Virus record (IMG/VR): IMGVR_UViG_3300035698_010610
Coordinates: 1 to 64,000 of that record
DNA: 64,000 nt
Source of the DNA: a virus
Direction: 5' to 3' (one strand)
Shown here: in pieces, positions 1 through 64,000 of the stretch
How the letters are laid out: every line of letters starts with the position of its first letter
How positions within the stretch are numbered: the stretch's first letter is position 1
Position numbers and translations under genes: made by a program
The notes under the pieces: model-generated
What the model saw: only the letters and a program-made list of their open reading frames with translations
What the model was told of the DNA's origin: nothing
Database searches by the model: none

Positions 1-328
1 CGTCAAGTGTGTATTTCCAATCGCCGTGCAGCAGGAGTGCTTTTGCGTTCTCTGCCCGCATGCAGTCGGGGTTGTCCGCGTCAACAATTGCACCGACCCC
101 AATCGTGCCCGGCCGCTTCATGGCCTCCGTGAGTTCAAATAAGCCGAATTTCCAAGTCGACGCCGCACGAATGACCGTGCCTGCCGGGTCGCGGCGAATC
201 GTGATACCGTTTTCGCCCCGCATGTTTCGGAGCGATTCAACCTCGCGGGCGACGACATTCCAGTCGTTCTCCGCGTACAGCGGCATCCCAACGGCTTTGT
301 GCTTGTCGAGTTTTCGGCCTTCGGCCAT
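1..328 (-). CDS. tail-region hypothetical protein, truncated at window edge
   Basis: ATG at 326-328 overlaps the upstream stop (TAATG); open to position 1 (MAEGRKLDKHKAVGMPLY...); not in the ORF track because there is no stop in the window. Confidence 0.7.
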   Translation of the reverse strand, partial: MAEGRKLDKHKAVGMPLYAENDWNVVAREVESLRNMRGENGITIRRDPAGTVIRAASTWKFGLFELTEAMKRPGTIGVGAIVDADNPDCMRAENAKALLLHGDWKYTLD

Positions 329-1143
329 TACGCCATCCTAAACAGTGCTTGCAGGTCAGCGGTCTCGTACATGTAGTTTCCGGACGTTTTATTCTTCGGC
401 TTGTCCCACTCGGTGGCCGATCCGGCGCGGTAGGTATGCAGCCAGCCGTACGTTACGCCGTCAATATCAACGGACCGTTTGAGGAAAGTCATCGTCAACG
501 TGTAGAGCGACGCCCCTTCATCGGTGAACTTGCGCTGAACCTGGGCACCGGTGAACAGCATCGTTTCGGCCTTGTGCCCTGCCCACACCCCCGCGTTGAT
601 CTTCCCCCGCATTTCTTCTATGTCCGTCCACGGCGGGTCGGTTACGTTCGTCCATGTCATCCGGTAGGTGGAGGTGTGAATCAGCTTGCCAGCATCGACG
701 CCGTCGAGCGGCTTGCCGTCGCTGTCCCATTCAAGCGCGTGGTCGGGCAGCGTCAGCATTTCAACGCCCATATCGACGTCAATCGAAAGCTCCGTCCCCT
801 CGGGAGTTTCCGGCTTTTCCTCGCTGCTGTCATCGGCGTTTATCAGTTCGCCCTCGTAGGAAATGACAGCCTTCGCGCCGTTCTCGTAATTGCTCCCTGT
901 CCCGTGCGGCGGATCGTCAATGAACGGCTCGAAATCAACCCCGGTGACAACGCACCACGTCCACACCGGATGGCGGACCTTCCAGTTGACCGTATAGCCG
1001 ACGCCAGCGGTGAACGCCGAGCCCATCAACTCCGTGATAAACGCCTGGATGTCCCCCCATCCCAGCTTGACCTCACGGGTCGCGGTCGCGCTGTCTTCGC
1101 CGACATGCAACTTGTCGGAAAGGATGTCGCCAGAAACAGCCAT
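328..1143 (-). CDS. putative distal tail/tail protein
   Basis: 271 aa directly downstream of the tape measure gene; function from position only. Confidence 0.55.
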   Translation of the reverse strand: MAVSGDILSDKLHVGEDSATATREVKLGWGDIQAFITELMGSAFTAGVGYTVNWKVRHPVWTWCVVTGVDFEPFIDDPPHGTGSNYENGAKAVISYEGELINADDSSEEKPETPEGTELSIDVDMGVEMLTLPDHALEWDSDGKPLDGVDAGKLIHTSTYRMTWTNVTDPPWTDIEEMRGKINAGVWAGHKAETMLFTGAQVQRKFTDEGASLYTLTMTFLKRSVDIDGVTYGWLHTYRAGSATEWDKPKNKTSGNYMYETADLQALFRMA

Positions 1144-1155
1144 AATCGCTCCCGA

Positions 1156-3447
1156 TTATTGCAACAGGCCGCCCGCAGAACGGGCCAGCCCTTTTAGTGT
1201 GGTCACGGTGGCCTTGACGCCCGCGTTGATGTCAATCAACTGCTTGTTGCGTTCCTTGTCCATCGGATTCTTCGGTTTCAACGAGGTCTGAATATGCTTG
1301 GCGAAGTCGGCCGCTGCCATGATCTGCGATTGTCGCATCGGCTCCGGCGGGGCGAGTGCTTTCTTCGCCGCTGCCCTGGTCATGCCGCCACCAGCTTGCG
1401 CAGCAGAAACACCAATGCCCGTCAATGTAGTCCCAAGGCCAGACATGAGCGAATTGCCAAGGGCGTTGACTATAGGGCTGCTTTTGTCGCTCATCCGCAG
1501 CTTGATCGTGTCGATCATCTTCTGCCCGGCGTTCATGTACGGGCTGGCGATATTGCTTGCGGATTGCATCGCCGCGTCCATGCCCGTTTTCTGCTTTGGG
1601 ATGAGCGATGTCCACCCGCCCTTGGACAGGTCCTTGAATGTCCTCTGCTGCTGTGCCGCAATCGCTTGCGCCAGATATTCCTTCGCGTTCCTGACGCCCC
1701 GCACCGACGTGCTCATATCTGCTCTCGCGCCCTTCGCCGCCGTGGCGATTGTCGCGTCGTCTGTAAACAGGCCGCCCATGCCTTCCCGTTGGCGAATAGC
1801 CGCCCGCCGCTTGGCGTCTTTCTGGCTCCAGCCGCCCTGGGTGATTGTTCCTTGCTGCCGCCGCGCCTGCCACCAATTGAGGTCGCTAACACGCCTTTCG
1901 TTTTGGTCCGCGAGCGACTCATTCATCTTCACCGATCTCTTCGCCGCATCGACGTGGGCCGGCGATCCCACCACGGTAGGGTCGTTTGCCATGTCCCGCT
2001 CCGAGGCCGACTCCTTTTTGACTTTGTCGAACCTGTTTTGCGAGTCCATGACCTCGTCAATTGCGTTCCGGTATCCTCCCAGCAATTTGATCTGTGCGTT
2101 AAGCGCGTCGCCAAATGACTCCCCCTTCGCCTTCGCCCGCATCCACGCCGTGGCGAGAACGCCCACTGCCGTAGCAAGCGCCATAATCCCCATCGTCACC
2201 GGTCCACCCGCTGCTGCCCCGACGGCGGTTAGGGCCGAGACCATAGACAACAGCTTGGCTCCAATTACAACTGCCGCCAAGGCCGACCCGAGCCGCACAA
2301 GCACTTCAACGAATTTCGCTATCCCGTCATTGCTCTCGGTCATCGCGCTGGCCAGTGACGTAATCCTCTCCGCCAGCTTTGTGAAAAACGGAAGCGTTTT
2401 TTCGCCAACGGCAATCAGCAGCCCCTCGAATGCTGACTTGAGTTTCGTTATCTGGCCGGACAGCCCTCGCATCTGAACATCGGCGATCCGCTTGGCGGTG
2501 CCGCCCGCGTCCTCAAGAGCGCGTTGATAATCGCGGACCGCGTCCCCTCCTTGGCTGAGTAATTCAAGCAGGGCAGGCCCGGCCCGTTGGCCGAACGCCT
2601 TCATCATCAGCATCATCTTGTCGCCTTCGCCTTTACCCGCCATCGCGGCATTAAGATCGTCGAAAATGTCGGCCAGCGGACGCAGCTCACCGAAAGCGGT
2701 CTTGGTTTCCACGCCAAGCGATTTGAAGACCTTAGTTGTTTCAGGCGTTGCCCCGGATAGCTTCGACATGATTCCACGCAACGCGGTCCCGGCCATCCCG
2801 CCTTGCATTCCCGCATTGCTCAAAACCTGAATTGCTGCGGCAGTTTCCTCCAGGCTATATCCGGCAGTCTTGGCAACCGGGCCGACGTATTTCATCGCTT
2901 CGCCAAGCTGCACGAGGTCTGTATTCGATGTGGTAAATGCTTTTGCCAAAACATCGACAGCGTGCCCGAGTTCGTCCGCCTCCATTCCCATTCCGGCCAT
3001 AATCTTCGCGGCGATGTCGGACGCGGTTGCAACGTCGAGTTGGCCAGCGGCGGCAAGGTCCAACGTCGCAGGCATGGCCCCGATAATCTTTTTCGCGTCA
3101 AACCCCGCCAGCGCGAAGTTGCCCATCGCGTCGGCTGACTGCCGGGCGGAAAACATAGTCGTGGCCCCGAGCTTTTTCGCCTGGGCAGACAGCGCTGCGA
3201 AGTCAGACTCCCCGGCACTGGTCAAAGCCAGCACACGATTCATCCCCTGCTCGAATGACGCGGCGGCATGAGTCGCAACCCCGAACGCACCAGCGCCGAG
3301 GAGTAGCCCGAGTTTCGCCTTCGCGGCGACCTTCTCCATCGACATCACGGCACCCTGGAACTGCTTGCGCGAACGCGACAGCCCCTTGGCGAATGCCTTG
3401 TGGTCGATGCCGATATACGCGAAGTATTCACCGATCTTGCTGGGCAT
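1156..3447 (-). CDS. tail tape measure protein (TP901 family)
   Basis: FEQGMNRVLALT...AKKLGATTMFSARQSADAM, LGEAMKYVGPVA, GMAGTALRG; Ala-rich helical; follows the chaperone genes. Confidence 0.92.
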   Translation of the reverse strand: MPSKIGEYFAYIGIDHKAFAKGLSRSRKQFQGAVMSMEKVAAKAKLGLLLGAGAFGVATHAAASFEQGMNRVLALTSAGESDFAALSAQAKKLGATTMFSARQSADAMGNFALAGFDAKKIIGAMPATLDLAAAGQLDVATASDIAAKIMAGMGMEADELGHAVDVLAKAFTTSNTDLVQLGEAMKYVGPVAKTAGYSLEETAAAIQVLSNAGMQGGMAGTALRGIMSKLSGATPETTKVFKSLGVETKTAFGELRPLADIFDDLNAAMAGKGEGDKMMLMMKAFGQRAGPALLELLSQGGDAVRDYQRALEDAGGTAKRIADVQMRGLSGQITKLKSAFEGLLIAVGEKTLPFFTKLAERITSLASAMTESNDGIAKFVEVLVRLGSALAAVVIGAKLLSMVSALTAVGAAAGGPVTMGIMALATAVGVLATAWMRAKAKGESFGDALNAQIKLLGGYRNAIDEVMDSQNRFDKVKKESASERDMANDPTVVGSPAHVDAAKRSVKMNESLADQNERRVSDLNWWQARRQQGTITQGGWSQKDAKRRAAIRQREGMGGLFTDDATIATAAKGARADMSTSVRGVRNAKEYLAQAIAAQQQRTFKDLSKGGWTSLIPKQKTGMDAAMQSASNIASPYMNAGQKMIDTIKLRMSDKSSPIVNALGNSLMSGLGTTLTGIGVSAAQAGGGMTRAAAKKALAPPEPMRQSQIMAAADFAKHIQTSLKPKNPMDKERNKQLIDINAGVKATVTTLKGLARSAGGLLQ

Positions 3448-3808
3448 CTTCCGCCCTCCGCCTAGCGGCCAATTGTTGCTCTTTTTGCATTTTCCTGATT
3501 CGCCCCTTCAGCCGCTCCTGGTATCGCTGCCGTTTGGCTTTGTTCCACTCGGTATCCCTCGCGGCTTGACTACGGCCGACCTTCCGGACGCGGGCGTCTG
3601 ACGCCGTCATCGGATTGACCTTGTATCGGCCGCTCCCCAGTCTGTCGCGGCTCGACATCAAAACGCGAATCTGGTACATGGTCATCTGGCCGACCTGCTG
3701 TGGTGTAAATCGGTATTCGTCGGCCATGTAGCGGATGATGCGACGCCACGGAACTGCCGTATACGTCCGATCTGATTGCCCGTCCTCCACGGGCCAGTCT
3801 AGTTTCCC
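3428..3808 (-). CDS. tail assembly chaperone, frameshifted (gpGT-like) extension
   Basis: -1 frame after the slippery site reads KLDWPVEDGQSDRTY...FTPQQVGQMTMYQI, continuous with ORF 3428..3790. Confidence 0.75.
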   Translation of the reverse strand, partial: GKLDWPVEDGQSDRTYTAVPWRRIIRYMADEYRFTPQQVGQMTMYQIRVLMSSRDRLGSGRYKVNPMTASDARVRKVGRSQAARDTEWNKAKRQRYQERLKGRIRKMQKEQQLAARRRAEDAQQDR

Positions 3809-4308
3809 GCCAAGTCCTCACCGCTGGCCTTGTTCATCACCTCCGTGACTTTGTCGAGAACGTCGGCTTGCGCTTTCTGCCTGGCTTCTATCGGGCTGTC
3901 GGGGTTCTCGGCATTTTGTAGCTCGTCAACCAGCTTGTCGACCAGCGACAACAACCAGGACTTGACCTCCGACTCCGCGGGCGGGTCGGGGTTGTGCTTG
4001 ACTGAAAGCCAGAATGTAAACGTCACGCCGTCGAGACTATTGCACCAGTCCCTCGCTTCGTCGCCTCCGACGCTCCGGTGTTCCTTGACCTCGTTAAAGG
4101 CCATCTGCAATAGCTGCTTTTGGGCTGCGGGCTGTCCATCGAACAATTCCATCTTCTCGCGAGCCAGGACGAACGGGTCCGGACGTAGCGATAGGATTCT
4201 CTGCTCAATTGCCGCCCACATGTCGACAACGCGGGGCCGCACCTCAAGCGTGCGGCCCCGGAAGTCGATTTCAGTCGCCGCACCAAAGGCGCGTGCTGCA
4301 CCGTCCAT
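3799..4308 (-). CDS. tail assembly chaperone (gpG-like)
   Basis: 169 aa between tail tube and tape measure; ends in the slippery site. Confidence 0.75.
   Translation of the reverse strand: MDGAARAFGAATEIDFRGRTLEVRPRVVDMWAAIEQRILSLRPDPFVLAREKMELFDGQPAAQKQLLQMAFNEVKEHRSVGGDEARDWCNSLDGVTFTFWLSVKHNPDPPAESEVKSWLLSLVDKLVDELQNAENPDSPIEARQKAQADVLDKVTEVMNKASGEDLAGN
3802..3808 (-). other. programmed -1 frameshift slippery heptamer G GGA AAC
   Basis: ...GCG GGA AAC TAG at the end of the chaperone ORF; X XXY YYZ pattern, like lambda G/T GGGAAAG. Confidence 0.8.
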
Positions 4309-4355
4309 CTTTCATCCCTCCAAAACGTGGTTGCCAGAACGATCAGGAAGGGCGA

Positions 4356-4757
4356 TCAGGGCTCGCTCCAAGTGCCGTGGGAAGCCCACGACAGGGAGAA
4401 GCTGACCGGGTCGCCAGCGTCGCCCTCGGCGTCGAAAGACACGTCGGTGATGACCGCCGTGACTTCCCAGTATTTGTCGGCGGCCGCGCCGCTCGCGGTC
4501 TGGGTCATGTAGAGCTTCAGGACAACGGTGTCGCCCACCTTGATGAGGTCTTCCAGCGGGACGGCGAAGTCGTACATGCCTTCGACCGTACCGCTTGCCG
4601 ACTTCTGCCCAGCGACGGAGTTCTTATACCCTCCGCCGCCAAACAGCCCATACTGGGTGTTATCGGCCCGTTGCTCCATCGTCCAGTGGTTGGCCTCCGC
4701 ATACGCAGACGACCCGAAGTCGACGCGGGCGTATTTGCCGGAATAGGGTGTCCCCAT
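4356..4757 (-). CDS. major tail (tube) protein
   Basis: 133 aa beta-rich, GYKNSVAGQKSASGTVEG...VSFSLSWASHG; tail-tube-like pattern and position. Confidence 0.75.
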   Translation of the reverse strand: MGTPYSGKYARVDFGSSAYAEANHWTMEQRADNTQYGLFGGGGYKNSVAGQKSASGTVEGMYDFAVPLEDLIKVGDTVVLKLYMTQTASGAAADKYWEVTAVITDVSFDAEGDAGDPVSFSLSWASHGTWSEP

Positions 4758-4789
4758 TTCAAACGCTCCTTACGAAAATAGTTGAGGCG

Positions 4790-5344
4790 TCACTCCACGC
4801 CCAAGATCACAATGTCGTACTCAACATCCGAACCGCTCGCGAGGTTGCCGTCCCACGCAACACGCAAAATATCCTTGACGCCCGGCTCGACGCTATATCC
4901 GTCGAGCGGTGAATAGGCGAGTACGAACCCGCCAGAGCGCACGCGGACCTTGGCGTCCTGGTTGCCGTCGAACAGGGATGCGAACGCAAGCCCGGCCGCG
5001 CCCGCACCGCCGAGCAATAGGTCTTGGCCCGCTGCCTCCACCCACGTCGCTCCGCTCGGCAGGCCACGGTTGCGGACAAGGATGGCCTTGATAATGGCGA
5101 ACATGACTGTGTTGCCGAACTGATTCAGCAACGTCCCGGACAGGTCAAGGTCGTCGGTCCCCGTTGCCGCTGTCAGCGTGCGGCGGTCCCGCCACATCTG
5201 GTTCATCTGGTCGTCACCGGTGCCGGTTGCGATGCTTTCCGCGAACCGGTTCGACGTTGACTCTTTCGTGATGGCGAGGTCGTCGTCGTTTTGGAAATCC
5301 CACGCCAACTCCATCAGCATCCGGCCTGTAAGAACTTCGGCCAT
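4790..5344 (-). CDS. virion structural/hypothetical protein
   Basis: 184 aa beta-rich ORF translationally coupled within the neck/tail operon. Confidence 0.6.
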   Translation of the reverse strand: MAEVLTGRMLMELAWDFQNDDDLAITKESTSNRFAESIATGTGDDQMNQMWRDRRTLTAATGTDDLDLSGTLLNQFGNTVMFAIIKAILVRNRGLPSGATWVEAAGQDLLLGGAGAAGLAFASLFDGNQDAKVRVRSGGFVLAYSPLDGYSVEPGVKDILRVAWDGNLASGSDVEYDIVILGVE

Positions 5345-5757
5345 TATCTTGCCTCCCGTGTCTTCACTGAATATTCAAGGACGCATTCCCACAGGTCTGC
5401 ATCTATCTGGATGAACCGCCCGCCGGTTTTCTCCAGCAGGAGCACCTGCATTCCGCTTGCCGTGATCTGTGCCGCCGGTTCGTCAAATACCGCATTGACG
5501 AGCAAGGCGTGAGCCCCGACCAGTTCGAGAGTCTTGTCTACGATCTGGAACGCGAACGCCGTGGTCCGATAGATGCTTCCCCATGTTTTGATCGTGCGGG
5601 AGTCATCGCTCGGAATCATCACGCAGAACGGTCGGGCAATTGCAGCCGGGTCGTCGATCTGATCGGCGGCATACAGCGCCGTAAACACACCGCTCGGAGC
5701 GGCGAGCGTGGCGTCGGCGTCGAACCGCGTTTTGATCGCTTCGTACAGCTTTTCCAT
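5344..5757 (-). CDS. putative tail terminator (DUF3168-like)
   Basis: LYEAIKTRFDADATL, ARPFCV; position after the gp10-like gene. Confidence 0.65.
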   Translation of the reverse strand: MEKLYEAIKTRFDADATLAAPSGVFTALYAADQIDDPAAIARPFCVMIPSDDSRTIKTWGSIYRTTAFAFQIVDKTLELVGAHALLVNAVFDEPAAQITASGMQVLLLEKTGGRFIQIDADLWECVLEYSVKTREAR

Positions 5758-5758
5758 G

Positions 5759-6316
5759 TCAGCCCAGCCTGAGTTTTCCGGCCTTCAATTTCGTTGCCAG
5801 GATGCTGTGTATTTGAGGCCGCATCATCTTGATCGTCGAGTGAATGAACGGACGCGGCGCGATCGGCCCCGGATGCGAGACTTTCGGGAACACCCACGTC
5901 CCGTTGTATCCGAAGGCGAGGGTCTTCTTACGCTTCGCCGTAACCGTGCGTGACTTCTTGACTCCCAGTTCCAAATAAGCCCCATACTTCACAGTCGTTC
6001 CGACGCGGCCGACGATCACACCGCCATGCCACCCGACCGGATCGACCTGCCCGAAGATCGAGCGGGCCAGCGTGCCGGTGTCCTTGTGCGGCGGCTGCCC
6101 CGGCTTGGAGTGGTTGAACCGCATCGCCTTCGTGTTTCGCTTCGGACTCCTTCTGCCCTTCGGGCCACCCATCCCACCGGCCCTCGCCGACGTGCTGATC
6201 CTTCGCACGATACCGCTTCGCACCACCTGCACGACGATCCGCATGGCGGCCTTCGCCTTCGCGTTGAACTCGGCGTTGACAGCATCGCCGTACCACTTGA
6301 TGCGATTCTTCGCCAT
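5759..6316 (-). CDS. HK97 gp10-like tail completion/neck protein
   Basis: SKPGQPPHKDTGTLARSI, VGTTVKYGAYLELG, PRPFI; start MAKNR at a TAATG overlap. Confidence 0.8.
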   Translation of the reverse strand: MAKNRIKWYGDAVNAEFNAKAKAAMRIVVQVVRSGIVRRISTSARAGGMGGPKGRRSPKRNTKAMRFNHSKPGQPPHKDTGTLARSIFGQVDPVGWHGGVIVGRVGTTVKYGAYLELGVKKSRTVTAKRKKTLAFGYNGTWVFPKVSHPGPIAPRPFIHSTIKMMRPQIHSILATKLKAGKLRLG

Positions 6317-6657
6317 TATTGGTTGTGCTCCAACTCGGTGCAGTCCACCCGCCACAACCGCCCCGCCTCGTCCGTGTTCGTTGCCTTGCCGTTGACCATG
6401 AACGTGCGGGTGCCGTAAAGCAATTTATCCTGGTTCGTCACGCCCGGGTCCGATGCGAAGTAGACGACGTGGGTGATTTCGTAGCCCGCCTGCATCGCTT
6501 GCAAACTCTCGCCTGCCCCGAGTGGTTGAACGAAGCCCGTCAGGCTCGCGGTCAACGTCGGCCATGTGTACGTTGCCGAACCGGCCGCCCCTATCGATGC
6601 CTTGCTCCGGGCGTAGTGGCTGACGGCGTGGCGACTGCACAGCCCCTGAATGCTCAT
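6316..6657 (-). CDS. head-tail adaptor/head closure protein (SPP1 gp16-like)
   Basis: start MSIQG at a TGATG overlap; THVVYF...VTNQDKLLYGTRTFMV. Confidence 0.7.
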   Translation of the reverse strand: MSIQGLCSRHAVSHYARSKASIGAAGSATYTWPTLTASLTGFVQPLGAGESLQAMQAGYEITHVVYFASDPGVTNQDKLLYGTRTFMVNGKATNTDEAGRLWRVDCTELEHNQ

Positions 6658-7385
6658 CACATAAACCTTCCGTAACTCAGGAACGGTCGGAGCCGCTTGC
6701 GGGCCGCTCGTGGGATGCTCGACTCCTTGCCGTCCGCAGCGGCGTAGGTGACGGAATAGTCGCCCAGTTTTTCGCTCTTGACTGCCCCGGCCCCGGCCCC
6801 ACGATTCGCGAACTGAAAGCGAATGCTCTCCCACACAGCCATCTTGATCGGCGCGGCAATCCCCGTTGCAAGCTCCGCCTGCGTGTAGCCCGCGACGTAG
6901 ACGACTTTGACCGAGCGAGCCGACGAGGGCCACGCACCGCCGATCCGCCGCAGGATTGCCGACGTGGAGATGCCGTCTTCGGTTTGGTCGATCCAATAGT
7001 CCGAGCCCGCCGTCAAGAGCGAGGCGGCGGCGAAATCCCCGCTGCCTTGTCCGCCATAAGCACCCGTGTCCTCGTTGACTGATGTGACGCTCCGCACCGG
7101 CAATTCTGGGAGGAGCAATTGCGAGTCTTCACGCCCTCCAGCGGGCTGGTCAATAACAGCCTTGCCGCCGCGAACGTCGAAGCCCATCGCACCGACCGGC
7201 TGAACGCCACGGGATCGATGGGGCAGAAAGTGGGTATAGGTCGCCTGCACGACACTGTAGCCGAGGAGCCGCTGCACGTCCAACTCGACCATCGGTTGGA
7301 TCATGTTGAGGAAGCCGTCTTCGGCGTCCGTCAGCGACGAGCCCTTGCCGAGGAACGTCAACACCTCCGCGCGGTCAGCGATCAT
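6657..7385 (-). CDS. head-tail connector protein (gp6/gp15-like)
   Basis: VKVVYVAGY, PIKMAV, VKSEKLGDYSVTY motifs. Confidence 0.8.
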   Translation of the reverse strand: MIADRAEVLTFLGKGSSLTDAEDGFLNMIQPMVELDVQRLLGYSVVQATYTHFLPHRSRGVQPVGAMGFDVRGGKAVIDQPAGGREDSQLLLPELPVRSVTSVNEDTGAYGGQGSGDFAAASLLTAGSDYWIDQTEDGISTSAILRRIGGAWPSSARSVKVVYVAGYTQAELATGIAAPIKMAVWESIRFQFANRGAGAGAVKSEKLGDYSVTYAAADGKESSIPRAARKRLRPFLSYGRFM

Positions 7386-7777
7386 GTTAGCCCCACGTCG
7401 CCATCTTGAGTTGGGATAATGTGCAGCACCCCGATCTCAGCGGCCTTGACGGCGTCGGCCGGTGCGGTTTCGGAGTTGTCAACGACGAGAATTTCCATCG
7501 AATACGTGCCCCGCAATCCCGTCAAGTCGCCTTGCGCCAGACGGACGGTCACTGTGGCGTGCGTCGCCGATCCGTCGCCCACCTCATCGACGGTCACGAC
7601 TGAGCCGTTTGCGGTCGCGGCGACAGAGTCCAGATCGAGGGCTACCGCTCCGACCCGTCCGATCTTGACGCGGACCACGTCGTCGGCGGCCAATTGCAAA
7701 TAGCCGCCCGAGTCCGTCTTGATCGTGACGGTCAGGTCCAGTGTGCGACCGGCATAGGCTTTCGACTCGAAACTCAT
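7382..7777 (-). CDS. hypothetical virion protein (Ig/BppU-N-like)
   Basis: 131 aa beta-rich ORF in the structural operon. Confidence 0.5.
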   Translation of the reverse strand: MSFESKAYAGRTLDLTVTIKTDSGGYLQLAADDVVRVKIGRVGAVALDLDSVAATANGSVVTVDEVGDGSATHATVTVRLAQGDLTGLRGTYSMEILVVDNSETAPADAVKAAEIGVLHIIPTQDGDVGLT

Positions 7778-7853
7778 CGGGCAACCCTCGGCGGGGGAAT
7801 TTGTCGCGGGCAGCGTAGCACGAAGGAGGGTCGCGGCTCAAGACGAACTTGCG

Positions 7854-8069
7854 TCACGCTTCGCGGGGCGAAACTCCGACACCGCCAGGGCCGCCACTTG
7901 ATGCCGCGACGCAACCGGGACCGGCTGCCGCTACGGAGGTACAACCTACTCCCGCGTGAGATGTAGACGCCGCCCCTGGGAATTTCGGAGTGGATGCCGC
8001 CGCCGTCACCCCTTCACCGAACGGCGGCCAGAGGTTGACGATGGGCAGGATACTCAGACCGGTGCTCAC
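7854..8069 (-). CDS. small hypothetical protein
   Basis: GTGA overlap with the upstream gene; low complexity. Confidence 0.35.
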   Translation of the reverse strand: MSTGLSILPIVNLWPPFGEGVTAAASTPKFPGAASTSHAGVGCTSVAAAGPGCVAASSGGPGGVGVSPREA

Positions 8070-11000
8070 GATGGCGTCCCCAGTGTTTCGGTGCCCGCGC
8101 CGTCGTCCGTGATTGTCTGTTCGGTGACGGTTGCGTCGGCCTCGGTCTTAACGGTCACCTTGGTCGGAGTCTTATCGGCACGCCAGAACCGCTGAACCAG
8201 CCAGAGGACTTTGCCAGGGAACGTCGTCGGCTTCCCGCTCGGCTCGGTGGCGGCGACCGCGTCCAGCCCGGCAGCAGACAGGGCAACACCAGACGCCGCA
8301 GTGATGTTCGTCGGGGTAGCAAACCCGGTGGCCTTGCTGGCCGTGCGACTTGCGGAGTCAGTGGTAACGGCGGCGGTTACACTCCCCACAGCACCAGAAA
8401 CGCTTCCAACCGCACCCGTCACGCTCCCCACGGCCCCGGAGACACTCCCTACGGAGCCGGACAGATTCCCCGTAATGTCGCCGGTGATGTTCATCGTCTG
8501 GTTTGGCAGGTTGATATTCGTCAGCCCGTTACCTGCCGTGCCAATCTCTGCCGTATCGGTCTCAATGTCGGTCTGCTTGTTGCGGATGTGCTCCAGCGTG
8601 TCCGTCACGGATGACCACGTCCCACCCTTGATTTCCGTGAACGCATTCGTCATCTCGGTGGCGGTCGGTGGGTCATAGTCCGTTAGCGCCGTGTCCATCT
8701 GCGAATTGATCTGAGCAAGGTCGTACCGGTTCACTTCCGTCAACGTGCCCAGGAAACCGCCAGCCACATTGTCCGTCGTGTCGGCCCAGAATCCCCGCAG
8801 CGTGATGGTTGCCTGCGGCGTGCCGGAGCAGTTGGCATTGAGGACCAACCGGCCCGCGCCGTCGAGCGTGACGGTATTCGTGGAGGCAAGGCCCTTGAGT
8901 TCGATTCCACCGCTCCACTTCCGAACGCCAGCCACCACGTTCGCGGCAAAAATAAACGTCGGATTATCCGATGTGCTCGGCGTCACGTCCAGGCAATGAT
9001 CGAGGACGTAATCACCGCCCGACAGGAAGGTGGTCTCGCCGGAGAAGCCACACTGGGAGAAGTTGCATTCGCCGAAGGTCGTGCCGTCTCCGATTGTGCA
9101 GCCAAGTATGTTGTTGCCGGTGCCGGTGGAGACACCAGAAATAGTCGCGCCGGAAATATTGCACCCGCTGACAGCTTGCCCGCCAAGGGCGAGCGTCCAC
9201 AAATTGCCTTCCATCGTGCTGTTTGTGAGCCCGGCAGACAGCGTGACCGTCTCACCGTTGACGATATGGAATCGGGTCAGACCCAAGGCGGCAGCGATAA
9301 CAAGGGCGTCGGCCCACGGGCAGGGGTTGTCCGCCGTCCCGTTGACGTAGGAAGCTGTGCCAGACGTGCCGGTTGCTTTGACCCACACGGCCCCGTTGGC
9401 ATACCCAACGCTTTGCCCGGCAATCGCCGCTTCGACCAGCAGCGAGTCGACGTACAACGTCGGGTTGCTCTGGCCGGAGCAAACGAACCGCAAAAGCACC
9501 TTGCCGGCGTAGTCTCCGGTCCCGGTATGCTTCGATAGCAGGTTGATCGTGTACGTCTGCTTGGCGGAAGTCCCGCCGATCAGCAGTCGCGTCTCCCAGT
9601 CGCCGCCGATGTAGTCGTAAGCCTGAACCGTGACCGTGTCGTTCAACCCATCGACATAGCCTCGCATTATGGCCTGCACGGCCTTGTGAATCCCGCCCAC
9701 GTCGAACTGGTACACAATGTCGATCGCATCACTATCGTCGTCGATCTGGTGATACGTCCCGTCGTCGGCTTCCGTGCTGGCGTAGGTGCCACTTGTCTGA
9801 ACGCCCACGAACGGAACCAATGGGGAGAATACCGGGGCGGACGCGATCACGCCGTCCACGGTATCATCCTCGGCGGCGAAGTTCAGCCCGGTTCCACTGG
9901 CCACGCCGATGGCCCCAATGGCCGCATCGGTTGTGGCGTGCAGCGCCGCTGCCGTCCCCGCCACGTCCGGCACAACCGTGTTCGGTGCTGTACCGGCAAC
10001 CCCTGTCACGTCAGCATGGATCGCACGAATTACTTCGGCCAACGAAACCGCGTTACCGGGGGCGGCCTCGGGCGGGAATGTCGCCACGCCGTCCGTACCG
10101 ACCAGCACATTGATAAGCTGCTTGACGTACTGCATCAGCGTGTCTGCCGAGGTTGGATCGCCAGCCGCGGAAGCATCGGCCAAAGCACCAACGACAGACG
10201 CCAGCGCGGCATTCTCGGTTCCCCGCATGGGCGTGGTCGGAATCGCGTCGAGCAGTAAATCCAACCGCCCGCCGTCGATCCAGTCGTCGAGGGCTCCCAT
10301 TCTGGCGGCAGTCACCAGATCGGTGGCGGCCTTGATAAGCGCCAGGTGGCTTCCCGCCGCCTCGATGGCCGTCTTGATCCCGTCCGCCGTGGGAGCCGTT
10401 CCCGCCGAGTCGGGCACGGTCGTGTTGGCCCCGTCCGTGCCGACCATCGTCGAGCCGTGTGGGGCCACGTCGCGGATCGACTGGAGGCTGTCAGTCGTGT
10501 TGACATAGGTGCTCCAGTCAGCCGTCGCCCCACTCGCTGCCAGCTTCGCAATCACGCTGTTGTCGATCACGTCGTCGTCGTCGGCTATCTTGAGCAGGTG
10601 GTCGAGGTTCAGTTCGTCCAGCACCTTGCGTACCGCCAAAGCGATAATATTGTCTGCGTAGGCAGTCGAGCCCACGTCGTCGGCAAAGGTGGCGTTGTCG
10701 ATGGCCCCAGCGGCAATCGCAGTCGCGTCGATCGCGCCTGCCGCGAAGCTCCCATTGTCCAGTTGCCCAGTATCAGATTTCAGCGCCTCGACGAACAGCT
10801 CAAGGATGTCCGCTGCGGTAGCGTCGGCGGAGATCATCGTCACGTTGGCGTCCACCTCGCCGGTCGCCTGGATGTCCAGCGTCCGCCCCGGCGTCGTCGG
10901 TCGTAACGCCGCATACTCGCAGCGAACCATCGTCTGCGTCGGCACATGGAGGTCGCCCGATTCCTTCGCGTACTCGGTGTACTCCACACCGGAAGTCGGC

Positions 11001-11236
11001 CACGCCTCGGCGTCCACACTTGCAGACCAATGCCCGTCGGCCTTGTGGCTCATCACGGCAGCAATTGATTCGCTCGCGTCCCACGAATTGTCGGAGGTCT
11101 TGAACCACTTGCCCGCGTTTGTGCCCGTATTGGCAATCAGGTAGTAATTGACCGTACCGGACGTAATCGGTGTGCCGTCCGCTCGTGCCACGAGGCTTCG
11201 TGACCTCGTGTTGGCCTGGAGTGGAATTGGGTTCAT
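8066..11236 (-). CDS. large Ala/Thr/Gly/Asp-rich virion fibre/adhesin-like protein
   Basis: 1056 aa; beta-helix-like segment (GCNISGATISG...ECNFSQCGFSG); (G)AVGSV(S/T) heptad repeats near the C-terminus. Confidence 0.65.
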   Translation of the reverse strand: MNPIPLQANTRSRSLVARADGTPITSGTVNYYLIANTGTNAGKWFKTSDNSWDASESIAAVMSHKADGHWSASVDAEAWPTSGVEYTEYAKESGDLHVPTQTMVRCEYAALRPTTPGRTLDIQATGEVDANVTMISADATAADILELFVEALKSDTGQLDNGSFAAGAIDATAIAAGAIDNATFADDVGSTAYADNIIALAVRKVLDELNLDHLLKIADDDDVIDNSVIAKLAASGATADWSTYVNTTDSLQSIRDVAPHGSTMVGTDGANTTVPDSAGTAPTADGIKTAIEAAGSHLALIKAATDLVTAARMGALDDWIDGGRLDLLLDAIPTTPMRGTENAALASVVGALADASAAGDPTSADTLMQYVKQLINVLVGTDGVATFPPEAAPGNAVSLAEVIRAIHADVTGVAGTAPNTVVPDVAGTAAALHATTDAAIGAIGVASGTGLNFAAEDDTVDGVIASAPVFSPLVPFVGVQTSGTYASTEADDGTYHQIDDDSDAIDIVYQFDVGGIHKAVQAIMRGYVDGLNDTVTVQAYDYIGGDWETRLLIGGTSAKQTYTINLLSKHTGTGDYAGKVLLRFVCSGQSNPTLYVDSLLVEAAIAGQSVGYANGAVWVKATGTSGTASYVNGTADNPCPWADALVIAAALGLTRFHIVNGETVTLSAGLTNSTMEGNLWTLALGGQAVSGCNISGATISGVSTGTGNNILGCTIGDGTTFGECNFSQCGFSGETTFLSGGDYVLDHCLDVTPSTSDNPTFIFAANVVAGVRKWSGGIELKGLASTNTVTLDGAGRLVLNANCSGTPQATITLRGFWADTTDNVAGGFLGTLTEVNRYDLAQINSQMDTALTDYDPPTATEMTNAFTEIKGGTWSSVTDTLEHIRNKQTDIETDTAEIGTAGNGLTNINLPNQTMNITGDITGNLSGSVGSVSGAVGSVTGAVGSVSGAVGSVTAAVTTDSASRTASKATGFATPTNITAASGVALSAAGLDAVAATEPSGKPTTFPGKVLWLVQRFWRADKTPTKVTVKTEADATVTEQTITDDGAGTETLGTPS

Positions 11237-12585
11237 GCCGCCTCCAAGATGTGCGAAAGTGGTACGGTATAGCCGCCCGCGGCCAGCGTCACGGTCCAGT
11301 CGTCATCCGCCGTCTCGGAGTCGTCGTCGGTGACCTCGACGGTGATCGTCCATACGTGGCCGACAACGAGCGGGTCGGGATCGGCGATCGTGATCGCACC
11401 GGTGGAGGCGTTGATCTGGAACGGCTCGGTAGCCGCGACGGTCGCCGTGCCGGTGGCGTCGGACAAGCCGTAGGGGGCATAATCTCCCAATGACGAGTCG
11501 TTAGTCCACTCCGCCGATCCGGTATTACCCAACTCGTCACTAATGTGCCATGTGCCCGCCCCCGCCCAAATAAACCACCCGCCGCCTACTTTGGTATAGG
11601 CGGCTTCTCCGCCGTAGGTGCCGTCTTCGACGTAGATCCCGGTGGCGTCGGGGTCCAGCGTGCCGGTTACTTCCAGGACTTCGGTGTCGCTCGTCTGGGC
11701 CGTGATCGCGTAGCTGTAGGGCGTGCTCCCGCCAGTGGCCGCGGCCGTGGCCACCTCGTCGTCGGCGGAGTACGGGTCGGCGAGGTTGAGTGTGTCGCCG
11801 GCGATCGCGAGCACCGCCCCCGCCACCGCCGCCGGGGACCACCGACGCGGTGATTGAATCCAACCGTTGTATGTCGGGTCGCTGCGGGCGGAGGCGAGGA
11901 GGGTACGCTCTGCACCAGACAATGCACGATTGAAGATTATCGGGTCGGCTACCGATCCGGCCCAATACTCGCTTGGTGTATCGTCTGTGTATCGGCAAAA
12001 CAGCGAAGTGCCGGTTTTGACGAGCCAGCCGCCGCCCCCGCCGCCATTTACGAGCAGCACATTGTCCAGGTACGGCGTGATCGTTGTACTGGTGTATTCA
12101 ACCAGAAGGTGTGTCCATCGAAAATCGTAGGTCGATGTGAGTTGTGTTCGCCAATCTACATTTCCGGCGGCGATCTCGCTTCCGAGCGCCAGCGTGCCAT
12201 TACCCGTCGCAAGAAACCCTGCCGACACCTTCATCGCATCGCTGTGGAAAACTACAGCGTTATCCTCAACGTCACCGTAGAACCACAACGATAGCGTGAC
12301 GACACTCGGGGAGGGCAGCTTGGAATCATCGAACGTCACGTTGGCAGTGCCAGCAGCACTCACCGCCGCCGTATCCCACGGCGTCCGCGTCCAGGTGGGG
12401 CCGTTCGTGAGCGTGCCGTGTTTGCCGTGCGGGCCTGGGTTGTGCAGGTCGATCAGTCGATTGCCGCCGTCCATCCCCGAGCGGGTCAGGTACGCCGCCA
12501 CGCATCCACGCGACAACGGATGGAACGGGTCCAGCGGTTGGACCATGTCCACCAAGTCGGAATAGTGCGGCGTCAGCAGGCTCAT
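11233..12585 (-). CDS. LamG/ConA-like plus cadherin-like virion protein
   Basis: start MSLLTP at an ATGA overlap; HGTLTNGPTW, TLSLWF, WTHLLV, IFNRALS (LamG); FQINASTGAITI...TITVEVTD (cadherin). Confidence 0.7.
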   Translation of the reverse strand: MSLLTPHYSDLVDMVQPLDPFHPLSRGCVAAYLTRSGMDGGNRLIDLHNPGPHGKHGTLTNGPTWTRTPWDTAAVSAAGTANVTFDDSKLPSPSVVTLSLWFYGDVEDNAVVFHSDAMKVSAGFLATGNGTLALGSEIAAGNVDWRTQLTSTYDFRWTHLLVEYTSTTITPYLDNVLLVNGGGGGGWLVKTGTSLFCRYTDDTPSEYWAGSVADPIIFNRALSGAERTLLASARSDPTYNGWIQSPRRWSPAAVAGAVLAIAGDTLNLADPYSADDEVATAAATGGSTPYSYAITAQTSDTEVLEVTGTLDPDATGIYVEDGTYGGEAAYTKVGGGWFIWAGAGTWHISDELGNTGSAEWTNDSSLGDYAPYGLSDATGTATVAATEPFQINASTGAITIADPDPLVVGHVWTITVEVTDDDSETADDDWTVTLAAGGYTVPLSHILEAA

Positions 12586-13208
12586 GCGATTGTGTCCGAA
12601 TCGTAGGTGATGGCGAGTGCCTTGACGTGGCCGTTGGCACCGGCGGCTCCCCCGTGACACCAGATCACGCGGAACGACTCCATCGCGTTCAGATCCAACG
12701 CACAGACGAACTTGCTGGCGTCGTTCCAAATCTTATCTGCCGAATCCTTCTCGGTAGTCAGGCCGTCTACCAGGTCGATGGAGGTGTTGACGACCACCTT
12801 CAGAACCTCGCCCCACTCGCTGGCAGCCAGCGTCGTCGTGTCCACGAGATAGACCAAGTCGCCAGAGGCAAACGGCTCCTCGTCGGCCACGGTCATAACC
12901 GTCTCGCCAATCGGCTCCGTAGCGGTCAAATCTTCCACTACCGGCGTCGAGCCCACGGCCACGTATTCGGCCACCGTGATCCAGTGCTCGGTTGCCGATC
13001 CGTCGCCCGCGTCCGGTCGCACCTGGACCTTGAACGTGCCGGGATTCGTGTCGGCCGCCGCCTCGATGTAGCCGTGGTACAGGAAGATCACGGCGGCTCG
13101 CTTGGTCCGGCAGTCGATTGCCGAGCCCTTGAGCACACAGGGGTGCGTGCCCAACTGGTGGGCCAGAACCTCCACAGAGTCAGTTTTGGTCGGTGTACTC
13201 GTACTCAT
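12582..13208 (-). CDS. hypothetical structural protein
   Basis: 208 aa, acidic and beta-rich, coupled in the operon. Confidence 0.6.
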   Translation of the reverse strand: MSTSTPTKTDSVEVLAHQLGTHPCVLKGSAIDCRTKRAAVIFLYHGYIEAAADTNPGTFKVQVRPDAGDGSATEHWITVAEYVAVGSTPVVEDLTATEPIGETVMTVADEEPFASGDLVYLVDTTTLAASEWGEVLKVVVNTSIDLVDGLTTEKDSADKIWNDASKFVCALDLNAMESFRVIWCHGGAAGANGHVKALAITYDSDTIA

Positions 13209-13213
13209 TTTGC

Positions 13214-13597
13214 TTACCTCACATGGACGATATGGCCAGCACCCAGCCCCGTGCAGCCGTTGTTGTCAGCCCAGGAAACCGCCTCCAGGCGGGCCGCAGC
13301 CAGGGCCGCGATCGTGACCGACCCGACTCCGAAGATGGTCTGCATCCGCGTTTTCTCGACGCCAAACGGGTTGAGCGTGCCGAGGTGCAACAGGTCCCAA
13401 ACATACTGCTTGTCGGTATCGCTCAGGGCCGCGTACTCCGTCCCGTCGATAGCCTGTAGCACTTCGCTGCCGGACATGGACGTGCGGTTGCGAGTCTCCG
13501 TCTCGGCGTTCAGTGAGTCAGCGATCTGCTGGTCCGTCCACTCGGGATTGGCAACCAGCACCTCCGCGGCCTTCGTTGCCAGCTTTACGTAGTCCAT
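13214..13597 (-). CDS. hypothetical protein
   Basis: GGAGG RBS before MDYVKL. Confidence 0.6.
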   Translation of the reverse strand: MDYVKLATKAAEVLVANPEWTDQQIADSLNAETETRNRTSMSGSEVLQAIDGTEYAALSDTDKQYVWDLLHLGTLNPFGVEKTRMQTIFGVGSVTIAALAAARLEAVSWADNNGCTGLGAGHIVHVR

Positions 13598-13637
13598 CGC
13601 ATCCTCCAAAACCACCAGGCATTGCCTGACTAAACGG

Positions 13638-14081
13638 TTATCCATTCGGGTCTACACGACTTGGCATCGCAACAGACGTTCGGCCTTCGTCGATGTGCTG
13701 TCGCAATTTGCCAATATCGAGCTTCAGGTCGGCGGTGTCTTTTTGCAGGGCCTTCATATCGGATGCTATCCCCTCCACGAGGTGGCGGAACCACTCTGGC
13801 GGAACCTCCGTCGGGAGCTTGGCGACTTCCGCCGTCATCGCTGCTACATCTCTGGCAGTTCGCACCTCGATCTCGCCGATGCGAGTATGGGCAGAGACTG
13901 CCAGATTCAAGGTCGCCGTGATGACTAGGCACACGATGGCACCCACAGCCCCCACAGTCCATTTCACACCGCCCAGGGACCGCTGAATGTCCGCCACTGT
14001 TGCTGCGTGCCTCTCTCCACATTCACGCCGCGTGATGGGGCTATCGCCGTTGGCCGCAATGATTGTTTGTTCCGGTGGCAT
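13638..14081 (-). CDS. single-TM plus coiled-coil protein (holin/spanin-like candidate)
   Basis: TM segment WTVGAVGAIVCLVITATLNLAV followed by heptad repeats. Confidence 0.5.
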   Translation of the reverse strand: MPPEQTIIAANGDSPITRRECGERHAATVADIQRSLGGVKWTVGAVGAIVCLVITATLNLAVSAHTRIGEIEVRTARDVAAMTAEVAKLPTEVPPEWFRHLVEGIASDMKALQKDTADLKLDIGKLRQHIDEGRTSVAMPSRVDPNG

Positions 14082-14101
14082 CTCTGCCCTCCCTCATGCG
14101 A

Positions 14102-14419
14102 TTACGTCGTGTCCCTGTCGGCAGCGCACTGCGTGAGCATCCGATGCATCACGGCTGTCGTTTTCTCTGCGTTGGCTTTGCTCGTCGCCGCCATTTTGTC
14201 AACCTGCTCCGCGTTGTGCGCCCGCTGCGCTGCCGCCTCTTCTCGGAAGTCGTTGATCGCGTTGAGTACCTGTTTGTCCTTGGCGGGCAACGCCCGGCAG
14301 GTGACATAATAAGCGTACCAAACCACGGCGATAAACGCCACGCCGACTGACACGTTCTGCATCCAGTCCGGCGCGGCAGGAACATCCTGAGCGAACAGCA
14401 GCAACGCAGCGGTCATCAC
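14102..14419 (-). CDS. small membrane protein (holin-like candidate)
   Basis: TM segment VSVGVAFIAVVWYAYYV plus a helical tail; adjacent to the peptidase. Confidence 0.5.
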   Translation of the reverse strand: MMTAALLLFAQDVPAAPDWMQNVSVGVAFIAVVWYAYYVTCRALPAKDKQVLNAINDFREEAAAQRAHNAEQVDKMAATSKANAEKTTAVMHRMLTQCAADRDTT

Positions 14420-14425
14420 GCCCTC

Positions 14426-15169
14426 CTATGCGGTCGCGGGCTTCGGGATGTCGTCGTCCTCTTCTTCGGGCACGATGACCGAGCGGATCGCCCACGCGCC
14501 GTATCCCCAGACAATGGAACGCGAGCGAGCCCGGCCGTAGCCTTGATCGCCCCACATTCCCCAACTGTTGAGATACTCAATGGTGTTTTCATCGGTCAAG
14601 CCAGTGGCCAAGATCGAATGGCCACTGTAACCCCACACGACGGCGAACCCTTGCAGCAACGCGGAGCCGAACTCCTCCCACGTCTGGATGTCGAAGAATT
14701 CGTCGATCCGGTATCTGAGGGCGGCGTGCTTGGCCTCCTCGGACGGGGTCTTGAGGAATCCCTTGCTGCGTGGCCACACTGACTCGGGGGCTACGCCGTG
14801 CTCGCGAATGAACGCGAGGTTGCTGTCGATGTTGGAGCCGCTGTCACGGCCGCCGCTCGTCGTGTGGTAGACAAAGAGCGGATTCAGCTCCATGAACGGC
14901 ATACGGTTCATGGACCGGCAGACCTTGACGCCGCCAGTCGCTGACTCCGTGGCGCAAGAGCCGTTTCCGTTTTGATCGAAAACGGACGGCACTTTAGGCC
15001 GCAGGTCGATGCGAGGGATCAGATCGCTCCACTCGCGTTGCGGGATCGTTTTGATGCGTTCGGACGCAAGCGGACATACCGCGCCGGGGAGACTTCCCCG
15101 ATAGAGGCAGCCCTTCACCCGGCCGGGTGGAGGCGTCAGGGTTTCGTACAGATGCGGGTCGCCAGTCAT
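14426..15169 (-). CDS. papain-like C1 cysteine peptidase
   Basis: DQNGNGSC (Gln/Cys), GHSILATG (His), YLNSWGMWGDQGY (Asn). Confidence 0.88.
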   Translation of the reverse strand: MTGDPHLYETLTPPPGRVKGCLYRGSLPGAVCPLASERIKTIPQREWSDLIPRIDLRPKVPSVFDQNGNGSCATESATGGVKVCRSMNRMPFMELNPLFVYHTTSGGRDSGSNIDSNLAFIREHGVAPESVWPRSKGFLKTPSEEAKHAALRYRIDEFFDIQTWEEFGSALLQGFAVVWGYSGHSILATGLTDENTIEYLNSWGMWGDQGYGRARSRSIVWGYGAWAIRSVIVPEEEDDDIPKPATA

Positions 15170-15924
15170 GGCTTGGTTGCCTCCATGTATTTGCGGAGAA
15201 GCGTGAATAGCTTTTGGGACGTTTCCGGCACGTCGCCGTTGTAGAAAATTTTCCCTCTATCGCCAACGATAACGAGCGTTGGAAGGTCGCCCTTCTTGAC
15301 CATCTCCAGATACGGGGCAAGATCCGTCGGGACAGTCCCTTCCTCCGTCTTCGCGTCCCGGTCCGTCACCCGCATGACCAAACCGTTCTCCTCCAAGAAA
15401 GAGTCCACCGCCGGGTCGGCTAACAGGCGGGCGAGTATGGGGTCTCTCTGGGGGCCAGTCTCCTCCACCAGCACCGCTCCCCAGAGGTCCTGGTCGGGGG
15501 CGGGATCGGGATCGGGGTCCGGGTCCGGCCCGGGGAAAGGGGCGACGGTGACCTCATGCACCAGTAGCGTGCCGACCCCTTTGGCTACGACCATCAAGAC
15601 GACGCCCGCTTTGCCGGGGTCCGTCAGCGTGAACGTGGCATAGGGGGAAACCACCCACACCAGTTTTTTCGTTTTCTCGTCGGGTACGGCCTTCAATTCC
15701 AGGTGCGTGCGGTACGTTCCCGCTGACTCCGGGAGCAGCTTCCACTCGATCTGCGGCGGCTCCTTTTGCAGCGAGTCGTATGTCATTTGCATTCCTTCGA
15801 CCGCCAGATCGAAGGGGATGTTCGCGATGGCCTTGTCCGGCCCATCGATAGTCACCTCGCCCCACGCCACGGCTGCTGTCAGTAGCACAACTGCCGCCAT
15901 CAGGCTCCATAATCGTGGTCGCAT
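15166..15924 (-). CDS. exported protein with PD linker and thioredoxin-like C-terminal domain
   Basis: signal peptide MRPRLWSLMAAVVLLTAAVAWG; PGPDPDPDPDP; LPTLVIVGDRGKIFYNG. Confidence 0.65.
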   Translation of the reverse strand: MRPRLWSLMAAVVLLTAAVAWGEVTIDGPDKAIANIPFDLAVEGMQMTYDSLQKEPPQIEWKLLPESAGTYRTHLELKAVPDEKTKKLVWVVSPYATFTLTDPGKAGVVLMVVAKGVGTLLVHEVTVAPFPGPDPDPDPDPAPDQDLWGAVLVEETGPQRDPILARLLADPAVDSFLEENGLVMRVTDRDAKTEEGTVPTDLAPYLEMVKKGDLPTLVIVGDRGKIFYNGDVPETSQKLFTLLRKYMEATKP

Positions 15925-16014
15925 GTTTCGCTCCTCGTGGTTGGTCGTGTGGTTGCCGCTGGACGGGCGGGGTGCCGGTGGCAAGGACAACACCCCGCCC
16001 GCCGCTTCCCGTCA

Positions 16015-16296
16015 TCACTGTCTACAGCAGCGCCGCCTCCCAAGCAGCCTGCGTAGAGGTTTCCGTTTGACAAAGAACCGCACCGGCGCGGTCACGGCCC
16101 GCAAGACAGGACACGATCTGGCACGCTTATCCGGGCTCGCGGTTTGGCACGCGGAAGTATCCTCCGCCGTGCTGGTTGTTTGCTCGTCGATGAGGCCGCA
16201 TGACCGCTGGCCATCCGCGGGGTCGACTAAGCATTGAGCAGCGGACTGGGAGCACAGCAACACCGCCAGGACCGCAAACAAAACTACCCCACGCAT
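16015..16296 (-). CDS. small secreted basic protein
   Basis: signal peptide; C-terminal PVLRAVTAPVRFFVKRKPLRRLL; GGAGG RBS. Confidence 0.6.
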   Translation of the reverse strand: MRGVVLFAVLAVLLCSQSAAQCLVDPADGQRSCGLIDEQTTSTAEDTSACQTASPDKRARSCPVLRAVTAPVRFFVKRKPLRRLLGRRRCCRQ

Positions 16297-16338
16297 CAGG
16301 CACCTCCTTGGCTGAAACAGAAAACAGACCGCAGCCTC

Positions 16339-16848
16339 CTACTTGTTGCGGCGGTCGCGGAAGAACTTGAACGCCTTCAGGACGAAACCGGCGATGCTGA
16401 TGATGGTCAGAATGCCGATCGCCGGTTTGTCAGCGGCCACGGTTTGCGGCTCGCTTGCATCGGCCAACGCCTTGACCACTTCTTCGGCCTTCGCCTTGGT
16501 GGAGTCGTCCACCGTCGGGACGTCATCGCTCCGCTCGGCACCCACCTTGTCCAGGTTGAGCAGCCCGACCAGCAGCCCGTGGAATGCGGACCATGCGGCG
16601 TCGTTGTTGACGACGGCGGACAGGGTGGCGACCGCCTTGTCGTCCAACTCCGTGTCGCTCAGATCAACGCCCTTGTCGAGAACCGCGATCAACGACCGCA
16701 CCCAGTTGCGGGTCGATTCGCTGTCCACCAGATCGGGCAGCGTGAACAACGGGGCGATCAGTTCGTACAGCTCCTTGAAACTGATGCCGAACTTGTCCAC
16801 CAGTTCACGCAGCTTGGCGATCAACGCCAACAAGTCCCGGAAACCCAT
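16339..16848 (-). CDS. membrane-anchored hypothetical protein
   Basis: GGAGG RBS; C-terminal hydrophobic helix followed by a basic tail. Confidence 0.6.
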   Translation of the reverse strand: MGFRDLLALIAKLRELVDKFGISFKELYELIAPLFTLPDLVDSESTRNWVRSLIAVLDKGVDLSDTELDDKAVATLSAVVNNDAAWSAFHGLLVGLLNLDKVGAERSDDVPTVDDSTKAKAEEVVKALADASEPQTVAADKPAIGILTIISIAGFVLKAFKFFRDRRNK

Positions 16849-16875
16849 TTCGCACCTCCAACGTGGTTGCGCAGC

Positions 16876-17004
16876 CTATTTTGTGCCAAAGCCTTTCTTG
16901 CGGCCTTGGCATGACGGGCACGGCCGCTTGTGCCCGCCGACCGACTTCACCTTGCCTGTGCCTTTGCAGACGCGGCAGACTTTTTCTCCACGATTGCTCT
17001 GCAT
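16876..17004 (-). CDS. 42-aa DnaJ-type zinc-finger peptide
   Basis: MQSNRGEKVCRVCKGTG...PCPSCQG; GGAG RBS; overlaps the end of the glycosyltransferase gene. Confidence 0.5.
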   Translation of the reverse strand: MQSNRGEKVCRVCKGTGKVKSVGGHKRPCPSCQGRKKGFGTK

Positions 17005-17942
17005 CGCTCCACCAGTTCCTTTACTCGATTGCCAACGAGGTGGCTTCTGAACGTCCAACTGCGGGCCGCCCTTCCGAGTGACCTACGCACCTCCGGTTCA
17101 GTCCGGAGATACCCGACATGCAAGATCAATTGCTCGTGATTGCTGTAGTGCAAATACGGCCCTGGCGGCAGACCGGGCGTTGACCGTCGGACCACGCACG
17201 CCCCCGCACCGGTCGCCAGCCAGAACCGATCCGACCAATATCCGTCGATGTCGTGCCGCATATCGCAACACAGAACGACCGCCGCTTTCGAGATAAGCGA
17301 GGGCAATTCAAACGGCGGGCAGAATTGCAAGGGCAGGGAACCGCCAACCACCGGGGGACCAGCGGCCCCTGCCCAGGCAACCACGTATCCGGCGTTGACC
17401 AGCGCCGCCACGTCGTTGCGCCGCTCCCGCCATTCGTTGTGGGTGCAACCCCACAAAAGCACGTCGTACTCCGGGGCGTCTGCGTATTCAGTGGCAGGCA
17501 TCCCGCACGGGCACCCTTGGTCGAGCCACACCGCTTTGATGCCGAGGCGATGATAGTCAGCGAGAAGCCCCCGCTCTTTCACAAACACGATGTCGCATTC
17601 CGCGAGCAGCGTCGCGAAGGAATTGAGGATCGGCCGCTGTGCGTAGTCGGTCCGGAATAGCGTTGATTGGCCTTGCAGGCCGCGACCACGCATGGCCATC
17701 AAATCAAACACCCAGCACGCCCACACCGCTTGGCGGCCCTTCGCGGCCGACATCACGTCAGCGTGCGGAAGGCCGGCACCCTTCTGGGAGAACAAGACAA
17801 CATCGCACTCGGCGTCTGCCCTACGGAGGTCATCAGCGGTTGCGATCCGCGTTACCTCGTGGCCTGCGTCACGAAGGGCTTGAGCTACCCATCCGTTCTT
17901 CGGCCACTTAGGCTGCTTGGAATACGCGAACCCTATCCGCAT
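16947..17942 (-). CDS. GT-B glycosyltransferase (CgeB/Glyco_trans_1_2-like)
   Basis: start MRIGFAY after GAGGT; ALRDAGHEV, YDVLLWG, YWSDRFWLATGAGA. Confidence 0.78.
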   Translation of the reverse strand: MRIGFAYSKQPKWPKNGWVAQALRDAGHEVTRIATADDLRRADAECDVVLFSQKGAGLPHADVMSAAKGRQAVWACWVFDLMAMRGRGLQGQSTLFRTDYAQRPILNSFATLLAECDIVFVKERGLLADYHRLGIKAVWLDQGCPCGMPATEYADAPEYDVLLWGCTHNEWRERRNDVAALVNAGYVVAWAGAAGPPVVGGSLPLQFCPPFELPSLISKAAVVLCCDMRHDIDGYWSDRFWLATGAGACVVRRSTPGLPPGPYLHYSNHEQLILHVGYLRTEPEVRRSLGRAARSWTFRSHLVGNRVKELVERCRAIVEKKSAASAKAQAR

Positions 17943-17949
17943 CGCGACC

Positions 17950-18513
17950 TCACTTTCGGTCAGCTTGCGCCTCGGCGGCGAACCGCATCGGCCCTTTGAA
18001 ATTGCCGTTGCGGTATTGCTCCATCTCCTCTTCGGTCTTCGGGCCGAACGGGTTCGAGTCGAAAAAGTCAACGCGGGCCGTCCCCTTGACCTTCTCGCGA
18101 AACGCGCCGCGCTTGAGCGATGCATGGTTCGCCTGGCATAGCCGTCGCATGTGATAATGCCACGTTGCCAGTTGGTTGTCGGTCATGTTCTCCACGACCT
18201 TCGGCGGCTCCGGCGACAGCTTTTGCATCCCAGCAGCGCCTCCCGACAGAAACGATCCCCACTTGTCGAATAGCTGCTTATTGGACTCAAAGCCCAACGG
18301 GTCGAGAATGCGGCCGCGGCGCTCGCTGAACGACAGCGAAATCAGGAAACCCGGCAGCGTTGGCATCGCCAACAAGCCGCTCGCCGACGTTGCCCCGGCC
18401 GGAAGGTTTTCCCGCTTGAAACTGCCGCGGTAGATGGTCTGCGTCGGCGGGAACATCATGTTCCCGTTCTTGCCATCGTCGAGTTCGATCACGATTTCGT
18501 CTTCGGTTGCCAT
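17950..18513 (-). CDS. hypothetical protein downstream of capsid
   Basis: 187 aa ORF with GAGGG RBS. Confidence 0.6.
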   Translation of the reverse strand: MATEDEIVIELDDGKNGNMMFPPTQTIYRGSFKRENLPAGATSASGLLAMPTLPGFLISLSFSERRGRILDPLGFESNKQLFDKWGSFLSGGAAGMQKLSPEPPKVVENMTDNQLATWHYHMRRLCQANHASLKRGAFREKVKGTARVDFFDSNPFGPKTEEEMEQYRNGNFKGPMRFAAEAQADRK

Positions 18514-18567
18514 CGCATAGCCCTCGTGCGGGGTTCATGTGTGCCTCTGCGGTGGTGCCACAAAAGC

Positions 18568-18605
18568 AAAAGGGGACGAGGCGGAAATTGCCACCCCGCC
18601 CCCTT
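18568..18605 (-). terminator. intrinsic terminator after the major capsid gene
   Basis: AAGGGGGCGGGGTGG-CAATTT-CCGCCTCGTCCCC-TTTT. Confidence 0.65.
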
Positions 18606-18650
18606 GTATGCGACAGCCGAAAAGCGGTCAAGCACATGAAGGGAAAACGA

Positions 18651-20324
18651 TCACCCAGTCTGCGGGCCGTCGGTGATGTAGGCGAACGCCGAGCCCAGAC
18701 GAAGCTGGCCGCCGTAGCGAGCCCGCATCGTGATGAGTTTGGTGTTTTTCAGGACCAACGTCTGGCCCTCGGTGGAAATGCGAATCTGCATCCCCAACCG
18801 GCGGAACAACCGATAGAAGCCGAAATTGCAGTACCCGATGTCACCATCGGTGATGTCGTTCTGGATCTTGCAGGACTTTTCGAGGAGCGTGTACGCCTCG
18901 TGGTCGTACCCAAGGATGCGGCGGGCGTCGTCCGTCGAAACCGGCACGCTGCGGGCACGACGGTACATCGTGTCGGTGGTCAGGAACGCACAGCGGCGAC
19001 CACCTTCCTTCCGCATCGCCTTCGACAGCCCGAAGATCATCTCCTCGAAGTCGCCGATGGTGAACGGTCCGCTCGTGGCGTTCGCCGAGGCCAGGACGTT
19101 CGTGCCGCTCGCCGAGAACACGCCCGTCGGCTGGCTCGTGCCGTTGCCGACAGCGATGCAATAGTCGAGCGTCTCGGCCAACTTCAGACCCATCCGCTGC
19201 GGGATGAGCGTGCCGAAGTTGATCGGCGAATCCTGCTCCCAGTCCATGCCGAGTTCGATGCCCATCTGCACCGGGTACATGGTCGTGTCCAGGTTCCCGA
19301 TCAGGCTGGTCGTCGTGATGAGCGACAAGCCGGAACCCTCGGCGGTTCCCCAGGTGACACTCGGGTCGGTCCAGGTCGAACCGTCCACGGCGTTCCCGCG
19401 AGAGAGGTTGATGATCTCGACCATCGGCACGAGTTCGCCTTCGAGGATCGGAGTCAGCGTGATCCGCTCATCGAACACGGTGGGAACGGCGTAGGTGCCG
19501 CCGCTGGTCGAGTCGTTCAGCAGCGCCTTGCGCTCGAACTCGGTCAACTTGCGGTCGCCGATGTCAACACCGCCATCGTCGAACGTGCCGACGAATTGCT
19601 CCTCGTGGAGGGCGTGGGCAACGAGGGCTTTCTCGTGCTCGTTCAGCACGTTCTCACCGCCTAGCTTCCACTTGAGCCACGCACCCATGATCGCCGTGTC
19701 CTTCTGGCTCGGCTCGTCCAGAGCGCGACCTCCGAACGTGGCGGGCATTCCGGCCATCGGATGCCGGGAGCCATTGGACTTCCGGTCAGGGCAGATGCAC
19801 TGCTTCTTGCTGTGGTCGTACCGCTCGGTGGCGGCCTTCATGCGAATGCGGGCCGGGCTCTCGTTGGCCGACTGGTGGCCACGCAACATCGCCATGTCGG
19901 CGAAGTTGGGCTCGGCGTCCCCGGCGGGGGTGAGGTTCAGCCCGGCGATCTTTTTCTCGACGGCCGCATTGATGGCCTTCAGGGTGTCCTCTTCGCTCGG
20001 CCCAGCGGGCGTGGGGGGAGTCGCGGCCGGGGTGGCCGGGGCAGCCTTCTGGTCGGCCAGCTTGGCGATACCGGCGGCCATTTGCCCCATCGCCGTCACC
20101 AGCGGACTCATCGACTCAGCAACCCCCTTCGCGGTGCGGTCGGCGATCTCCTTCGCCATGTCGGCCAGCGCTGCCTTCGGTTCGGCTTCCAACTCGGCCA
20201 GCCGCTCCTTCGTCAGCGTCTTGTCCTCCAGTGCTTTGTCGATGGCGGCCTTGAAAACTTCGTCGGTTGCGTCGGCGGCCACGCCCAGATGCTTGATGGC
20301 CCACGCCTTGGTCTTGTCTTTCAT
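18651..20324 (-). CDS. HK97-fold major capsid protein with long N-terminal scaffold domain
   Basis: TSGGTYAVPTVF, WGTAEG, GNGTSQPTGV, ITMRARYGG; helical/Pro-rich N-terminus. Confidence 0.9.
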   Translation of the reverse strand: MKDKTKAWAIKHLGVAADATDEVFKAAIDKALEDKTLTKERLAELEAEPKAALADMAKEIADRTAKGVAESMSPLVTAMGQMAAGIAKLADQKAAPATPAATPPTPAGPSEEDTLKAINAAVEKKIAGLNLTPAGDAEPNFADMAMLRGHQSANESPARIRMKAATERYDHSKKQCICPDRKSNGSRHPMAGMPATFGGRALDEPSQKDTAIMGAWLKWKLGGENVLNEHEKALVAHALHEEQFVGTFDDGGVDIGDRKLTEFERKALLNDSTSGGTYAVPTVFDERITLTPILEGELVPMVEIINLSRGNAVDGSTWTDPSVTWGTAEGSGLSLITTTSLIGNLDTTMYPVQMGIELGMDWEQDSPINFGTLIPQRMGLKLAETLDYCIAVGNGTSQPTGVFSASGTNVLASANATSGPFTIGDFEEMIFGLSKAMRKEGGRRCAFLTTDTMYRRARSVPVSTDDARRILGYDHEAYTLLEKSCKIQNDITDGDIGYCNFGFYRLFRRLGMQIRISTEGQTLVLKNTKLITMRARYGGQLRLGSAFAYITDGPQTG

Positions 20325-20364
20325 CACGCGATCCTCAAAAAGTGACACGGGCCGTGCCCGCTTT

Positions 20365-21441
20365 TCATCCAACGAGCAGCCCAGCGGCTGCGCCGTATTC
20401 CTCCGCCTCGCGGCGGTTCATTTCTGCTTCGAGTTCCGGCATCGTGGCGCACGCCAACGACTTGTCGATGTCGATGACCTTGACCGGCTCCGTGGCTTTG
20501 CCGTCTCCGTCCTCTTCGTCCAATTGCTCCAGCACCGCATCGAGCTTCGTCATGGCGTCGTGGGCCATCGTCGTGACGGCTTTCACCGGCATGTTTTCGC
20601 CGTTGTGGGCAATGAGCAGGCAGGACTCGCGAGCGTCGCGGATGCGGCCCTCGTTGGCCTTGGACAACGTCCGTCCGCTTTTCTCGGTGGCAACGGTGGG
20701 CGGGAGCGTGACGGGAAACAACTTCTCGCGCTGGCGGATGTCAGGCAGGCGATTGCCCCATAGCTCGGCCAACGCCTTGACGGCGGGGTCGTGGAGCTTG
20801 GCGTCCTCAATGGCCGTGATAACCGCGTCGGCATTCGACGGGACGCTGACCAGCGACACCTCCATGATTTCGTACTTGGTGATGTGCCAACCCAGGAAGT
20901 CTTCCGCGTCATCCCCTTTGCCGCCCTTGGTGCGCTCCTCGTATTCCTCCGGGTTAAACCCGTGGGAGATTCGCAGCGCACCGAACTTGACCATCTCGGC
21001 GGCTTCCCGGCCGAGGGGCGTGTCGGCGATGGCGAAGCGGGCAGATACCCGCTTCGTGTTCTGTCCGAGAACGCCCACTAGTTTGCCGATGGGATGCATG
21101 GGGCTATGCTGCCACAACAGCGGCGAGCGTTCGTCAACGCGGGCCCCCTTCGGCTCCAGAATGTCACCGTCGCGGTCGATGCGGTTGGAGGTCACGATGG
21201 CGTCGAACTCCATGATCGCGCCTTCGGTCTTGACCTTCGACGCCCGCTTCACGGGGAACATATCCGGAGCGCAATACGTCATCACCCGCTCGGCCGCCTT
21301 CAGCACCGCTGACCATTCGGCCGGATCAACGTCGAGCGTTTCGGGGGACAACCCCTTGAGATACTGCGCGGCCGTTCCGATTCCCCATCGCTTTTTATTC
21401 TTGCGTGCGGCCAGTTCGGTGAGCAGTTCTTCGAGCACCAT
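20365..21441 (-). CDS. HK97-family prohead protease
   Basis: DRDGDILEPKG, PLLWQH...PIG, ISHGF, EVSLVSVPSNADA. Confidence 0.9.
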   Translation of the reverse strand: MVLEELLTELAARKNKKRWGIGTAAQYLKGLSPETLDVDPAEWSAVLKAAERVMTYCAPDMFPVKRASKVKTEGAIMEFDAIVTSNRIDRDGDILEPKGARVDERSPLLWQHSPMHPIGKLVGVLGQNTKRVSARFAIADTPLGREAAEMVKFGALRISHGFNPEEYEERTKGGKGDDAEDFLGWHITKYEIMEVSLVSVPSNADAVITAIEDAKLHDPAVKALAELWGNRLPDIRQREKLFPVTLPPTVATEKSGRTLSKANEGRIRDARESCLLIAHNGENMPVKAVTTMAHDAMTKLDAVLEQLDEEDGDGKATEPVKVIDIDKSLACATMPELEAEMNRREAEEYGAAAGLLVG

Positions 21442-21532
21442 TTTCGTCCCTTCCAAGGTTCGTTGGCGTGCAAGCTAGCGGGTTTTGCACAGGAGGGTCA
21501 AGACGAATCTGGGGTATGCCGCTGCGGAGGGG

Positions 21533-21829
21533 CTACCCGACAGCACCATCGGGGAGCTTCACGGCAACCGGGCCGCTGGTTTCCACGCTGAGGTATTCCT
21601 CAAAGACTTCATCAGCCATGATTGCAACGAAGGACAGCGGGTCTGTCTTGTGGTCCTCTGGGATCACTGACGACACGGCTGCCGACACAACAGGCGTCCC
21701 TTGCAGCGCGTCTGCGATGGCCTCGAAATGGGCAATGACACCCGCCTCCCCAGACAGCACTCCGTCAACAAACTCCACCGTCGTCGGAGTCAAGCCTCGC
21801 CGCCAGATGCCGGTGATTAGGATTCTCAT
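21533..21829 (-). CDS. small acidic protein coupled to the MuF fusion (candidate immunity protein)
   Basis: ATGA overlap with the MuF stop; 98 aa; role inferred from position. Confidence 0.45.
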   Translation of the reverse strand: MRILITGIWRRGLTPTTVEFVDGVLSGEAGVIAHFEAIADALQGTPVVSAAVSSVIPEDHKTDPLSFVAIMADEVFEEYLSVETSGPVAVKLPDGAVG

Positions 21830-24800
21830 AATGCCAACAGCACCCCCAGGGCGAAGTTTGTGTAATCGCTGTCTTTCCAATACTTCGCAAACTTCCCGCC
21901 GCCGAAAAACGACTCCATTGCCATCGACATGATTTCGGTGCTTCCCGACGAGTAGGTCTTGCCGCAGTATTTGTCGGGGAACTTACCGTCCTTGTATTTC
22001 TCGCCGTCGTTCCACGGAAGGTCTTTCGTTGATTGCCCCTGCGTCCTCCGCTGAACGAATCTATTCTCTGCTGTCCGCAGCCGCATTCGCCCGCCGTTGG
22101 CTTTGAGGTTCCTTGCATGCCAGTGCGCCATTTCATGCGACGCTTCGTTGACGGCTCGCTTCGGCGTGGCTTTCCTGCCCAGGTAAATGTCGTTAGTAGA
22201 GTACGAAAAGTACGCACGGTCGTCCATCGCGGCTTCGATATAGTAGCTTTCACCCCCCTCCCATTCCTTGTGGTACCACTGTGTCGGATAGTCCTGCCTT
22301 GCCTTGTCTACTCCAGCCTTGATTCCCTTCGCCTTCCTTGACTTGGCACCACCGAAACTATCCCATGAAAACGCATACTCGTGCCCTGTGTCCTTCACGC
22401 CGAAGTCCCGACATTCAGCCATCACCTTCCGGAGCTTGTCTGCTTTCTCGGCAGGAGTGTTGCCGGTGTTTTCTATCGCCTTCCGTACCTGAGTAAGCTC
22501 CCTCCTGATTTCTTTCACTTGCGCCGCTTCGGAGGCAGACATCTCTTCAATCGGACGCCGCTTGCCAATAGCGAGCAAATCGTCGACTAGCGACTCTGCT
22601 TGCTGTTTGAGAACTTTTTCAGCAGCCTGACCCTCTCTGAATGCGGCGTCTAAGTGCTCCCGCACTATGTTGCCCACAGCCCTGATGTCATCTTCTGTTT
22701 CAATGCCCGCAGCAACTTTGCGGCGAACTTCCTGGCCAATTGCCTGCACGGGGTCGTTCATGTCGACCGTTTTGCGGCCCGTGAACAAATAGTCGTCCGG
22801 CACAACAACGTCCTGAATCGCGTCCGTTGCCCCGGCAGGTACACTTGCCACTTCAGCTTCGGCTCCACCTGTTGCCAATTGGCCAGCCGTTGGCAGCGGC
22901 AATTGCACAAGCTGCGGAGGCGGTGCCACGCTGTCCGGCCATCCGCCATACGCTCCCGGCTCGGATTGATCGAACTCGGTCGGGACGGACAATGTCGTGC
23001 AGCGGCAGTTTGACAAACACGCACCGTTCGCTATAATGAGGCCGGTTTCAGATTGGAGGTCATAAACCCAATGCGAAAACTCAAACTCCCGAATGTGCAA
23101 CACCTCATCAAGATGCACAAGGCCGGAAGAACTGTCCAGCAAATCGCTAACGACATCGGCTGCTCGGTCTCGCCAATCTATCGGGCTTTCTTGGCTGGAG
23201 GCTACCGCCCCCCTCGTCGTATATCCTTGAACGTCAATGCCCTTGCTGCTGACTACACAGGAGGCATGTCGCTCAAATCCCTGGCCAGCAAGCATGGCGT
23301 TGCCCGCAATGTAATTGCCCTTCGCCTCCAAGAAGCTGGCGTCGAACTCCGAGGCAGGAGCGATGCGGAGCGGCTGAAATGGGTGACACTCAAAACCAGT
23401 CGGGCTGCCGTTATCAGGCAATGCGGCCCCGCCTGGAAAGCCGCCGTTGCCGATGTGCCCGACATCCCGATTGATGCGTGCGTCGAATCTCACCCCGGCT
23501 ACAAACGGGCTGCGGCTGGCAAGTTCGCGAGGCAGTCTGGCATTTACCCGAACGAACAAGCCGTGGCCACGTTCCTGCGGCACAGCGGCACAGACATGCT
23601 GCACCAGTTCCCCGTTGGGCCGTACAATCTCGACTTGGCCCTTGATACCGAATTGATCGCCGTGGAAGTCTGCTGCCTCCCGGCCCACACGTTCAACAAC
23701 AAGCCCGCAGCCCGAACCCGCACGGAAATGCAACGCCTCGAATACATCTTGAATCGCGGCTGGTTCGTCGCGTACCTGATCGGCATAGCTCGCGTCGGCC
23801 GTTACAGGTTCGACCTGTCCGTGATGGGTGGCGACTTGCTCGCCTTGCTGAAGGTCGCCCGCGGCGATAAAACCACGCGAGGTAAGTACGGGGTGGTTTG
23901 GGGTTACGGTGAACCGCCTGCCGCTGCGAAGTATGACTTCAAGGGCCTGCCCTTCGTACCAGGCTTTGGTGCCTGCTACAAATGATCCTCGCACCTTGTT
24001 GCCCGGAAGAATGCAGTGGCATCGCTCCTTCCCTGGCAATGAATGGTGGCCGGGGAACGGTGCAGGAGAAGCACCAACCATGAACACGCCGGTCGGGAAA
24101 TCCTTCGGCACCCGTTTCCCGTGCAGGTCCGCGTGGGACTGGCGGGTATACTGGTCGAACGTCGCCGACCATTCCAGTTGCATCGCAGTCCCGTCGCTGA
24201 CCATCTCCTGATGTTGGACGTGGTGCCCGGAATTCCATGCGCCGCCGCTTTCCGTACGGCCGATGAGTTCCCCTCTGCGGCTGTTGCTATTGAGCCCTAA
24301 CACGCCGTCGGGGTTGCCGTCGCCGATCCGCACGCCCATCTGGTATAGATTCTCACCCTGCGACATTGAGGTGTTGATGGCGGTCGCCAAATTGTTGCGC
24401 GTCGTCATCGACATATCTTGCCAGTACGGCCGGGCCATGATCGTGTTGACCTCAGCCCTGACGGCGGCTTGCGTTTGCGGCGATAGCGTCACCATCAACT
24501 CGTCGATGGGCTTCGCGGCGCGGCGGGGACTCATGCCGAACACGCTGGCGAATATCGCACCATGAACCGCCAAGCCGAGCATGTGCGGGGTCGCAACCCG
24601 GAATAGCTCATCATTCCAGTATTGCGTATCGTAGACCACGTCCACAATGCCGCCGGACGCTGCCGCTCGCTTGAATGCCAGTGACGACGCGGACTTGTGG
24701 AACACGTTGCCGAGACGCACAAGGATTTCCGGACGCATGGCCTCGAACATCGCGGCAATGTCTACTGCCATGTCCCGCTCAAGGCTGTCGAGCTTGCGGA

Positions 24801-26382
24801 CCTGAGCGGTCGCGACACGCTTGGCAAACGTGTAGAATTTGTCCTTCCGCCAAAGCGGTGCGGCCACTGCCGCAGCGGGCTCGCCTTCCTCATCACCGCC
24901 TTCGGCGGCCCCGCCGGATTGTGATCGCCCTTGCCCGCTGCCGTCGTTAGCTCCACAACCCTGGCGAGGCGGTGGCGCGGACGCCGGATCGCGGATAGGC
25001 GTAAACACCTGATTCGCTGGCATCGGCAGATCGGCACCAGCACCTTTCGGCAGTTCTTCGAGTTGGCCGATGTTCACCCGTAGCTCGTCACGGTCCACGG
25101 CGCCGTACTTCGCCAGCAGAGCAAAGTCCTTCCGCCGCTCCTCGGGATCGTTCGGGCGGTATGCGTCCAGCCAGACGTACAGCCTCTCACCGGCCGGGGC
25201 GAAGATGGGGCGAAGCCACTTTGTCAGCACCTGACTCAGTAGTTCGATCTTCGGGTTGATCGTGAAGTCCGCGAAGTGCTCCCTGGCAACGGCAGACGCC
25301 GCACGGCTCATTTGCTCCACGCTGCCGATGATGGCCGGGTTCGTCCCGTGGCCTTGCGTGATGCGGTCCTTTGTGATCCTGCCGGAGCCGCCGAAGTCCA
25401 ATTCCGCCGGGCCGTGGCTGATCTGCTTCACGTCCTTGATAAGCGCGTCGAGAAGCAGCGGTTCCCCGTATTTGTGAACGCCGCCATAATACTGCCGGAC
25501 CGCCGCGTGGATCTGTTGGCGCTGTTCGCGCTCAAGCAGGGGCTTGCCCTCGTCTTCGCCGTCCTCGTCGGTGATGTCGCCGACAATGAGTGCTAACGTC
25601 GGATGGACGCCGTTCTTGAACGTGACCTCCTGAGCGGTCTGCATCGCCTCGTCAGCGAGGACGGCCCTGCGGTTTGCAGCCAGCGGACTGACGCTTCCGA
25701 GCGGATCGCCTGGGTCGGGGTAGGAGAAGTAAACCACCTCGTGGGCTGGACGGACGATCGGCTGCCCGGTCCCACGAGGTGTAATCGCCCACCCCGAAAA
25801 TGCTCCCTTCTTTTTGTCGTGGACCGGGGCCACCCAACTCTTCGGCAGCGGCCAGAGTCGGGCCTGACCATTCTCCCGTGTGATCCACCAGTAGGCTTCA
25901 CCGACCAACTCCAAGGACGCTACCGTGGAGTACCACACCGCCCACCCGGTCAATGCGGGGTTCGGGTCTTCCAGTAGATCGAGGATCGGGTGCTGTTCGT
26001 AAACCTGCAAATTCTCGGCGGCCGACTTGAGGTACCGCGGCGCGTTGCGGGCGGCGAACATCCTCCGCATCCGCTCCTTCGGGTCATCAATCGACAGAGA
26101 ACGGATGCCCGGTTCAACCGCAACACGCAGCGCCTGACCGGCGATGGCTTGACAGATCGGCCGAACGCTCGAATACACCCACCCACGAAACCATTGATAG
26201 TCCTGGCCTTGCGCGTTGCCGTCGGTGAGGATCGCCAGCGGGCTCGTATTCATCGCGTCCAAGGCAATGCCGCCGGATGCCAGACCGGCATCCCGTTGGG
26301 CGGGCGGCGAATAGCTCCGAGCATGGATGGCGATGCGATCCGCCGCGACCGATGCATTCCGATAGATCGTGTCGAGAGACAT
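21826..26382 (-). CDS. portal-MuF fusion with intein and C-terminal HEXXH (zincin-like) domain
   Basis: portal motifs (VYSSVRPI, HPILDLLEDPN, LVGEAYW, GSVSPL); MuF motifs (IGRTE, EWSATFDQYTRQSHADLHG, CH/CRC); HEMAH...EIMSMAME; 1518 aa from MSLDT after GGAG. Confidence 0.88.
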   Translation of the reverse strand: MSLDTIYRNASVAADRIAIHARSYSPPAQRDAGLASGGIALDAMNTSPLAILTDGNAQGQDYQWFRGWVYSSVRPICQAIAGQALRVAVEPGIRSLSIDDPKERMRRMFAARNAPRYLKSAAENLQVYEQHPILDLLEDPNPALTGWAVWYSTVASLELVGEAYWWITRENGQARLWPLPKSWVAPVHDKKKGAFSGWAITPRGTGQPIVRPAHEVVYFSYPDPGDPLGSVSPLAANRRAVLADEAMQTAQEVTFKNGVHPTLALIVGDITDEDGEDEGKPLLEREQRQQIHAAVRQYYGGVHKYGEPLLLDALIKDVKQISHGPAELDFGGSGRITKDRITQGHGTNPAIIGSVEQMSRAASAVAREHFADFTINPKIELLSQVLTKWLRPIFAPAGERLYVWLDAYRPNDPEERRKDFALLAKYGAVDRDELRVNIGQLEELPKGAGADLPMPANQVFTPIRDPASAPPPRQGCGANDGSGQGRSQSGGAAEGGDEEGEPAAAVAAPLWRKDKFYTFAKRVATAQVRKLDSLERDMAVDIAAMFEAMRPEILVRLGNVFHKSASSLAFKRAAASGGIVDVVYDTQYWNDELFRVATPHMLGLAVHGAIFASVFGMSPRRAAKPIDELMVTLSPQTQAAVRAEVNTIMARPYWQDMSMTTRNNLATAINTSMSQGENLYQMGVRIGDGNPDGVLGLNSNSRRGELIGRTESGGAWNSGHHVQHQEMVSDGTAMQLEWSATFDQYTRQSHADLHGKRVPKDFPTGVFMVGASPAPFPGHHSLPGKERCHCILPGNKVRGSFVAGTKAWYEGQALEVILRSGRRFTVTPNHPVLTSRGFIAAGDLQQGEQVATHHGQVEPVTADASYADQVRDEPAAIQDVFEALHFRAGSGCGLVVERVGREAADFHGDQFGIKGQVEIVRPNGELVQHVCAAVPQERGHGLFVRVNARLPRELASRSPFVAGVRFDARINRDVGHIGNGGFPGGAALPDNGSPTGFECHPFQPLRIAPASEFDASFLEAKGNYIAGNAMLAGQGFERHASCVVSSKGIDVQGYTTRGAVASSQESPIDWRDRAADVVSDLLDSSSGLVHLDEVLHIREFEFSHWVYDLQSETGLIIANGACLSNCRCTTLSVPTEFDQSEPGAYGGWPDSVAPPPQLVQLPLPTAGQLATGGAEAEVASVPAGATDAIQDVVVPDDYLFTGRKTVDMNDPVQAIGQEVRRKVAAGIETEDDIRAVGNIVREHLDAAFREGQAAEKVLKQQAESLVDDLLAIGKRRPIEEMSASEAAQVKEIRRELTQVRKAIENTGNTPAEKADKLRKVMAECRDFGVKDTGHEYAFSWDSFGGAKSRKAKGIKAGVDKARQDYPTQWYHKEWEGGESYYIEAAMDDRAYFSYSTNDIYLGRKATPKRAVNEASHEMAHWHARNLKANGGRMRLRTAENRFVQRRTQGQSTKDLPWNDGEKYKDGKFPDKYCGKTYSSGSTEIMSMAMESFFGGGKFAKYWKDSDYTNFALGVLLAL
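23010..23060 (+). promoter_or_regulatory. consensus sigma70 promoter and RBS for the antisense endonuclease
   Basis: TTGACA 23010-15, 16-bp spacer, TATAAT 23032-37, GGAGGT 23055-60, ATG 23071. Confidence 0.8.
23071..23985 (+). CDS. HTH + DUF559/Vsr-like endonuclease, antisense and nested in the intein
   Basis: two HTH-like segments (TVQQIANDIGCSVSPI; SLKSLASKHGVARNVI); NEQAV...HQFPVGPYNLDLAL...IAVEV...H...ILNRGWFV. Confidence 0.8.
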   Translation: MRKLKLPNVQHLIKMHKAGRTVQQIANDIGCSVSPIYRAFLAGGYRPPRRISLNVNALAADYTGGMSLKSLASKHGVARNVIALRLQEAGVELRGRSDAERLKWVTLKTSRAAVIRQCGPAWKAAVADVPDIPIDACVESHPGYKRAAAGKFARQSGIYPNEQAVATFLRHSGTDMLHQFPVGPYNLDLALDTELIAVEVCCLPAHTFNNKPAARTRTEMQRLEYILNRGWFVAYLIGIARVGRYRFDLSVMGGDLLALLKVARGDKTTRGKYGVVWGYGEPPAAAKYDFKGLPFVPGFGACYK

Positions 26383-26392
26383 GCGGCAACTC

Positions 26393-26659
26393 CTACTGTC
26401 TGCCGGTGCGGCGGGTACTCTCAGCAATGTCGGCTAGCCCGCGGTGCCTGATCCGCTCCAACTCCCCGGCGATCAATTCCGCTTCGTGGTTGGCGACACG
26501 GGCATCCGCCTCCAGCATTTTGATCCTGGCCCGAAGGTCCGTGATCTCGTCTTGCTGGACCGCCACAGCTCTCGCAAGGCGAACCTCCTCGGCCGATCTC
26601 CGCGCTGCGTTCATCCAACGGCAAATCGCCGCCGTCATCCTCAACTGTAGTTGCCACAT
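26393..26659 (-). CDS. small coiled-coil protein, first gene of the late operon (probably leaderless)
   Basis: EITDLRARIKMLEAD; ATG begins 7 nt after the -10 box. Confidence 0.55.
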   Translation of the reverse strand: MWQLQLRMTAAICRWMNAARRSAEEVRLARAVAVQQDEITDLRARIKMLEADARVANHEAELIAGELERIRHRGLADIAESTRRTGRQ

Positions 26660-26665
26660 GGGGGC

Positions 26666-26694
26666 GTTGTAGCATGCAGGCCCGGCCGATACAA
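26666..26694 (-). promoter_or_regulatory. promoter for the structural operon
   Basis: TTGTAT-N17-TACAAC with TG extension. Confidence 0.55.
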
Positions 26695-26736
26695 GATGAA
26701 GCATGGAGCGGGGGCGAATTGCTTCCATCCAACCCG

Positions 26737-26745
26737 TGGTATAAT
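26737..26745 (+). promoter_or_regulatory. extended -10 promoter for the plus-strand island
   Basis: TGGTATAAT. Confidence 0.55.
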
Positions 26746-26768
26746 TGCTTTCCAGATTGCGGCTCGAC

Positions 26769-26795
26769 CACATCGACTACCTGGTTGTCGATGTG
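26769..26795. repeat. 27-bp palindrome, copy 1
   Basis: CACATCGACTACC-T-GGTTGTCGATGTG; near-identical to 60224-60250. Confidence 0.8.
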
Positions 26796-26834
26796 CCCCC
26801 TTTTTTGTCGCAAACGCCTCCACGGACTGGACTT

Positions 26835-27368
26835 ATGCCGCCTCGCGATGTCAAGCGAATCTTCTACCGCGCACTGGTCACGGAGCCCGAGCCGGCGAAC
26901 GTCGACCTTGAATTGACCGTGCTGGGCAAGGTCGCAGCAGAACCGGCCGTCGCCGCGTGGGCGGTCCCGTTCTTGAGCGTCGGGGACTTCACAGATCGGG
27001 AATGCCGCCGCCGGTTTGCTGCCGTCAAACGGGAATGGAAGATGGAACCCACGAGAACCGCATCGGCCGACTCGTATGATGTTGTGATGCGGTTGCGGAG
27101 ACTGACGGCCGAACGGACGGCACGTCAACTCGCATGGCGGTTCGTTCGGTCAGCACACAACATGTCGCCCGAGAAGTTCGCCGACTACGTTATCGAACGG
27201 CTCGGGCAATTCCGCGAACGCCTTGGGGAATCGGGGCTGGGAGGATCGAATGGCCTACAGGTTGAACACGGGCAATCAGGCAAAGCTGCCGGAAGCACCA
27301 CCGAACGCAAGGGGACATCGGGCCCGCCACGAGCCGGGAAAGATGAACAGCCTGGAAAAGCGGTATAG
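26835..27368 (+). CDS. protein with a DnaB N-terminal-like domain
   Basis: PANVDLELTVLG...FLSVGDFTDRECRRRFAAV resembles DnaB_N; start uncertain. Confidence 0.5.
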   Translation: MPPRDVKRIFYRALVTEPEPANVDLELTVLGKVAAEPAVAAWAVPFLSVGDFTDRECRRRFAAVKREWKMEPTRTASADSYDVVMRLRRLTAERTARQLAWRFVRSAHNMSPEKFADYVIERLGQFRERLGESGLGGSNGLQVEHGQSGKAAGSTTERKGTSGPPRAGKDEQPGKAV

Positions 27369-27636
27369 CGAAGAACTTGACTTGCGGTTGCTGGCTGGCG
27401 AGGTGTTATGGTGGCGGTTTGAACCGCTCAAGCTACGGCTCGCGAATGGTACGTTCTACACCGCCGACTTCCTGGTCATGCTGGCGGACCGAACGCTTGA
27501 GGTTGTTGAGGTCAAGGGCGGCCACTGGGAAGATGATGCACGGGTCAAATTCAAAGTCGCCGCAGAACAGTTCCCGATCTTCCGCTTCCGCGCCGTGCAA
27601 TGGAAGGGGAAGGAACGCACAGAGGAAGTCCGATGA
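27250..27636 (+). CDS. PD-(D/E)XK nuclease (DUF1064-like)
   Basis: MNSLEKRY, YTADFLV, VVEVKG, ARVKFK; GGAGG RBS. Confidence 0.8.
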   Translation: MAYRLNTGNQAKLPEAPPNARGHRARHEPGKMNSLEKRYSEELDLRLLAGEVLWWRFEPLKLRLANGTFYTADFLVMLADRTLEVVEVKGGHWEDDARVKFKVAAEQFPIFRFRAVQWKGKERTEEVR

Positions 27637-27845
27637 GCTACACAGTCATTCCGGAGATGGCGTGTTTGCGGTGCAAAGGCCCCATCGTCGTGACTAAAAG
27701 CGGGCTCTGCTGCACGCAATGCGACGCCCCGATAGAACTGCTTAGCCGTCGCGAATTGCAACGGCTCAAGAGGACGCACCCGGGCCGCGTTATGCGATAC
27801 GGCGGTTGGCAACCACAACCCAAACCGGAGGAACCAGAATGCTGA
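27633..27845 (+). CDS. small zinc-ribbon protein
   Basis: CLRC...CTQC; ATGA overlap. Confidence 0.55.
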   Translation: MSYTVIPEMACLRCKGPIVVTKSGLCCTQCDAPIELLSRRELQRLKRTHPGRVMRYGGWQPQPKPEEPEC

Positions 27846-28153
27846 AAGACTCTATCGACACGTTGATCGCCCAACTGCAACGACTGCGGGCTGAATTGGG
27901 CGATGCATTGCAGGCGCCGCCAGTCGTTGAGATAGAATGCGGGGCGATGCAGCAGGACGCTCCGGCGGCCGTGCAAGTCTCCCGTGCAGTGGACTTCGCC
28001 TACGCCGTCAAGCACACGGGCAACCTGAATGTGCTTTTCAAGCAAGCCAAGGGTGCGTGCCGCGTTCTCGCGAGGGCGTATCAATCGGAAACGAAGACGA
28101 CGGTGATTTGCAGGCACGCCGATCGCGTGCTACTTCAACGCCAGGGGGGATGA
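27839..28153 (+). CDS. hypothetical protein
   Basis: GGAGG RBS before MLKDSID. Confidence 0.55.
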   Translation: MLKDSIDTLIAQLQRLRAELGDALQAPPVVEIECGAMQQDAPAAVQVSRAVDFAYAVKHTGNLNVLFKQAKGACRVLARAYQSETKTTVICRHADRVLLQRQGG

Positions 28154-28791
28154 TTGTGCTGACAAAACTCCGTGACCGCATCATGCGTGCGGGAATGCGA
28201 TGGCGACTATACCGCTGGATCACGCACCGCGTCGTTCCGAAGATCCGGCTTTCGTGGGGATACACCGGAATGAGCGAGGCCGCATTCTGGGACGGCGAAT
28301 GGCATTGGCAACCCGGCGACATTATCCTGACGAGCGACCGGGCCAAACTGTCGACCAAGCTGATCCCCGGCACGTTCCCACATGCGATGCTTGCGGTCGG
28401 GAAAAAGCTCCCAGAACTCGGCGTCGGGCACGGCGGCTTCATCGCACAGATGACGAGCAAAGGCTATTCGGAAATCGGCTGGTACGAGACCTGCAAGGAG
28501 TCGGACCGCGTGCTGATCTGCCGGTGCCGCGACTGGGATTACAGGTACGTCACACGGGTCGTGGTGCCGACGTGCCGCAGCTTCGCCAACAAACAGTACG
28601 ACCTGGCTTTCGAGTTGACCCGGCAATCGCTGTACTGTTCGGAGTTGATTTATCAAGCGGACCCGGAGCGGCGGCTGCAACTGAACATGACCGACGTCCT
28701 CGGGATGCCGATGGTCCTGGCTGACGATCTGCTGGCGGCCGAGAATGTCGATGTTGTTTGGGATTCGCAATGGGTAGACAAAACACCGTGA
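28150..28791 (+). CDS. permuted papain-like amidase (YiiX/YebB, NlpC/P60 superfamily)
   Basis: QPGDIIL, FPHAML (His), YDLAF...LYCSELIYQA (Cys). Confidence 0.8.
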   Translation: MIVLTKLRDRIMRAGMRWRLYRWITHRVVPKIRLSWGYTGMSEAAFWDGEWHWQPGDIILTSDRAKLSTKLIPGTFPHAMLAVGKKLPELGVGHGGFIAQMTSKGYSEIGWYETCKESDRVLICRCRDWDYRYVTRVVVPTCRSFANKQYDLAFELTRQSLYCSELIYQADPERRLQLNMTDVLGMPMVLADDLLAAENVDVVWDSQWVDKTP

Positions 28792-28883
28792 TGACCCGCG
28801 CCTTTACGTTGCTCGCCACCGTGCTGCTCATCGCGGTAATCTTGCTGGTGGCGTTTGCATGGAATGACGACGTGTGGTGGTAA
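28791..28883 (+). CDS. 30-aa single-TM peptide
   Basis: MTRAFTLLATVLLIAVILLVAFAWNDDVWW; TGATG coupling to the amidase; below the ORF-track size cut-off. Confidence 0.45.
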   Translation: MTRAFTLLATVLLIAVILLVAFAWNDDVWW

Positions 28884-28909
28884 TAACCCATACAGACAGG
28901 AAGGCCGCA

Positions 28910-29296
28910 ATGGCATACCACGGATTCAGTTCAGACGAGATTCACGGCAAGGTAATTGCAGACCTGCGAGAGTACCTCGAATGCAATGGTGTCAGTTGCG
29001 CCTGCCTCGACAGCGAGAAGACACGCCCACTGTGGGAAACGATCCGCATAGCCTGCGAGGCGGCAGCGTTTCAGACAAACTGCAAGCTGGCGGAATATTG
29101 GCGAACGTCGATCAAGGCGAACGCCGACCTCGGCATCTTGACGCTCTCGCAGGGCGACAAGATCAACAGCCTCCAGGGGGAAATCGAAACCCTGCGGCAG
29201 GCCAACGAGAAATTGACCTCCGATCTCGACAAAGCGGGCAAAGCCCGCGACGACGCCTACCGGCTGCTTGAACAGGGGAGATGCCGTGGCGACTGA
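28910..29296 (+). CDS. coiled-coil hypothetical protein
   Basis: GGAAGG RBS; heptad repeats at the C-terminus. Confidence 0.55.
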   Translation: MAYHGFSSDEIHGKVIADLREYLECNGVSCACLDSEKTRPLWETIRIACEAAAFQTNCKLAEYWRTSIKANADLGILTLSQGDKINSLQGEIETLRQANEKLTSDLDKAGKARDDAYRLLEQGRCRGD

Positions 29297-29513
29297 CCGG
29301 CGATGGGATTACTTGCGGACCTGCAATCGCTGCAATGCAACGTACGGGGCCTTGGAGCGGCGGTGCCCGAGTTGCAACGCCCAGGAATTCCGCCTGCCTG
29401 CTACAACTCCCATTCCGGACCGCGCGGTGACGGACGGGGCTTGTCGCCACCTTGCTCCCCGAAAATCCGTTTCACCAACGGTGACACTTCCTTCCCCTGA
29501 CCCTCCTGACTGA
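29286..29513 (+). CDS. small zinc-ribbon protein
   Basis: CNRC...CPSC; overlaps the terminase 3' end convergently. Confidence 0.45.
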   Translation: MATDRRWDYLRTCNRCNATYGALERRCPSCNAQEFRLPATTPIPDRAVTDGACRHLAPRKSVSPTVTLPSPDPPD

Positions 29514-31074
29514 CAGCTATCGGCGAATCCCCCATCACGATAGGCCGGTCGATCCGTGGCGGCGGCGGCTTGACCGGGGCGACCATCGCCCAGTTGGCCA
29601 GCACCACGGCGTCGGCCCGGTCCGGAGAACGGCCGATCATCTCTTCGAGCGTTTGCGCCTTGCTGTTCTTCGTCTTCTTTTTCGGCGGCAACCACAGCTT
29701 GCCCCGTTCGTCGTACGCCAGCGGCAGCACGGTCAACTCGCCACGCAATTCGTACGAGTCCGGTGGAATGGCAAAGCATCGCGACCACGTTTCGTTGCCT
29801 TGCTCGTCGACCACTTTCGTCCACCGTTGCGGGTTCATTGTCTCCCGCATGCGGCCGTACATCTCGCACCGGCGGTTCAGGTAAACCTTCGGCTCGCGGG
29901 CACCTTCACCGAACCCGATTGCCCGGACGCGAAGCCCCTGGCGTTTCATCAGGTCGCTGTACTGCTTGCCCCCGGCCCCTCGGTCGAAGCAGACGTGTTT
30001 CGCTGGGATCTTGTACCGCCGCATCTTGTCGCGGGTGATGTCCGGAATGACGGACGTGTCCCGCGTTGACATCGCCTCCACGTCCACGATGCCGAATCGG
30101 TCAATAACCGCCCAGCAGGTCAAGTCCCGCCCACCCTCCGCAACGTCAACGCCCATGAAGTACGGTCCGCGATCCAACCCGATCACGGTTTGCCACAACT
30201 CCTCGGCCGCGTCGAGCCAAGCAGGAGGGAACATCAGATACTCCCGCCCTTCGTAGAACTGGCCGTGCAGACGCATCGCCTTTTTGATCGGGTCGAGCGT
30301 CAGCTCGTAGTGCTTGTATCGCTCCCATGTCATCACCCCAGGAATCTCGCGCGGGGGTGAACCTGTGCGGCCTTGCTCTGCCCACCAGCGGCCAATCTTG
30401 ACGTTCGGGCTATCATCACCGCTGATATGCAAAACCTTGCGGGAGAACTGGCCCACGTTGTACGGATGCGGGACATCGCCAGCTTTGCAGTGCCGGTAAT
30501 ACCATCCGCTTGCCGACAACGGGTTGCTGACCGCAAGCAGCCTCTGCGCCTGTGACACGGCGGCGTCATAGTATTCATCAGGGACCGCTGACGCTTCGTC
30601 GAAAATAAACAGAACACGGGGAAGGGCCTCAGTCGCCGGAAGGTGATGCCCCTGGAAATTCTCCACGGTGTTCGTGACCAGCCCGACGACGTAGTGTTCT
30701 TCGTACGGCCGGTTTCGCTCCGGGTCCATGACCTGCATCTTGAGCGTTTGCAGATGGACGCCGAGGTCGTACTTGGCGGACCGGACAAGCTGGCCGATCT
30801 CTGCCCAGAGAATGCCCGCCAGTTGCGTGTTGCTGGACGACGATGTGACGACCCGGGCTGGGAAGCGAGTGCAAAAGAACCATAGCACGATCAGGGCCGC
30901 CGCCCGGGTCTTGCCCGTTTCATGTGCAGCGTGGCAATATGTCTCCACGTTGTCGTGAACGGACTCAATGATCTCGGCCTGTTTGTCGTAGACCCGCATC
31001 GCCGGCCAGAAGTGCGAAATGAACGCGAGCGGGTCATCTACCCACCCTGCCAGCAGTTGGGCCTCATCCGGCAT
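29401..31074 (-). CDS. terL: terminase large subunit
   Basis: Walker A AHETGKT, Walker B FIFDEAS, nuclease MGVDVAEGGRD and SPDRADA. Confidence 0.92.
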   Translation of the reverse strand: MPDEAQLLAGWVDDPLAFISHFWPAMRVYDKQAEIIESVHDNVETYCHAAHETGKTRAAALIVLWFFCTRFPARVVTSSSSNTQLAGILWAEIGQLVRSAKYDLGVHLQTLKMQVMDPERNRPYEEHYVVGLVTNTVENFQGHHLPATEALPRVLFIFDEASAVPDEYYDAAVSQAQRLLAVSNPLSASGWYYRHCKAGDVPHPYNVGQFSRKVLHISGDDSPNVKIGRWWAEQGRTGSPPREIPGVMTWERYKHYELTLDPIKKAMRLHGQFYEGREYLMFPPAWLDAAEELWQTVIGLDRGPYFMGVDVAEGGRDLTCWAVIDRFGIVDVEAMSTRDTSVIPDITRDKMRRYKIPAKHVCFDRGAGGKQYSDLMKRQGLRVRAIGFGEGAREPKVYLNRRCEMYGRMRETMNPQRWTKVVDEQGNETWSRCFAIPPDSYELRGELTVLPLAYDERGKLWLPPKKKTKNSKAQTLEEMIGRSPDRADAVVLANWAMVAPVKPPPPRIDRPIVMGDSPIAVSQEGQGKEVSPLVKRIFGEQGGDKPRPSPRGPEWEL

Positions 31075-31360
31075 GCTCGGCCTTCCATATTCCCGCCCGG
31101 CATCCCCAACACGGCCAGCCGGTCGGCGGCATCGTATTGCACAGGACGCCGCAGCGTGGGCACTTCTCGGTTTTCTCCAACTCAACGGACAGATCCCTGA
31201 TCGGCGGCGCGTACAGGGTAACAATTGTGTACTGCCCGTCGAGAACGGCTGCGATCATTTTCCGGGGCACGCCCAACGACGTCGCGATCTTCGCCCAGGG
31301 CATTCGGGTTGCTACCTTGGACTTGATCGCCGCGACGATTTCAGGTGACAATTCCAGCAT
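31064..31360 (-). CDS. HTH plus zinc-finger protein
   Basis: WAKIATSLGVPRKMI; CPRCG...CWGC. Confidence 0.6.
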   Translation of the reverse strand: MLELSPEIVAAIKSKVATRMPWAKIATSLGVPRKMIAAVLDGQYTIVTLYAPPIRDLSVELEKTEKCPRCGVLCNTMPPTGWPCWGCRAGIWKAEHAG

Positions 31361-31378
31361 AGCGGCTTACTGCGATTA

Positions 31379-32350
31379 CTAGGGGTCTGTTGTAGGAGTG
31401 GCGTCTTCAAGTATCTTCCGCATCACATCGGACTTCACTTCCGCTACTTGCCGAACCGTTACCTTCGTGCTGAATTTCCCTCGCCCATTCTCTATGGCCT
31501 TCCAGTCAATATCTTCGCGGCGCTTGAGCGGCGTGTCGAATTGCCGCCACTGGTTTTTCACGCAGTGCGCTGGGCGACCGTACCGCCGCTCTGTCGTGAC
31601 AATCCCAGGCCACATCCGCTCTAACGCCCTCGACATTTTCGCGCGGCCGTCGCCTTGATACAAGTCGTCCGTGTTCCCGCCTTTCAGCGACATCGTTTTG
31701 GCTTTCGTTGCCATGAACGCATTCAGCAATACCGTACACCACCCGTCCGACAACACCTGCAAGCAAATGTCCGTGTCGTCGTTGTACGCCAACCGCCAGC
31801 GGTGCGGGATTTCGTTCAAGATCAGCGAGCAAGAATACACATGGACATTCAGGTAGAAGGGCGGGACGTTTATCCCTGGAACGCAGAACATCTCGTAGTT
31901 GAGGCCAGCGATTGCAACATTCTCATACCTGTCGACGAATTCTTCGCACGCCCGCAAAGCCAAAGACGGCTCGCATGGGATGCGGTTCTTCTTGTACCAC
32001 ATTCGGAACATGCGAATGTTGTCGTCCAATTGCCAGTGCCGCTTTTCGCCGCGGGCAAGCGACCGCTCTTTGATCCAGTTGCGGACAGCGATCAACCCGC
32101 CGTTTTCGATCTCGCGCTCTTCGCAAAACGCTTTGCGGGTTGCGTCGTTGCCAACCCACGGCAGCACAAGTAGCTCCCCGTAGTCAATATCGTCGACCCA
32201 TTTCCGATAGAGTTCAACCTCCGGTTCTTCGACGACAATCACAAACGGCGTGCGGTATTTGCGCATCGTCTTGATCGTCAACGCACTCTTCGCCCGCCCC
32301 TTCGTTGGAACGTAGACCGGGTATCTTGTTGCGGGGGTGCTGCTAGCCAT
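31379..32350 (-). CDS. GT-A fold glycosyltransferase (TET-associated/GREB1-like)
   Basis: VYVPTKGR, RNWIKE, HWQLDDNI, NDDTDICLQ, GGNTD. Confidence 0.75.
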   Translation of the reverse strand: MASSTPATRYPVYVPTKGRAKSALTIKTMRKYRTPFVIVVEEPEVELYRKWVDDIDYGELLVLPWVGNDATRKAFCEEREIENGGLIAVRNWIKERSLARGEKRHWQLDDNIRMFRMWYKKNRIPCEPSLALRACEEFVDRYENVAIAGLNYEMFCVPGINVPPFYLNVHVYSCSLILNEIPHRWRLAYNDDTDICLQVLSDGWCTVLLNAFMATKAKTMSLKGGNTDDLYQGDGRAKMSRALERMWPGIVTTERRYGRPAHCVKNQWRQFDTPLKRREDIDWKAIENGRGKFSTKVTVRQVAEVKSDVMRKILEDATPTTDP

Positions 32351-32352
32351 TA

Positions 32353-33033
32353 CTACCCCTCCTCGATTACAAGCGAAGCGGGGTCGCGGCGATCCCTCGG
32401 CGGCCACCAGCACGACATGATTTTCCCGAAGTTCTTCTGGACCTTGAGGCCCTTGGCCTTCGCGTAAGCATCACGGGCCTCCCTGGAGTCGAAGCTGATG
32501 AGAATTTGCGATTTCGATTTCTCCGCTGGATCGTAGTCGGGCATTCCCACCCATTCCGCTGCTTCATCGAAGCCCCCCACTTCGCTCGACGGGCGAGTGT
32601 TCATCACAAGGCCCGCAAGCATCTGCTCGTCAAACCCTGTGCCGAGCAACCCTATGTCGTCGACGTTCATAATTTCCTTCAGCAGGTCCGTCAATGCGCG
32701 GTCGTCAACCTCTGCCAACCGCCCGACCTCATTGTCGCCAGCAAGCAGCTTTAACGCCTTCGGGTCTTCTGGCCCAATTGCTAGCCGAACGGCATAGACT
32801 CCCTTCCATTCCAACTTGGTAGCCGCCGCCACAACGCCGTGGCCCGCGAGGATTGTCCCGTCGTTCGCAATTGCCACGTTGCGGTACTGCCCGTGCTCTT
32901 GCAGGCTTGCCACTAGATGCTCAAGCTGGTCTTCAGGATGGCCCCTGTAGTTCTTGGGGTGGGGCTTTAGCTCTGTCAGCAAAACGAATTCCGGTTCAAA
33001 CGGCCCGGCTGTTTCGGTGCCCATGCAACTCAT
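32353..33033 (-). CDS. ParB N-terminal domain protein
   Basis: LKPHPKNYRGH, ILAGHG, LAGDN. Confidence 0.85.
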   Translation of the reverse strand: MSCMGTETAGPFEPEFVLLTELKPHPKNYRGHPEDQLEHLVASLQEHGQYRNVAIANDGTILAGHGVVAAATKLEWKGVYAVRLAIGPEDPKALKLLAGDNEVGRLAEVDDRALTDLLKEIMNVDDIGLLGTGFDEQMLAGLVMNTRPSSEVGGFDEAAEWVGMPDYDPAEKSKSQILISFDSREARDAYAKAKGLKVQKNFGKIMSCWWPPRDRRDPASLVIEEG

Positions 33034-33164
33034 CCTTTGTAATTGCGTCGCTCGCAGGCCATCCGCTTTCGCGACTTATTCCTTTTGCGCCCGGCCTTGC
33101 GATGACCTTCCCGCTTCCGGCGACGCTTCATCAGCACGGCCCTTCAGGTGGGGTACATTCCATC

Positions 33165-33389
33165 TCACTCCTCCTCGGGGACCGGTCCGAACAAGCTGAC
33201 AAGTCGGCCGAGATATTCGGCTCTCTCTATGTCCGCCGCCCCTTTGATTGCGCTGCCTTTCGGTCGCCGACTTGCCCACTGATTCACGAACGGAAGCAGG
33301 GCAGCCAAGGCGTCGCTCGGCGTGAGAAAGAACCGCTCGACGTGCGACCCATTGAACATCACGGACCACAGGTGCCGTTCTCTGTCCAT
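33165..33389 (-). CDS. hypothetical protein
   Basis: GGGGGAG RBS before MDRERH. Confidence 0.5.
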   Translation of the reverse strand: MDRERHLWSVMFNGSHVERFFLTPSDALAALLPFVNQWASRRPKGSAIKGAADIERAEYLGRLVSLFGPVPEEE

Positions 33390-33390
33390 C

Positions 33391-33624
33391 TTACTCCCCC
33401 TCGACCGCTTCGACGAACTCGCGCAGATTGACCGCTTCGCCGAGGTGCTTGGTTTCGACCACATCGGCCCAGCCGCCGGACCCGGTCGTCACTGCGTGCA
33501 AGGTCTTCGCCCATTCAGCGATGGCGAGTTGCAATACGCCGATACCATCGCCGGGGACGACGAAAATGTTGGCGTGCGGCGACCCCTTGAAGATCACCGC
33601 CCATGCGTGGCTCTTGCCCATCAT
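33391..33624 (-). CDS. hypothetical protein
   Basis: coupled ORF with AGGAG RBS. Confidence 0.5.
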   Translation of the reverse strand: MMGKSHAWAVIFKGSPHANIFVVPGDGIGVLQLAIAEWAKTLHAVTTGSGGWADVVETKHLGEAVNLREFVEAVEGE

Positions 33625-33956
33625 TCAACTCCTAATGCCTTAAAAGCCCTAGTTGCCATCCAGCGGTAAACCGCCCGACGCAACCGCCACCTTGAACGCA
33701 ACGGCACCCACGCATCGATGGCACTGACGCGGAGGCGGACGCCAGGACGGAACGACCACCACCGCGTGTCGAGGCAAACAGTAATCTCGGCCTCGCCGAT
33801 GTTGTCCTTCCGTTCCCGAAAAAGCGCGTTGTCGCCGCCGCCGCCAGTGTAGCCGCAGTCGCCGATCACCCGCCACTCCTCGCCTTTGGTTTCAAGCGAG
33901 TCGGCAACGTACTCCGCCAGCCACCACTGTTGATGCCGTGTCTTCAGAATTCCCAC
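33621..33956 (-). CDS. hypothetical protein
   Basis: GAGG RBS, GTG start. Confidence 0.5.
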   Translation of the reverse strand: MGILKTRHQQWWLAEYVADSLETKGEEWRVIGDCGYTGGGGDNALFRERKDNIGEAEITVCLDTRWWSFRPGVRLRVSAIDAWVPLRSRWRLRRAVYRWMATRAFKALGVE

Positions 33957-33972
33957 ACCAGCACCTCGCTTT

Positions 33973-34254
33973 TCACTGAGGGTCGGGGTTGCGGGCCGGC
34001 GGATCGTGCGGGCCGCCCGTAGGCTTCGGCGTTGTCTCGCGGCGGGTGTCCTGCGACACCAGCACTAACTGCTCGGAGTCGAAGGTCTGTGAATTGACCG
34101 GCTTGCCATCATGCATAGCCGTCGGGGCCAACGTCAACCGGAAGCAGCCGTTGAGCCATTCCGTCACCGCGACCACCGTGCCCTCGAACCCGCTGATTCG
34201 ATCCTTGCAAACGTCGCCGAGCGTCGCGTCACACCGTTTCCACTTAGTCGCCAT
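33973..34254 (-). CDS. small SH3/KOW-like hypothetical protein
   Basis: LGDVCKDRISGFEGTVVAVTEWLNGC. Confidence 0.6.
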   Translation of the reverse strand: MATKWKRCDATLGDVCKDRISGFEGTVVAVTEWLNGCFRLTLAPTAMHDGKPVNSQTFDSEQLVLVSQDTRRETTPKPTGGPHDPPARNPDPQ

Positions 34255-34256
34255 CG

Positions 34257-34772
34257 TTACTCCTCATCGTTCGAGTTCTTGCCTTGCGACGACTCCCAGC
34301 CGACGCCACGGACGAAACGATACCAATATTCCCCAGCACTATCAATCACCGGACGCCCGACGGCTTGAAACCCGCACGCCCGGAAGAACAGTTGCGCACC
34401 GAGCCACTGCTCGCAGACCAGAGCTGACAGGGGCTTCAGGGTATAATCCTGCATGGCGTTGAGGACCGTGCTGCCAATTCCGCGACCGTGACAGCCGGGG
34501 GCAACGCCGATCCGCCGAACCCGGGCGATCCGTTTGTACCGCCTGATAAATGCGTACGACGTGACGTGGTGCGTAAGCTCCGACCACCCGATGAAGACGA
34601 ACACTCCCTTCATGCACGACAGGGCCTTGATCTGTTTCGCAGTCAACCGGTATTCGCCAAACAGCGTTTCGTCCATGTGGGCGATCTCAGGCAGCGCCCG
34701 CTGGAGTTCCTCACCGCTGCCGATCTCGCCCGATACGTCAACGTCAGCCTTGCGTCGTCGTGCTGCTGCCAT
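34257..34772 (-). CDS. GNAT acetyltransferase (RimI-like)
   Basis: RIGVAPGCHGRGIGSTV (motif A); AQLFFRACGF. Confidence 0.8.
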   Translation of the reverse strand: MAAARRRKADVDVSGEIGSGEELQRALPEIAHMDETLFGEYRLTAKQIKALSCMKGVFVFIGWSELTHHVTSYAFIRRYKRIARVRRIGVAPGCHGRGIGSTVLNAMQDYTLKPLSALVCEQWLGAQLFFRACGFQAVGRPVIDSAGEYWYRFVRGVGWESSQGKNSNDEE

Positions 34773-34808
34773 GCGGGAACGGCGCGGGCGAGCCCCCTCT
34801 CGGTTGCA

Positions 34809-35459
34809 TCAAGCCGAGGGCTCGCCGTTGCCGCCTTCCTTTCCGTTGGAGCCGTTGGAACTGTTGGAGCCGCCGGAGCCGTTGGAGTCGGACTTCTCCC
34901 CGTTGCCTTCTCCGCTGCTTTCTCCGTTACTTTCGATGCCGTACTTCCCGGCGAGGTAGTCGTCGTCCACAACCGTCGTGCGGCGGCCTTCCTCAACCTG
35001 CCGGACGATCTGAGCGAGACCGACCGGCTGGCGACCACCCACCGCCACGTTGTTGCCGATCCCCACGTTGATCTGCGTGCCGCAATTGATCCCCGACAAG
35101 TGCTCGAACATCCGCATCAGGGCTCGACTAGCACCGTTGCGGGACCTGGCGTCGTAGCAGAAATCAATGATCGGCTTGTTCTCTGAATCGAATAGCAGGT
35201 CGCCGTGTTTGTCCCTGGCCTGCTGGCGGCGGCCGACAATTTCCATCAGGAACGTCGGCAGCTTGGTCATCACGTCCGGCGGTAGTTCCCACCCCTCAGA
35301 AACCGCTTTGGCGATCATCTGGAGGTGCTGACGGCGGTGATGCTCGTCGATGCCGATGGGGTCGGGTGGTGCGGGGCCTTCCTCCGGGACGACACCCTGA
35401 CCCTCTGAGCCAGGGAGCGAGTCGGACGGTTGTTTAGCCTCGTCGTCGGGAGATGGCAC
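34809..35459 (-). CDS. candidate terminase small subunit
   Basis: first gene of the operon ending in terL; helical core with disordered ends; assignment from position. Confidence 0.4.
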   Translation of the reverse strand: MPSPDDEAKQPSDSLPGSEGQGVVPEEGPAPPDPIGIDEHHRRQHLQMIAKAVSEGWELPPDVMTKLPTFLMEIVGRRQQARDKHGDLLFDSENKPIIDFCYDARSRNGASRALMRMFEHLSGINCGTQINVGIGNNVAVGGRQPVGLAQIVRQVEEGRRTTVVDDDYLAGKYGIESNGESSGEGNGEKSDSNGSGGSNSSNGSNGKEGGNGEPSA

Positions 35460-35613
35460 GGCGATGCCTCCGGGCCGGTGGAACGCAGGCGATGCTGACC
35501 GCCTACTGCGGGCACGGTATCACGGGGCCGGCGATGCGTCAAGCGAGGTCATCCCGCTACGGGGTGGCGTCGGTCCCGGTGTCGCGGTATCGTGTCCGAA
35601 AGGAGGGGCGGTA

Positions 35614-35913
35614 ATGGCGGGACGGAAATGTCGCAAGACGATGGCAGAAAAACACTCGCAAGGGCTAGCCGGGCACCCGCTGTTAGTGTTAGCGCGGGCG
35701 GTGCGTCGGGCCGGTGACGCGGACCGCGAAGCTAGCCTGCATGTGGAGTCTGAACCGACCGCAATGTCGATCCTGCGTGGGAGCATCGAAGAGGCTGCTT
35801 GTGCGTTGGACGAACTGACAGCATTGCTCAATGCCGGAGTATACGATACGGTCCACAGTCACGGGCGAATGCCAGGCGATGATTACGCGGCGGCACGCCC
35901 ACATAAATACTAG
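35614..35913 (+). CDS. hypothetical protein
   Basis: AGGAGG RBS before MAGRK. Confidence 0.5.
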   Translation: MAGRKCRKTMAEKHSQGLAGHPLLVLARAVRRAGDADREASLHVESEPTAMSILRGSIEEAACALDELTALLNAGVYDTVHSHGRMPGDDYAAARPHKY

Positions 35914-35926
35914 CCGAGGAGAAGCG

Positions 35927-36553
35927 ATGACGGCCGGGAAATTGACCATCAAGACGGCGAAACTTGGATCGCTCGTGCCAGCCCCCTACAATACGAGGCT
36001 GCACAACGAAGCAAACCTCTCAGCGACCCGCGCCAGCCTTGAGCGGTTCGGGCAAGTGGAACCGCTCGTCACGAGGGAATTGGAGAACGGCACGTACGAA
36101 GTCGTCGGGGGTAACGGGCGGCTTGAGGCCATGCAGTCGCTGGAGTGGGACGTGGCGAAAATCGTGGTGGTCGAGTTGACCGACCCCGAAGCCAAAGCGT
36201 TGTCGATCGCGCTGAACCGCACCGCCGAACTGGCGACGTGGGATGAATCGGCCCTTTTTCTCCAGATCACGGAAATGATTGGGGAGGGGGTGCCGTCCGA
36301 AGACCTCGGCTGGAGCGACGGCGACGTTGAGGCCCTCGCGGCGTCCGTAGACAACCCGCCCGACACGAGCGAGAACGTGGACCCGGACCCGGACACCCCG
36401 AAGGCGAAGCAGGGGAGGCCGATCAACATGACCGTCGAGCAGCGGCAAATCTTCGATCAGGCCGTGCTCAAATTGCGTCAAGTTGAGAATGAAGAATGGA
36501 CTGAGGGCAAGTGCGTCGAGATGGTTTGCGCCGACTGGCTCTCGGGCCACTAG
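35927..36553 (+). CDS. ParB N-terminal domain protein
   Basis: LVPAPYNTRLH, FGQVEPLV, VVGGNGRL, IALNR. Confidence 0.85.
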   Translation: MTAGKLTIKTAKLGSLVPAPYNTRLHNEANLSATRASLERFGQVEPLVTRELENGTYEVVGGNGRLEAMQSLEWDVAKIVVVELTDPEAKALSIALNRTAELATWDESALFLQITEMIGEGVPSEDLGWSDGDVEALAASVDNPPDTSENVDPDPDTPKAKQGRPINMTVEQRQIFDQAVLKLRQVENEEWTEGKCVEMVCADWLSGH

Positions 36554-36831
36554 CTCGCTTTTGCGGCAGCCCACAGCCGCAACAATTTCACTGCACTGAG
36601 TCCAACCGCGCACCCCATTGCTGACAGCGTGGGGAACCGGGGGACCTTCCCCGCTTCTACATCGCTCCACAGCCCCTGACTCACCCCCGCCTTTTTGGCG
36701 GCTGCCGACTGAGTCAACCCAATGCGGTTGCGGGCGCTGCGGATCGATGCACCGATTGCCGAGATCGTCGGGCGGGTCAACGGCGCACCGCGTCGCCTCT
36801 GCTTCACTGGCCTTCGCTGCTTGGTCGTCAT
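36550..36831 (-). CDS. XRE-family HTH regulator
   Basis: IRSARNRIGLTQSAAAKKAGVSQGLWSDVEAGK. Confidence 0.85.
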   Translation of the reverse strand: MTTKQRRPVKQRRRGAPLTRPTISAIGASIRSARNRIGLTQSAAAKKAGVSQGLWSDVEAGKVPRFPTLSAMGCAVGLSAVKLLRLWAAAKAS

Positions 36832-37205
36832 CGGTGCTGTCCTTGTGGTGCCGGGTAGCTCAGACCAATTGTATCCGGGCAGCCGCTGCTCAGGCTACCC
36901 CCATTCAACAGAAGCCCCGGACCTCCTGGCTTTCCGGGCCGTAGTGAAATTCCGTAATCCATTATACCCTCCACACCTCCCGCTCCAACTGCCAATTTTC
37001 AGTGTGGGGTTTTCGGCCCCGATTTTCTGCATCATTCCATGCGGCTAGGAGTGCTGGCTTTCGCGTGGAACCCCGCAGGGAGCCCTGGAGGCGGGCCAAC
37101 AAGCACCGGCGGTCTTGTCAGTTTTCTTTTCTATGCCCCGTGCTTTTCCCCCTTCAGGGGTACGATTTCCCGGCTTTCTCGGATATTTTCCGGGAAATTC
37201 AACTT

Positions 37206-37250
37206 TTGACGGGTTTACATATTCCATTTTATCTCAAAACGAGATAATCT
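37206..37250 (+). promoter_or_regulatory. AT-rich early promoter region with palindromic operator
   Basis: TTGACG and TTTACA, GATAAT/TAATCT; TTATCTC-N5-GAGATAA at 37229-37247. Confidence 0.6.
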
Positions 37251-37276
37251 AGTCATAGTCAATGTGACTGACAACC

Positions 37277-37290
37277 TGCTCTTTGACAAC
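37277..37290 (+). promoter_or_regulatory. boxA-like antitermination element
   Basis: TGCTCTTTGACAAC versus rrn boxA TGCTCTTTAACA. Confidence 0.6.
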
Positions 37291-37340
37291 TCGAACGGCA
37301 CCGGCCAAGACAGCCTTCTGCAATCTGGCCCCTGACCAAA

Positions 37341-37623
37341 CATCTCGGCTTGCCCTGACGGGCGTGAGAATAGTAGTCGGGCGGAAGATTAGCAACAACC
37401 CAGGCCCAGTCGGTCCCCCACTTCAAGGATGAATTGGGAAAGCAACCTCTTCGCAAAATCTCGCGAGCCCTCAAGAACGATCCCAGCAGTGGGAGTAACC
37501 GTCGGGCAAGCTCGCGGATGAGATACGCGAGACCTACTACCGCTCAACGGGAATTGAGCGGGATGGGGTATTCACCAACGAGCGGCCACAGCGCACAAAT
37601 GACTCGTCGGTGATTGCCCCATC
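37341..37623 (+). ncRNA. candidate structured leader RNA
   Basis: 37348-61 pairs with 37499-511; hairpins at 37540-61 and 37562-623; no credible ORF. Confidence 0.5.
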
Positions 37624-37673
37624 AGGGTCGCACGGGACTGGCACCCGTGCCTGATGAGCTGCCTCGAAACCCT
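37624..37673 (+). ncRNA. type III hammerhead ribozyme
   Basis: AGGGU-C^-GCACGGG(ACUGGCA)CCCGUGC-CUGAUGA-G(CUGCCU)C-GAA-ACCCU; complete core; loop GGCA/UGCC complementarity. Confidence 0.8.
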
Positions 37674-37689
37674 AACCCGGAGAGTAACA

Positions 37690-37941
37690 ATGACACGCCG
37701 AACCTTCATGGCCCGCCTGGAATCTGCCACCAACCTGATCCCGGACAGGATCACGCGGAAAAAGGATGGGACGGTCGAATGCAAGAAGTCGTACTTCTAC
37801 CGCAACCGTGGACAAGACGCTCGGGACGGTGAGCGGCTGGCGGCTGCATTCCCCGAAGCCACCATCACCACCCGGGACGACTATCGGAACCACCCAGCAA
37901 TATCGTACTTCGTTCACGTTCTCACCTTCCCCGTTGCCTGA
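37690..37941 (+). CDS. hypothetical early protein
   Basis: ACCCGGAGAG RBS. Confidence 0.6.
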   Translation: MTRRTFMARLESATNLIPDRITRKKDGTVECKKSYFYRNRGQDARDGERLAAAFPEATITTRDDYRNHPAISYFVHVLTFPVA

Positions 37942-37978
37942 CAATCACCTGCCCTGCCCCCTAGCCTGGAGAGAAACG

Positions 37979-38419
37979 ATGAAGACCAAACGAGCCGCCA
38001 TCAGCCGCAAAGAGTTGTTCGCTGTCGCCGCCACCGAGAGCCGTCGGGCTGCCACGACGACCAAGACCGCGAAGAACATTTTCCCCAAGATCAAGACCAA
38101 GGGGGGCGGCTATACCGTCGGCATCCGATTCATGGACGAAGCCCGCGGCGAGCGGTACTTCGACACAGAATGGAGCGTCACCGCTTGGCACGAAGCTGGT
38201 TCGTTCTCTATTCCCTGTCCTGTCTCCTATAACGGACGGATGATCTGGCAGGACCCCGCTGGCAACAGTATCGGCCGCGATATCCGCGTGGGCGACACAC
38301 TGAGCTTGACAATCACCCGCTGGTCAATGCGGGGCCGCAGCGAAACGCTTGGTCGCAGCATCACGGTCAAAGCCGTGGCGGTGGGCGACGCTGGCGACTA
38401 TGTCACCATCACGTACTAG
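37979..38419 (+). CDS. hypothetical early protein
   Basis: GGAGAG RBS before MKTKR. Confidence 0.6.
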   Translation: MKTKRAAISRKELFAVAATESRRAATTTKTAKNIFPKIKTKGGGYTVGIRFMDEARGERYFDTEWSVTAWHEAGSFSIPCPVSYNGRMIWQDPAGNSIGRDIRVGDTLSLTITRWSMRGRSETLGRSITVKAVAVGDAGDYVTITY

Positions 38420-38456
38420 CTTTTACACCACGCAACCGTCTACATTGGAGAGAGCC

Positions 38457-38777
38457 GTGTCATACCCTACCGGATGCACCATTGCTGATTTCTGCCCGGT
38501 CGACAGTTGCGAAGTCCGCCTGCACCGTCACGTCCGACCTGACGGTTGGGCATACGGCTCCAGCCTGACCCCGAGCAATTGGGACCGTGCAGCTTTCTAC
38601 CTGCCAACGCACAGCATTGGACCTGTCAAAGAGCTTGCTGTCAACATCATCGTAACCGGCCGCACCATCCAGCGCGACAACGGTTGCAACGTGGTCCGAG
38701 TGATGATCGAGTTCGTCGGTGACGGCGAGCCGTCCACAATCGTGCGCGGTTGGATGGACGTTGCTGACACCGTTTGA
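38457..38777 (+). CDS. hypothetical early protein
   Basis: GGAGAG RBS, GTG start. Confidence 0.55.
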   Translation: MSYPTGCTIADFCPVDSCEVRLHRHVRPDGWAYGSSLTPSNWDRAAFYLPTHSIGPVKELAVNIIVTGRTIQRDNGCNVVRVMIEFVGDGEPSTIVRGWMDVADTV

Positions 38778-39013
38778 CTCCCTCCCTGGCCTGCCTGCGT
38801 AACCGGGCATCGCAACCCGGCAGGCCACTTCTGCTTTACCCCCTCACCTTTCAGGGAGGAAACGATGGGCGCAATCGTCAACAGGACCGCAGAGGCCGTG
38901 CTGAAGGCCGAGTACGATGAAGGATTGCGGGTCGCGAGGGTGATTACCCGCTGCGGTATGTTTTAACCGCAGACCTATTGCCTCCAACCTTTACCCCACG
39001 CGGGAGAACAGTC

Positions 39014-39250
39014 ATGGCACCGTACCGACAAGCAACCGTTCTGACACCGAAAACTTTTGCTCGCTTTTTGTCAACAGCCGCCCACGAGTCGCTCACGGAC
39101 GAACACGCATCCAAGTTCCTCCAAAACGTCCACGAAATCTTGACCGACTACTCGATGTCGGTGCAGCTTCACGGGGACGTGCCCCCGAAAGCTCGACGCT
39201 TCGAGGACTTCGCGGACGCAGCTACTGAACACCTGGAAGATTTGATCTAG
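39014..39250 (+). CDS. hypothetical protein
   Basis: GGGAGA RBS. Confidence 0.55.
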   Translation: MAPYRQATVLTPKTFARFLSTAAHESLTDEHASKFLQNVHEILTDYSMSVQLHGDVPPKARRFEDFADAATEHLEDLI

Positions 39251-39324
39251 CGACCGTTCGTTTTTCTGCCCGTTCATGCAAGCTGGTGCATCGCCAGCCT
39301 GCCACCACAACAAGGGAGAGTACA

Positions 39325-40032
39325 ATGGCAAACGCAACCACCACCGACCTGCATTCTGGTGACCTCGTTGACCTCCGCCCCTCCGCCTTGGCTGCCCTGG
39401 CCCTCGACCCCAAAGCCGAGAACAACCTCAAAGCCTACGTCTCGCGGGTAGTGAAAAACGGCCGCGTAGCTGTCCGCACCGCCAACGGGGACAACATCAA
39501 ACTTGACCGCAAAGACATGCGGCCCCACGAGACGAGCATGCAGCGGGAAACCCGCCGCGTAAATGACCTGGAAGCTGCTGCCAGTGCGTGCCGCGAAGAA
39601 TTGTCGGCCTGGACGGCTACCATCGAGAAAGCCGTAGCGGATCGCCGCGAGCGGTTGGAGCAAGTCGCCGAAGGGGTGGAGTCCATCACGGAGTGGGTGA
39701 GGTGGCACGCTGAGGACGCAGTCCGAGATGAGGCTATATTGGCTCACGCCGACCGCTTCGGGCTGCTCACCGTCGTTGAGAGGGCCTTGAGGGGCGACCT
39801 GGCGTTGGTTGACGCAGGACGCAAATTCGAGGAGATCGAAACCCTGATGACCAAGCAGTTGATCGAGTCGCCGTACCGTCATTCATCGTCGTCCCACGCC
39901 TCCACTTTGACCGAAGCAATCGGCGTTGAGGCCCTGGCCAAACTCCTCCAATCGTACGGGGTCCGAGCCACCCCGCGCAGCATCATGCAATGGCACTTCT
40001 CTACTGCTGACACGATCGCAAAAGCGTGGTAG
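39325..40032 (+). CDS. hypothetical protein (SH3-like N-terminus plus helical region)
   Basis: GGGAGAG RBS; 235 aa. Confidence 0.65.
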   Translation: MANATTTDLHSGDLVDLRPSALAALALDPKAENNLKAYVSRVVKNGRVAVRTANGDNIKLDRKDMRPHETSMQRETRRVNDLEAAASACREELSAWTATIEKAVADRRERLEQVAEGVESITEWVRWHAEDAVRDEAILAHADRFGLLTVVERALRGDLALVDAGRKFEEIETLMTKQLIESPYRHSSSSHASTLTEAIGVEALAKLLQSYGVRATPRSIMQWHFSTADTIAKAW

Positions 40033-40108
40033 CACTTGCAGCAGCCGGGGTCGCCTACACGAGGGCGGCCCTTTCACCTACGCCTGCTGACCCCCGAACC
40101 CGGAGAGT

Positions 40109-40351
40109 ATGATGAACGATAAACTCACCTTTCAGCCGAAAGATACGACCAAGTGGGGTCACGACACCGTAGCCCTGTACCGACGCTACAATAATTTCTT
40201 CGAGGCGGTGGAGGACCGGGACTCACTCCGCAGGCATGGATGGTTCGTTGATTCGGCTTACCCCCACGCTTACCTCACCGGCTGGGAAACCCACGCCGTC
40301 ATCGCCGTCACCCACCAAACCCCGACCCGGCGTAGTTGCGCGTCCACCTAA
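40109..40351 (+). CDS. hypothetical protein
   Basis: ACCCGGAGAG RBS. Confidence 0.55.
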   Translation: MMNDKLTFQPKDTTKWGHDTVALYRRYNNFFEAVEDRDSLRRHGWFVDSAYPHAYLTGWETHAVIAVTHQTPTRRSCAST

Positions 40352-40382
40352 CAACACGGCTGCACAACCAAGGAGAGAAGCG

Positions 40383-40673
40383 ATGACATCCACAAGCGAT
40401 GTGCGGATCGAATGCAATCGCCTAGGCCTCTCGCTGGAGGACGACAAAGACAGTCAGTGCTATCGCGCGACCGCACCGGAAGGCCGCCGATTCGAGCCTG
40501 ACCTGCACGAGCTAATCGCGGTGTATGGTGGTGGTTTCGTTGGAAACGGTGCTGCCAAGGTGGAGGCGCGGATTGACCTCCTCGGCCGCTTGCGGGACTA
40601 CCGCAGCTTGGAGCCCTGCGACAATCCAGATTGCGACTGGTGCCACCCTGTTCCTGACCCGGCCGACACTTGA
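40383..40673 (+). CDS. hypothetical protein with C-terminal Cys cluster
   Basis: GGAGAG RBS; CDNPDCDWC. Confidence 0.55.
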   Translation: MTSTSDVRIECNRLGLSLEDDKDSQCYRATAPEGRRFEPDLHELIAVYGGGFVGNGAAKVEARIDLLGRLRDYRSLEPCDNPDCDWCHPVPDPADT

Positions 40674-40693
40674 CCCCAAAAAGGAAAGAAGCG

Positions 40694-41002
40694 ATGCACG
40701 TCCAGACGCGATTCAAGGAAGTGCTGACAAGTCGTCGATGGCACGTCGAAATCACCTGGAAAGTCTCGGCTGAAGTGACACTACCAATGGGGCAAATCGA
40801 CCTCCAGACCCTTTCGCCCATCCGTGTTGTTTGCCGAGACGTTCACGACCGCGTCCGCTGGATCGAGCCAATCGGCCCCCGTATGTCTACCGCGATGTCT
40901 CAGGGTTGTATGCGACGGTCGCGCAATCAAGAGAAGACGTGGCTTTGCCTTTGCAAAGCCTTGTACCAGGAAGCCCGCAATCAAGAGGAGAGAAGTCGAT
41001 GA
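40694..41002 (+). CDS. hypothetical protein
   Basis: AAGGA RBS; coupled to the next gene. Confidence 0.45.
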   Translation: MHVQTRFKEVLTSRRWHVEITWKVSAEVTLPMGQIDLQTLSPIRVVCRDVHDRVRWIEPIGPRMSTAMSQGCMRRSRNQEKTWLCLCKALYQEARNQEERSR

Positions 41003-41205
41003 CCACGTTCACGCCGCAGGCCGCGCACCGCCAGGGATTCCGCGACGGCGCCGCAGGCCGCCAAACCAACTGCTCGCTGGCTGGGCATCGCGACCAATGC
41101 ATCGGCGACGCCTACCTGGATGGATGGGAACTCGGATGCTCGCGACACGCTGACACGCCAGACAACCGCGAGGCCGTCGCCCGACGGATCGCCGTCACCA
41201 ACTGA
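40999..41205 (+). CDS. small hypothetical protein
   Basis: AHRQGFRDG...AYLDGWELG; GAGGAG RBS. Confidence 0.5.
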   Translation: MTTFTPQAAHRQGFRDGAAGRQTNCSLAGHRDQCIGDAYLDGWELGCSRHADTPDNREAVARRIAVTN

Positions 41206-41225
41206 CCCCGACCCGGAGAGAAGCA

Positions 41226-41630
41226 ATGAACGCAACCGACCCGATGACACCAGCAACCCATAACGGCATTTTCACCGTCACGTCTGCCGCCTCCGGCAGC
41301 CATCGGACATTCCGCATCAAAACGCAGAGGGACGACTCCACCTTCGCACCCGGAGAGCGGGTCGTCGCCCTACTGACCGGGGCGGACAACAGCCACGACT
41401 GTAAGGGGTTCGGGTTCATCAAACCCGACGGCCGCATCATCGTCTGGAAGAAACATCGCGGGACGGACATGGAACGGTTCGCCCGAATGCTCGAACGACT
41501 CGACGCCCACGAGGCCGCCGGGCACGTCCAGGTACAGGTTGAGGGGCGTTGCCGCCGATGTAACCGCCGCCTGACTACCCCCGAATCCGTTGCCGCCGGA
41601 ATCGGCCCGGTCTGCGACGGCCGCGACTGA
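41226..41630 (+). CDS. DUF6011-like zinc-binding phage protein
   Basis: GRCRRCNRRLTTPESVAAGIGPVC. Confidence 0.75.
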   Translation: MNATDPMTPATHNGIFTVTSAASGSHRTFRIKTQRDDSTFAPGERVVALLTGADNSHDCKGFGFIKPDGRIIVWKKHRGTDMERFARMLERLDAHEAAGHVQVQVEGRCRRCNRRLTTPESVAAGIGPVCDGRD

Positions 41631-41657
41631 ACCAACCGCCAACCCGGAGACTGAACA

Positions 41658-41957
41658 ATGCCACGCACATCGCTCGCTGATAACGTCGATCAACTCGGAT
41701 GGATCAAGGCTAAGATCGCCAACCTCAAACAGCGAGAGGACCAACTGAAGGCCGTCATCGTTGCGAGCGGGAAAACTGCCGCCGAGGGCAACCTATTTCG
41801 CGTCACCGTGTCGCGGTCCGAGGTCGCCGCCATCGACTGGAAGGCCATCGCAGCAAAAATGCACCCATCCGTGCAACTGATAACGGCGCACACATCGCAC
41901 GCCGACCGGGACACGGTCCGCTGCGTTGCCAAGACCGGCCGACCCGCGACCGCTTGA
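41658..41957 (+). CDS. phage hypothetical protein
   Basis: VDQLGWIKAKIANLK...EGNLFRVTV; RBS motif. Confidence 0.6.
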   Translation: MPRTSLADNVDQLGWIKAKIANLKQREDQLKAVIVASGKTAAEGNLFRVTVSRSEVAAIDWKAIAAKMHPSVQLITAHTSHADRDTVRCVAKTGRPATA

Positions 41958-42033
41958 CCTACTCGGCTGGGTGACGGCGACCGTCCACCGTTGGGCGGTC
42001 GCCACTTTTCAACCGCAAGCCCAAGGGAGAATA

Positions 42034-42327
42034 ATGCCCATCACGTTCGACTGGACCGAGGAAATTGACACCCCCGACTTGTTCCTCAGAATCGAATACG
42101 AGATCACGGCGCACGAGGTCGGACCGGCCGACGGCTGGGCCATCGACGAAGCGTTCGCCGTCGGCGTTGCGTCCCAACCGGCAGGCACCGACCCGGCCCC
42201 CATTCCTATCAATGACGGCCTGAGCGGCGAACTCGGTGTTGCCCTGCTGCGGCGGGCGCGGAGGAATTGGGAGCTAGAAACCGAACTGCGGGACGCCGCC
42301 GAGCGTCATCACAACAGCACCCTCTGA
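42034..42327 (+). CDS. hypothetical protein
   Basis: GGGAGA RBS. Confidence 0.55.
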   Translation: MPITFDWTEEIDTPDLFLRIEYEITAHEVGPADGWAIDEAFAVGVASQPAGTDPAPIPINDGLSGELGVALLRRARRNWELETELRDAAERHHNSTL

Positions 42328-42340
42328 CCCGGAGAGATTG

Positions 42341-42595
42341 ATGATCGCCTCAACGTACGTCTACCGGTACAACGGCCACTGGCGAAACCCACTGAGCCCG
42401 GCCCGGCAATACTGCTCGCGTATCGCCGCAACTATGGCTATGCTCAATACCGCCACTGACCTGCTGGCTAGTGCCAACGAGCAACTGAACAAAGCCAACG
42501 CCAACCCTGACCCGGACGTTTTTACTGCACGGCGATTGGACGCTCGCGAATACGTTGAAGGCTCGTTTCCCGTTGACCCCGACCAAGGAGAGTGA
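42341..42595 (+). CDS. hypothetical protein
   Basis: ACCCGGAGAG RBS. Confidence 0.5.
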   Translation: MIASTYVYRYNGHWRNPLSPARQYCSRIAATMAMLNTATDLLASANEQLNKANANPDPDVFTARRLDAREYVEGSFPVDPDQGE

Positions 42596-42598
42596 GTA

Positions 42599-44170
42599 AT
42601 GAAACTGATCGACAAAGTAAAACACGCCCGCCGCGTTTCCGTGCCGCTGGTCGGGATTACAACCGCCGATCCGATGGCGACGATGCGGTCCCTGGCTAAT
42701 GGCCTGCAAAACGGCCCTATCGTCGCGTGGGACTGTGTCCGTGGGTTGTGGGGCGTCAATACCGGCGGGGACGAATTGGCTGACGTCCTCAACGAAGGGG
42801 CTGCCCCCGAAGATCGCGGCGGCTCCCCGATGGAGGTGCTGGAGTTGGGACTGCGGACGAACTCGGACGGAACACCCCGCATTCCGGCCGAGTCCATCAT
42901 CGTGATTCTGCAAGCCGGTGCCTACATCGAACGGCCGGAGGTTCAGCAAGGCGTCTGGAATCTGCGAGACCTGTTCAAACAGGACCGCCGAATGCTCATC
43001 TTGATGGACGCTGGTTTGCAACTGCCCGCGTTCATCAAGGACGACATTGTCCTGATGGAAGACCCGTTGCCAGGCCCGGATGAACTGAAAGCGATCATCA
43101 CGGACATTGACGCCGCTGCCAACAAATGCCCTGTTTGCGTCGGGACCAAAAAGGTCGGCGGCCTCACCTGCGAGGAGTGCAAAGGCAGGGGCGTCACGAA
43201 ACGGAAACCGTTGACCGGTCCGCAGATCAGCCACGCCATTGAGGCCGTGCGTGGGCTGCCCGCATTCTCAGCAGAACAAGCGACCGCTATGGCGCTGCGG
43301 AAGAACGGCGTCGACATCGACCACCTGTGGGAGATAAAACGCAAACAGGTCGAGCAAACGCGAGGCTTGAGCGTCTACCGGGGCGGTGAGAAATTCGCGG
43401 CCCTCGGCGGGCTGGGTGCGATCAAAGCGCACCTGTCAGCCATTATGACGGGCCGCAAACCGCCGACATGCATCGTCTGGCTCGACGAAGTTGAGAAGAC
43501 CGGCATCGCCCACACCGGAGACACGAGTGGGGTAAACGCCGATCAGAACGGTGTCCTGTTGACTGAGATGGAAGATCACGACATCTACGGCGTCATGCTC
43601 CTCGGCGTGCCCGGGGCTGGGAAATCGGCGATCTGCAAAGCGGCCGGGGCTGAATTCGGTTGCCCGGTCATTCGCCTTGACCTGGGCGGGATGCAGGGAC
43701 CGCACGTCGGCGAGTCGCAGCAATTCATCAGGCACGCCCTCAAGGTTGTCTGGGCCATCGGCGGCGACTCAACGCTATGGCTGGCCACGAGCAACTCCAT
43801 CGACGGGCTCGACGCCGCGATGCGTAGCCGGTTTTGCGATACGTTCTTTTTCGACCTGCCGAGCAAAGCGGAGCGGTCTGCGATCTGGAAAGTCTGGTTG
43901 GATCTTTACCCGGACGTTGATGGATCAGAGAAGCCGAGCGATGATGGATGGGTCGGCCGAAACATCCGGCGATGCGTCGAGAAGGCGTGGCGGATGAACG
44001 TGTCGCTAACGGACGCGGCGAAGGCTGTCCTGCCGGTCGGACGTTTGGAAGCGGAAACCATTGACCGGCTCCGCTCCGGTGCCCATAAGCGATACCTCGA
44101 CGCGACCCGCGAAGGCGTCTACGAGAAACCCCGCACTGCGACTCGGTCGCGAGCGGTTGACATAGCGTAG
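42599..44170 (+). CDS. AAA+ ATPase (Ycf46-like)
   Basis: Walker A GVPGAGKS, LATSNSI, RF...FFFDLP; inserted CPVC...CEECKG zinc finger. Confidence 0.85.
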   Translation: MKLIDKVKHARRVSVPLVGITTADPMATMRSLANGLQNGPIVAWDCVRGLWGVNTGGDELADVLNEGAAPEDRGGSPMEVLELGLRTNSDGTPRIPAESIIVILQAGAYIERPEVQQGVWNLRDLFKQDRRMLILMDAGLQLPAFIKDDIVLMEDPLPGPDELKAIITDIDAAANKCPVCVGTKKVGGLTCEECKGRGVTKRKPLTGPQISHAIEAVRGLPAFSAEQATAMALRKNGVDIDHLWEIKRKQVEQTRGLSVYRGGEKFAALGGLGAIKAHLSAIMTGRKPPTCIVWLDEVEKTGIAHTGDTSGVNADQNGVLLTEMEDHDIYGVMLLGVPGAGKSAICKAAGAEFGCPVIRLDLGGMQGPHVGESQQFIRHALKVVWAIGGDSTLWLATSNSIDGLDAAMRSRFCDTFFFDLPSKAERSAIWKVWLDLYPDVDGSEKPSDDGWVGRNIRRCVEKAWRMNVSLTDAAKAVLPVGRLEAETIDRLRSGAHKRYLDATREGVYEKPRTATRSRAVDIA

Positions 44171-44229
44171 CCCGGGCAGGGAAGGGGCTTTTTCCTGCAT
44201 CCCGCCAACAACCAACTGGAGAAAAACCG

Positions 44230-45123
44230 ATGAGCGTTCTGAATGAAAACACCGTCGTCCTTGATGTCTGCTTCCGTCGTCCGGGGATCAGCCGCAAAGG
44301 AGCCCTCGATCGGGTAGTAACCGAGGCTGACAAAGGCATGTTGCGGCTCGGCAAACAGATCGTCGTGTCTGAGGAATATGTCGCCGTGAACGGCGTCGTT
44401 TCCAAGTTCAAGCGGTGGGTGGAGACGCGAGCCGTCCCTACAGGCGGGCTCAGGGAGGGTGCATACCGCATCCCAGTTGACTTACTCCCCAACGTCTACG
44501 CCCGGCTGGAAGAAACGAAAGCGGCGTACGCAGTTGCTGCCGACAAATTCTGTGCAGCTTTCCCTGAGTTGAAAGCCAAAGCGAAACTGGCCCTCGCTGA
44601 CCAGTACGACGAAAGCAACTACGCCAGCCCGGAACGACTCCGTGCCGCATTCCGGGTCGAGCATCGCCTGATCGACTACGGGGTGCCTGACGCTGCGAAA
44701 TTGGGCGAAGCGATCCACAACATTGAGGCCACTGCGGCCGACAAGGAGTTGCATGAAGCAGCCGAAGTCTGCAAGCTCGCCCTCCGCACTTCGATGCTTG
44801 ACATTATGAAGCGGTTGCAAAGCGCTTTGACAATTCGTGCTGACGGGAAAAAGGGCACGCTGCGTGACGCAACGTACGACCAGATTACCGAATTCCTTGA
44901 CTTGTTCCACAAGCGGGACATCTTCAGCGACGCCGCCACGAAAGACCTTGTTGCGAAAGCAAAGGGAGTCCTGTCCGGGACTGACGGCTTTGTTTCGGCT
45001 GATGAATTGCGGACCAACGAGGGCTTTCGGTTGCAAGCCGCAACCACAACAAGCGAAATCGTTGCAACACTCAGTATGCTGGTTGAAACGTCAACCGCCC
45101 GTGCCATCCAATTGCCCGATTAA
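44230..45123 (+). CDS. DUF3150-like protein
   Basis: GAYRIP, LADQYDESNY; context next to the AAA and DUF1257/DUF2997-like genes. Confidence 0.55.
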   Translation: MSVLNENTVVLDVCFRRPGISRKGALDRVVTEADKGMLRLGKQIVVSEEYVAVNGVVSKFKRWVETRAVPTGGLREGAYRIPVDLLPNVYARLEETKAAYAVAADKFCAAFPELKAKAKLALADQYDESNYASPERLRAAFRVEHRLIDYGVPDAAKLGEAIHNIEATAADKELHEAAEVCKLALRTSMLDIMKRLQSALTIRADGKKGTLRDATYDQITEFLDLFHKRDIFSDAATKDLVAKAKGVLSGTDGFVSADELRTNEGFRLQAATTTSEIVATLSMLVETSTARAIQLPD

Positions 45124-45152
45124 CACCAAACCCCAGGAAAGCGAGGTGCGTC

Positions 45153-45611
45153 ATTTCACACGTTGCCAAAATCGACATGGCGATAAAAGACCTCGCCGCC
45201 TTTGCTAAGGCGGTGGAACTACTCGGCGGAACTTACCACCCCGCCAAGACAAAGTGGCGATGGTTCGGGACGTGGGTGCAGGACTACAACGAGGGCGACG
45301 CCGCCTACAAACACGGTATCGACCCGAAGCGGTACGGAACCGCTGACGCTGGCGTTGTCACGATGCCCGGTTGCAATTGGGATGTCGGCATTTACAAGCA
45401 CCCGACCAAGCCGGGCGTCTACGTTCCCGTGTTTGATTTCTTCACTGGCGGACACGGGCTGGTCAAGGCCCTCGGCGGGCAGGAATTGCAGGGGCTCAAA
45501 ATCCGATACGCTGCGGAGGTAACAAAGAAGAAACTCCGCAAAAATGGATACAAGGTCAGGGAGTCGCAGGACAAATGCGGCCGCCCGAAACTGGTCGCCA
45601 CCAAACTCTAA
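45153..45611 (+). CDS. DUF1257-like protein, probable ATT start
   Basis: GAGGT-N5-ATT TCA CAC GTT giving (M)SHVAKIDMAIKDL; RYAAEVTKKKLRKNGYKV. Confidence 0.6.
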   Translation: MSHVAKIDMAIKDLAAFAKAVELLGGTYHPAKTKWRWFGTWVQDYNEGDAAYKHGIDPKRYGTADAGVVTMPGCNWDVGIYKHPTKPGVYVPVFDFFTGGHGLVKALGGQELQGLKIRYAAEVTKKKLRKNGYKVRESQDKCGRPKLVATKL

Positions 45612-45627
45612 CGCGAGGACAATCAAC

Positions 45628-45813
45628 ATGGCGAAGGTCACAGTTGAATTCGACGAGAACGGCAACCCGACTATCGACGTGTCGGGGATGGACGGCAGCG
45701 GGTGCGAAGCGGAGACCCGCGAACTTGAAGAAGCCCTCGGCACCCGAGCGGGCAATACCCGGAAGCCCGAATACCACCGGGCACCGAAGCAGCAACAACG
45801 TCGCAGTCTGTAA
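45628..45813 (+). CDS. DUF2997-like protein
   Basis: VEFDENGNPTIDVSGMDGSGCEAETRELEEALG...KPEY. Confidence 0.75.
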   Translation: MAKVTVEFDENGNPTIDVSGMDGSGCEAETRELEEALGTRAGNTRKPEYHRAPKQQQRRSL

Positions 45814-45839
45814 TATCACCACCCACACGGGAGAGTAAG

Positions 45840-46091
45840 ATGGCGAAGGAAACCGTTCTGCACGTTACGGCCAACGGGCTCGTTCAGTTTATCTGGAACG
45901 ATGAATTGTCCGTACTGCTCGAAGAAGGGCCAGCCGAAGTTCGTCGGGTGTCGCACGTCGAATTCGATGCCAGCACCCAAGGATGGACGGCTGACCTCTC
46001 CCCGGTGAACGGCCCGACGCTCGGACCGTTCCCAACCCGCCAGGACGCCCTGGCGGCCGAAGTCGAATGGCTGCGCGCCAACGACTTTTGA
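45840..46091 (+). CDS. hypothetical protein of the AAA/DUF2997 cluster
   Basis: RRVSHVE...WTADLSPVNGPTLGPF...ALAAEVEWL. Confidence 0.65.
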   Translation: MAKETVLHVTANGLVQFIWNDELSVLLEEGPAEVRRVSHVEFDASTQGWTADLSPVNGPTLGPFPTRQDALAAEVEWLRANDF

Positions 46092-46475
46092 TCGTCCCCC
46101 GAGCAATGCCCGCCGCGTCCGTTGGGCGCGGCGGGCCGAAAGGACTCTATTGCGACACCGCCGCCAACTCTGCAATCGTCAACTGGAGGAATTGGGCATT
46201 CGCCCTACCGCCACATGGCAGGTCGGTGGTCTGCAACCGGGCGATGTTGTCCGGCTGTTGATCGTCGCCGAAGAAGCAGTGCCGCGTGCGATAACCGTCA
46301 CCGTGACGCACGTTATGCACCACGGCCACTACATCGTGGCCCACGCCGTTTGCAAAACGGACGGGCAAGCCGTTGAGTTCCGTTTGCCCGTTGAACGCCC
46401 TGACGAATGGGGCGTTGTCTCTTGCCGACTCGTCACCCGATCAAATACCCAATTGCACCCGTCCCGATGGAGGAG

Positions 46476-46760
46476 ATGATGGTCACAAAAGAACAATTCG
46501 CCGAGGAAGAACGCCGAGCGTCCATCGCATTTATCAACCAGCCCGAAAAGTGGCCGTTGAAATCCGGGCTGCCCATGAAGCGCCGCACCGGGGTGCCGGG
46601 AGAATTGCCCGATCATTGCGTCATCCTGCACCCGCCGTTCGTTGCGGGCGGCCCCGCTGAACTCCATTCGTGGGCTGATGACACTTCCATTTCAAAAGAA
46701 CCGGTCCACACGTACGGCTCGGCCGCCGAATGCGTTGCCGACGGCTGGGTCGTTGACTGA
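46476..46760 (+). CDS. hypothetical protein
   Basis: GGAGG RBS; ends VADGWVVD. Confidence 0.55.
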   Translation: MMVTKEQFAEEERRASIAFINQPEKWPLKSGLPMKRRTGVPGELPDHCVILHPPFVAGGPAELHSWADDTSISKEPVHTYGSAAECVADGWVVD

Positions 46761-46789
46761 ACCGCAACGCCATCACGAGAGGATGGGAC

Positions 46790-47086
46790 ATGCCGCGAAC
46801 ACTGAAATTCAAACGGAAATACCGCCGCTGGCTGGATGCCGACAAACAGGTGCAAGTCGAACAGATGGCCATGTTCGGCTTTTCGTACCGGGCTATGGGC
46901 GAGGTTATCCTCGGCATCCCGGCGAAGTCCGACACCAACGAGGCGAGGGCTGCGAGGCACGCCTGCATGCAGTACATTCACACCACGAGCATTCGGCTGC
47001 GGCAGTGGCGGAACTGTGAAAGCGTCGTGGCGAAAAACACGGCGTATCGGGCCGCGAAGACTGGCCGCCGCAAGCGGCGTGCCTAA
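46790..47086 (+). CDS. basic hypothetical protein
   Basis: GAGGA RBS; Arg/Lys-rich. Confidence 0.55.
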   Translation: MPRTLKFKRKYRRWLDADKQVQVEQMAMFGFSYRAMGEVILGIPAKSDTNEARAARHACMQYIHTTSIRLRQWRNCESVVAKNTAYRAAKTGRRKRRA

Positions 47087-47099
47087 CGAATCTGGGTCG

Positions 47100-47144
47100 C
47101 CCGCTGTCGGGTTTACGCTTGGTTGCCCGGCGGCGGGTGTTTTT
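47100..47144 (+). terminator. intrinsic terminator
   Basis: CCCGCTGTCGGG...CCCGGCGGCGGG-TGTTTTT. Confidence 0.55.
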
Positions 47145-47161
47145 ACGAAGGGAGAATTGTA

Positions 47162-47365
47162 GTGGACAACTGCCTTTCTATCAGTACGTCGCGACCGGAC
47201 TACATCGACATTTCTATTTCCGAAGAGTCCGCCGATTGCATCGTTATTTGCATTTCCGACGCAGACGCCGACATTGCCGAGGCCGCTATAAGTTCTGCCG
47301 ACGCACGCACGCTGGCCGAGGGGCTTATCAAGCTTGCCGACGACGTCACAAAGGGAGAATCGTAA
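47162..47365 (+). CDS. small acidic protein
   Basis: GGGAG RBS; ARTLAEGLIKLAD. Confidence 0.5.
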   Translation: MDNCLSISTSRPDYIDISISEESADCIVICISDADADIAEAAISSADARTLAEGLIKLADDVTKGES

Positions 47366-47550
47366 TGGGATACCACGAAAACTTTCACACGAACGCGGGT
47401 GGGTTCGCCGCTGTTGACGTTCGCGAGGACGGCGTTTTCCTCGACTGTGAAGACTGCGAGGGCGACACGTCAACGCTGTACCTTGACGCGAACGAGGCCG
47501 TCAAGTTGGCAGGCATACCGACCCGTGCCGCTGACTCGTTGAAACCGTAA
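47365..47550 (+). CDS. small acidic protein, similar in pattern to the previous gene
   Basis: TAATG coupling; LDANEAVKLAG...AAD. Confidence 0.5.
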   Translation: MGYHENFHTNAGGFAAVDVREDGVFLDCEDCEGDTSTLYLDANEAVKLAGIPTRAADSLKP

Positions 47551-47572
47551 CACCAACTGAACGGAGGCGACG

Positions 47573-48112
47573 ATGGGCAAGAGACAATGCGGAGAATGTG
47601 CAGCGTGCTGTGCGTGGACGCGGCTTGAATTCCTGCCCGACAAGCCACGCGGCGAACTGTGCCCGCACGCCCACACGGACACCGCAACGCAGGGGCGGTG
47701 TTCCATCTACGAGACAAGGCCGTCGGTCTGCAAAGGGTTCTCCTGTTCATGGCTCGACGGCTACCTCGACAACGACGCCCGACCTGACCGGTCCGGCATG
47801 TTATTTGAGACTATGCAATTCAGCAACGAGATCGGCCCCGTTGAACCGACAATCTTGCTCGGAATCGTAAACGACATCGACAAGGCTCGCGAATACACCG
47901 AGGAGCGGATCGGCGAGTTCGTTCGCCATGATACCGCGATCCTGCTTGCGTCTCGCGACCCGGACGGCAAAACTTTTATAGCCGGTGACAAGCGGGGAGT
48001 CGCCGTCATTGAAGCTTTTCTTCGCAACACCGCTGCCAACGGCCTGGAGGTGCGATACGCCGACGGCAATATCGAGCGCATTTCTGCCGAAGAACTCAAC
48101 CGGAGAACATAA
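47573..48112 (+). CDS. YkgJ-like CxxCxxCC metal-binding protein
   Basis: CGECAACC, CSIYETRPSVCKGFSCSW. Confidence 0.75.
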   Translation: MGKRQCGECAACCAWTRLEFLPDKPRGELCPHAHTDTATQGRCSIYETRPSVCKGFSCSWLDGYLDNDARPDRSGMLFETMQFSNEIGPVEPTILLGIVNDIDKAREYTEERIGEFVRHDTAILLASRDPDGKTFIAGDKRGVAVIEAFLRNTAANGLEVRYADGNIERISAEELNRRT

Positions 48113-48138
48113 CGTCCACCATCAACAGGAGAGTAAAA

Positions 48139-49083
48139 ATGAAAGCACCATGTACCGAGGATCAGCTTACCCGCGCTCTGCGATACGCCCCCACCATTCC
48201 GGACGGCATGCATCGCGGTGCTAAGGTCACCAGTGACATCGTGCAGGCTGGCACGGCCATGACAATCGTAAGCCATCGCAACTGGCTGATGAAACAGCAA
48301 GACCCGTGGAAAGTGCGGCTCGACTCCGACTTCCGCGTTGCGTCCTTGCACGCCGACGGAACCAACTGGATGAACGGCACGCCGCAGGAAATCTCGCAAA
48401 TGGTCGAGCCGATGGAGATGGTGCGAAACCGAAGACTCCCCGGCAGCCGGGTTCTCGTCGGCGGGCTCGGGCTTGGCATCCTGACGCACCTAATGCACCG
48501 CTACGCAAAAGCGACCCGCGTTGATACCGTGGAGAACGATGGCCGCGTGATTCACCTCGTCAAGGATCACGTCCTGCACGACGAGATTATTCAGGCCGAC
48601 ATTCACCGATTTTGCGAGACGCTGGCCGCGAACCAGTATGATTTTGCGGCGATCGACTCCTGGGCACCAACCGGCGAATCCGCATGGTACGACCGCGTTC
48701 TGCCGCTGCGAAGGGCGCTGCGAGGCAAAGTGCCGGTCGTGTGGTGCTGGGCCGAGGATGAAATGCAAGGGCAGCTTCGCTCGGCACTTGTCAAAGCGAT
48801 GCTGTTTGATTTCGGCAACTACGGCGGATGGTATCGCCGGGTCCGTCCGATAGCCTCCGTGGCTGACGCTCGCGGAATCGCGCCAGCCGCCAACCGGATC
48901 GCAACCGACGATCACGACGCAATGCTCGGAGTGCTCGGTGAAGTAAACCCGCTCACAGGGGAGCACTCAAACCCGGCGATCAACGGCCTCGTGAGCGAAT
49001 TCCTCGACGTGTCGTCCGAGTCCTGGGAAGCGGTCTTCGGGGGCCTCTGGGACGCCGCAACAATGGAGGGTATGGAAACGTGA
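48139..49083 (+). CDS. class I SAM-dependent transferase, spermidine-synthase-like
   Basis: VLVGGLGLG, VDTVEND, QADI, YDFAAIDSW. Confidence 0.75.
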   Translation: MKAPCTEDQLTRALRYAPTIPDGMHRGAKVTSDIVQAGTAMTIVSHRNWLMKQQDPWKVRLDSDFRVASLHADGTNWMNGTPQEISQMVEPMEMVRNRRLPGSRVLVGGLGLGILTHLMHRYAKATRVDTVENDGRVIHLVKDHVLHDEIIQADIHRFCETLAANQYDFAAIDSWAPTGESAWYDRVLPLRRALRGKVPVVWCWAEDEMQGQLRSALVKAMLFDFGNYGGWYRRVRPIASVADARGIAPAANRIATDDHDAMLGVLGEVNPLTGEHSNPAINGLVSEFLDVSSESWEAVFGGLWDAATMEGMET

Positions 49084-49508
49084 AACAACAACTGACCGAC
49101 GCCTACCGCCGCAGTAGGAACCTCCAAAAGTACGCCGCGGCCATTTTCGCCCGGGTCGGTATCCACAGGGCGGACATCGTTCTGAAATGGCACGGCGGAG
49201 ACGTGTTTGCCGTCCGAGTCTCCCCGGATTCGTTCACCCGGCCGCTCGGCGACTACGCGGAAATGCTGGGAGCCCTGCGAATCCGCTTTCGGCGACTACT
49301 CACCGGCACGATCCAATATGGGTCGATTTCCATTGCCGTTGCCGATGGCCGCATCAAGCGGTTGGAATGGACGCACCTATACCGACCCGGCGACCGGCTC
49401 GACGCCCTCGCCAATCACCTTTTTTTGGCCGGAAAGCTTCGCGCTGACAGTGAACGCGGATCGGACGCGGAGCAACTCAATGCACTCTTTCGCCCGACAG
49501 GAGAATAA
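49080..49508 (+). CDS. hypothetical protein
   Basis: GTGA overlap with the upstream gene. Confidence 0.55.
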   Translation: MKQQLTDAYRRSRNLQKYAAAIFARVGIHRADIVLKWHGGDVFAVRVSPDSFTRPLGDYAEMLGALRIRFRRLLTGTIQYGSISIAVADGRIKRLEWTHLYRPGDRLDALANHLFLAGKLRADSERGSDAEQLNALFRPTGE

Positions 49509-49570
49509 CCAGCCTAGTTTTTAGGCCGCGCTCCTGCCGGTGCGGATTTTTACACCAACGAAAGAACGGT

Positions 49571-50188
49571 ATGCAAAACCCATACCTCGACTACGCCGCA
49601 GACTTCGTGCGGCATCCCACCCCCGACGGAACCGTGCTTCGCGGAAGTGAACTGGGGGACCTTGGCGACATAATGCAAGCGCAGAGACACCGCCACCTGG
49701 CCGTCCAGAATTGGGCGTGGGCAATCCCGACGGAGCCCATTGTCCGGGCGATCGCCGAACTGTCCCCGATTATTGAGATGGGCGCGGGGACGGGCTACTG
49801 GGCATGGTGCCTGAACCAGTGCGGAGCCGACGTGCTGGCGTTCGACCACGCGCCGCCTGGGCTCAACAGCCACAACACCCACCACCACACAACCACGCAA
49901 TGGCATCCGGTGCAAGTTGGTCGCCCGTCGATCCTGCGGTGTTATTCTGACCGCACACTCATGCTGTGCTGGCCCGACTACGACAACGACTTTGCAGCCG
50001 AGTGCCTGCGCAGTCACCGGGGAACCGATCTGGTGTTTATCGGCGAGGGGCAGGGCGGCTGCACGGGAAACGATCTGTTTTTCGACCTTCTCAGTTGCAA
50101 CTACAGGAACCCGGCCACGCTGTATATCCCGCAATGGGATGGCATTCACGACGCCGTTCACCTTTACAAGAGGAACCGAAACCGATGA
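49571..50188 (+). CDS. class I SAM-dependent methyltransferase-like protein
   Basis: WAIP, IIEMGAGTGYWA, LMLCWP, FIGEG. Confidence 0.75.
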   Translation: MQNPYLDYAADFVRHPTPDGTVLRGSELGDLGDIMQAQRHRHLAVQNWAWAIPTEPIVRAIAELSPIIEMGAGTGYWAWCLNQCGADVLAFDHAPPGLNSHNTHHHTTTQWHPVQVGRPSILRCYSDRTLMLCWPDYDNDFAAECLRSHRGTDLVFIGEGQGGCTGNDLFFDLLSCNYRNPATLYIPQWDGIHDAVHLYKRNRNR

Positions 50189-50460
50189 AATCGTTCGGAA
50201 TATTTTGCACTAGGATCGTGGGGGCCGCGTCGCTACTTGTGGGGGCCGTCATCCCGCTAGGTGTTCAGTGGCTCTACTGCCACGGGCCGGACTGGACGCA
50301 ACTCAAGTCGGGGCATAGCGAGAACGAACCCGCCGCCGGGCTCTGCCTGACGGCAGCCTTGACAGTTTTCCTGTTTATCGTATTCGGCTGCTGGATGTTC
50401 GTGATCGCCAGCAACGCATCGCCGGAGGACGACAAACAACCTCCACCGGCTGGCCGGTGA
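50185..50460 (+). CDS. two-TM membrane protein
   Basis: two hydrophobic segments; ATGA overlap. Confidence 0.55.
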   Translation: MKSFGIFCTRIVGAASLLVGAVIPLGVQWLYCHGPDWTQLKSGHSENEPAAGLCLTAALTVFLFIVFGCWMFVIASNASPEDDKQPPPAGR

Positions 50461-50491
50461 TGGACCAGGTACGGCTCAAACCAAACAGCGT

Positions 50492-50680
50492 TATAATGGA
50501 CGCTTAGGAAAATGATGACTTGGCAGGGCATCGCGGGCTTGGACCGTCCGAAGCGATGCATTGCCCCCGGCTTCGGGCCGGGACTCTCCCGTGGCGTGCG
50601 ACCACGCGCCACGCCTGCGCCGAGCGAACGGTCCGGGCGGCTGGGCATCCACTCGCTGCTTCCCGGCGCAGGACCTTTTT
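50492..50680 (+). ncRNA. candidate small structured RNA
   Basis: TATAAT at 50492; four hairpins; GGACCGT/ACGGTCC complementarity; ends in a U tract. Confidence 0.45.
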
Positions 50681-50702
50681 CTCAAGCACAAAGGACCCCC
50701 CA

Positions 50703-51107
50703 ATGCGAAAGAAACCTTACCCACCGGCAGCCCGGATTATCAACGGCATTCCGCTGTCCATGCGAACGACCGACGCCGACGGGATGAATGGGGCTTTTTG
50801 GGTTGGCAACCTGCGGTGCATCGTATCTGACGGCGGCGGCTGGGATCATGTTAGCGTGTCCCTGCCGGACCGTTGCCCGACGTGGCAGGAAATGCAACGA
50901 GCCCGAGCGTGTTTCTGGCGCGACGATGAATGGGTGGTGCAATACTCGCCCGCCGTCACGTCGCATATCAACTACCATCAGTCTTGTCTCCACTGGTGGA
51001 AACCGCAGAACGAAACGATGCCGACGCCCCCGCCGGAATTCGTGGGGGTGCCGGAGACTGCGGCTGACCGCGACAAGCTCTATCAACGAAAGGGGCGACA
51101 CCGTTGA
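50703..51107 (+). CDS. phage hypothetical protein
   Basis: GWDHVSVS...CPTWQEM...CLHWW. Confidence 0.7.
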   Translation: MRKKPYPPAARIINGIPLSMRTTDADGMNGAFWVGNLRCIVSDGGGWDHVSVSLPDRCPTWQEMQRARACFWRDDEWVVQYSPAVTSHINYHQSCLHWWKPQNETMPTPPPEFVGVPETAADRDKLYQRKGRHR

Positions 51108-51149
51108 AGTGCAATTTGAAACTGACCCGCAACCAACTGGAGGACGATC

Positions 51150-51419
51150 ATGTCCCCGCTTGAATTACAGGAAGTCATCGACCAGATCCACGCCGTCGGG
51201 CCGACTCGGGTGATCGTTGACGATCAAGGCACGGCGATGTCGCCAACCTACGCCGCACATTGCGGCCACGACATCGCCATCGCGGTGGTCTTCATCCGTG
51301 CTGACGGGTGGTCGCTCGGCGCGGCTGCTGAACTGGAAGACGCTGCAAGATCGATATGGCCTGAGAGTTGGGTTGCGGTCTTGCGTGGTTTCCTTTTGGA
51401 ATTGGAGAACCCGCGATGA
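51150..51419 (+). CDS. hypothetical protein
   Basis: GGAGG RBS. Confidence 0.55.
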   Translation: MSPLELQEVIDQIHAVGPTRVIVDDQGTAMSPTYAAHCGHDIAIAVVFIRADGWSLGAAAELEDAARSIWPESWVAVLRGFLLELENPR

Positions 51420-51829
51420 CCGACAAAGTGACAAAAATGCAAGCCGCCGACCGTATGGCGTTCACCCTGTGGCCGCACAACTGGGCCAACCTGTTCGAGT
51501 GCTTGCACTCCGGGCTGTCTCGGATCGAGTCTTCCGGTGCGTTCTGGGCATCTGTCCAGGCGCTGGAAAGTCAGTACGACGCGGCGACCGGGGAGTCGCA
51601 TGGCTGGATCGGGCGGCCGACGCCGCACGCCCTTGTCAATGACGATCTCGTCGGGGCTATCGCCGCCCTGGAATCAATCCTGGACGACATCAATGAAGGA
51701 ACGCAAGTGGATGTTGAAGCAGTTCGTCTGGCGATAGAAGATCGCATTCTCAAACGATTACAGCGGGCCGCTGGCACGCTCAACCCGGCCGGGCATTACC
51801 GTGACTTTGACCGGAATAAACAGGAATAA
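51416..51829 (+). CDS. hypothetical protein
   Basis: ATGA overlap, GGAGA RBS. Confidence 0.55.
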   Translation: MTDKVTKMQAADRMAFTLWPHNWANLFECLHSGLSRIESSGAFWASVQALESQYDAATGESHGWIGRPTPHALVNDDLVGAIAALESILDDINEGTQVDVEAVRLAIEDRILKRLQRAAGTLNPAGHYRDFDRNKQE

Positions 51830-51841
51830 GGAGGCAGCTAG

Positions 51842-52147
51842 ATGGACCGGGCCTTTATGATCGACTTTTTCCTCTTCATCACGTTCGGGTCTACATTGTG
51901 CGTTGGCATCGGCCTGCGGATGGGGGCGGACGTGGCGTGGAGTCAATCGGAAATTCTCACCTCCCGCATGGCGGAAATTCTCGCCTCCAGCATAGACGGC
52001 ACGCAGGATGCGGAGCGGAAGAAAGTCGCGCACTACATCGGGGCCACCCTTACACTTTACGGAGTGCTTCAAGGGGCGTCGCGTATCTGGTTCGGCGCGG
52101 CCGTTGTCACGGCCGTCGCGGGGGCCATCTATCACTTCATTTTCTAA
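51842..52147 (+). CDS. membrane protein
   Basis: GGAGG RBS; 2-3 hydrophobic segments. Confidence 0.55.
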   Translation: MDRAFMIDFFLFITFGSTLCVGIGLRMGADVAWSQSEILTSRMAEILASSIDGTQDAERKKVAHYIGATLTLYGVLQGASRIWFGAAVVTAVAGAIYHFIF

Positions 52148-52160
52148 GGGGGGAGTTCTG

Positions 52161-52655
52161 GTGCATTTTGACACAACGCCTTCGCCTGTCCATTGCCGGG
52201 AAACACGGGGCGTCCTGGAGAGCATCCTTGCCCAAGTGACCCGCCTCATGGGCCTGTACGGGGTGCCGTCCTCGGCGGTGTTCCTTGCTGCTGTGGACCC
52301 CGAGACCGACAAAACGCATCTCGTAGCGCTGCCGACAAAGAAGTTGCTCAGCCCGGACGAACCCGGCGATCCGAGCAACCCGCCGATTGATGCACTCCGG
52401 GCCGTAGCGCTTCACGCGGCAATGGTCTCCGCAGCCCCTCACGCCAACCCGGCAGGGTGGTGGTCCGGCATCCTGGTGGCGGAAGGCAGCCCAGATCAAG
52501 GGCGGGCTATTGCCCATGTTATCACGCCGGGATGTGCGTGGATGGCCGACGTCACTGCAAAATGGGACACACCCGAAGAATGCCCGAACCTCGACCGTCC
52601 CAATGCCTGGGACCGCGGCATCGTACGCTTCACTGCACCGCACAACGCGAACTAA
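52161..52655 (+). CDS. hypothetical protein
   Basis: GGGGGAG RBS. Confidence 0.5.
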   Translation: MHFDTTPSPVHCRETRGVLESILAQVTRLMGLYGVPSSAVFLAAVDPETDKTHLVALPTKKLLSPDEPGDPSNPPIDALRAVALHAAMVSAAPHANPAGWWSGILVAEGSPDQGRAIAHVITPGCAWMADVTAKWDTPEECPNLDRPNAWDRGIVRFTAPHNAN

Positions 52656-52676
52656 GCCCACGGAAAGGTCAACTAG

Positions 52677-53138
52677 ATGGACGGGGCACAACAGCGGGCC
52701 AACGCATTCACGGACCGCCACGACATCGCGTTCGGAGACTATCGCAAACACCTTCCAGCAAAAGCGAGGGATTTCCCGCCGCCAGAGCGGATCAAGTCCC
52801 ACGCCGTGATGCGGCAATTTCACTTCCTCTGGGACCATTGCCAAGTCTGCGGCCGAGGAAGCCGCAGGCTTGGCGTCAAACTGGAGGCCCACCACATCAT
52901 CGGCGGGCAGCAAGGGCGCAGCGACGAACTGTGCAACCTGCTGATGCTTTGCGACGACCATCACCGCGACGTGAAAACCCGCAAGCTGCCGCAGGGGTTG
53001 TTGATCTGGTGCAAGTGGCGAACGGACCGGTTCAACACGGACTGGGTGCGCCTTGCAATTCTGTCGCGGCGATTCCTGCCCGACCTGATTATCGACCGCG
53101 AATTAGCTGCGTCATATTTCCGAGAACTGACACGCTAA
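52677..53138 (+). CDS. HNH endonuclease
   Basis: CQVCG...LEAHHII...DELCNLLMLCDDHH. Confidence 0.8.
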   Translation: MDGAQQRANAFTDRHDIAFGDYRKHLPAKARDFPPPERIKSHAVMRQFHFLWDHCQVCGRGSRRLGVKLEAHHIIGGQQGRSDELCNLLMLCDDHHRDVKTRKLPQGLLIWCKWRTDRFNTDWVRLAILSRRFLPDLIIDRELAASYFRELTR

Positions 53139-53153
53139 TCGAAAGGGAAAGCC

Positions 53154-53441
53154 GTGAAACACAAAACCAACATCACCCGATTCACGTCAGCGGTTGCGGA
53201 CGCCGACGGCAACACCGATAAAATGCGAGTGGAAACCACCGGGAAGGTCTTGATCTACCCCCGGAAGCACAAAGCCGCCGCCCGTCAAATCGGCCGACTG
53301 CAAACCGAACTGATCGAAGAGGTGAAGGAACACAACAGAACCCGGAATCGGGCCAAACACTGCACCAACTGCGCCGCCTGGAAGGATGGTGTTTGCGGAA
53401 TGCTTTCCGGCAAGCAGGATCGTCACGTTACGTCCGGGTAG
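53154..53441 (+). CDS. hypothetical protein
   Basis: CTNC...C; RBS present. Confidence 0.45.
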   Translation: MKHKTNITRFTSAVADADGNTDKMRVETTGKVLIYPRKHKAAARQIGRLQTELIEEVKEHNRTRNRAKHCTNCAAWKDGVCGMLSGKQDRHVTSG

Positions 53442-53542
53442 ACGGGCGGGGTGCTCATTCTCAATACCACCCAGGTGCTAACGTGCGGCGATTTCGGCTG
53501 CGTGATGTTCCGCCCCCGACTTACGAAAAAGGGAGCCAAGCC

Positions 53543-53752
53543 GTGAAGCTGCAATACACGTTTACCTGCCACGCAATCGACTCCGCCAACGGAAAGTCCG
53601 CCGAACTCGATGCGGAGCAACTTGAAGACCTTGATGCATTGTTCGAGGACTACATTAGCAGGTTCATCCCGTCGGGGCTGGAAACGGCCGACGGGGGCCA
53701 GGTGATCGTGTTCGGTGTTGAACTGACCAATGACACACAAGAGACCCAATGA
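53543..53752 (+). CDS. small acidic protein
   Basis: GGGAG RBS, GTG start. Confidence 0.5.
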   Translation: MKLQYTFTCHAIDSANGKSAELDAEQLEDLDALFEDYISRFIPSGLETADGGQVIVFGVELTNDTQETQ

Positions 53753-54600
53753 TGGAAACCACGAAATCGGAACTACGCAACCGCGTTATCGCCCTCGCCC
53801 GTGACCTCGAAGAACAGATCAACACGGCTGCGTTTCAAACCGAACGAGCCGACGGGCTGGCACAGGAGGTCGCTGGACTCACCACCGACCTCCGCACGCT
53901 GACGAACACCCTGTTTGAGTTGCGCCGAGCCGCCGCACAAGCAGAAGCCCAGACGAACGCTGACGCTGACCGCGACCGTGCTCGCGAACAACCGAAAGCA
54001 CCGGCGCCAGAAACCACCGGCCACGTCTCTGATGACTCCGGGGACGGCAGGCACGTCACCATCACGACCGGCCCATTCCGTTGCGTGGCGAGATACAAGC
54101 GGAAAGTCCTCGCCGAAAAGATCGGAAACATGCAGCAAGACCAGTTCCAAATCCAGGCGGCATACATCGCTTGCCAACGCCACCTGGAGATGGCCAAGCG
54201 GACCCGCGACCGATGCAAGGCATTATACGAAGGCACGAAGGCGGCAAGATACGAAGACACCCTGAGAGCTTTTGTCACGCACGCCTACGAAGTGCCGCTG
54301 CTTGAATGGGTTCGCCAGCACCACAAGGCATACCTGGCGTGCGATCCCGGCGGCTGTGGAGTTGACTTCCGGAAAGCCATGCAATGCGTCCTCGCACTGG
54401 CAGGGGGCGCCGACGCACGCTCGCCGCAACCCCCTGCCGAAGGCGCTTTGGATGCGCTCACTGCCACGCTGAAAGCAGCCGACGAACACCGAGACATTGC
54501 CAGCGACGTGCCGACGCAAACGGAGGCGAAAGAAGGCGGATCGCCACACAGCGGCATCCCGTCAGCGCCGAACCCCGAAGGCCGGGAACTGGAGCGATGA
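53749..54600 (+). CDS. coiled-coil hypothetical protein
   Basis: 283 aa ORF. Confidence 0.6.
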   Translation: MMETTKSELRNRVIALARDLEEQINTAAFQTERADGLAQEVAGLTTDLRTLTNTLFELRRAAAQAEAQTNADADRDRAREQPKAPAPETTGHVSDDSGDGRHVTITTGPFRCVARYKRKVLAEKIGNMQQDQFQIQAAYIACQRHLEMAKRTRDRCKALYEGTKAARYEDTLRAFVTHAYEVPLLEWVRQHHKAYLACDPGGCGVDFRKAMQCVLALAGGADARSPQPPAEGALDALTATLKAADEHRDIASDVPTQTEAKEGGSPHSGIPSAPNPEGRELER

Positions 54601-54667
54601 ATGGCCGACCGGGCCGCAACAACCGCTTACGTTCGAGACATTAAACACAAAAAGGATTTACACCAAC

Positions 54668-55981
54668 ATGCCCCTACCCGATTCGCTCGACTCCTCGGTG
54701 GTCCTCGACATAACGCAGAACCGCGTCACCGTCACCACCGGCACACACCAGTCCACATTCCTCGACACGATCGAGGAGGCGGCGAACGCCGTCGCGCTGT
54801 GCCACGCAAAGGCAATCCAACTGGAAGACACCATCCGCACGCTGACGGGACGGCGGGAGGAATTGCGGGGGCTCAACCGGCAACTCCAAGATGAAATCCG
54901 GCACCGCAAGGACAAGGCCGAGGAACTTCGCGCTGCCGTAGGGAAATCGCAGATCGCACACGGCAAAGCAACGACAATGGTTGGCCAACACAAAGAGACG
55001 ATCCGCGCACTAGAAAAGCAACTGCACCCCCTCCGGGAGGCCAGGGCGCACGGCGATCCGCAGCGGTTCACCGTTGCGGTTAATCAGGACGAAAACAAAG
55101 TCAGCAATCAATACGTGATCGATTGCGACTCGGAATTTGATGCCATGCAGATCGCCTTCGCATTAGACGGCGGCTGGGGAGCGGACGGAAACGCAACCGG
55201 GCTGCTTGAACTGGCGAGGCGGTATTGCATGACGACTCCAAACGCACAACCGGCAGCGACGATAGACTTGCTGCCCATCGACACGGTGGCTGGAGCGCTG
55301 GCGTTCGTGGACAAAGCACACAAGGGACCGCTGCGGCGATTGCACCGCCAGGCGATGGAGGTGGCTAAAACCTTGGCCGCTGCGTGTCGGCGAGGCATGG
55401 ACTACCGCAAAGAAACGGAAGCGTCGTTACAGAAGGGCGAAGCGGAAGCCAAGCGGTTGCAAGAAGTAGCCAAAATCCTGGTCGACGAAGTCAACTGGCG
55501 GAAAAACCACCACAACGAATTCCTCAAAGAGGCCGCTGCCGACAACCAGTCGCGTGACACGGAGATCGCACGGCTGACCCGCCTTCTGGGTTTGCCGGGG
55601 CCGCGGTCCGCGATAACAAGAGAGCTTGGCGAATGCCAACGCAACGCTGCTGAGTATTCGACGCAGCTTGCCCACGCCAAGAACGAGATCGCGACTTTGC
55701 GACACCGACTCCAGGTCGCGAACGAATTCGGGATGCAAGTCCAGCAACTACTCCAGGACTCCACTGCTTCCGTCCTGCCGCAGAAATGGGACGCGACACC
55801 GGATAACGTCATCGGTGCCTTGACCGCGACCTTATGGACTGCGGAAACCAACCGCGACCAACTGCTGGCGGCAGGGGACGCTCGCGACAAGGCAATTGAC
55901 GCCGCTGACGACATCGAGAATGACCGGGACGCCATTGCAGCCCAGCTCGCTGACGTGCAGCAAAAAGCCCGAAAGCCTTAA
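54668..55981 (+). CDS. long coiled-coil hypothetical protein
   Basis: heptad-rich; start uncertain. Confidence 0.6.
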   Translation: MPLPDSLDSSVVLDITQNRVTVTTGTHQSTFLDTIEEAANAVALCHAKAIQLEDTIRTLTGRREELRGLNRQLQDEIRHRKDKAEELRAAVGKSQIAHGKATTMVGQHKETIRALEKQLHPLREARAHGDPQRFTVAVNQDENKVSNQYVIDCDSEFDAMQIAFALDGGWGADGNATGLLELARRYCMTTPNAQPAATIDLLPIDTVAGALAFVDKAHKGPLRRLHRQAMEVAKTLAAACRRGMDYRKETEASLQKGEAEAKRLQEVAKILVDEVNWRKNHHNEFLKEAAADNQSRDTEIARLTRLLGLPGPRSAITRELGECQRNAAEYSTQLAHAKNEIATLRHRLQVANEFGMQVQQLLQDSTASVLPQKWDATPDNVIGALTATLWTAETNRDQLLAAGDARDKAIDAADDIENDRDAIAAQLADVQQKARKP

Positions 55982-56017
55982 ACCCGATCCCAAGCCCCCT
56001 GCCGCAGGAGACCCGCC

Positions 56018-56897
56018 GTGCCGCTATACATTTTGACCGTCCAAGCAAACGCCACGAATATGGCCGAGGCCATCACCGAAGCCTTCCACGTTGCCAAGGA
56101 GTATCCCGACGGTTGCGAAGTGCGAGCCGGCCACAAAGTCCACGCCACGGTCTACCCTAGCGGGGACGTGGCGTTCCCAGCAATAGCAAGGAAAACAAGT
56201 AGTCAGCAGCAACCGCCGCAAGAGGGGAGAAGAGGGAATGAGTAAGGCACTATCACCGGCAGTGGTCGCTGCCCTGCGGGAATTCGCGAGCAGTCAGCAG
56301 GGTGCGTTCCCCGGGGCTATCGGCAGGAGCGGCACAGTCCTGGTGCGAGCGGGCCTGGCACGGAGGCTTGGCCTCCGCACTTACGGAGGCACCTACCGGA
56401 ACGGCGAACGGCCAGACCGCTGGGTGGAATTCGAGTTGACACCCAGCGGTCAGAGGCTAACAGCGGCAACCGCCGCAGGAGGGAAGTGAGATGCCGTTCC
56501 GTGCGTATCCAGATCCGATCTGCATGGAATGCGCACAGGAGTGTGCTATTTGGGAGATCGTCGAAACGCTTCCCAGTGGTGGAGGATGCGAACTCTGGTG
56601 CTACTGCACAAAGTGCAATGTCGAGACCTTTCACCCAGCAATAGCAGCGGCAACCGCCGCAGAAAGCGAGGCGAGCCAATGAAAATCGACGCGACCAAAA
56701 TCGTTGTCGTGACCGTCGGATACGAGACCGTGAAGGAGTTCCGCCGGCAGTGGCCGGGATTCACGATCACGGCAATCGACGATCGCAAGGTGCTCGGATT
56801 CTGTGAGGGATGCGGCAGGGTGCTGTACGAGGTCTGCGGGTTGTGCTTTTGTAAGGAGCGGGATTCAGCAGCGGCGAAGGCCGCAGGAGGAGAGTGA
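56018..56897 (+). CDS. four small coupled hypothetical genes (56018-56245, 56238-56489, 56491-56682, 56679-56897)
   Basis: overlapping start/stop codons; two carry CxxC pairs; shared 3' repeat. Confidence 0.55.
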
Positions 56898-57115
56898 TGA
56901 ACATACGATTGACCGAGAAACTCGAAACCAAACTCGACGCCTACCGGGCGATGCGGCTGGAGGAAACCGGCAAGCGACCGATGCGTGAGTCTGCCGTACG
57001 TGAGCTGCTCGAAACGGCGTTGACTGACATTGAACCCACTCGCCCGGTAGCGGACAGACTGCGAGCTATCGAGGCGCGACTCGATAGGCTGGAAGGGGGG
57101 CACTACGATGAGTAG
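56894..57115 (+). CDS. ribbon-helix-helix-like DNA-binding protein
   Basis: MNIRLTEKLETKLDAY...ESAVRELLETAL. Confidence 0.6.
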   Translation: MMNIRLTEKLETKLDAYRAMRLEETGKRPMRESAVRELLETALTDIEPTRPVADRLRAIEARLDRLEGGHYDE

Positions 57116-57953
57116 CGATAAGCCAATCACCCCCGAGGAGATCACCGAGGGGCTGTTCACCGCCGAGGCGGTGCGGAGGGAGTTGCTGAATATTGAGTCG
57201 GGAATTCCCTACATGCCGGAGCCGTGTGACACGATCCGGGGGTGGCTCGTGAGCGTGAGTACCCTCCTACCCCGAGCCCTCCGCAACCTCCAGGCCGAGC
57301 GGCAGCGGGTGGCGGAACTGGAGGCCATCGTCGAGGGGATGAAAGCCGGTGTGGCCATACGCATCCTAGAGGCTGAGGTGGTGAAACTGGAGAAACGACA
57401 GAAGCAGTGGAACGATGGGGAGCTTGACGGAATCGTAGAAGACTACGACCGCCTGCGGCAGCGGGTGGCGGAGTTGGAGGGCAAAAACGACCAACTGAAA
57501 ATGCGGTGGGATCTATTCGCCGAAACTCACCTGGAGACTGAGGCGGAAAGCATCGCGTGGGGTACGCAACTCCGCATGGCCTCGGCGCTGTACCGGCTGA
57601 CATACTTGCAGAGCAGGATGGATCGCCGGATTTGCCGGTATCGGGGGCGTATAGTACGGGCAAAGGCGATTGTTCGCGAGTATGCGGAACGAGCGGAGCA
57701 GCTCCAGCAGCGGGTGGCGGACCTGGAGGCCGATGCCGCCGTTTTCAGGTTCATGCGTGCCGTGTCGTCGTCGGTTGGATCAGGGCTGGTGACCTTCCAT
57801 TTCGATCGCGATCGACTCGCCGTCCGATGGCGATTGAAAAACTGGGCGTGGGAGCGATGCGTACCGTTGAAGGAAATCGCGACCGCGCCGTGTCCTACGG
57901 GATTCGGGCAAGTGATCGGGGAGCGGATACGCCACGAAGTCGCAAGCCGCTGA
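57108..57953 (+). CDS. coiled-coil protein with three QRVA(E/D)LE repeats
   Basis: DNA repeat CAGCGGGTGGCGGA at about 57303, 57459 and 57708. Confidence 0.6.
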   Translation: MSSDKPITPEEITEGLFTAEAVRRELLNIESGIPYMPEPCDTIRGWLVSVSTLLPRALRNLQAERQRVAELEAIVEGMKAGVAIRILEAEVVKLEKRQKQWNDGELDGIVEDYDRLRQRVAELEGKNDQLKMRWDLFAETHLETEAESIAWGTQLRMASALYRLTYLQSRMDRRICRYRGRIVRAKAIVREYAERAEQLQQRVADLEADAAVFRFMRAVSSSVGSGLVTFHFDRDRLAVRWRLKNWAWERCVPLKEIATAPCPTGFGQVIGERIRHEVASR

Positions 57954-57970
57954 AGCGGCAGGAGAAACCG

Positions 57971-58231
57971 ATGAACACAAGTAGCATCAGACTCTCGCCA
58001 GTCGTTGCAGATTCGCGAATGATTATGCGCGACCGCGACGACGGCGCGGCTGAGTGGCTGACTCCAGATCGCGAATGGTCGCGGAGCATTTTCGAGGCCG
58101 CCCGGTTTGAACTGAACGAACTATGGAAGTCGCGGTACTGGCTATCGCGAGAGATCAGAGCCGTAGACGCGGCGGGAGGTGGGAATGAGCGGCAACCGAA
58201 ACCGACTATCATAGAGAACCCGCACGACTAA
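57971..58231 (+). CDS. hypothetical protein
   Basis: AGGAGA RBS. Confidence 0.5.
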   Translation: MNTSSIRLSPVVADSRMIMRDRDDGAAEWLTPDREWSRSIFEAARFELNELWKSRYWLSREIRAVDAAGGGNERQPKPTIIENPHD

Positions 58232-58255
58232 CCCTTCTGAATTGGAGAACCTGCT

Positions 58256-59074
58256 ATGCTTCAGACAATCATTTGCTCTCTGGCCGTGATGGCCGCCGCA
58301 CAGCATGGGGCGTCGCCGATCCCTTACGTGGGCGATGAAACGAGCCTCGTTCGGCTCAAGGCAACGACCGAGAAGTATGCCAGAAAACACTTCGTGATCT
58401 GCGGCGTGATAAAGTTGTCCGATGACTATGTCGGGAGTCGTGCAACTGAGCAACGCGCTTACGATGCAATTTCACTGCACGAGTACGGGAAGGACTTAGA
58501 CTCGCCTGGAAAATATCGCGCGATCCTGTACTGGCAGAAAGACATTGACAAGCCAGCAATGGCGGCTCTCGCGGATGCATTCGCAGCCGACACGAACGAC
58601 GACGGGCTCCTAGCCCGCGTATCGGCGACACTTGGCGGAGATTGGGCAATGGAGGGGCGGCAGTACACTGGAGCATATGAACCCTGGAACATCCTTCGCG
58701 TGACGGACGTGCAGTTGATCGACGCCAGCGGCAAGAAGTGGGGACCGTGGATCATGGAAAATAGGCTGAAAAAGCTCGGGCTCAAGTACCGCGTCGAGTG
58801 GACCCCTCGCGAGTACCTTGAGGCGGTTGCCGCAGCGAAAAGGAAACAACAAAACAAAGGTCTGGGACAACCAGCGCGGAAAGTGCGGCCAGTGGAGAAA
58901 AGGGAATTCCGCGAATGGGTGGATGTGACCGGCAAGCACCGCGTCAAAGCCAAACTGAAAAGCATGGCGTTCGGCGTTATCAAGTTGGAACTCGAAAGCG
59001 GCGAGGTCATTTCGCTGCCGCTGGACAGGCTGAGCGCAGCCGACCAGCAGTACATTCGGAATCGGTCGCGATGA
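58256..59074 (+). CDS. exported protein with C-terminal SHD1 domain
   Basis: signal-like N-terminus; REWVDVTGKHRVKAKL...IKLELESGEVISLPLDRLSAADQQYI. Confidence 0.8.
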   Translation: MLQTIICSLAVMAAAQHGASPIPYVGDETSLVRLKATTEKYARKHFVICGVIKLSDDYVGSRATEQRAYDAISLHEYGKDLDSPGKYRAILYWQKDIDKPAMAALADAFAADTNDDGLLARVSATLGGDWAMEGRQYTGAYEPWNILRVTDVQLIDASGKKWGPWIMENRLKKLGLKYRVEWTPREYLEAVAAAKRKQQNKGLGQPARKVRPVEKREFREWVDVTGKHRVKAKLKSMAFGVIKLELESGEVISLPLDRLSAADQQYIRNRSR

Positions 59075-59426
59075 CTCCCGGAACCTGCGGCCGATGCAGC
59101 ACCTAGCACCCCGCGAGTGTGGGTAGATGCCCGCGATGCGGGTGCCAGGAGTTCTGGATTCCAGCCGATCCCCCTGAAAACCGCCAGGAGCCCCGGGAAT
59201 CAGCCGCTGCCGTGAGCAAACGGCCCTCAATGGATGGGAACACCCAGACCGGGACAGGCCGTTAGGCGGCGAATCTGGGGGCTGGGGATTGCTGAGCCCT
59301 GGATTGGCGGTATATTGGGGGCTCAACAGAAAAAAAGCCGCACCGATGTTGAAGCATCGTGCGGCGTGGACTGAACGGAACACCACCGCTCATGCCGTCT
59401 GAATTCTACACAAAATCGACTCATCC

Positions 59427-59469
59427 AAAAGCCTTTTTCTGGCATTTCCAGCCGGAAGGGGCTTTTTTC
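59427..59469. terminator. bidirectional terminator-like hairpin
   Basis: AAAAGCCTTTTTCTGGC-ATTTCCA-GCCGGAAGGGGCTTTTTT. Confidence 0.6.
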
Positions 59470-59503
59470 ATGCGCTTGCACCGCCCGGATGGAGGGTATC
59501 GGC

Positions 59504-59806
59504 ATGCCGCGAGATGAGTGGAAGCGTGCCAATGACCGGACTGCCTACGGACCGGCGACCCCGAGGTCAACAAAACTGCGGAAGACCAAACGCAAGCGGC
59601 GGAAGGGGAAACGGAAACCGCGAACCGGACCCGGTGCGTGGTCTGGTTCGACCGTCCTTTGGTTCGGCAAACACAAGGGCACCCCTATCCGAGACGCGCC
59701 ACCGGATTACTTGCGATGGCTGGCGGAACAAGAAGCTAGCACCCCGAACGTCGCTGCGCTGGTTGCCTGGCTGCGATCGGGCTACAACTTAAACCGGGGG
59801 CATTGA
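59504..59806 (+). CDS. DUF3820/ExoX-C-like small protein
   Basis: LWFGKHKGTPIRDAPPDYLRWL. Confidence 0.7.
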   Translation: MPRDEWKRANDRTAYGPATPRSTKLRKTKRKRRKGKRKPRTGPGAWSGSTVLWFGKHKGTPIRDAPPDYLRWLAEQEASTPNVAALVAWLRSGYNLNRGH

Positions 59807-60223
59807 CCCCGACGTGATGCCCGCCGCGTGGCCCTGTGGGGCGCGGGTAGAATTGCCAGCGACTCGGGCCGCTTACGCCTCACCTTTGACAGAGGGAGGG
59901 TTCGCCCGAGAAGGTGATCGGTGGAATGATCGGAACCGGCGGGTACGTCCCGTCGCCATCGTTACCGTACCGGCAACAGGTGAGGACTCTGGCGTCGTGC
60001 GTCGGAGCGAGTGGCGGCCTGGCGCAGCAATTGGGCTGCGAGCAAAACGCGGAGCGCCGGGGGTTGTTGCGCACTGAGGCCAACCGTGGACGTTCATCGC
60101 GGCCGTGCTGCAAACCGCCGGAACCCCATCCAAGAAAAGCAAACGGGTGCGAGCCCAGCATTACCTGTTTTCAATGCCTCCAACTTGCACAGCGCAGCAT
60201 GCGTTGGTTATCACTGAATCTGG

Positions 60224-60250
60224 CACATCGACAACCTGGTTGTCGATGTG
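60224..60250. repeat. 27-bp perfect palindrome, copy 2
   Basis: CACATCGACAACC-T-GGTTGTCGATGTG. Confidence 0.8.
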
Positions 60251-60367
60251 GCTAACATGCGTGCTGACAAAGGTTTACGGTCATCGGGTTTGCCTCAAAA
60301 CCAAACCGGGTAAAATTTGCACTTTGGGAAATGGAAACCACGGGTGCTACACACCGGAGGCTAGCCG

Positions 60368-61300
60368 ATGACCGTATTGAAGATCACGCAAATCAAAGTC
60401 GATCAGAGCATTTTGGGACGGGCAACACTTGATGAAGGGTTGCTTGTTGAATACGAGGAATTGCGACGGACTGAGGAAGCCGTTTTCCCGCCCATCGTCG
60501 TATTCAAGGACACCGCCGAGAATTACTGGCTCGGCGACGGCAACCACCGCTTGCACGTTGAAAAGAAAATCGGCAACAACACGATAGACGTTGACCTCCG
60601 CGAAGGGTCGAAATCAGACGCCCGATGGTTTGCTGCGGGCGCAAACCTCAACCACGGGCAGCGGCCGTCACGGGGCGACCGGTTGCACGCTATCCAGAAT
60701 TTGCTGCTTGATCCTGCACACCAGAAGCGCCCGTTCGTTGCCATCGGCAAACAGTGCGGAGTATCCAAGCAGTATGTCGCCAAAGTTGCCAACGCACTCA
60801 TTAAGGCTGGCAAATTGAAGCCAGCAGCCGTCGGGAGAAAGACGGTTAAAATCACCACAGGCCAACATGCGGGAAAAACTTACGAGAAAGCATCGCCAGG
60901 GACCGGCGCGAAGGCCAAAAAAACAACAAGCCCGGCAACCGCAGCACCCAAGCCCAACGCAGCAAAGAAGAAGGACCAGCGGGGGCACGTTATTCCTGAA
61001 TACCTCCTTGGCGTCTGGGCTGGCCGGTCCGTGGTGATGGACATGGTGACGGAACTGTCTGCGATCCCGGCCAAGGTGCAAAAGCTGACGGTGCATGCAT
61101 CGGGTGCCGGGTCGATGATCGAGGTCGGGACGGTGAAGGACTTGCTCGGCGAAGCCCGCACCCGCATCAAGAAGTCTGCCCCGTATGTAATTTGCTCCGA
61201 CTGCCGCCCGAGCAATCATGTGTGCAAGGGCTGCAAGCAATGCGACGGGAAGGGATGGTTGTCCGAAGACGAATATTTTGAATGGAAGCAGGAACACTAA
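60368..61300 (+). CDS. ParB/Srx-like protein with HTH and C-terminal zinc finger
   Basis: FPPIVVF, YWLGDGNHR, ANLNHG, IGKQCGVSKQYV, CKQCDGKGW. Confidence 0.8.
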   Translation: MTVLKITQIKVDQSILGRATLDEGLLVEYEELRRTEEAVFPPIVVFKDTAENYWLGDGNHRLHVEKKIGNNTIDVDLREGSKSDARWFAAGANLNHGQRPSRGDRLHAIQNLLLDPAHQKRPFVAIGKQCGVSKQYVAKVANALIKAGKLKPAAVGRKTVKITTGQHAGKTYEKASPGTGAKAKKTTSPATAAPKPNAAKKKDQRGHVIPEYLLGVWAGRSVVMDMVTELSAIPAKVQKLTVHASGAGSMIEVGTVKDLLGEARTRIKKSAPYVICSDCRPSNHVCKGCKQCDGKGWLSEDEYFEWKQEH

Positions 61301-64000
61301 TGGCGACTCCGCAAGTTGAACTGCGGCCGTACCAGAGCGAAGCGGTCGTCAAATTATTCGAGGCGTTCCCGGACAACAACCGCATTCTTGTGTCCATGCC
61401 AACCGGTGTGGGCAAGACGGTTGTTGGGATGTACGCCGCGACGGTCTGGCCCGACGCTTGCGAGGCATTAGGGCTTCCGCCGAAAGTCTTGTGGTTGGCG
61501 CACCGCGAGGAGTTGGTTTTCCAGGCCGTCACCCAATTCCGCAACATGAGCGGCGAAGAGGCGGGCGTCGAAAAAGCGTACGACACGGTGACCAGCAGGC
61601 CGCTACTGGAACGCCCCCGCGTTGTTGCCGCGAGCATCCAGACGCTATTCTCCGAGGAGCGGCGGCTCCTGTTTGCCCCCGATGAATTCGGGTTGATCGT
61701 GATGGATGAATGCGTTGACGGCCTCGCGGCAGTAGAAACAGAACTTGGGACTATTCCACTCAGCGAAGCGGTGCGGCGTAAGGCCAAACGAGTGTTGACG
61801 CATGATGGAACATCTGCTAAGTTCGGTCGCATTGAGGCGTGGGCCAGTAAAGGCCGCCGGGCGGTGTTGCGGGTAGCGACATACGGTGGCACCATTCGCG
61901 TCACGGGGGAACATCCAATATGGACACTGCGGGGATGGGTGGAAGCCCGGCACCTAAAGCCCGGCGACGCCGTTGTGCGTGCGGTTGCGGCGTATGGATA
62001 CCGGCAGTCGACACCAGGGGGCGACCGCGAAAGTGCGCCCCTGGTCATTCGACACCCAGAAGTCGCGAAGAATGGTCGGTTGAGTACGAAAAATTTAAGG
62101 CGTCACTGCCGCTTTGTGAGTGTGGCTGCGGCACTAGCGTTACGCCAAACGCGAGTACGCTATCACGGTTTATTAAATGGCGTGGCACGCGAAGCATTCC
62201 AAGGTATCGCAAAGGCCACGATAAGCGGCCGTCCGGGTGGGAGATCACGCTTACGCCTAACGAGCGGTCGGCGATTCTCGGGACGCTACTCGGCGACTTT
62301 AGCATCGGCTTACCGAACCCACGCAGTAAGAACCCCAGGCTATCCGGGAACCATTCAAGCAAGCAGACGGAGTGGGTTCGCCACAAGGCCGCTATCCTCC
62401 GGCGGCTGTCGCCATCGGTTTCGTTTGCGGCCAATCCTGGGTACGGCGACCAGTTGTGTACGTTTCGGTCAAGTTGCCTCCCGTGTCTGTTGCCGATCTA
62501 TGATCTCACCCGACCGGACGGCGGCCCCAAAGTCATATCGCGGGCATGGCTTGACTCGCTGGGGCCACTGGGGCTCGCGTGGTGGATCTGCGATGACGGC
62601 AGTAGTTCCGCCGGATGGCAGATTGCACTTCACACTGAGGGCTTTGACGACACCAGTATCAGGGCTGTGGCAATGTGGTTTCGAGCTAAATACGGCGAGG
62701 TACGGGTCGCCCAGTCACGCCGAGGCAATAAAACGGTTCACCTTCGCAAAGCGGTCGCCAGCAAGGTCGCGGCTGCCATCCGGCCGCACGTGCCGCCCTG
62801 CATGGCATATAAGCTGCGATACTGTCCTGTCGGTTGACCCTGACGGATCGCGTGAAGTCTACGACCTTGCTGTTGCCGACACGCACTGCTTTTTCGCCAA
62901 TGGCATTCTCGTGCATAATTGTCACCACGGCGTTGCCCCGGCGTGGCAAGAAGTCGCCGACTATTTCGACAAGGGGAGGCTGGTCGGGTTGACGGCTACC
63001 ACGGATCGGGCCGACGAAGTGTCGCTCGGCCAGATGTTCGGTTCAGTGCCGTTCCATTACTCCCTGCCCGATGCGATCAAAGACGGCTACCTGTCGAAGA
63101 TCAAACAGGAGTACATCCGGGTCGAAAGCCTTGACTTTTCCGGCATCAAATTGGAAGACGGCGACCTGTCTGTGAAGGCGGTAGAGGATCGGATCAACCG
63201 CGAACAGACGATCCATGAACTCTGTGCCCCGGTCGCCAAATTGGCGGGGGACCGGCAAACGATCATATTCACACCATCGGTCGGCTCGGCTGAGTCGGTT
63301 GCGGCGCTGATGTCGGCACGGTATAGCAAACGCGGTGCGGTCGCTGTCAGCGGTTCGACGAATCCAGACGACCGGAAAGCAGCGGTGGAAGCGTACCTCC
63401 GGGGCGACATTCAGTTTCTCGTGAATTGTGGTGTATTTCTGGAGGGCTTTGACGCCCCGAATACATCCTGCATCGTCATCGCTCGGCCGACTGCATCGCG
63501 GGCGCTGTACGCTCAGATGATCGGTCGCGGGTTGCGCGGCGGCTGGGCGTGCCCTATTGAAGGAAAAGAGGACTGCCTTGTCCTCGACTTGACTGGCAAG
63601 GCTGCGGACCACCGGTTGGTCGGCTCACCCGATTTGCTCGCTGGGAATTACGACAAAGCCGTAACGGATGAGATCAGACGGCGGATGGAGGAGAAGGGGG
63701 AGGACGGCGAACCGAACGACGTGGATGAGATCATTGCGGAGTGCGTCGCTTCGTCCGACGAGCTACGGAAAATGGCGTTCGTGAAAGTTGTTGCTGACGC
63801 CAAGCTGTCCCGGAAGACCATCGACCCGTTTTCGTTGCTGGATGTCGCCGAGGAGGCGTTGCCGGGCTGGTGGGACGCGAAACAACCACTGCCAGAACAG
63901 ATCGACAAACTGGAGGCAGCGGGGATCAGACACGAGGGCGACTTCGACTACGCATCCGCCCAGAAGCTGTGCCACGAACTCGACGAACGGCGGGCAGCCG
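61300..64000 (+). CDS. SF2 DExH helicase (ResIII/YejH/Irc3-like) with intein, truncated at window end
   Basis: LRPYQ, MPTGVGKT, DE[intein]CHH, GLTAT, EGFDAP, YAQMIGRGLR; hand translation finds no stop through the intein; not in the ORF track, consistent with no stop in the window. Confidence 0.9.
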   Translation, partial: MATPQVELRPYQSEAVVKLFEAFPDNNRILVSMPTGVGKTVVGMYAATVWPDACEALGLPPKVLWLAHREELVFQAVTQFRNMSGEEAGVEKAYDTVTSRPLLERPRVVAASIQTLFSEERRLLFAPDEFGLIVMDECVDGLAAVETELGTIPLSEAVRRKAKRVLTHDGTSAKFGRIEAWASKGRRAVLRVATYGGTIRVTGEHPIWTLRGWVEARHLKPGDAVVRAVAAYGYRQSTPGGDRESAPLVIRHPEVAKNGRLSTKNLRRHCRFVSVAAALALRQTRVRYHGLLNGVAREAFQGIAKATISGRPGGRSRLRLTSGRRFSGRYSATLASAYRTHAVRTPGYPGTIQASRRSGFATRPLSSGGCRHRFRLRPILGTATSCVRFGQVASRVCCRSMISPDRTAAPKSYRGHGLTRWGHWGSRGGSAMTAVVPPDGRLHFTLRALTTPVSGLWQCGFELNTARYGSPSHAEAIKRFTFAKRSPARSRLPSGRTCRPAWHISCDTVLSVDPDGSREVYDLAVADTHCFFANGILVHNCHHGVAPAWQEVADYFDKGRLVGLTATTDRADEVSLGQMFGSVPFHYSLPDAIKDGYLSKIKQEYIRVESLDFSGIKLEDGDLSVKAVEDRINREQTIHELCAPVAKLAGDRQTIIFTPSVGSAESVAALMSARYSKRGAVAVSGSTNPDDRKAAVEAYLRGDIQFLVNCGVFLEGFDAPNTSCIVIARPTASRALYAQMIGRGLRGGWACPIEGKEDCLVLDLTGKAADHRLVGSPDLLAGNYDKAVTDEIRRRMEEKGEDGEPNDVDEIIAECVASSDELRKMAFVKVVADAKLSRKTIDPFSLLDVAEEALPGWWDAKQPLPEQIDKLEAAGIRHEGDFDYASAQKLCHELDERRAA
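61711..62919 (+). mobile_element. intein (403 aa) in helicase motif II, no in-frame endonuclease
   Basis: starts CVDG; block B VTGEHPIWT; block F VYDLAV; ends FFANGILVHN with +1 Cys; removal restores DECHH. Confidence 0.92.
61920..62837 (+). CDS. LAGLIDADG homing endonuclease in the -1 frame inside the intein
   Basis: ILGTLLGD, HSSKQTEW, GLAWWICDDGS, LHTEGF, MAYKL; two CxCGCG...GH modules; GGGGGA 9 nt before the ATG. Confidence 0.85.
   Translation: MDTAGMGGSPAPKARRRRCACGCGVWIPAVDTRGRPRKCAPGHSTPRSREEWSVEYEKFKASLPLCECGCGTSVTPNASTLSRFIKWRGTRSIPRYRKGHDKRPSGWEITLTPNERSAILGTLLGDFSIGLPNPRSKNPRLSGNHSSKQTEWVRHKAAILRRLSPSVSFAANPGYGDQLCTFRSSCLPCLLPIYDLTRPDGGPKVISRAWLDSLGPLGLAWWICDDGSSSAGWQIALHTEGFDDTSIRAVAMWFRAKYGEVRVAQSRRGNKTVHLRKAVASKVAAAIRPHVPPCMAYKLRYCPVG

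Follow-up and report, generated by a model that had tools for sequence, protein, structure and literature searches.

We find that the MuF (head morphogenesis) domain of a salt-lake phage probably carries, at its conserved N|CRC site, a mobile intein whose homing endonuclease is a separate antisense gene, laid codon against codon along the intein and served by signals within intein blocks F and G. This reading draws on comparison with related loci and on structure models. The element lies in a 64,000-nucleotide stretch (positions 1 to 64,000 of IMG/VR virus record IMGVR_UViG_3300035698_010610), hereafter the window; its features are listed in Table 1. Host RNA polymerase would transcribe the nuclease from an internal promoter, counter to the late structural operon. 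The nuclease would then bind MuF alleles that lack the intein, whether in a prophage or in a co-infecting phage, and cut them at or near N|CRC; repair would copy the intein along with its nuclease gene. On the sense strand, translation of the mirror-image sequence would yield a mostly disordered loop, and the intein would afterwards splice out of MuF.

Table 1. Features of the intein, the nested nuclease gene and their host gene (window coordinates).
Feature	Position	Strand	Basis
Host gene, portal-MuF fusion protein carrying the intein, 1533 aa	21826..26427	-	ORF list and translation
Class-1 intein, 336 aa, Cys1...Ser-Asn, then +1 Cys of CRC	23008..24015	-	Translation, HMM-defined ends
N-terminal splicing part of the intein (residues 1-64), with blocks A and B (TVTPNHPVLT)	23824..24015	-	pLDDT 96-98 for residues 1-60
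Intein residues ~85-135, including F92 and DFHGD 116-120; antisense to nuclease catalytic core	23611..23763	-	pLDDT 83-95 for residues 81-130
Low-confidence linker that shadows the nuclease gene, intein residues 137-277	23185..23607	-	pLDDT, frame ratio
C-terminal splicing part of the intein (residues 296-336), with block F (SHWVYDLQ) and block G (GLIIANGACLSN)	23008..23130	-	pLDDT 94-98 for residues 301-336
Promoter-like site TTGACA, 16 nt, TATAAT, within the block G codons for L-S-N and L-I-I	23010..23037	+	12/12 consensus matches
Shine-Dalgarno GGAGG (23055-59) and start ATG (23071-73), antisense of block F D-L-Q and His	23055..23073	+	Sequence
Antisense nuclease gene, 304 aa and stop, wholly within the intein, codon register shared	23071..23985	+	ORF list, translation
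First HTH, nuclease residues 8-39	23092..23187	+	Pfam HTH_7 (25.2 bits; cut-off 23.8)
Second HTH, nuclease residues 56-101	23236..23373	+	Pfam HTH_58 (27.2 bits; cut-off 23.8)
Vsr/I-Bth0305I-like nuclease core, residues 159-265	23545..23865	+	VIA, PDB profile search, Pfam in the family

The evidence supports the plus-strand open reading frame as a real, selected gene for a predicted folded HTH plus Vsr-like nuclease, nested in the intein. It runs from an ATG on the block F His to a stop at intein residue 11 (23983-23985), whose TGA is the antisense of the Ser11 codon TCA; a start at TTG 23053 would give 310 aa. The AF2 model has a mean pLDDT of 91.1 and places the helices of the first HTH at residues 9-17, 22-29 and 33-42, while residues 49-93 match resolvase and repressor HTHs at Z 6-7 (VIA). 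The best structural matches of the core are I-Bth0305I (3r3p_A; Z 9.9, 96 residues aligned, rmsd 3.5) and E. coli Vsr (1cw0_A; Z 9.5), with 3hrl at Z 8.6 (VIA). The PDB profile search also matched 3hrl (E 6.9e-5) and returned no sequence-level match to 3r3p; Foldseek gave no match to the whole model at E <=0.001. I-Bth0305I is reportedly an intron-encoded EDxHD homing endonuclease (Taylor et al. 2011, PMC3239194). It is carried by a group I intron, whereas the window nuclease is carried by an intein; the likeness drawn here between the two is one of fold.

Relatives of the nuclease comprise twelve proteins and 375 viral contigs. The related loci that we compared include 66 non-redundant elements. 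Of the 375 viral relatives the best 80 were examined, and free-standing members of the nuclease family may exist. The nuclease frame is intact in 65 of the 66. MTES_1575 REase matched the window nuclease at E 1.7e-4 (22 bits against a cut-off of 38.2), and at E <=0.01 it was found in 39 of the 65 family members and DUF559 in 16 (Pfam). These 65 sequences show no variation at Q179, D188 or E199, and R222 is kept in at least 90% of them. We infer that D188 and E199, on strands of the core, are catalytic residues.

The host ORF matches Phage_portal over residues 141-450 (E 2.4e-37) and Phage_Mu_F over residues 679-776 (E 2.5e-8; both Pfam). Its exteins read ...KERCH on one side of the intein and CRC on the other, and the insertion point lies inside a conserved NCRC motif that is unbroken in intein-less relatives. 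Searching with one N-extein returned no viral relatives, and a four-sequence extein alignment did find some. The insert is absent from five of nine close MuF relatives, in which the exteins are contiguous at the predicted junction (...ERCN|CRC..., ...ERAH|CRC... and similar). In four salt-lake DNA metagenome runs with the same phage, the contigs carry the element with an identical sequence and show no junction without the intein, although contigs drop rare variants. Among the Ile codons of the exteins, ATA is rare (3/49).

The expression signals of the nuclease appear to be written into the codons of the splicing motifs. As the first-pass annotation had proposed, TTGACA (23010-15) and TATAAT (23032-37) fall in block G, and GGAGGT (23055-60) in block F is followed after 10 nt by the nuclease ATG, which lies opposite the CAT that codes for the block F His. 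An exact TTGACA-N15-19-TATAAT occurs once in the 64 kb, and none of 100 shuffles contained any. To set an expectation from codon choice, the intein codons of 50 canonical elements were resampled synonymously 2000 times. Of the 50 elements, 28 have a -10 TAnnnT at the family-conserved offset of 25-30 (2.8 expected) and 27 an extended TG (5.8 expected); the block F His codon gives an antisense ATG in 44 (14.8 expected), and 31 contain GGAG (11.9 expected). Of the resamplings, 0/2000 reached any of these counts, although these are not true probabilities because the relatives are phylogenetically non-independent. The Leu of block F DLQ is coded CTC in 35 of 37 cases. The bias persists in a stricter set of 39 elements, with the TAnnnT peak at offset 25 only. 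The -35 signal is weak (TTG in 34/50 against 23.9 expected, reached by 8/2000 resamplings).

Comparison among the relatives thus shows an ATG, a Shine-Dalgarno sequence and a putative sigma-70-type -35/-10 pair in blocks F and G, maintained at positions that are silent for the intein, and we infer that the nuclease may be transcribed independently, or early, from this putative promoter. The rare ATA codon, which had been ascribed to the promoter, fits such encoding of signals at silent positions. The Ser-Asn end had likewise been taken as a cost of the promoter, and here the comparison points elsewhere: penultimate Ser, found in the window, is a family trait (Ser 51, His 8, others 7; n = 66), coded mostly AGC (29) and in six cases TCA. 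Penultimate His is common in inteins, yet not obligatory. Of what had been expected of homologues, freedom from antisense stops across the nuclease match holds in all loci (below), and retention of the signals holds only in part, with TAnnnT absent from the conserved offset in 22 of the 50 canonical elements and an SD-like motif before the chosen start absent from 13 of 65. The promoter is therefore not universal in the family.

These gaps bear on the reading that best survives beside ours, in which the nuclease gene is real and is expressed by a route other than the block G promoter, or has another role and no longer homes (phage-phage exclusion, antisense-RNA regulation of MuF, or DNA binding only). 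We consider this unlikely, at something under one chance in five. It gains from the 22 elements without the conserved -10, from the intein-less joint not found in contigs of the four metagenome runs and from the report, in the text of a 2025 preprint, that most VSR-like cases look vertically inherited (bioRxiv 10.1101/2025.01.02.630785). However, every gene listed or annotated beside the intein sits on the other strand, and transcription of the plus strand must therefore start from a promoter nearby. Furthermore, the silent-site bias to the -10, extended TG, GGAG and ATG is strong and position-specific, D188 and E199 of the catalytic core are invariant, and close relatives include intein-less alleles.

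The host element itself has the marks of an intein, as had been annotated: its translation (CILPGN...GACLSN, with the junction LSN|CRC), its invariant residues and its predicted fold all agree. Intein ends in the relatives were located by HMMs, and both are present in 81 of 84 cases (83 loci and the window), the remaining three being cut by contig ends. The +1 residue is Cys at 83/83 real C-terminal junctions; in locus L001 the junction lies off the contig and its match is spurious. All 66 relatives have C1, His41 (block B) and N336 at the C-terminal end, and T38 is at least 90% conserved. The AF2 model matches the Mtu RecA mini-intein 2in0 as a Hint fold (Z 12.9, rmsd 1.4, 105 residues aligned; VIA), with 65 chains at Z >=8; TliVMA 7qss is also among the matches. 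Intein_splicing matches the ends of the window intein in the sense frame (E 3.7e-5; 24 bits against a cut-off of 35.8) and was matched in 66/66 relatives (Pfam). Profile searches of both strands had been suggested as a check; in the window, HTH_58 and HTH_7 exceed their cut-offs, and Intein_splicing and MTES_1575 do not.

That the insert is an in-frame insertion retained in mature MuF, and not a splicing intein, seems to us very improbable. The penultimate Ser in place of His and the sub-threshold Intein_splicing score of the window would suit such an insertion; the invariant C1, His41 and terminal Asn, the +1 Cys at all real junctions, the Hint fold, the Intein_splicing matches throughout the family, and a site inside a conserved motif that is contiguous in intein-less relatives argue against it.

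Canonical bifunctional inteins, such as PI-SceI, carry an in-frame LAGLIDADG or HNH domain. They share with the window element the Hint fold and the presence of endonuclease-related sequence between N- and C-terminal splicing parts; however, no nuclease family was among the sense-frame Pfam matches of the 66 relatives (0/66), and a canonical bifunctional intein was rejected on this count. A fractured gene or split intein was also rejected, as the sense frame is unbroken through the element in 84/84. In the AF2 model, pLDDT falls below 50 at intein residues 137-159, 165-169, 172-242 and 251-277. The intein middle had been described as lacking any domain, which is too broad a statement, since the model is confident over residues ~85-135, where selection also acts in the intein frame.

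Comparison among relatives shows that, at the level of sequence, each frame is under purifying selection where its own protein is folded and that both are kept open. Both frames are open in register 0 in all 84 cases (83 loci and the window), and the strand opposite the nuclease match is free of stops across the match in 83/83 related loci, including loci at 37-45% GC. In 65 elements, the 'forbidden' codons TTA, CTA and TCA were expected ~232 times in the nuclease frame and seen 0 times; in the intein frame, 258 were expected and 0 seen. The most variable codon position shifts along the element, and substitutions by segment follow the intein frame at both ends and the nuclease frame in between, except that nuclease residues ~190-231 show the pattern of both frames. 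Changes that preserve the intein frame dominate over intein residues 1-64 (log2 -1.75, CI -2.33 to -1.19) and in the C-terminal part (log2 -1.01, with -2.4 to -2.6 over the last 22 codons). Those that preserve the nuclease frame dominate over intein residues 137-277 (log2 +1.90, CI 1.50-2.27). Over residues ~85-135 the frame ratio is near 0, i.e., selection acts in both frames. These frame-specific ratios, which address the selection by strand that the first-pass annotation wished to compare, show selection that is not confined to the sense frame.

This bears on the motif IAVEV (23656-23670), which on the opposite strand reads as DFHGD at intein residues 116-120; DFHGD had been taken as the shadow of IAVEV. 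It is not a mere shadow, because both frames are selected over nuclease residues ~190-231. Nuclease codons RTC at 196 and 200 and RAA at 224 keep intein D120 (58/66), D116 (54/66) and F92 (61/66), and nuclease A197 is coded GCC in 62/66. The idea that the plus-strand ORF is a non-functional shadow of composition and intein-frame conservation draws on the ~59% GC of the window, at which long antisense frames are common, and on the need of an in-register antisense frame to avoid three codons only, but it is refuted in practice, and we give it almost no credence, by a frame that stays open at 37-45% GC (P of no forbidden codon 1e-7 to 1e-3 for each of seven loci at <=45% GC), two Pfam HTH families above their cut-offs, a mean pLDDT of 91, nuclease-frame selection across ~140 codons and the free wobble positions of invariant Ala and Gly residues in that stretch.

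Within the antisense homing intein that we favour, a more specific proposal is one on which we are evenly balanced: that the element is a two-strand coding module in which ~40-50 codons specify folded, selected parts of both proteins (the F92/DFHGD segment of the intein and the catalytic strand [IV]AVE[IV] of the nuclease), and evolution has turned blocks F and G into a promoter-SD-ATG cassette that travels with the intein.

The first-pass annotation knew of no description of this architecture. The layout of an intein with an antisense VSR-like homing endonuclease was, however, already described in 2025, when Gosselin, Arsenault and Gogarten reported full inteins of this kind in actinobacteriophages, minor capsid hosts included (bioRxiv 10.1101/2025.01.02.630785). 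As the preprint text presents them, these resemble the window element in having a complete endonuclease ORF inside the intein on the opposite strand, VSR-like and with an HHpred link to I-Bth0305I (3R3P), and in having minor capsid (MuF-type, IPR006528) proteins among their hosts. Their in-frame middle is given as lacking recognizable structure; in the window, this applies to residues 137-277 (pLDDT <50), but residues 81-130 are confident. The Gordonia phages matched here fall in the host range of that data set. The window element differs from those set out there in coming from a salt-lake phage metagenome, in its portal-MuF fusion and extra N-terminal HTH, and in an ORF that spans from the block F His to intein residue 11 with ~40 codons under selection in both frames. 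The terms promoter, ribosome site and start codon do not occur in the preprint's main text.

For antisense LAGLIDADG endonucleases, the same preprint cites cases going back to 1998. A cyanobacterial dnaX intein has a LAGLIDADG endonuclease in an alternative frame (Gorbalenya 1998 and Gogarten 2002, as cited in preprints; Phillips, DeSimone and Gogarten, bioRxiv 10.64898/2026.09.14.751524). By these accounts it resembles the window element in having the endonuclease in a frame other than the intein's, frame-dependent purifying selection and a putative SD before the endonuclease start; it differs in endonuclease family, host gene and organisms, and its endonuclease occupies the +2 frame (bioRxiv 10.64898/2026.09.14.751524), whereas the window ORF is read from the reverse strand, its codons exactly in step with those of the intein. 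In fractured genes, a free-standing Vsr-like endonuclease gene lies between the halves of a split intein (Dassa et al. 2009, PMC2677866). As described there, these also pair such a nuclease with an intein in phage-like metagenomic DNA, overlapping the intein coding sequence; however, their host gene is in two ORFs joined by trans-splicing, while in the window the sense frame is continuous and the nuclease antisense.

The same layout occurs in cultured phages. An intein with an antisense nuclease was found in 7/7 GenBank phage loci inspected, from phages of Gordonia, Pseudomonas, Aggregatibacter, E. coli, Cronobacter, Idiomarinaceae and Vibrio, and the nuclease gene is unannotated in all seven. 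Phage annotation therefore misses a whole nuclease family. Because the layout exists in cultivable E. coli, Pseudomonas, Aggregatibacter and Gordonia phages, tests of promoter, homing and splicing are feasible.

A selfish element here packs two genes, and the expression signals of one of them, into a single stretch of DNA. An in-register antisense frame requires avoiding only TTA, CTA and TCA, which explains how an intein could be invaded by a nuclease gene that once stood free and the host protein be left unbroken. For work on overlapping genes, the dual constraint at the level of codons is a clean example from nature. If blocks F and G do form such a portable cassette, the nuclease would arrive with expression driven by the host polymerase wherever the intein homes, independent of the late host gene and convergent with it, and its antisense RNA might time or damp MuF expression.

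An intein within the portal and Mu F gene of the window carries a nuclease ORF on its opposite strand, and a re-reading of the window bore out every sequence detail of the first-pass annotation. The flanks translate as ...KERCH before the intein and CRC after it. The host protein extends about 390 residues past the intein (21826-23007), and a Pfam search of the window protein found no match in this C-terminal part. TCA codons occur in the window intein only at residue 11 (the nuclease stop) and residue 335 (part of the -35).

Features of the intein-nuclease element and its host gene in the window
Feature	Position	Strand	Description and basis
Portal + Mu F ORF, 1533 aa	21826-26427	minus	phage portal domain and Mu F domain (Pfam)
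Intein, 336 aa	23008-24015	minus	starts CILPGN, contains TVTPNHPVLT and SHWVYDLQ, ends GACLSN
Promoter-like TTGACA-16 nt-TATAAT	23010-15 and 23032-37	plus	sequence; promoter scan 12/12
GGAGGT, then 10 nt, then ATG	23055-60; ATG 23071	plus	sequence
Nuclease ORF, 304 aa	ATG 23071 to stop 23983-85	plus	ORF list, translation

Profile searches of both strands, as the annotation had proposed, gave Intein_splicing in the sense frame (E 3.7e-5, under the curated cut-off, intein ends only) and HTH_7 and HTH_58, both over their cut-offs, in the antisense frame; the expected nuclease appeared there as the REase family MTES_1575, at a sub-threshold score. Structure prediction was confident for intein residues 1-60 and about 281-336, and the model resembled mini-inteins (Z 12.9, rmsd 1.4, 105 residues aligned). 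Residues 137-277 had pLDDT < 50, and residues 81-130 were unexpectedly confident (pLDDT 83-95). The nuclease model, built from 65 sequences (mean pLDDT 91.1), comprises two HTH units, helices and an alpha/beta core. This core matched the catalytic domain of I-Bth0305I (3r3p_A; Z 9.9, 96 aligned), Vsr (1cw0_A; Z 9.5) and the DUF559-like protein 3hrl (Z 8.6), the last also by sequence profile (E 6.9e-5). The window nuclease has an extra N-terminal HTH (23071-23280): many relatives align only from residue about 47-54 on, and the columns of residues 62 and 65 are occupied in only 19 rows of the 66-row alignment.

The antisense protein has 12 relatives in the protein collection (26-45% identity) and 375 in IMG/VR. 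Among the best 80 of these 375 and three loci from the genome collection, the strand opposite the nuclease was stop-free over the entire match in 83/83 (759-4995 nt), including loci of 37-45% GC. With the window added, codon boundaries were common to both frames in 84/84; HMMs built from clear cases located both intein ends in 81/84, the remaining three being cut by contig ends, and the element was nearly always inserted at N|CRC in the MuF domain. Intein_splicing matched all 66 non-redundant sense translations, none of which matched a nuclease family in Pfam, and the antisense products matched MTES_1575 (39/65), DUF559 (16/65) and HTH_58 (38/65). Antisense stops in homologues, named beforehand as counting against the reading, were seen in one element (L044, 3513-4487), with three in frame at codons 61, 152 and 309 of 325 and an intact intein frame; it looks like a decaying endonuclease within a still-translatable intein. 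Eight loci (L051-L053, L058, L061, L020, L010, L056) have C-extein starts other than CRC/CKC (CAYNAG, CKTPLV, CSPIYS, CRTT, CRRGQ), and their intein-nuclease module may occupy different insertion sites or different host proteins. In another relative, L001, the C-terminal intein HMM also matches weakly (24.8 bits, ...SLYTGN|TTG) at about residue 506 of the host ORF, ahead of the MuF intein; this may reflect either a further intein or chance.

Selection appears to act on both strands. In this register the wobble position of a codon in either frame pairs with a first position in the other, and the most variable codon position changes over twice along the element (66 elements). Counting codon pairs that preserve one protein while altering the other, we found that the intein frame wins over residues 1-64 (log2 -1.75, CI -2.33 to -1.19) and 296-336 (log2 -1.01, CI -1.75 to -0.26), and the nuclease frame over nuclease residues 38-179 (log2 +1.90, CI 1.50 to 2.27), and selection is, as the annotation had anticipated, not confined to the sense frame. 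Neither frame wins at nuclease residues about 190-231 (windows -0.8 to +0.5). Here the codons used at nuclease positions 196 and 200, ATC or GTC, keep intein D120 in 58/66 and D116 in 54/66; position 224 alternates between GAA and AAA, which alters the charge but keeps intein F92 in 61/66; and the A197 codon is GCC in 62/66. The invariant nuclease residues A121 and A148, opposite the disordered part of the intein, use all four codons. This codon pattern agrees with the confident modeling of intein residues 81-130, and together they indicate that DFHGD and [IV]AVE[IV] are both under selection. DFHGD had been taken for the shadow of antisense IAVEV; the antisense motif does appear selected, but DFHGD is probably no mere shadow. 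TTA, CTA and TCA are absent from the overlap in each frame, against 232 (nuclease frame) and 258 (intein frame) expected from extein codon usage in 65 elements.

Predicted start signals for the nuclease lie in the codons of blocks F and G. Apart from the promoter-like site, the 64 kb contain no exact TTGACA-N15-19-TATAAT, and 0/100 shuffles had one. In 50/65 elements, the nuclease starts at the 21st codon from the intein C-end, antisense of the block F His; aligned, the plus strand reads GTTgct...tGCtAnnAT...TGGAGgTCgTAnACATG. As a null, we recoded the corresponding 22 intein residues of these 50 elements synonymously in 2000 runs, drawing on the extein codon usage of each locus, with the caveat that the elements are mutually related and the counts are not true probabilities. 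No run reached the observed number for TAnnnT at offset 25 (28/50, expected 2.8), TG directly upstream, as in an extended -10 (27/50, expected 5.8), ATG at the block F His (44/50, expected 14.8) or GGAG (31/50, expected 11.9); for TTG of the -35 (34/50, expected 23.9), 8/2000 did. Enrichment persists in 39 elements < 45% identity, TAnnnT peaks at offset 25 only, and the Leu of block F D-L-Q is CTC in 35/37. Counting against a promoter, the -10 pattern is missing in 22/50 and the SD-like motif in 13/65. The window -10 falls at the family-conserved offset, and the TCA codon of Ser335 shifts its -35 inward by one base. The Ser-Asn end had been read as the cost of encoding the promoter; penultimate Ser is general (51/66), encoded mainly by AGC (29) and seldom by TCA (6), so the promoter does not explain it.

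Evidence of spread comes from related phages. Of the nine MuF loci closest to the window N-extein, four are intein-bearing members of our set and five lack an insert, being contiguous across N|CRC. The window DNA was identical in four salt-lake metagenome runs, among whose contigs, from which rare variants drop out, no intein-less joint was seen. By tblastn, the antisense protein occurs in 43 GenBank phage records (Gordonia 15, Pseudomonas 15, Escherichia 4, others), under head, minor-capsid or hypothetical CDSs except in two unannotated records; in two E. coli phage records the product is given as 'minor head protein with inserted intein'. All seven loci inspected share intein ends, register and upstream signals, with the annotated CDS on the other strand and a nuclease gene annotated in 0/7. 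Gordonia phage Angelicage (L084, MH651166.1 9253-12504) has the full layout, and tblastn places Vsr-like antisense ORFs in the MuF genes of Angelicage, Affeca, Keitabear and Sedona. A preprint names these four in a sentence on endonuclease VII-like inteins (bioRxiv 10.1101/2025.01.02.630785); they may carry two inteins, or its wording may be ambiguous.

That preprint (Gosselin, Arsenault, Gogarten 2025) describes 63 non-canonical actinophage inteins, including ones with anti-sense VSR-like HENs, with minor capsid proteins among the hosts and an HHpred link to 3R3P; for antisense LAGLIDADG cases it credits Gorbalenya 1998 and Gogarten 2002. The window element belongs to this described kind; the first-pass annotation had known of no description of the architecture. 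Free-standing Vsr-like HENs between split-intein halves were reported by Dassa et al. 2009 (PMC2677866), and an out-of-frame LAGLIDADG HE in a dnaX intein, with frame-dependent selection and a putative SD, by Phillips et al. 2026 (bioRxiv 10.64898/2026.09.14.751524). The terms promoter, 'ribosom' and start codon do not appear in the main text of Gosselin et al. 2025 (bioRxiv 10.1101/2025.01.02.630785); the predicted embedded start signals and putative doubly selected segment appear to go beyond what we found in print.

The layout of intein and antisense nuclease is confirmed, and comparative evidence supports the core interpretation, with transcription, cleavage and splicing predicted. Near-consensus promoter-like sites also lie in the block G codons of Aaphi23 (L095; TTGCTT, 17 nt, extended -10 TGTTATAAT) and E. 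coli phage fEg-Eco06 (L096; TTGACT ... TGTATAAT), within the first 75 nt on the nuclease strand, each followed by GGAGG or GAGG and then ATG. Both phages offer cultivable test systems.

Follow-up and report, generated by a model that had tools for sequence, protein, structure and literature searches.

Two inteins in one salt-lake phage genome with unrelated nuclease genes nested in other readings of their DNA

We found two inteins in a complete phage genome of about 90 kb (90,314 bp) from salt-lake metagenomes, and in each of them an uninterrupted host frame runs through a complete nuclease ORF that is read in another frame or on the other strand. The window analyzed is the stretch of positions 1 to 64,000 of IMG/VR record IMGVR_UViG_3300035698_010610. 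This nested layout is real in both inteins, being neither chance nor artefact, and it is kept by selection. The two are very probably non-canonical inteins, in which the Hint lobes lie in the host frame and a free-standing homing-endonuclease gene occupies the same DNA in a different reading. A sequence-only reading, whose range of 23008–62919 corresponds to the outer ends of intein A and intein B, had described this design as occurring twice. Its description is borne out: the inteins lie in different host genes (A in a portal-MuF fusion, B in a helicase, by ORFs and Pfam); the nucleases have unrelated folds (A Vsr/DUF559/I-Bth0305I-like by model alignment, B LAGLIDADG_2 by Pfam); and the geometry differs, A being antisense and codon-aligned and B on the same strand, with (61920−61282) mod 3 = 2. 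The size of about 305 aa holds for both (B has 305 aa; A has 304 aa when counted from the ATG and 310 aa from the TTG upstream of it), and by their coordinates both ORFs are wholly nested within their inteins. Both cases stand as dual-coding inteins with unrelated nucleases, and each layout recurs widely. No close relative of the phage was found among GenBank phages by megablast with both host genes.

Features of the two inteins in the window (promoter and ribosome-site entries are predictions)
Feature	Position	Strand	Basis
Host gene A, 1533-aa fusion of portal and MuF-like minor head protein	21826..26427	-	ORF list, Pfam
Intein A, 336 aa, host aa 805-1140	23008..24015	-	boundaries from motifs
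Predicted promoter, perfect sigma-70 consensus, TTGACA-16 nt-TATAAT	23010..23037	+	12/12 match
Putative GGAGG Shine-Dalgarno site, 11 nt ahead of ATG 23071	23055..23059	+	sequence
Antisense nuclease gene A (P0002), 304 aa from ATG 23071, 310 aa from TTG 23053	23053/23071..23985	+	ORF list, Pfam, model
Host gene B, superfamily-2 helicase, 1036 aa, extends past the window	61282..64392 (window end 64000)	+	Pfam
Intein B, 403 aa, helicase aa 144-546	61711..62919	+	motifs, Pfam
G-rich ribosome-site-like run (61905-61911) and ATG (61920-61922)	61905..61922	+	sequence
LAGLIDADG_2 endonuclease gene B (P0004), 305 aa, host+2 (= -1) frame	61920..62837	+	ORF list, Pfam
Two LAGLIDADG motifs, P0004 residues ~119-127 and ~219-227	62274..62600	+	alignment

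The inteins and their nested genes

Host gene A matches Phage_portal (PF04860, E 2.4e-37) and Phage_Mu_F (PF04233, E 2.5e-8) in Pfam, and its intein is inserted before the Cys-Arg-Cys of the MuF 'NCRC' site. The intein has Cys1, block B 'TPNHP', block F 'H.VYDL' and a Ser-Asn end followed by Cys. Its penultimate residue is Ser, not His, and its score against the Pfam Intein_splicing model (19.6 bits) is under the cut-off of 35.8. Among the host-frame segments of 67 distinct relatives (from the best 80 of 114 matches), 64 match Intein_splicing at E ≤ 0.01 and 50 match Phage_Mu_F.

The nuclease frame on the opposite strand is codon-aligned with the frame of host gene A and is open from 23014 to 23985, while the other two plus-strand frames contain 15 and 16 stops across 22700–24400. 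Its product, P0002, has an N-terminal tandem HTH (HTH_58/HTH_7) followed by a Vsr/DUF559/I-Bth0305I-like nuclease core. The Pfam score against REase_MTES_1575 is 22 bits, beneath the cut-off of 38.2, and a 12-sequence P0002 profile matches the DUF559 structure 3hrl at E 0.0074. The AlphaFold model (pLDDT 76.5) aligns over residues ~159–303 with known nucleases: VIA alignment gives Z 10.9 for I-Bth0305I (3r3p, 95 residues), Z 10.6 for Vsr (1cw0) and Z 10.2 for 3hrl (rmsd 1.8 over 89 residues). The model thus indicates that P0002 shares the catalytic-core fold of the Vsr-like/I-Bth0305I/DUF559 superfamily. E168, D194 and E205 are invariant in 12/12 sequences and align with conserved acidic positions of 3hrl. 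As to the EDxHD signature of the superfamily, there is no conserved His after the Glu. With Foldseek by itself nothing matched at E ≤ 0.001, and phmmer with the single sequence had no hit in PDB.

Host gene B matches ResIII (E 7.7e-24) and Helicase_C (E 3.4e-12), and its intein interrupts the DEAH box of helicase motif II (MDE|C...HN|CHH). This intein is recognized by the Intein_splicing model (E 1e-10; 42.1 bits, over the cut-off of 35.8) and has an N-terminal Cys, the block B T..H and a terminal His-Asn followed by Cys. Its central ~290 aa are an Arg/Ser/Gly-rich filler in the host frame, and the AlphaFold model of that reading, built from a three-row alignment, is poor throughout (mean pLDDT 34; N-lobe 52–65, the rest <50) and hardly informative about the filler. 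Read in the shifted frame, the DNA encodes P0004, which matches LAGLIDADG_2 (PF03161) with E 2.3e-21 and 76.9 bits (cut-off 25) and begins with two CxCGCG...GH modules. The acidic residues D126, D225 and D226 of the LAGLIDADG motifs are invariant in 14/14 aligned relatives. The frame is open over 61851–62837, with 8 stops in the preceding 170 nt and 3 in the following 20 nt, and the third frame contains 19 stops across the gene. Over 61621–63125, the contigs of four further salt-lake runs have the same sequence with no indel, and 61200–63400 is covered in pieces. Among RNA runs, none was listed as containing the stretch of the helicase intein. We also saw 35–38-nt matches with 4–5 mismatches at 62890–62929; these come from other elements that share the conserved junction between intein end and extein.

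Neither insert is a split intein in a fractured gene: within the window no stop occurs in host frame A or host frame B. That their blocks are intact and their host genes essential suggests splicing of both inteins.

Phase and selection among relatives

Relatives of P0002 in IMG/VR were found with its profile; a scan with P0002 alone found none. We analyzed the best 80 of 114 confirmed matches, of which 13 are duplicates at the protein level. The codon-aligned antisense frame is open across the whole match at all 80 loci, and the other antisense frames are open at none of them. The same nested, codon-aligned antisense layout is seen in 7/7 inspected GenBank phages (of 53 matching records). Relatives occur in phages of Pseudomonas, Klebsiella, Aggregatibacter, Edwardsiella, Cronobacter, E. 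coli and Vibrio, and by tblastn also of Gordonia. The clade is found only within the MuF intein, in 80/80 of the best 80 of 114 loci and in the seven GenBank records. As the sequence-only reading had expected, annotation misses these genes: the antisense gene is unannotated in all seven records, and so is the shifted gene in FoX3 and AN_ECEAS.

For P0004, the same host+2 phase is found in 10 of 14 loci, eight with a contiguous host frame and two with a split host gene. In 13/14 loci a contiguous or split intein encloses the member of this clade, and the LAGLIDADG relative is in frame in none of the 14. Some helicase and terminase inteins carry a gene of this family in the other shifted phase. 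The split (fractured) form, with the nuclease gene in the same phase, occurs in Pectobacterium phage Ymer and E. coli phage AN_ECEAS, and the host gene is broken into two ORFs in relatives L008 and L009. Two further variants were seen: in L099 the nuclease frame is truncated to 192 aa within an intact host frame, and in the metagenome protein P0034 the N-extein and N-lobe continue in frame into the beginning of the nuclease gene. None of the five records with the helicase-intein family also carries the Vsr-like family, and the pairing of the two in one genome looks incidental.

The substitutions in both families show selection on the nuclease reading. On the same DNA the nuclease frame outscores the host frame in 26/28 pairs of family A, and in 6/6 pairs of family B it scores 157–237 bits vs. 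20–44 bits for the host frame. Across the family A nuclease core, substitutions at nuclease codon positions 1, 2 and 3 number 54, 26 and 109 in five independent close pairs, two duplicate pairs with identical sequences having been dropped from seven (P = 2e-5 for 109 vs. 54, binomial). The corresponding counts between L005 and L097 of family B are 69, 45 and 118.

The host frame, for its part, has been kept open by selection or filtering. When the nuclease gene of case B is synonymously recoded 3000 times, the host frame stays open in 0.13% of trials under genome codon usage and in 0.03% when the gene's own codons are shuffled, and in 0/3000 for the relatives FoX3, L005 and L007, of which L005 has 33% GC. 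For case A the corresponding figure is 3.7% (3000 trials), so that the open host frame of A is only mildly improbable given the GC-rich genome; the own-codon shuffle is by construction uninformative here because the frames are codon-aligned. Among relatives of A, the host frame is open in 0/3000 recodings for Aaphi23 and in fractions of 0.0007–0.004 for three other phages; the test is weak for the GC-rich Angelicage (27%) and uninformative for Pseudomonas phage BR313c, since no TTA, CTA or TCA occurs among its reference codons.

Putative expression signals in the intein blocks

The claim that both nucleases borrow conserved intein-block codons as expression signals agrees with the sequences, where putative signals fall in the mirrored blocks F and G in A and in block B in B. 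The predicted promoter of A mirrors the block G stretch that encodes Ile-Ile-Ala-Asn-Gly-Ala-Cys-Leu-Ser-Asn. It is the single perfect TTGACA-16-TATAAT on either strand of the 90,314-bp genome, and none arose in 100 shuffles. The GGAGG is the mirror of the block F Asp-Leu codons, and the ATG at 23071 that of the block F His codon CAT. Opposite a His codon the genetic code always gives ATG or GTG; what is informative is the block F position and the bias toward CAT: start codons mirrored from the block F His are ATG at 41 loci vs. GTG at 10. These 51 loci are the 67 distinct ones minus 12 without an intein end by regular expression and 4 without a His at the expected distance. Promoter-like sites (at least 10/12, at most 75 nt upstream of the start) are present in 7/51 loci vs. 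2/1020 control windows. Nuclease A may possess its own promoter, Shine-Dalgarno site and start codon, all mirrored from blocks G and F.

In case B, the G-run derives from the block B Thr-Gly-Glu codons and lies 9 nt upstream of an ATG that spans the Ile-Trp codons of that block; a further ATG, across conserved Gly-Trp codons, is at 61935. This start site is not conserved: FoX3 has another upstream ATG, and most relatives of B start at an ATG from Cys-Thr codons ahead of block B.

Mechanism, origin and known systems

A predicted course of events, from promoter transcription and internal initiation to cleavage specificity, homing and splicing, would be as follows. Nuclease A would be made from the opposite strand, with each of its codons facing one of the host gene, by way of its own promoter and start signals; nuclease B would most likely be made by internal initiation on the helicase mRNA, at the ATG in the block B codons. 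In a co-infecting phage, each nuclease would cut the copy of its host gene that lacks the intein, and repair would then copy the intein together with the nuclease gene. Splicing would remove the intein with its filler, leaving the portal-MuF protein and the helicase functional.

That the open frames arose by chance, or from assembly frameshifts in GC-rich DNA, is so improbable that it can be virtually dismissed. Long alternative ORFs are indeed common at 60% GC (66 of at least 150 aa in 42 kb), and the aligned antisense arrangement of A survives recoding at the rate given above; but the Pfam and fold matches, the independent runs without indels over 61621–63125, and the AT-rich L005, which keeps the layout with no open recoding, stand against it. 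We consider it very improbable that these are decaying canonical inteins whose once in-frame nucleases became dead remnants after compensating indels or inversion. ORF B does fill nearly the whole interval from block B to block F, the usual seat of in-frame nuclease domains, and both the truncated L099 and the fused reading of P0034 would suit such decay. Both ORFs are intact, however, catalytic-type residues are invariant in relatives, the phase is fixed at 21–49% identity with no LAGLIDADG relative in frame, and substitutions concentrate at nuclease third positions.

Programmed −1 ribosomal frameshifting, which would yield a fusion of N-extein, Hint-N and LAGLIDADG in case B, is an unlikely source of that endonuclease. 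The nuclease frame is the −1 frame relative to its host and is already open from 61851, ahead of the ATG, with a G-run at 61905–61909, and P0034 represents such a fusion reading in at least one metagenome contig. By eye, however, no canonical X XXY YYZ heptamer was spotted in the stretch; a Met-His start lies at the same spot in 9/14 aligned relatives, as expected for an initiation site; and in Ymer and AN_ECEAS, where the host gene is split, the nuclease must have an initiation of its own. Free-standing phage nucleases with roles in competition or attack on host DNA are known. It is nonetheless quite improbable that the nested nucleases, though real, serve phage–phage competition or host-DNA attack instead of homing of their own intein. 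The lack of co-occurrence of the two families, so that the modules are independent, is compatible with such a role; the confinement of the Vsr-like clade to the MuF intein (best 80 of 114; 7 inspected of 53 GenBank records) and of the LAGLIDADG clade to inteins or split inteins in all but one locus argues against it. Such obligate linkage of nuclease and intein is what homing predicts, and it points to a homing function. For some such inteins, phylogenetic evidence of continued invasion is reported in the text of Gosselin et al. (2025).

As to origin, the inteins may have arisen by invasion of free-standing nuclease genes, as the sequence-only reading supposed. Its suggestion of an intermediate on the way to in-frame fusion fits poorly; rather, the dual-coding layout looks like a stable alternative to fusion, because the phase is fixed at such divergence and no LAGLIDADG relative is in frame. 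The candidate class it put forward is also not new: two preprints (Gosselin et al. 2025; Phillips et al. 2026) already describe it under the name "non-canonical inteins". Tentatively, and at somewhat less than an even chance, the MuF intein with its antisense Vsr-like gene could be an old obligate dual-coding unit, not a transitional one, whose nuclease clade exists solely in this nested, codon-aligned form and which co-opted blocks F and G for promoter, ribosome site and start codon, intein fission being a side branch. Nuclease A would then be made from its own, probably early, promoter, independent of the surrounding late head gene, and the overprinted LAGLIDADG gene would sit in a contiguous or split intein without change of phase, fission not being its source.

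Gosselin, Arsenault and Gogarten (bioRxiv 10.1101/2025.01.02.630785) describe actinophage inteins in which VSR-like and LAGLIDADG nucleases lie antisense and EndoVII-like ones out of frame, and they propose an origin by invasion of a free-standing nuclease gene, as the sequence-only reading did. As in A, an antisense VSR-like nuclease is linked there to 3R3P (I-Bth0305I), MuF proteins are among the hosts, and the name EDxHD is used; by tblastn the P0002 family is antisense in MuF genes of Gordonia phages, the type of data set used in that preprint. The out-of-frame case there is EndoVII-like, whereas the shifted-frame case of the window is LAGLIDADG, and the phages there are actinobacterial, whereas ours comes from salt-lake metagenomes and has relatives in phages of Pseudomonas, Klebsiella, Vibrio and others. 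The terms "promoter" and "start codon" do not occur in its main text, so that the signals mirrored from blocks F and G count as additions, together with the recoding tests and the universal phase of codon alignment. The main text also places an Angelicage-like cluster beside the discussion of EndoVII-like nucleases; by tblastn we find a Vsr-like ORF antisense in Angelicage gp15. I-Bth0305I itself (3r3p) is intron-encoded, whereas P0002 is nested in an intein and has a different N-terminal DNA-binding part, the tandem HTH.

Case B most resembles, by layout, the cyanobacterial dnaX intein with a +2-frame LAGLIDADG gene (Phillips, DeSimone and Gogarten, bioRxiv 10.64898/2026.09.14.751524), a nuclease first proposed by Gorbalenya (1998), as cited in both preprints. 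Both are same-strand, +2-frame, two-motif LAGLIDADG genes in contiguous inteins; in dnaX, too, there is purifying selection on the nuclease frame with relaxed selection on the host frame, and, as predicted for B, a Shine-Dalgarno site upstream of the start. The dnaX host is bacterial, whereas that of B is a phage SF2 helicase with a DEAH-box insertion, and the B family, unlike the dnaX case as described, includes split-intein members in the same phase and other-phase helicase and terminase inteins. Fractured genes, in which the two parts of a split intein flank a free-standing endonuclease gene, were reported by Dassa et al. (2009; PMC2677866), where Vsr-like nucleases were first described as putative homing enzymes. 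The accounts share phage DNA-metabolism genes, short overlaps of nuclease and intein half, and a model linking free-standing nucleases to inteins; but those genes are split, whereas the inteins of the window are contiguous. The relatives Ymer and AN_ECEAS do show the fractured form, with the nuclease gene in the phase seen in B. The ShiLan insertion in a phage methylase (Arsenault et al. 2025; PMC11855218) likewise stays open in the host frame while an HNH endonuclease is hidden in another frame of it; as described, ShiLan has neither a splicing domain nor a detectable ribosome binding site, whereas the inserts of the window have Hint blocks and Shine-Dalgarno-like sites. The mirrored signals and the strict conservation of phase are modest additions to a known class.

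Standard pipelines miss such genes, so that inteins are taken as endonuclease-free or degenerate "mini" inteins and estimates of mobile inteins are distorted. The two cases are a clean natural example of long overlapping genes, with ~900 bases read twice and the selected reading directly demonstrable, and in case A the putative signals of one gene are written as the mirror of the conserved codons of the other. The two families could also supply LAGLIDADG and Vsr-like enzymes that are new and whose target sites are long and predictable, putatively the 'NCRC' site of MuF and the DEAH box of the helicase. The data favor the already published view that splicing domains and nucleases associate repeatedly and may stay separate genes for a long time.

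Two inteins, each with a nested nuclease frame

The virus record is complete (90,314 bp, with direct terminal repeats), the window being its first 64 kb, and the window's DNA is seen repeatedly in salt-lake metagenomes. We confirmed the observation, made in an earlier sequence-only reading, of two dual-coding inteins in different host genes: one in a portal-MuF fusion (case A) and one in a superfamily-2 helicase (case B). The positions with which that reading delimited its claim, 23008 and 62919, are the outer ends of the two inteins. Each intein fully encloses a nuclease frame of about 305 aa, and the two nucleases differ in fold and in geometry, as had been claimed: antisense and codon-aligned with the host frame (the reading frame of the gene carrying the intein) in case A, same strand and shifted to the −1 frame (host+2) in case B.

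Coordinates of host genes, inteins, nuclease frames and associated features in the window
Feature	Position	Strand	Description
Gene A	21826-26427	minus	1533-aa fusion of portal domain and Mu F-like minor head domain
Intein A	24015..23008	minus	residues 805-1140 of gene A
Open frame in intein A	23014-23985	plus	codon-aligned
Case A nuclease ORF	TTG 23053; ATG 23071	plus	310 aa from TTG, 304 aa from ATG; nested in intein A
Predicted promoter, case A	23010-23037		TTGACA-16-TATAAT, 12/12 match to consensus
GGAGG, case A	23055-23059		mirror of block F Asp-Leu codons
H-E-x-x-H motif	22123-22137	minus	host aa 1431-1435
Gene B	61282-64392	plus	1036-aa superfamily-2 helicase
Intein B	61711..62919	plus	residues 144-546, inside motif II, MDE/C...HN/CHH
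Open frame in intein B	61851-62837		host+2
Case B nuclease	from ATG 61920	plus, host+2	305 aa; LAGLIDADG_2 match, E 2.3e-21
Intein B end and first extein codons	62890-62929		in part common to other salt-lake contigs

Intein A has an N-terminal Cys, reads TPNHP in block B and H.VYDL in block F, and closes with Ser-Asn, followed by Cys-Arg-Cys; in relatives, the insertion separates the Asn and Cys of the MuF motif NCRC. Within 22700-24400, the two remaining plus-strand frames are interrupted by 15 and 16 stops. The protein of the aligned frame (P0002) has Pfam matches to HTH_58 and HTH_7 and a sub-threshold match to REase_MTES_1575, and a profile built from 12 homologues matched 3hrl, a DUF559 structure, with E 0.0074. 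In its AlphaFold model (mean pLDDT 76.5), residues ~159-303 resemble the catalytic domain of I-Bth0305I at Z 10.9 over 95 residues, Vsr at Z 10.6 and 3hrl at Z 10.2 with rmsd 1.8, and the N-terminal part is like resolvase/Hin-type HTH domains (Z 5-6.7). The C-terminal ~390 aa of the portal-MuF fusion after the intein (21826-23007) form an extension without a Pfam match, which carries an H-E-x-x-H motif such as zinc metalloproteases have. C-terminal toxin-like domains are known in MuF proteins.

The 170 nt preceding the case B nuclease frame contain eight stops in that frame, and the 20 nt following it contain three. Both LAGLIDADG motifs with their acidic residues are unchanged, and a CxCGCG...GH module is invariant, in all 14 aligned relatives; the window's protein (P0004) has two such modules. 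At the end of intein B, 35-38 bases across the junction with the extein are common to other salt-lake contigs (4-5 mismatches) that diverge on both sides, so the same lakes would host other intein-bearing elements with that junction.

Recurrence of the two families

tBLASTn matches to the Vsr-like protein occur in 53 GenBank phage records, with hosts that include Gordonia, Mycobacterium, Pseudomonas, Klebsiella, Aggregatibacter/Haemophilus, Edwardsiella, Cronobacter, E. coli, Vibrio, and Idiomarinaceae, and the genes overlying them carry a head-morphogenesis or MuF-like annotation in almost all cases. The sequence-only reading had expected single-frame annotation to miss the nuclease; none of the seven records inspected annotates it, and in each it lies codon-aligned on the strand opposite the head gene. 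In Klebsiella phage RCIP0054 and Edwardsiella phage MSW-3, several small annotated genes around the intein-bearing head gene are on the nuclease's strand, where the antisense nuclease may join a neighboring transcription unit. Scanning IMG/VR with a profile yielded 114 confirmed relatives. Among the best 80 of these, the aligned antisense frame is open over the whole match in 80/80 (covering ORFs of 254-1666 codons), and the other two antisense frames in 0/80; these 80 yield 67 distinct host-frame segments, 64 of which match Intein_splicing and 50 Phage_Mu_F.

For the LAGLIDADG protein we examined 14 loci. In eight, the helicase frame is uninterrupted and the nuclease lies at host+2 (Xanthomonas phage FoX3, L005, L006, L007, L097, L098, L099, and L101). 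One of these (L099:1979-4273), a UvsW-like helicase with a 255-aa intein and an intact host frame, has its nuclease frame reduced to 192 codons matching only residues 174-305 of P0004, and looks like a decaying copy. Two more, Pectobacterium phage Ymer and E. coli phage AN_ECEAS, keep the host+2 phase with a broken host frame; they represent the "fractured gene" form, for which the Ymer annotation gives three overlapping CDS. In three others a LAGLIDADG_2 gene lies at host+1, within two helicase inteins (L103 and L104) and the intein of a GpA-type (GpA_ATPase) terminase large subunit (L100:2205-5717); same-strand overprinting thus exists in both alternative phases. In the last locus (L102) the nuclease has no covering ORF. 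None of the 14 has an in-frame nuclease. In a related metagenome protein of 359 aa (P0034), a helicase N-extein and Hint N-lobe share one frame with the initial two thirds of the LAGLIDADG protein before the register is lost; this is either a natural in-frame half-fusion or an indel variant or error. None of five records with the helicase element also holds the MuF element, and the two elements therefore appear independent of each other.

Selection, chance, and assembly error

BLASTP scores on identical DNA favor the nuclease frame in both cases. For case B, six out of six pairs score 157-237 bits in the nuclease frame and 20-44 bits in the host frame; for case A, the nuclease frame scores higher in 26 of 28 pairs, one of the others having no match in either frame and one being nearly equal. 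The residual host-frame similarity in case A is partly a mirror effect (reverse complementarity of codons on opposite strands), since the codons of the host-frame motif DFHGD, read on the opposite strand, give the invariant IAVEV of the nuclease; the nuclease's YGV..G likewise mirrors TPNHPV of block B. Over five independent close pairs of family A (two duplicate pairs dropped), substitutions in the nuclease core total 54/26/109 at nuclease codon positions 1/2/3 (109 versus 54, binomial P = 2e-5). The final 60 codons, where the nuclease overlaps the Hint N-lobe, give 27/9/27, and both readings appear, from this pattern, to be constrained. In family B, L005 and L097 (75.5% nucleotide identity, 316/316 codons aligned) differ by 69/45/118; here the host-frame second codon position takes most changes, the opposite of the pattern from a selected host-frame protein.

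Whether an open host frame could arise by chance was gauged by 3000 synonymous recodings of each nuclease gene, counting trials that left the host frame stop-free. For case B these amount to 0.13% with genome codon usage and 0.03% with its own codons shuffled. Case A, at 3.7%, is less improbable because aligned antisense needs only TTA, CTA, and TCA to be avoided, which is cheap at 60% GC. The evidence against chance is much stronger at the family level than in the window alone: The case B relatives FoX3, L005 (33% GC), and L007 and the case A relative Aaphi23 each have 0/3000 open recodings, and Klebsiella RCIP0054, Edwardsiella MSW-3, and Cronobacter ES2 have fractions of 0.0007-0.004. E. 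coli fEg-Eco06 (0.057) and Gordonia Angelicage (0.27) are weaker, and the test is uninformative for Pseudomonas BR313c. Assembly error in case B is ruled out by contigs from four other runs, identical and without indels, that jointly span 61621-63125.

Predicted expression signals and the nested layout

The sequence-only reading held that both nucleases borrow conserved intein-block codons as expression signals, which stands for case A and holds only loosely for case B. The predicted case A promoter mirrors block G codons; it is the single occurrence of its motif in the window (0/100 shuffles) and the sole copy in the whole genome on both strands. ATG 23071 mirrors the block F His codon, as follows from the genetic code; the informative part is that the start falls on this conserved His. 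It does so in all eight loci first compared and in 51 of the 67 distinct IMG/VR loci (from the best 80 of 114), as CAT (ATG start) in 41 and CAC (GTG start) in 10; of the remaining 16, no junction was found in 12 and no His at the expected distance in four. Promoter-like sites of at least 10/12 lie within 75 nt upstream of the start in 7/51 loci versus 2/1020 control windows, and those of at least 9/12 in 16/51 versus 1.2% of controls. The case B ATG spans block B Ile-Trp codons, with a G-run from Thr-Gly-Glu codons 9 nt upstream; its relatives also start within N-lobe codons, yet at three different positions.

The reading's proposal of a class of dual-coding inteins is right in substance, but the concept is already in print. 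Our literature check found 63 non-canonical actinophage inteins, among them ones with antisense VSR-like, antisense LAGLIDADG, and one out-of-frame EndoVII-like nucleases, minor capsid inteins being exclusively non-canonical and an origin by invasion of inteins by free-standing nuclease genes being proposed (Gosselin, Arsenault and Gogarten, bioRxiv 2025). A cyanobacterial dnaX intein with a +2-frame LAGLIDADG under frame-specific selection is likewise described (Phillips et al., bioRxiv 2026); both preprints cite Gorbalenya 1998. Related work reports Vsr-like nucleases between split-intein halves (Dassa et al. 2009) and a hidden out-of-frame HNH inside a non-intein insert (Arsenault et al. 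2025). In the literature searched, we found no earlier description of a promoter, ribosome site and start codon lying in the mirror of intein codons, of a MuF family kept strictly codon-aligned, or of a phage helicase family whose +2 LAGLIDADG occurs in contiguous as well as split members. The nested layout had been offered as either an intermediate toward in-frame fusion or an alternative to it; the data favor a stable alternative over a transitional state.

Follow-up and report, generated by a model that had tools for sequence, protein, structure and literature searches.

A predicted type III hammerhead ribozyme with a one-pair stem II, of a pseudoknotted phage subclass, between a folded leader and a small gene

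A short stretch of a tailed phage genome, lying between a long untranslated region and the first of a run of small genes, carries the core of a hammerhead ribozyme on a stem II of one base pair, which raises the questions of whether it is a genuine hammerhead, to which type it belongs, and what a cut at this place would do for the phage. The window analyzed here covers the first 64 kb of a virus record of 90,314 bases that has direct terminal repeats. Genes for the tape-measure, major head, portal and terminase proteins are on the minus strand, and those for a helicase and others are on the plus strand. No close relatives of the phage turned up: blastn of 36000–40000 against GenBank phages and related-locus searches with the 83-aa gene, the ParB gene and the terminase found none, and the best terminase match by tblastn had 28% identity. 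About 860 nt without codon periodicity separate a divergent regulator gene from the gene at 37690. The genes on either side are as follows.

35831–36553, plus strand: ParB-like gene (annotation)
36550–36831, minus strand: divergent helix-turn-helix regulator gene (Pfam HTH_31 at 2.9e-9, and HTH_3; PHROG transcriptional regulator/repressor families)
37690–37941, plus strand: first gene of a rightward run of small ORFs, 83 aa (ORF; third-position GC of 0.72–0.76 in frame)

The 83-aa gene matched no PHROG or Pfam family and found no relatives in the related-locus search or by tblastn. Among the twelve small ORFs between 37690 and 42595 the sole family match was that of the small ORF at 41226–41630 (plus strand), in the early region, to DUF6011 (E 5e-14).

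The site itself can be divided into the following elements, all on the plus strand and, where no other basis is given, read directly from the letters.

37624–37673, plus strand: predicted type III hammerhead ribozyme (sequence; sole descriptor match in the genome; 63.3 bits with the covariance model R1 described below)
37624–37628 (AGGGU) and 37669–37673 (ACCCU), plus strand: stem III, 5 bp
37629, plus strand: C17
37629/37630, plus strand: predicted cleavage site (sequence-based)
37630–37636 (GCACGGG) and 37644–37650 (CCCGUGC), plus strand: stem I, 7 bp
37637–37643, plus strand: loop I, ACUGGCA, 7 nt
37651–37657, plus strand: core CUGAUGA
G37658–C37665, plus strand: stem II, the single pair G10.1–C11.1
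37659–37664, plus strand: loop II, CUGCCU
37666–37668, plus strand: core GAA
G37640–C37663, G37641–C37662, C37642–G37661 and A37643–U37660, plus strand: loop-loop kissing pseudoknot (complementarity and subclass register)
37679–37684, plus strand: ribosome binding site (RBS) GGAGAG of the first plus-strand gene, 5 nt past stem III

Every position expected of a hammerhead core is present: C3, U4, G5, A6, N7, G8 and A9, then G12, A13 and A14, the A15.1–U16.1 pair (A37669–U37628), and H17, which is C37629 and not G. Three helices surround it, with 7 bp in stem I, 5 bp in stem III and G10.1–C11.1 closing stem II, which is strictly one pair at this site because C37659 and U37664 cannot pair. The GGCA of loop I (37640–37643) is complementary over 4 bp to the UGCC of loop II (37660–37663). 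An initial annotation, made from the letters alone, had described the same core, stems and single G-C stem II, and placed the end of the motif just before the RBS of gene 37690; both descriptions hold in the sequence as given. It had also placed the motif just upstream of the first early gene, and here the position stands, at 20 nt before the first small plus-strand gene, while the word "early" is an inference from gene order only. The ATG at 37690 lies 60 nt 3′ of the predicted cleavage site.

We collected further examples by searching with patterns that hold little of the structure. An earlier, over-specific pattern requiring GGCA and UGCC found 0 viral loci. A 16-base pattern at the window's spacing, consisting only of GUC, CUGAUGAG and CGAAA, found 29 loci in viral sequences. 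In 22 of them stem I is a perfect 7 bp, without the pattern having asked for it; the other 7 have 0–1 pairs. The 22 loci share a 7-nt loop I, a stem III of 3–9 bp, and complementarity between loops I and II. Run as a control on bacterial and archaeal genomes, this pattern gave at least 120 loci, with 0–3 stem I pairs in 119 of the matches listed, and there was no subclass member among the loci listed. A stricter, 22-base pattern run on metagenomes found 76 loci, and in 73 the 7-bp stem I is present. Pooled, the subclass comprises 97 loci and 62 distinct 52-mers. Its build is a GUC, a 7-bp stem I with a 7-nt loop, CUGAUGA-G, a 6-nt loop II and C-GAAAC, with positions 4–7 of loop I pairing with positions 5–2 of loop II.

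Covariation in this subclass extends to stem I, stem III and the pairing between the loops. In a first set made up of the window and the 22 viral loci (21 distinct rows), 92.7% of pairing cells were paired, against 70.4% after shuffling and 30–48% in slid controls, and none of 500 shuffles attained the observed values. Two-sided changes occurred in 13 of the 19 pairs, comprising 7 of 7 in stem I, 4 of 6 in stem III and 2 of 5 in the pseudoknot; the stem I share is partly circular because the 22 loci were chosen by stem I, and stem III and the pseudoknot played no part in that choice. Across the 62 distinct sequences, the position of C37642–G37661 is U-A in 52 and C-G in 10, and that of G37640–C37663 is paired in 59 with five types of pair (G-C, A-U, C-G, U-A and G-U), and the observed level of pseudoknot pairing was attained in 0 of 2000 shuffles. 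The G37641–C37662 pair is fixed by the search pattern and hence uninformative on covariation. The contact that stem I's loop makes with that of stem II thus consists of a 4-bp pairing with two positions that covary across the 62 sequences, so that the complementarity from which the initial annotation had suggested a pseudoknot is now backed by a shared register and by covariation. In 41 of the 62 distinct members, about two thirds, stem II could gain another pair from the two end bases of loop II, and the window is the only one of the 62 with C and U at 10.2/11.2.

Searches with covariance models gave a divided answer to the check with hammerhead models that the initial annotation had proposed: the Rfam models stayed below threshold, and a model built without the window found the site decisively. 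At Rfam gathering scores there were 0 matches at the site or elsewhere in the entire window. In E-value mode, the interval 37400–37800 matched solely Hammerhead_II (RF02276), at 16.2 bits (E 1.3; gathering score 37) with an alignment spanning 37608–37667; in the same interval neither Hammerhead_3 (RF00008; gathering score 48.5 bits) nor RAGATH-1 (RF03152) matched at E up to 10. RF00008 also scored the subclass loci low, at 23.3–37.5 bits for 7 of the 20 searched, beneath the same gathering score of 48.5. The subclass thus lies below Rfam thresholds and is therefore missed by standard annotation. For model R1 we used 20 of the 22 viral loci, excluding the window and dropping two loci as duplicates (L013 of L009, and L028 of L027). 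The model scored the window site at 63.3 bits (E 1.3e-18) in a full-length, gap-free alignment with all four loop pairs present, which places the site within the subclass as defined. One locus that fits the 22-base pattern without a stem I (L172) was absent from R1 matches at E up to 1e-5.

Searches of the 90-kb phage genome with the descriptor, R1 and RF02276 indicate that it carries this one hammerhead only. The type III descriptor matched at this site alone on both strands of the 90,314 bases, and RF02276 had no match anywhere in the genome at E up to 1. Two weak R1 matches on the minus strand were treated as noise: one at 43710–43772 (13.1 bits, E about 0.1), which has CUGAUGA and a stem I-like hairpin and lacks GAAA, and one at 86480–86522 (11.6 bits). 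The former sits inside a plus-strand gene.

These results bear on three other accounts of the motif. One is that it resembles the hammerhead consensus by chance within a GC-rich intergenic region, a concern that arises since very many stretches were examined and a descriptor that accepts a stem II of 1 bp is permissive, giving 8 loose matches in 300 dinucleotide-shuffled genomes. None of those 300 genomes, however, held a match of comparable quality (stem I of at least 6 pairs, stem III of at least 4 pairs, loop of at most 12 nt), and the independent model R1, which leaves aside a pattern match such as L172 that has no stem I, finds the site at an E-value far from that of a coincidence; the site also shows the start-codon spacing typical of the subclass (see below). 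We give this account almost no credence, and judged on its sequence the resemblance to a hammerhead is not by chance. Nor is it at all credible that the motif is a type II hammerhead as drawn in the sub-threshold Rfam alignment, with the hairpin 37610–37628 as its stem III. That alignment does accommodate C17, stem I, the UGG of loop I, the core, G10.1 and the GCC tail without a gap (37629–37667), and the loop-loop pairing is therefore in the register of the type II pseudoknot. Yet this alignment sets UGAU where the core GAAA belongs and deletes two positions of stem III, because the GAAA lies downstream at this site: a proper C-GAAA at 37665–37669 closes a 5-bp stem III with 37624–37628, so that loop II is closed and stem III open. 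A relic or purely structural element of the 5′ UTR that keeps the hammerhead shape and has lost cleavage seems quite improbable to us. In its favor are the single pair of stem II, a pseudoknot of 4 pairs against 6 in the type II example that has been tested, and the C and U at 10.2/11.2 that no other distinct member shares. Against it, all core positions match the consensus, whereas decay would be expected to have cost the copy some of them; the stems and pseudoknot are intact in the subclass register; and the C-G pseudoknot pair of the window is common to 10 of the 62 members. The intact core, the covarying phage subclass and a loop register like that of validated type II pseudoknot forms together support the hammerhead reading, and the site is very probably a real hammerhead, a new and well-supported member of a ribozyme kind already known.

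Folding predictions depend on how much of the surrounding RNA is included. An isolated 71-nt local sequence prefers to pair 37620–37625 with the CUGAUG of the core (−22 kcal/mol, z −0.32); this alternative fold was put at −19.5 kcal/mol versus −14.2 for the bare hammerhead, a comparison that leaves the pseudoknot and the upstream hairpin at 37620–37623 uncounted. In a 146-nt context (37555–37700) the minimum free energy structure forms stems I and III, and the upstream hairpin occupies 37620–37623. The sequence CAUCAG (37620–37625), just 5′ of stem III, is exactly complementary to CUGAUG (37651–37656) and could therefore trap the ribozyme as an inactive extended hairpin. No other subclass member has this complementarity, which may be due to chance or may form a local folding switch.

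Across the subclass the predicted ribozyme keeps a close relation to the gene that follows. Among 66 distinct members with at least 150 nt of downstream sequence, 57 have a Shine–Dalgarno (SD)-like motif, a start codon and an ORF of at least 40 codons within 60 nt after the GAAA, as compared with 64 of 330 control positions drawn at random from the same loci; the other 9 have no gene start within 60 nt. In 48 of the 57 the distance from GAAA to start codon is 11–24 nt, and the window, at 20 nt, has the commonest spacing in the subclass. In several members an AGGAG overlaps stem III on its 3′ strand (CAGG); there the RBS would be set free once the RNA had been cleaved and its 5′ fragment let go. 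The tight spacing, together with the overlap of SD motif and stem III in some members, points to control of the 5′ UTR and not to mere chopping of transcripts.

On the other side of the site lies a long non-coding region with the following features.

37277–37291, plus strand: boxA-like element, a 15-mer at the head of the leader (consensus match; recurrence in related leaders)
37292–37623, plus strand: folded non-coding leader (no codon periodicity; fold z-score; collinear conserved blocks)
about 37412–37447, 37479–37501 and 37502–37520, plus strand: conserved blocks of the leader (sequence comparison)
about 37562–37623, plus strand: terminal hairpin of the leader, adjoining stem III

From the boxA-like element to the ribozyme (37277–37623) the leader measures roughly 350 nt. 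The initial annotation had supposed that a structured RNA lies upstream of the cut, and this is borne out: the site terminates a region without codon periodicity that folds strongly, with a z-score of −3.8 for 37300–37629 and 1 of 100 shuffles folding as well. Collinear blocks of the leader recur upstream of the hammerhead in other loci, on a number of phage contigs that are unrelated (L035, L183/L220, L218, L192, L190 and the L166 group), and the leader is common to one cluster, in 10 of 70 distinct upstream regions. Two of its hairpins carry compensatory substitutions between lineages, as judged by eye and without statistics. Six leader cores aligned with MAFFT and folded with RNAalifold yielded no usable consensus (−0.16), owing to the poor quality of the alignment. 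Rfam models found only chance-level matches in 36800–37640 (E 0.6–4.3), and in five related loci nothing relevant beyond sub-threshold hammerheads. A leader-block pattern matched 12 loci in viral sequences, among which we recognized by eye three leader relatives: L352 (on the L035 contig), L359 and, probably, L360. Three more (L353, L354 and L363) were rejected since the pattern match falls inside a protein-coding gene, and the remaining six showed no sign of the leader. Neither L359 nor L360 has a CUGANGA within 500 nt downstream, and the ribozyme therefore appears to be an optional end-piece of the leader family. About 150–330 nt past the GGGAAAGCAACC block, L359 has three tandem copies of a motif of ~25 nt (GAACACGGAGCAGGCCTCCAGTA-like) and no hammerhead.

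The head of the leader resembles boxA, for which GYTCTTTAANA is the consensus given, as the Nus-factor loading signal of rRNA operons, in the part of the source drawn on here (PMC5725501). Positions 37278–37288 agree with it at 10 of 11 positions, with G for A at position 8. With a purine allowed at that position, the motif occurs in the sense orientation in 7 of the 70 distinct upstream regions and in antisense in 0 of 70; 4 of the 7 regions are near-identical, so these represent about four independent lineages. The identical 15-mer stands 77–197 nt before rRNA gene starts in 3 of at least 120 genome matches listed; the two patterns applied placed none of the other 117 listed next to an rRNA gene start, and these are for the most part at chance level, which is what a 15-mer leads one to expect. 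In the phage genome 2 copies of the motif were found versus 0.24 expected, and the second, at 38624, is antisense and inside a gene, so chance matches do occur. Recruitment of Nus factors by the leader is the most likely meaning of this element, which we regard as a lead and not a result.

The promoter of the leader is less apparent. No sigma-70-like promoter was found on the plus strand in 36500–38000, and the plus-strand candidates picked by eye around 37206–37248 are weak; in L359 a TTGACA-17-TATAAT promoter stands about 50 nt before boxA. The sole sigma-70-like match in the intergenic region, 37246–37274 on the minus strand, points leftward toward the helix-turn-helix gene and overlaps one arm of a 21-nt imperfect inverted repeat (37115–37135 / 37254–37274). 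The repeat lies within the AT-rich 37090–37330, a possible operator and divergent promoter zone.

We propose, and consider highly likely, that the site is a self-cleaving type III hammerhead of the phage subclass that would cut the leader off the early mRNA and so give it a defined, short 5′ UTR. Rightward transcription would start upstream of the boxA-like element at 37277 and pass through the folded, untranslated leader. Once 37673 had been made the hammerhead could fold, with the pairing of loop II to loop I holding stems I and II side by side, and would then cut between C37629 and G37630, as the chemistry of the family predicts. The leader would be left with a 2′,3′-cyclic phosphate and the early mRNA with a 5′-OH; the message would begin with the compact 44-nt ribozyme body, its RBS no longer tied to the leader, and in this phage the cut would also detach it from the leader with the boxA-like element. 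Since the conserved feature of the subclass is the distance to the next start codon, the purpose is likely to lie in the 5′ UTR of the downstream gene, and a defined, short and structure-capped 5′ UTR that serves translation access, mRNA stability or both is, from position only, the most likely one. We likewise read the single hammerhead of this phage as a cut that defines a 5′ UTR.

The same cut has two ends, and its main task might instead be to mature the 3′ end of the leader, releasing a boxA-bearing RNA of ~350 nt, either as a free non-coding RNA or bound to Nus-modified polymerase, with the 5′ end of the mRNA as a by-product. The leader fits such a role in being non-coding and unusually stable, in sharing collinear blocks and compensatory hairpin changes with other phages, and in opening with a boxA-like signal, and the phage's single hammerhead stands exactly at its 3′ end. 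However, the neighbor that is conserved across the subclass is the downstream start codon and not the upstream RNA: many members come after ordinary genes or other hammerheads, this leader is shared by only 10 of the 70 distinct upstream regions, and its probable relatives L359 and L360 lack a CUGANGA within 500 nt downstream. We regard leader maturation as a real possibility, if an unlikely one. A further idea, which we hold only tentatively and think rather doubtful, would make the hammerhead a release step belonging to a conserved module of phage early leaders, in which the boxA leader loads the host's rRNA-type Nus antitermination complex onto RNA polymerase and the cut frees the early mRNA from the polymerase-bound leader; the leader may then stay with the polymerase while the freed mRNA, with its defined 5′ end, is translated. 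If true, this would be a natural design for cutting a tether, would connect self-cleaving ribozymes with processive antitermination and would supply a concrete function for hammerheads in phages. The preferred reading, a cut that defines the 5′ UTR, is the one that the spacing across the subclass argues for.

Pseudoknotted hammerheads of phages, including those with a 1-bp stem II, have been known since 2011, so the single pair of stem II is not new. In the parts of that work drawn on here, each of the three hammerhead types is described with pseudoknots, fast cleavage by type II forms whose stem II has 1 bp requires the pseudoknot, and type II pseudoknot hammerheads occur both in phages and in prophages, frequently just ahead of genes and clustered (Perreault et al. 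2011, PMC3088659). The window site resembles these in its core, stem I, loop I and pseudoknot register relative to CUGAUGA-G (PMC3088659; RF02276) and in a stem II cut down to 1–2 pairs (RF02276). Unlike in type II, the strand turns back one base past the pseudoknot, closes G10.1–C11.1 and continues into GAAA and stem III, and the molecule is therefore open at stem III, which makes it type III; its pseudoknot is a loop-loop kiss of 4 pairs, whereas that of type II, as far as these sources go, is a loop-tail helix of 6 pairs. For the RAGATH-1, or PK, hammerhead (RF03152), the covered part of a 2024 crystal structure report from the Lilley laboratory shows a pseudoknot helix that essentially takes over from helix II and stacks on the single G10.1–C11.1 pair (PMC11300833). 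In that form the partner of loop II is the loop of a further hairpin, helix IV, which lies 5′ of helix I; in the window loop II pairs with the loop of helix I, and the site is not of that class.

With classical type III hammerheads (RF00008), found in viroids, satellites and some bacteria and phages, the site shares the core, the open stem III and the closed stems I and II, and it differs in that the subclass has a stem II of 1–2 pairs and Watson–Crick loop pairing in place of non-canonical loop contacts. The arrangement also recalls engineered ribozyme insulators, built on a satellite-RNA hammerhead, in which a hammerhead immediately 5′ of the RBS removes variable upstream RNA and leaves a hairpin-capped 5′ UTR. 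That of the window differs from the engineered ones in being natural, with its position conserved across the subclass. Like rRNA boxA leaders and lambdoid nut sites, as presented in the covered parts of PMC5725501 and PMC3177189, the region carries, close to where a long untranslated leader starts, a sequence that resembles boxA; unlike them, it heads protein-coding early genes of a phage and ends in a predicted ribozyme. Neither a boxB nor an N-like protein was identified for the window leader.

Phages commonly carry self-cleaving ribozymes, and the 2023 paper PMC10085705, in the part covered, states that the reason for the association of ribozymes with phages is unknown. We found no description of the type III kissing-loop build or of the start-codon spacing in the literature that we covered, which does not extend to the type III alignment in the 2011 supplement, and the sequence words of the subclass are absent from the searched part of that supplement, which likewise does not hold the alignment. 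The picture that emerges is of about 100 phage loci forming a compact subclass of type III hammerheads with kissing loops. A predicted ribozyme that closes a conserved leader with a boxA-like start, here and in some of the members that cluster by their upstream regions, offers a simple system for probing the purpose of phage hammerheads.

Some phages of the subclass carry more than one copy. Contig G002, which holds the locus L014, has three successive hammerheads with a small gene directly after each, an arrangement that corresponds to the clusters described in the covered part of the 2011 paper (PMC3088659), and extra copies occur in a second lineage too. In L031 (G002:C1:3000-8000) the three lie at oriented positions 2391–2442, 2682–2735 and 3025–3061. 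The third is a type II hammerhead (RF02276, 29.7 bits) that has its stem I, core and pseudoknot in common with the type III copies, which points to interconversion of the two topologies, through permutation, inside a single phage.
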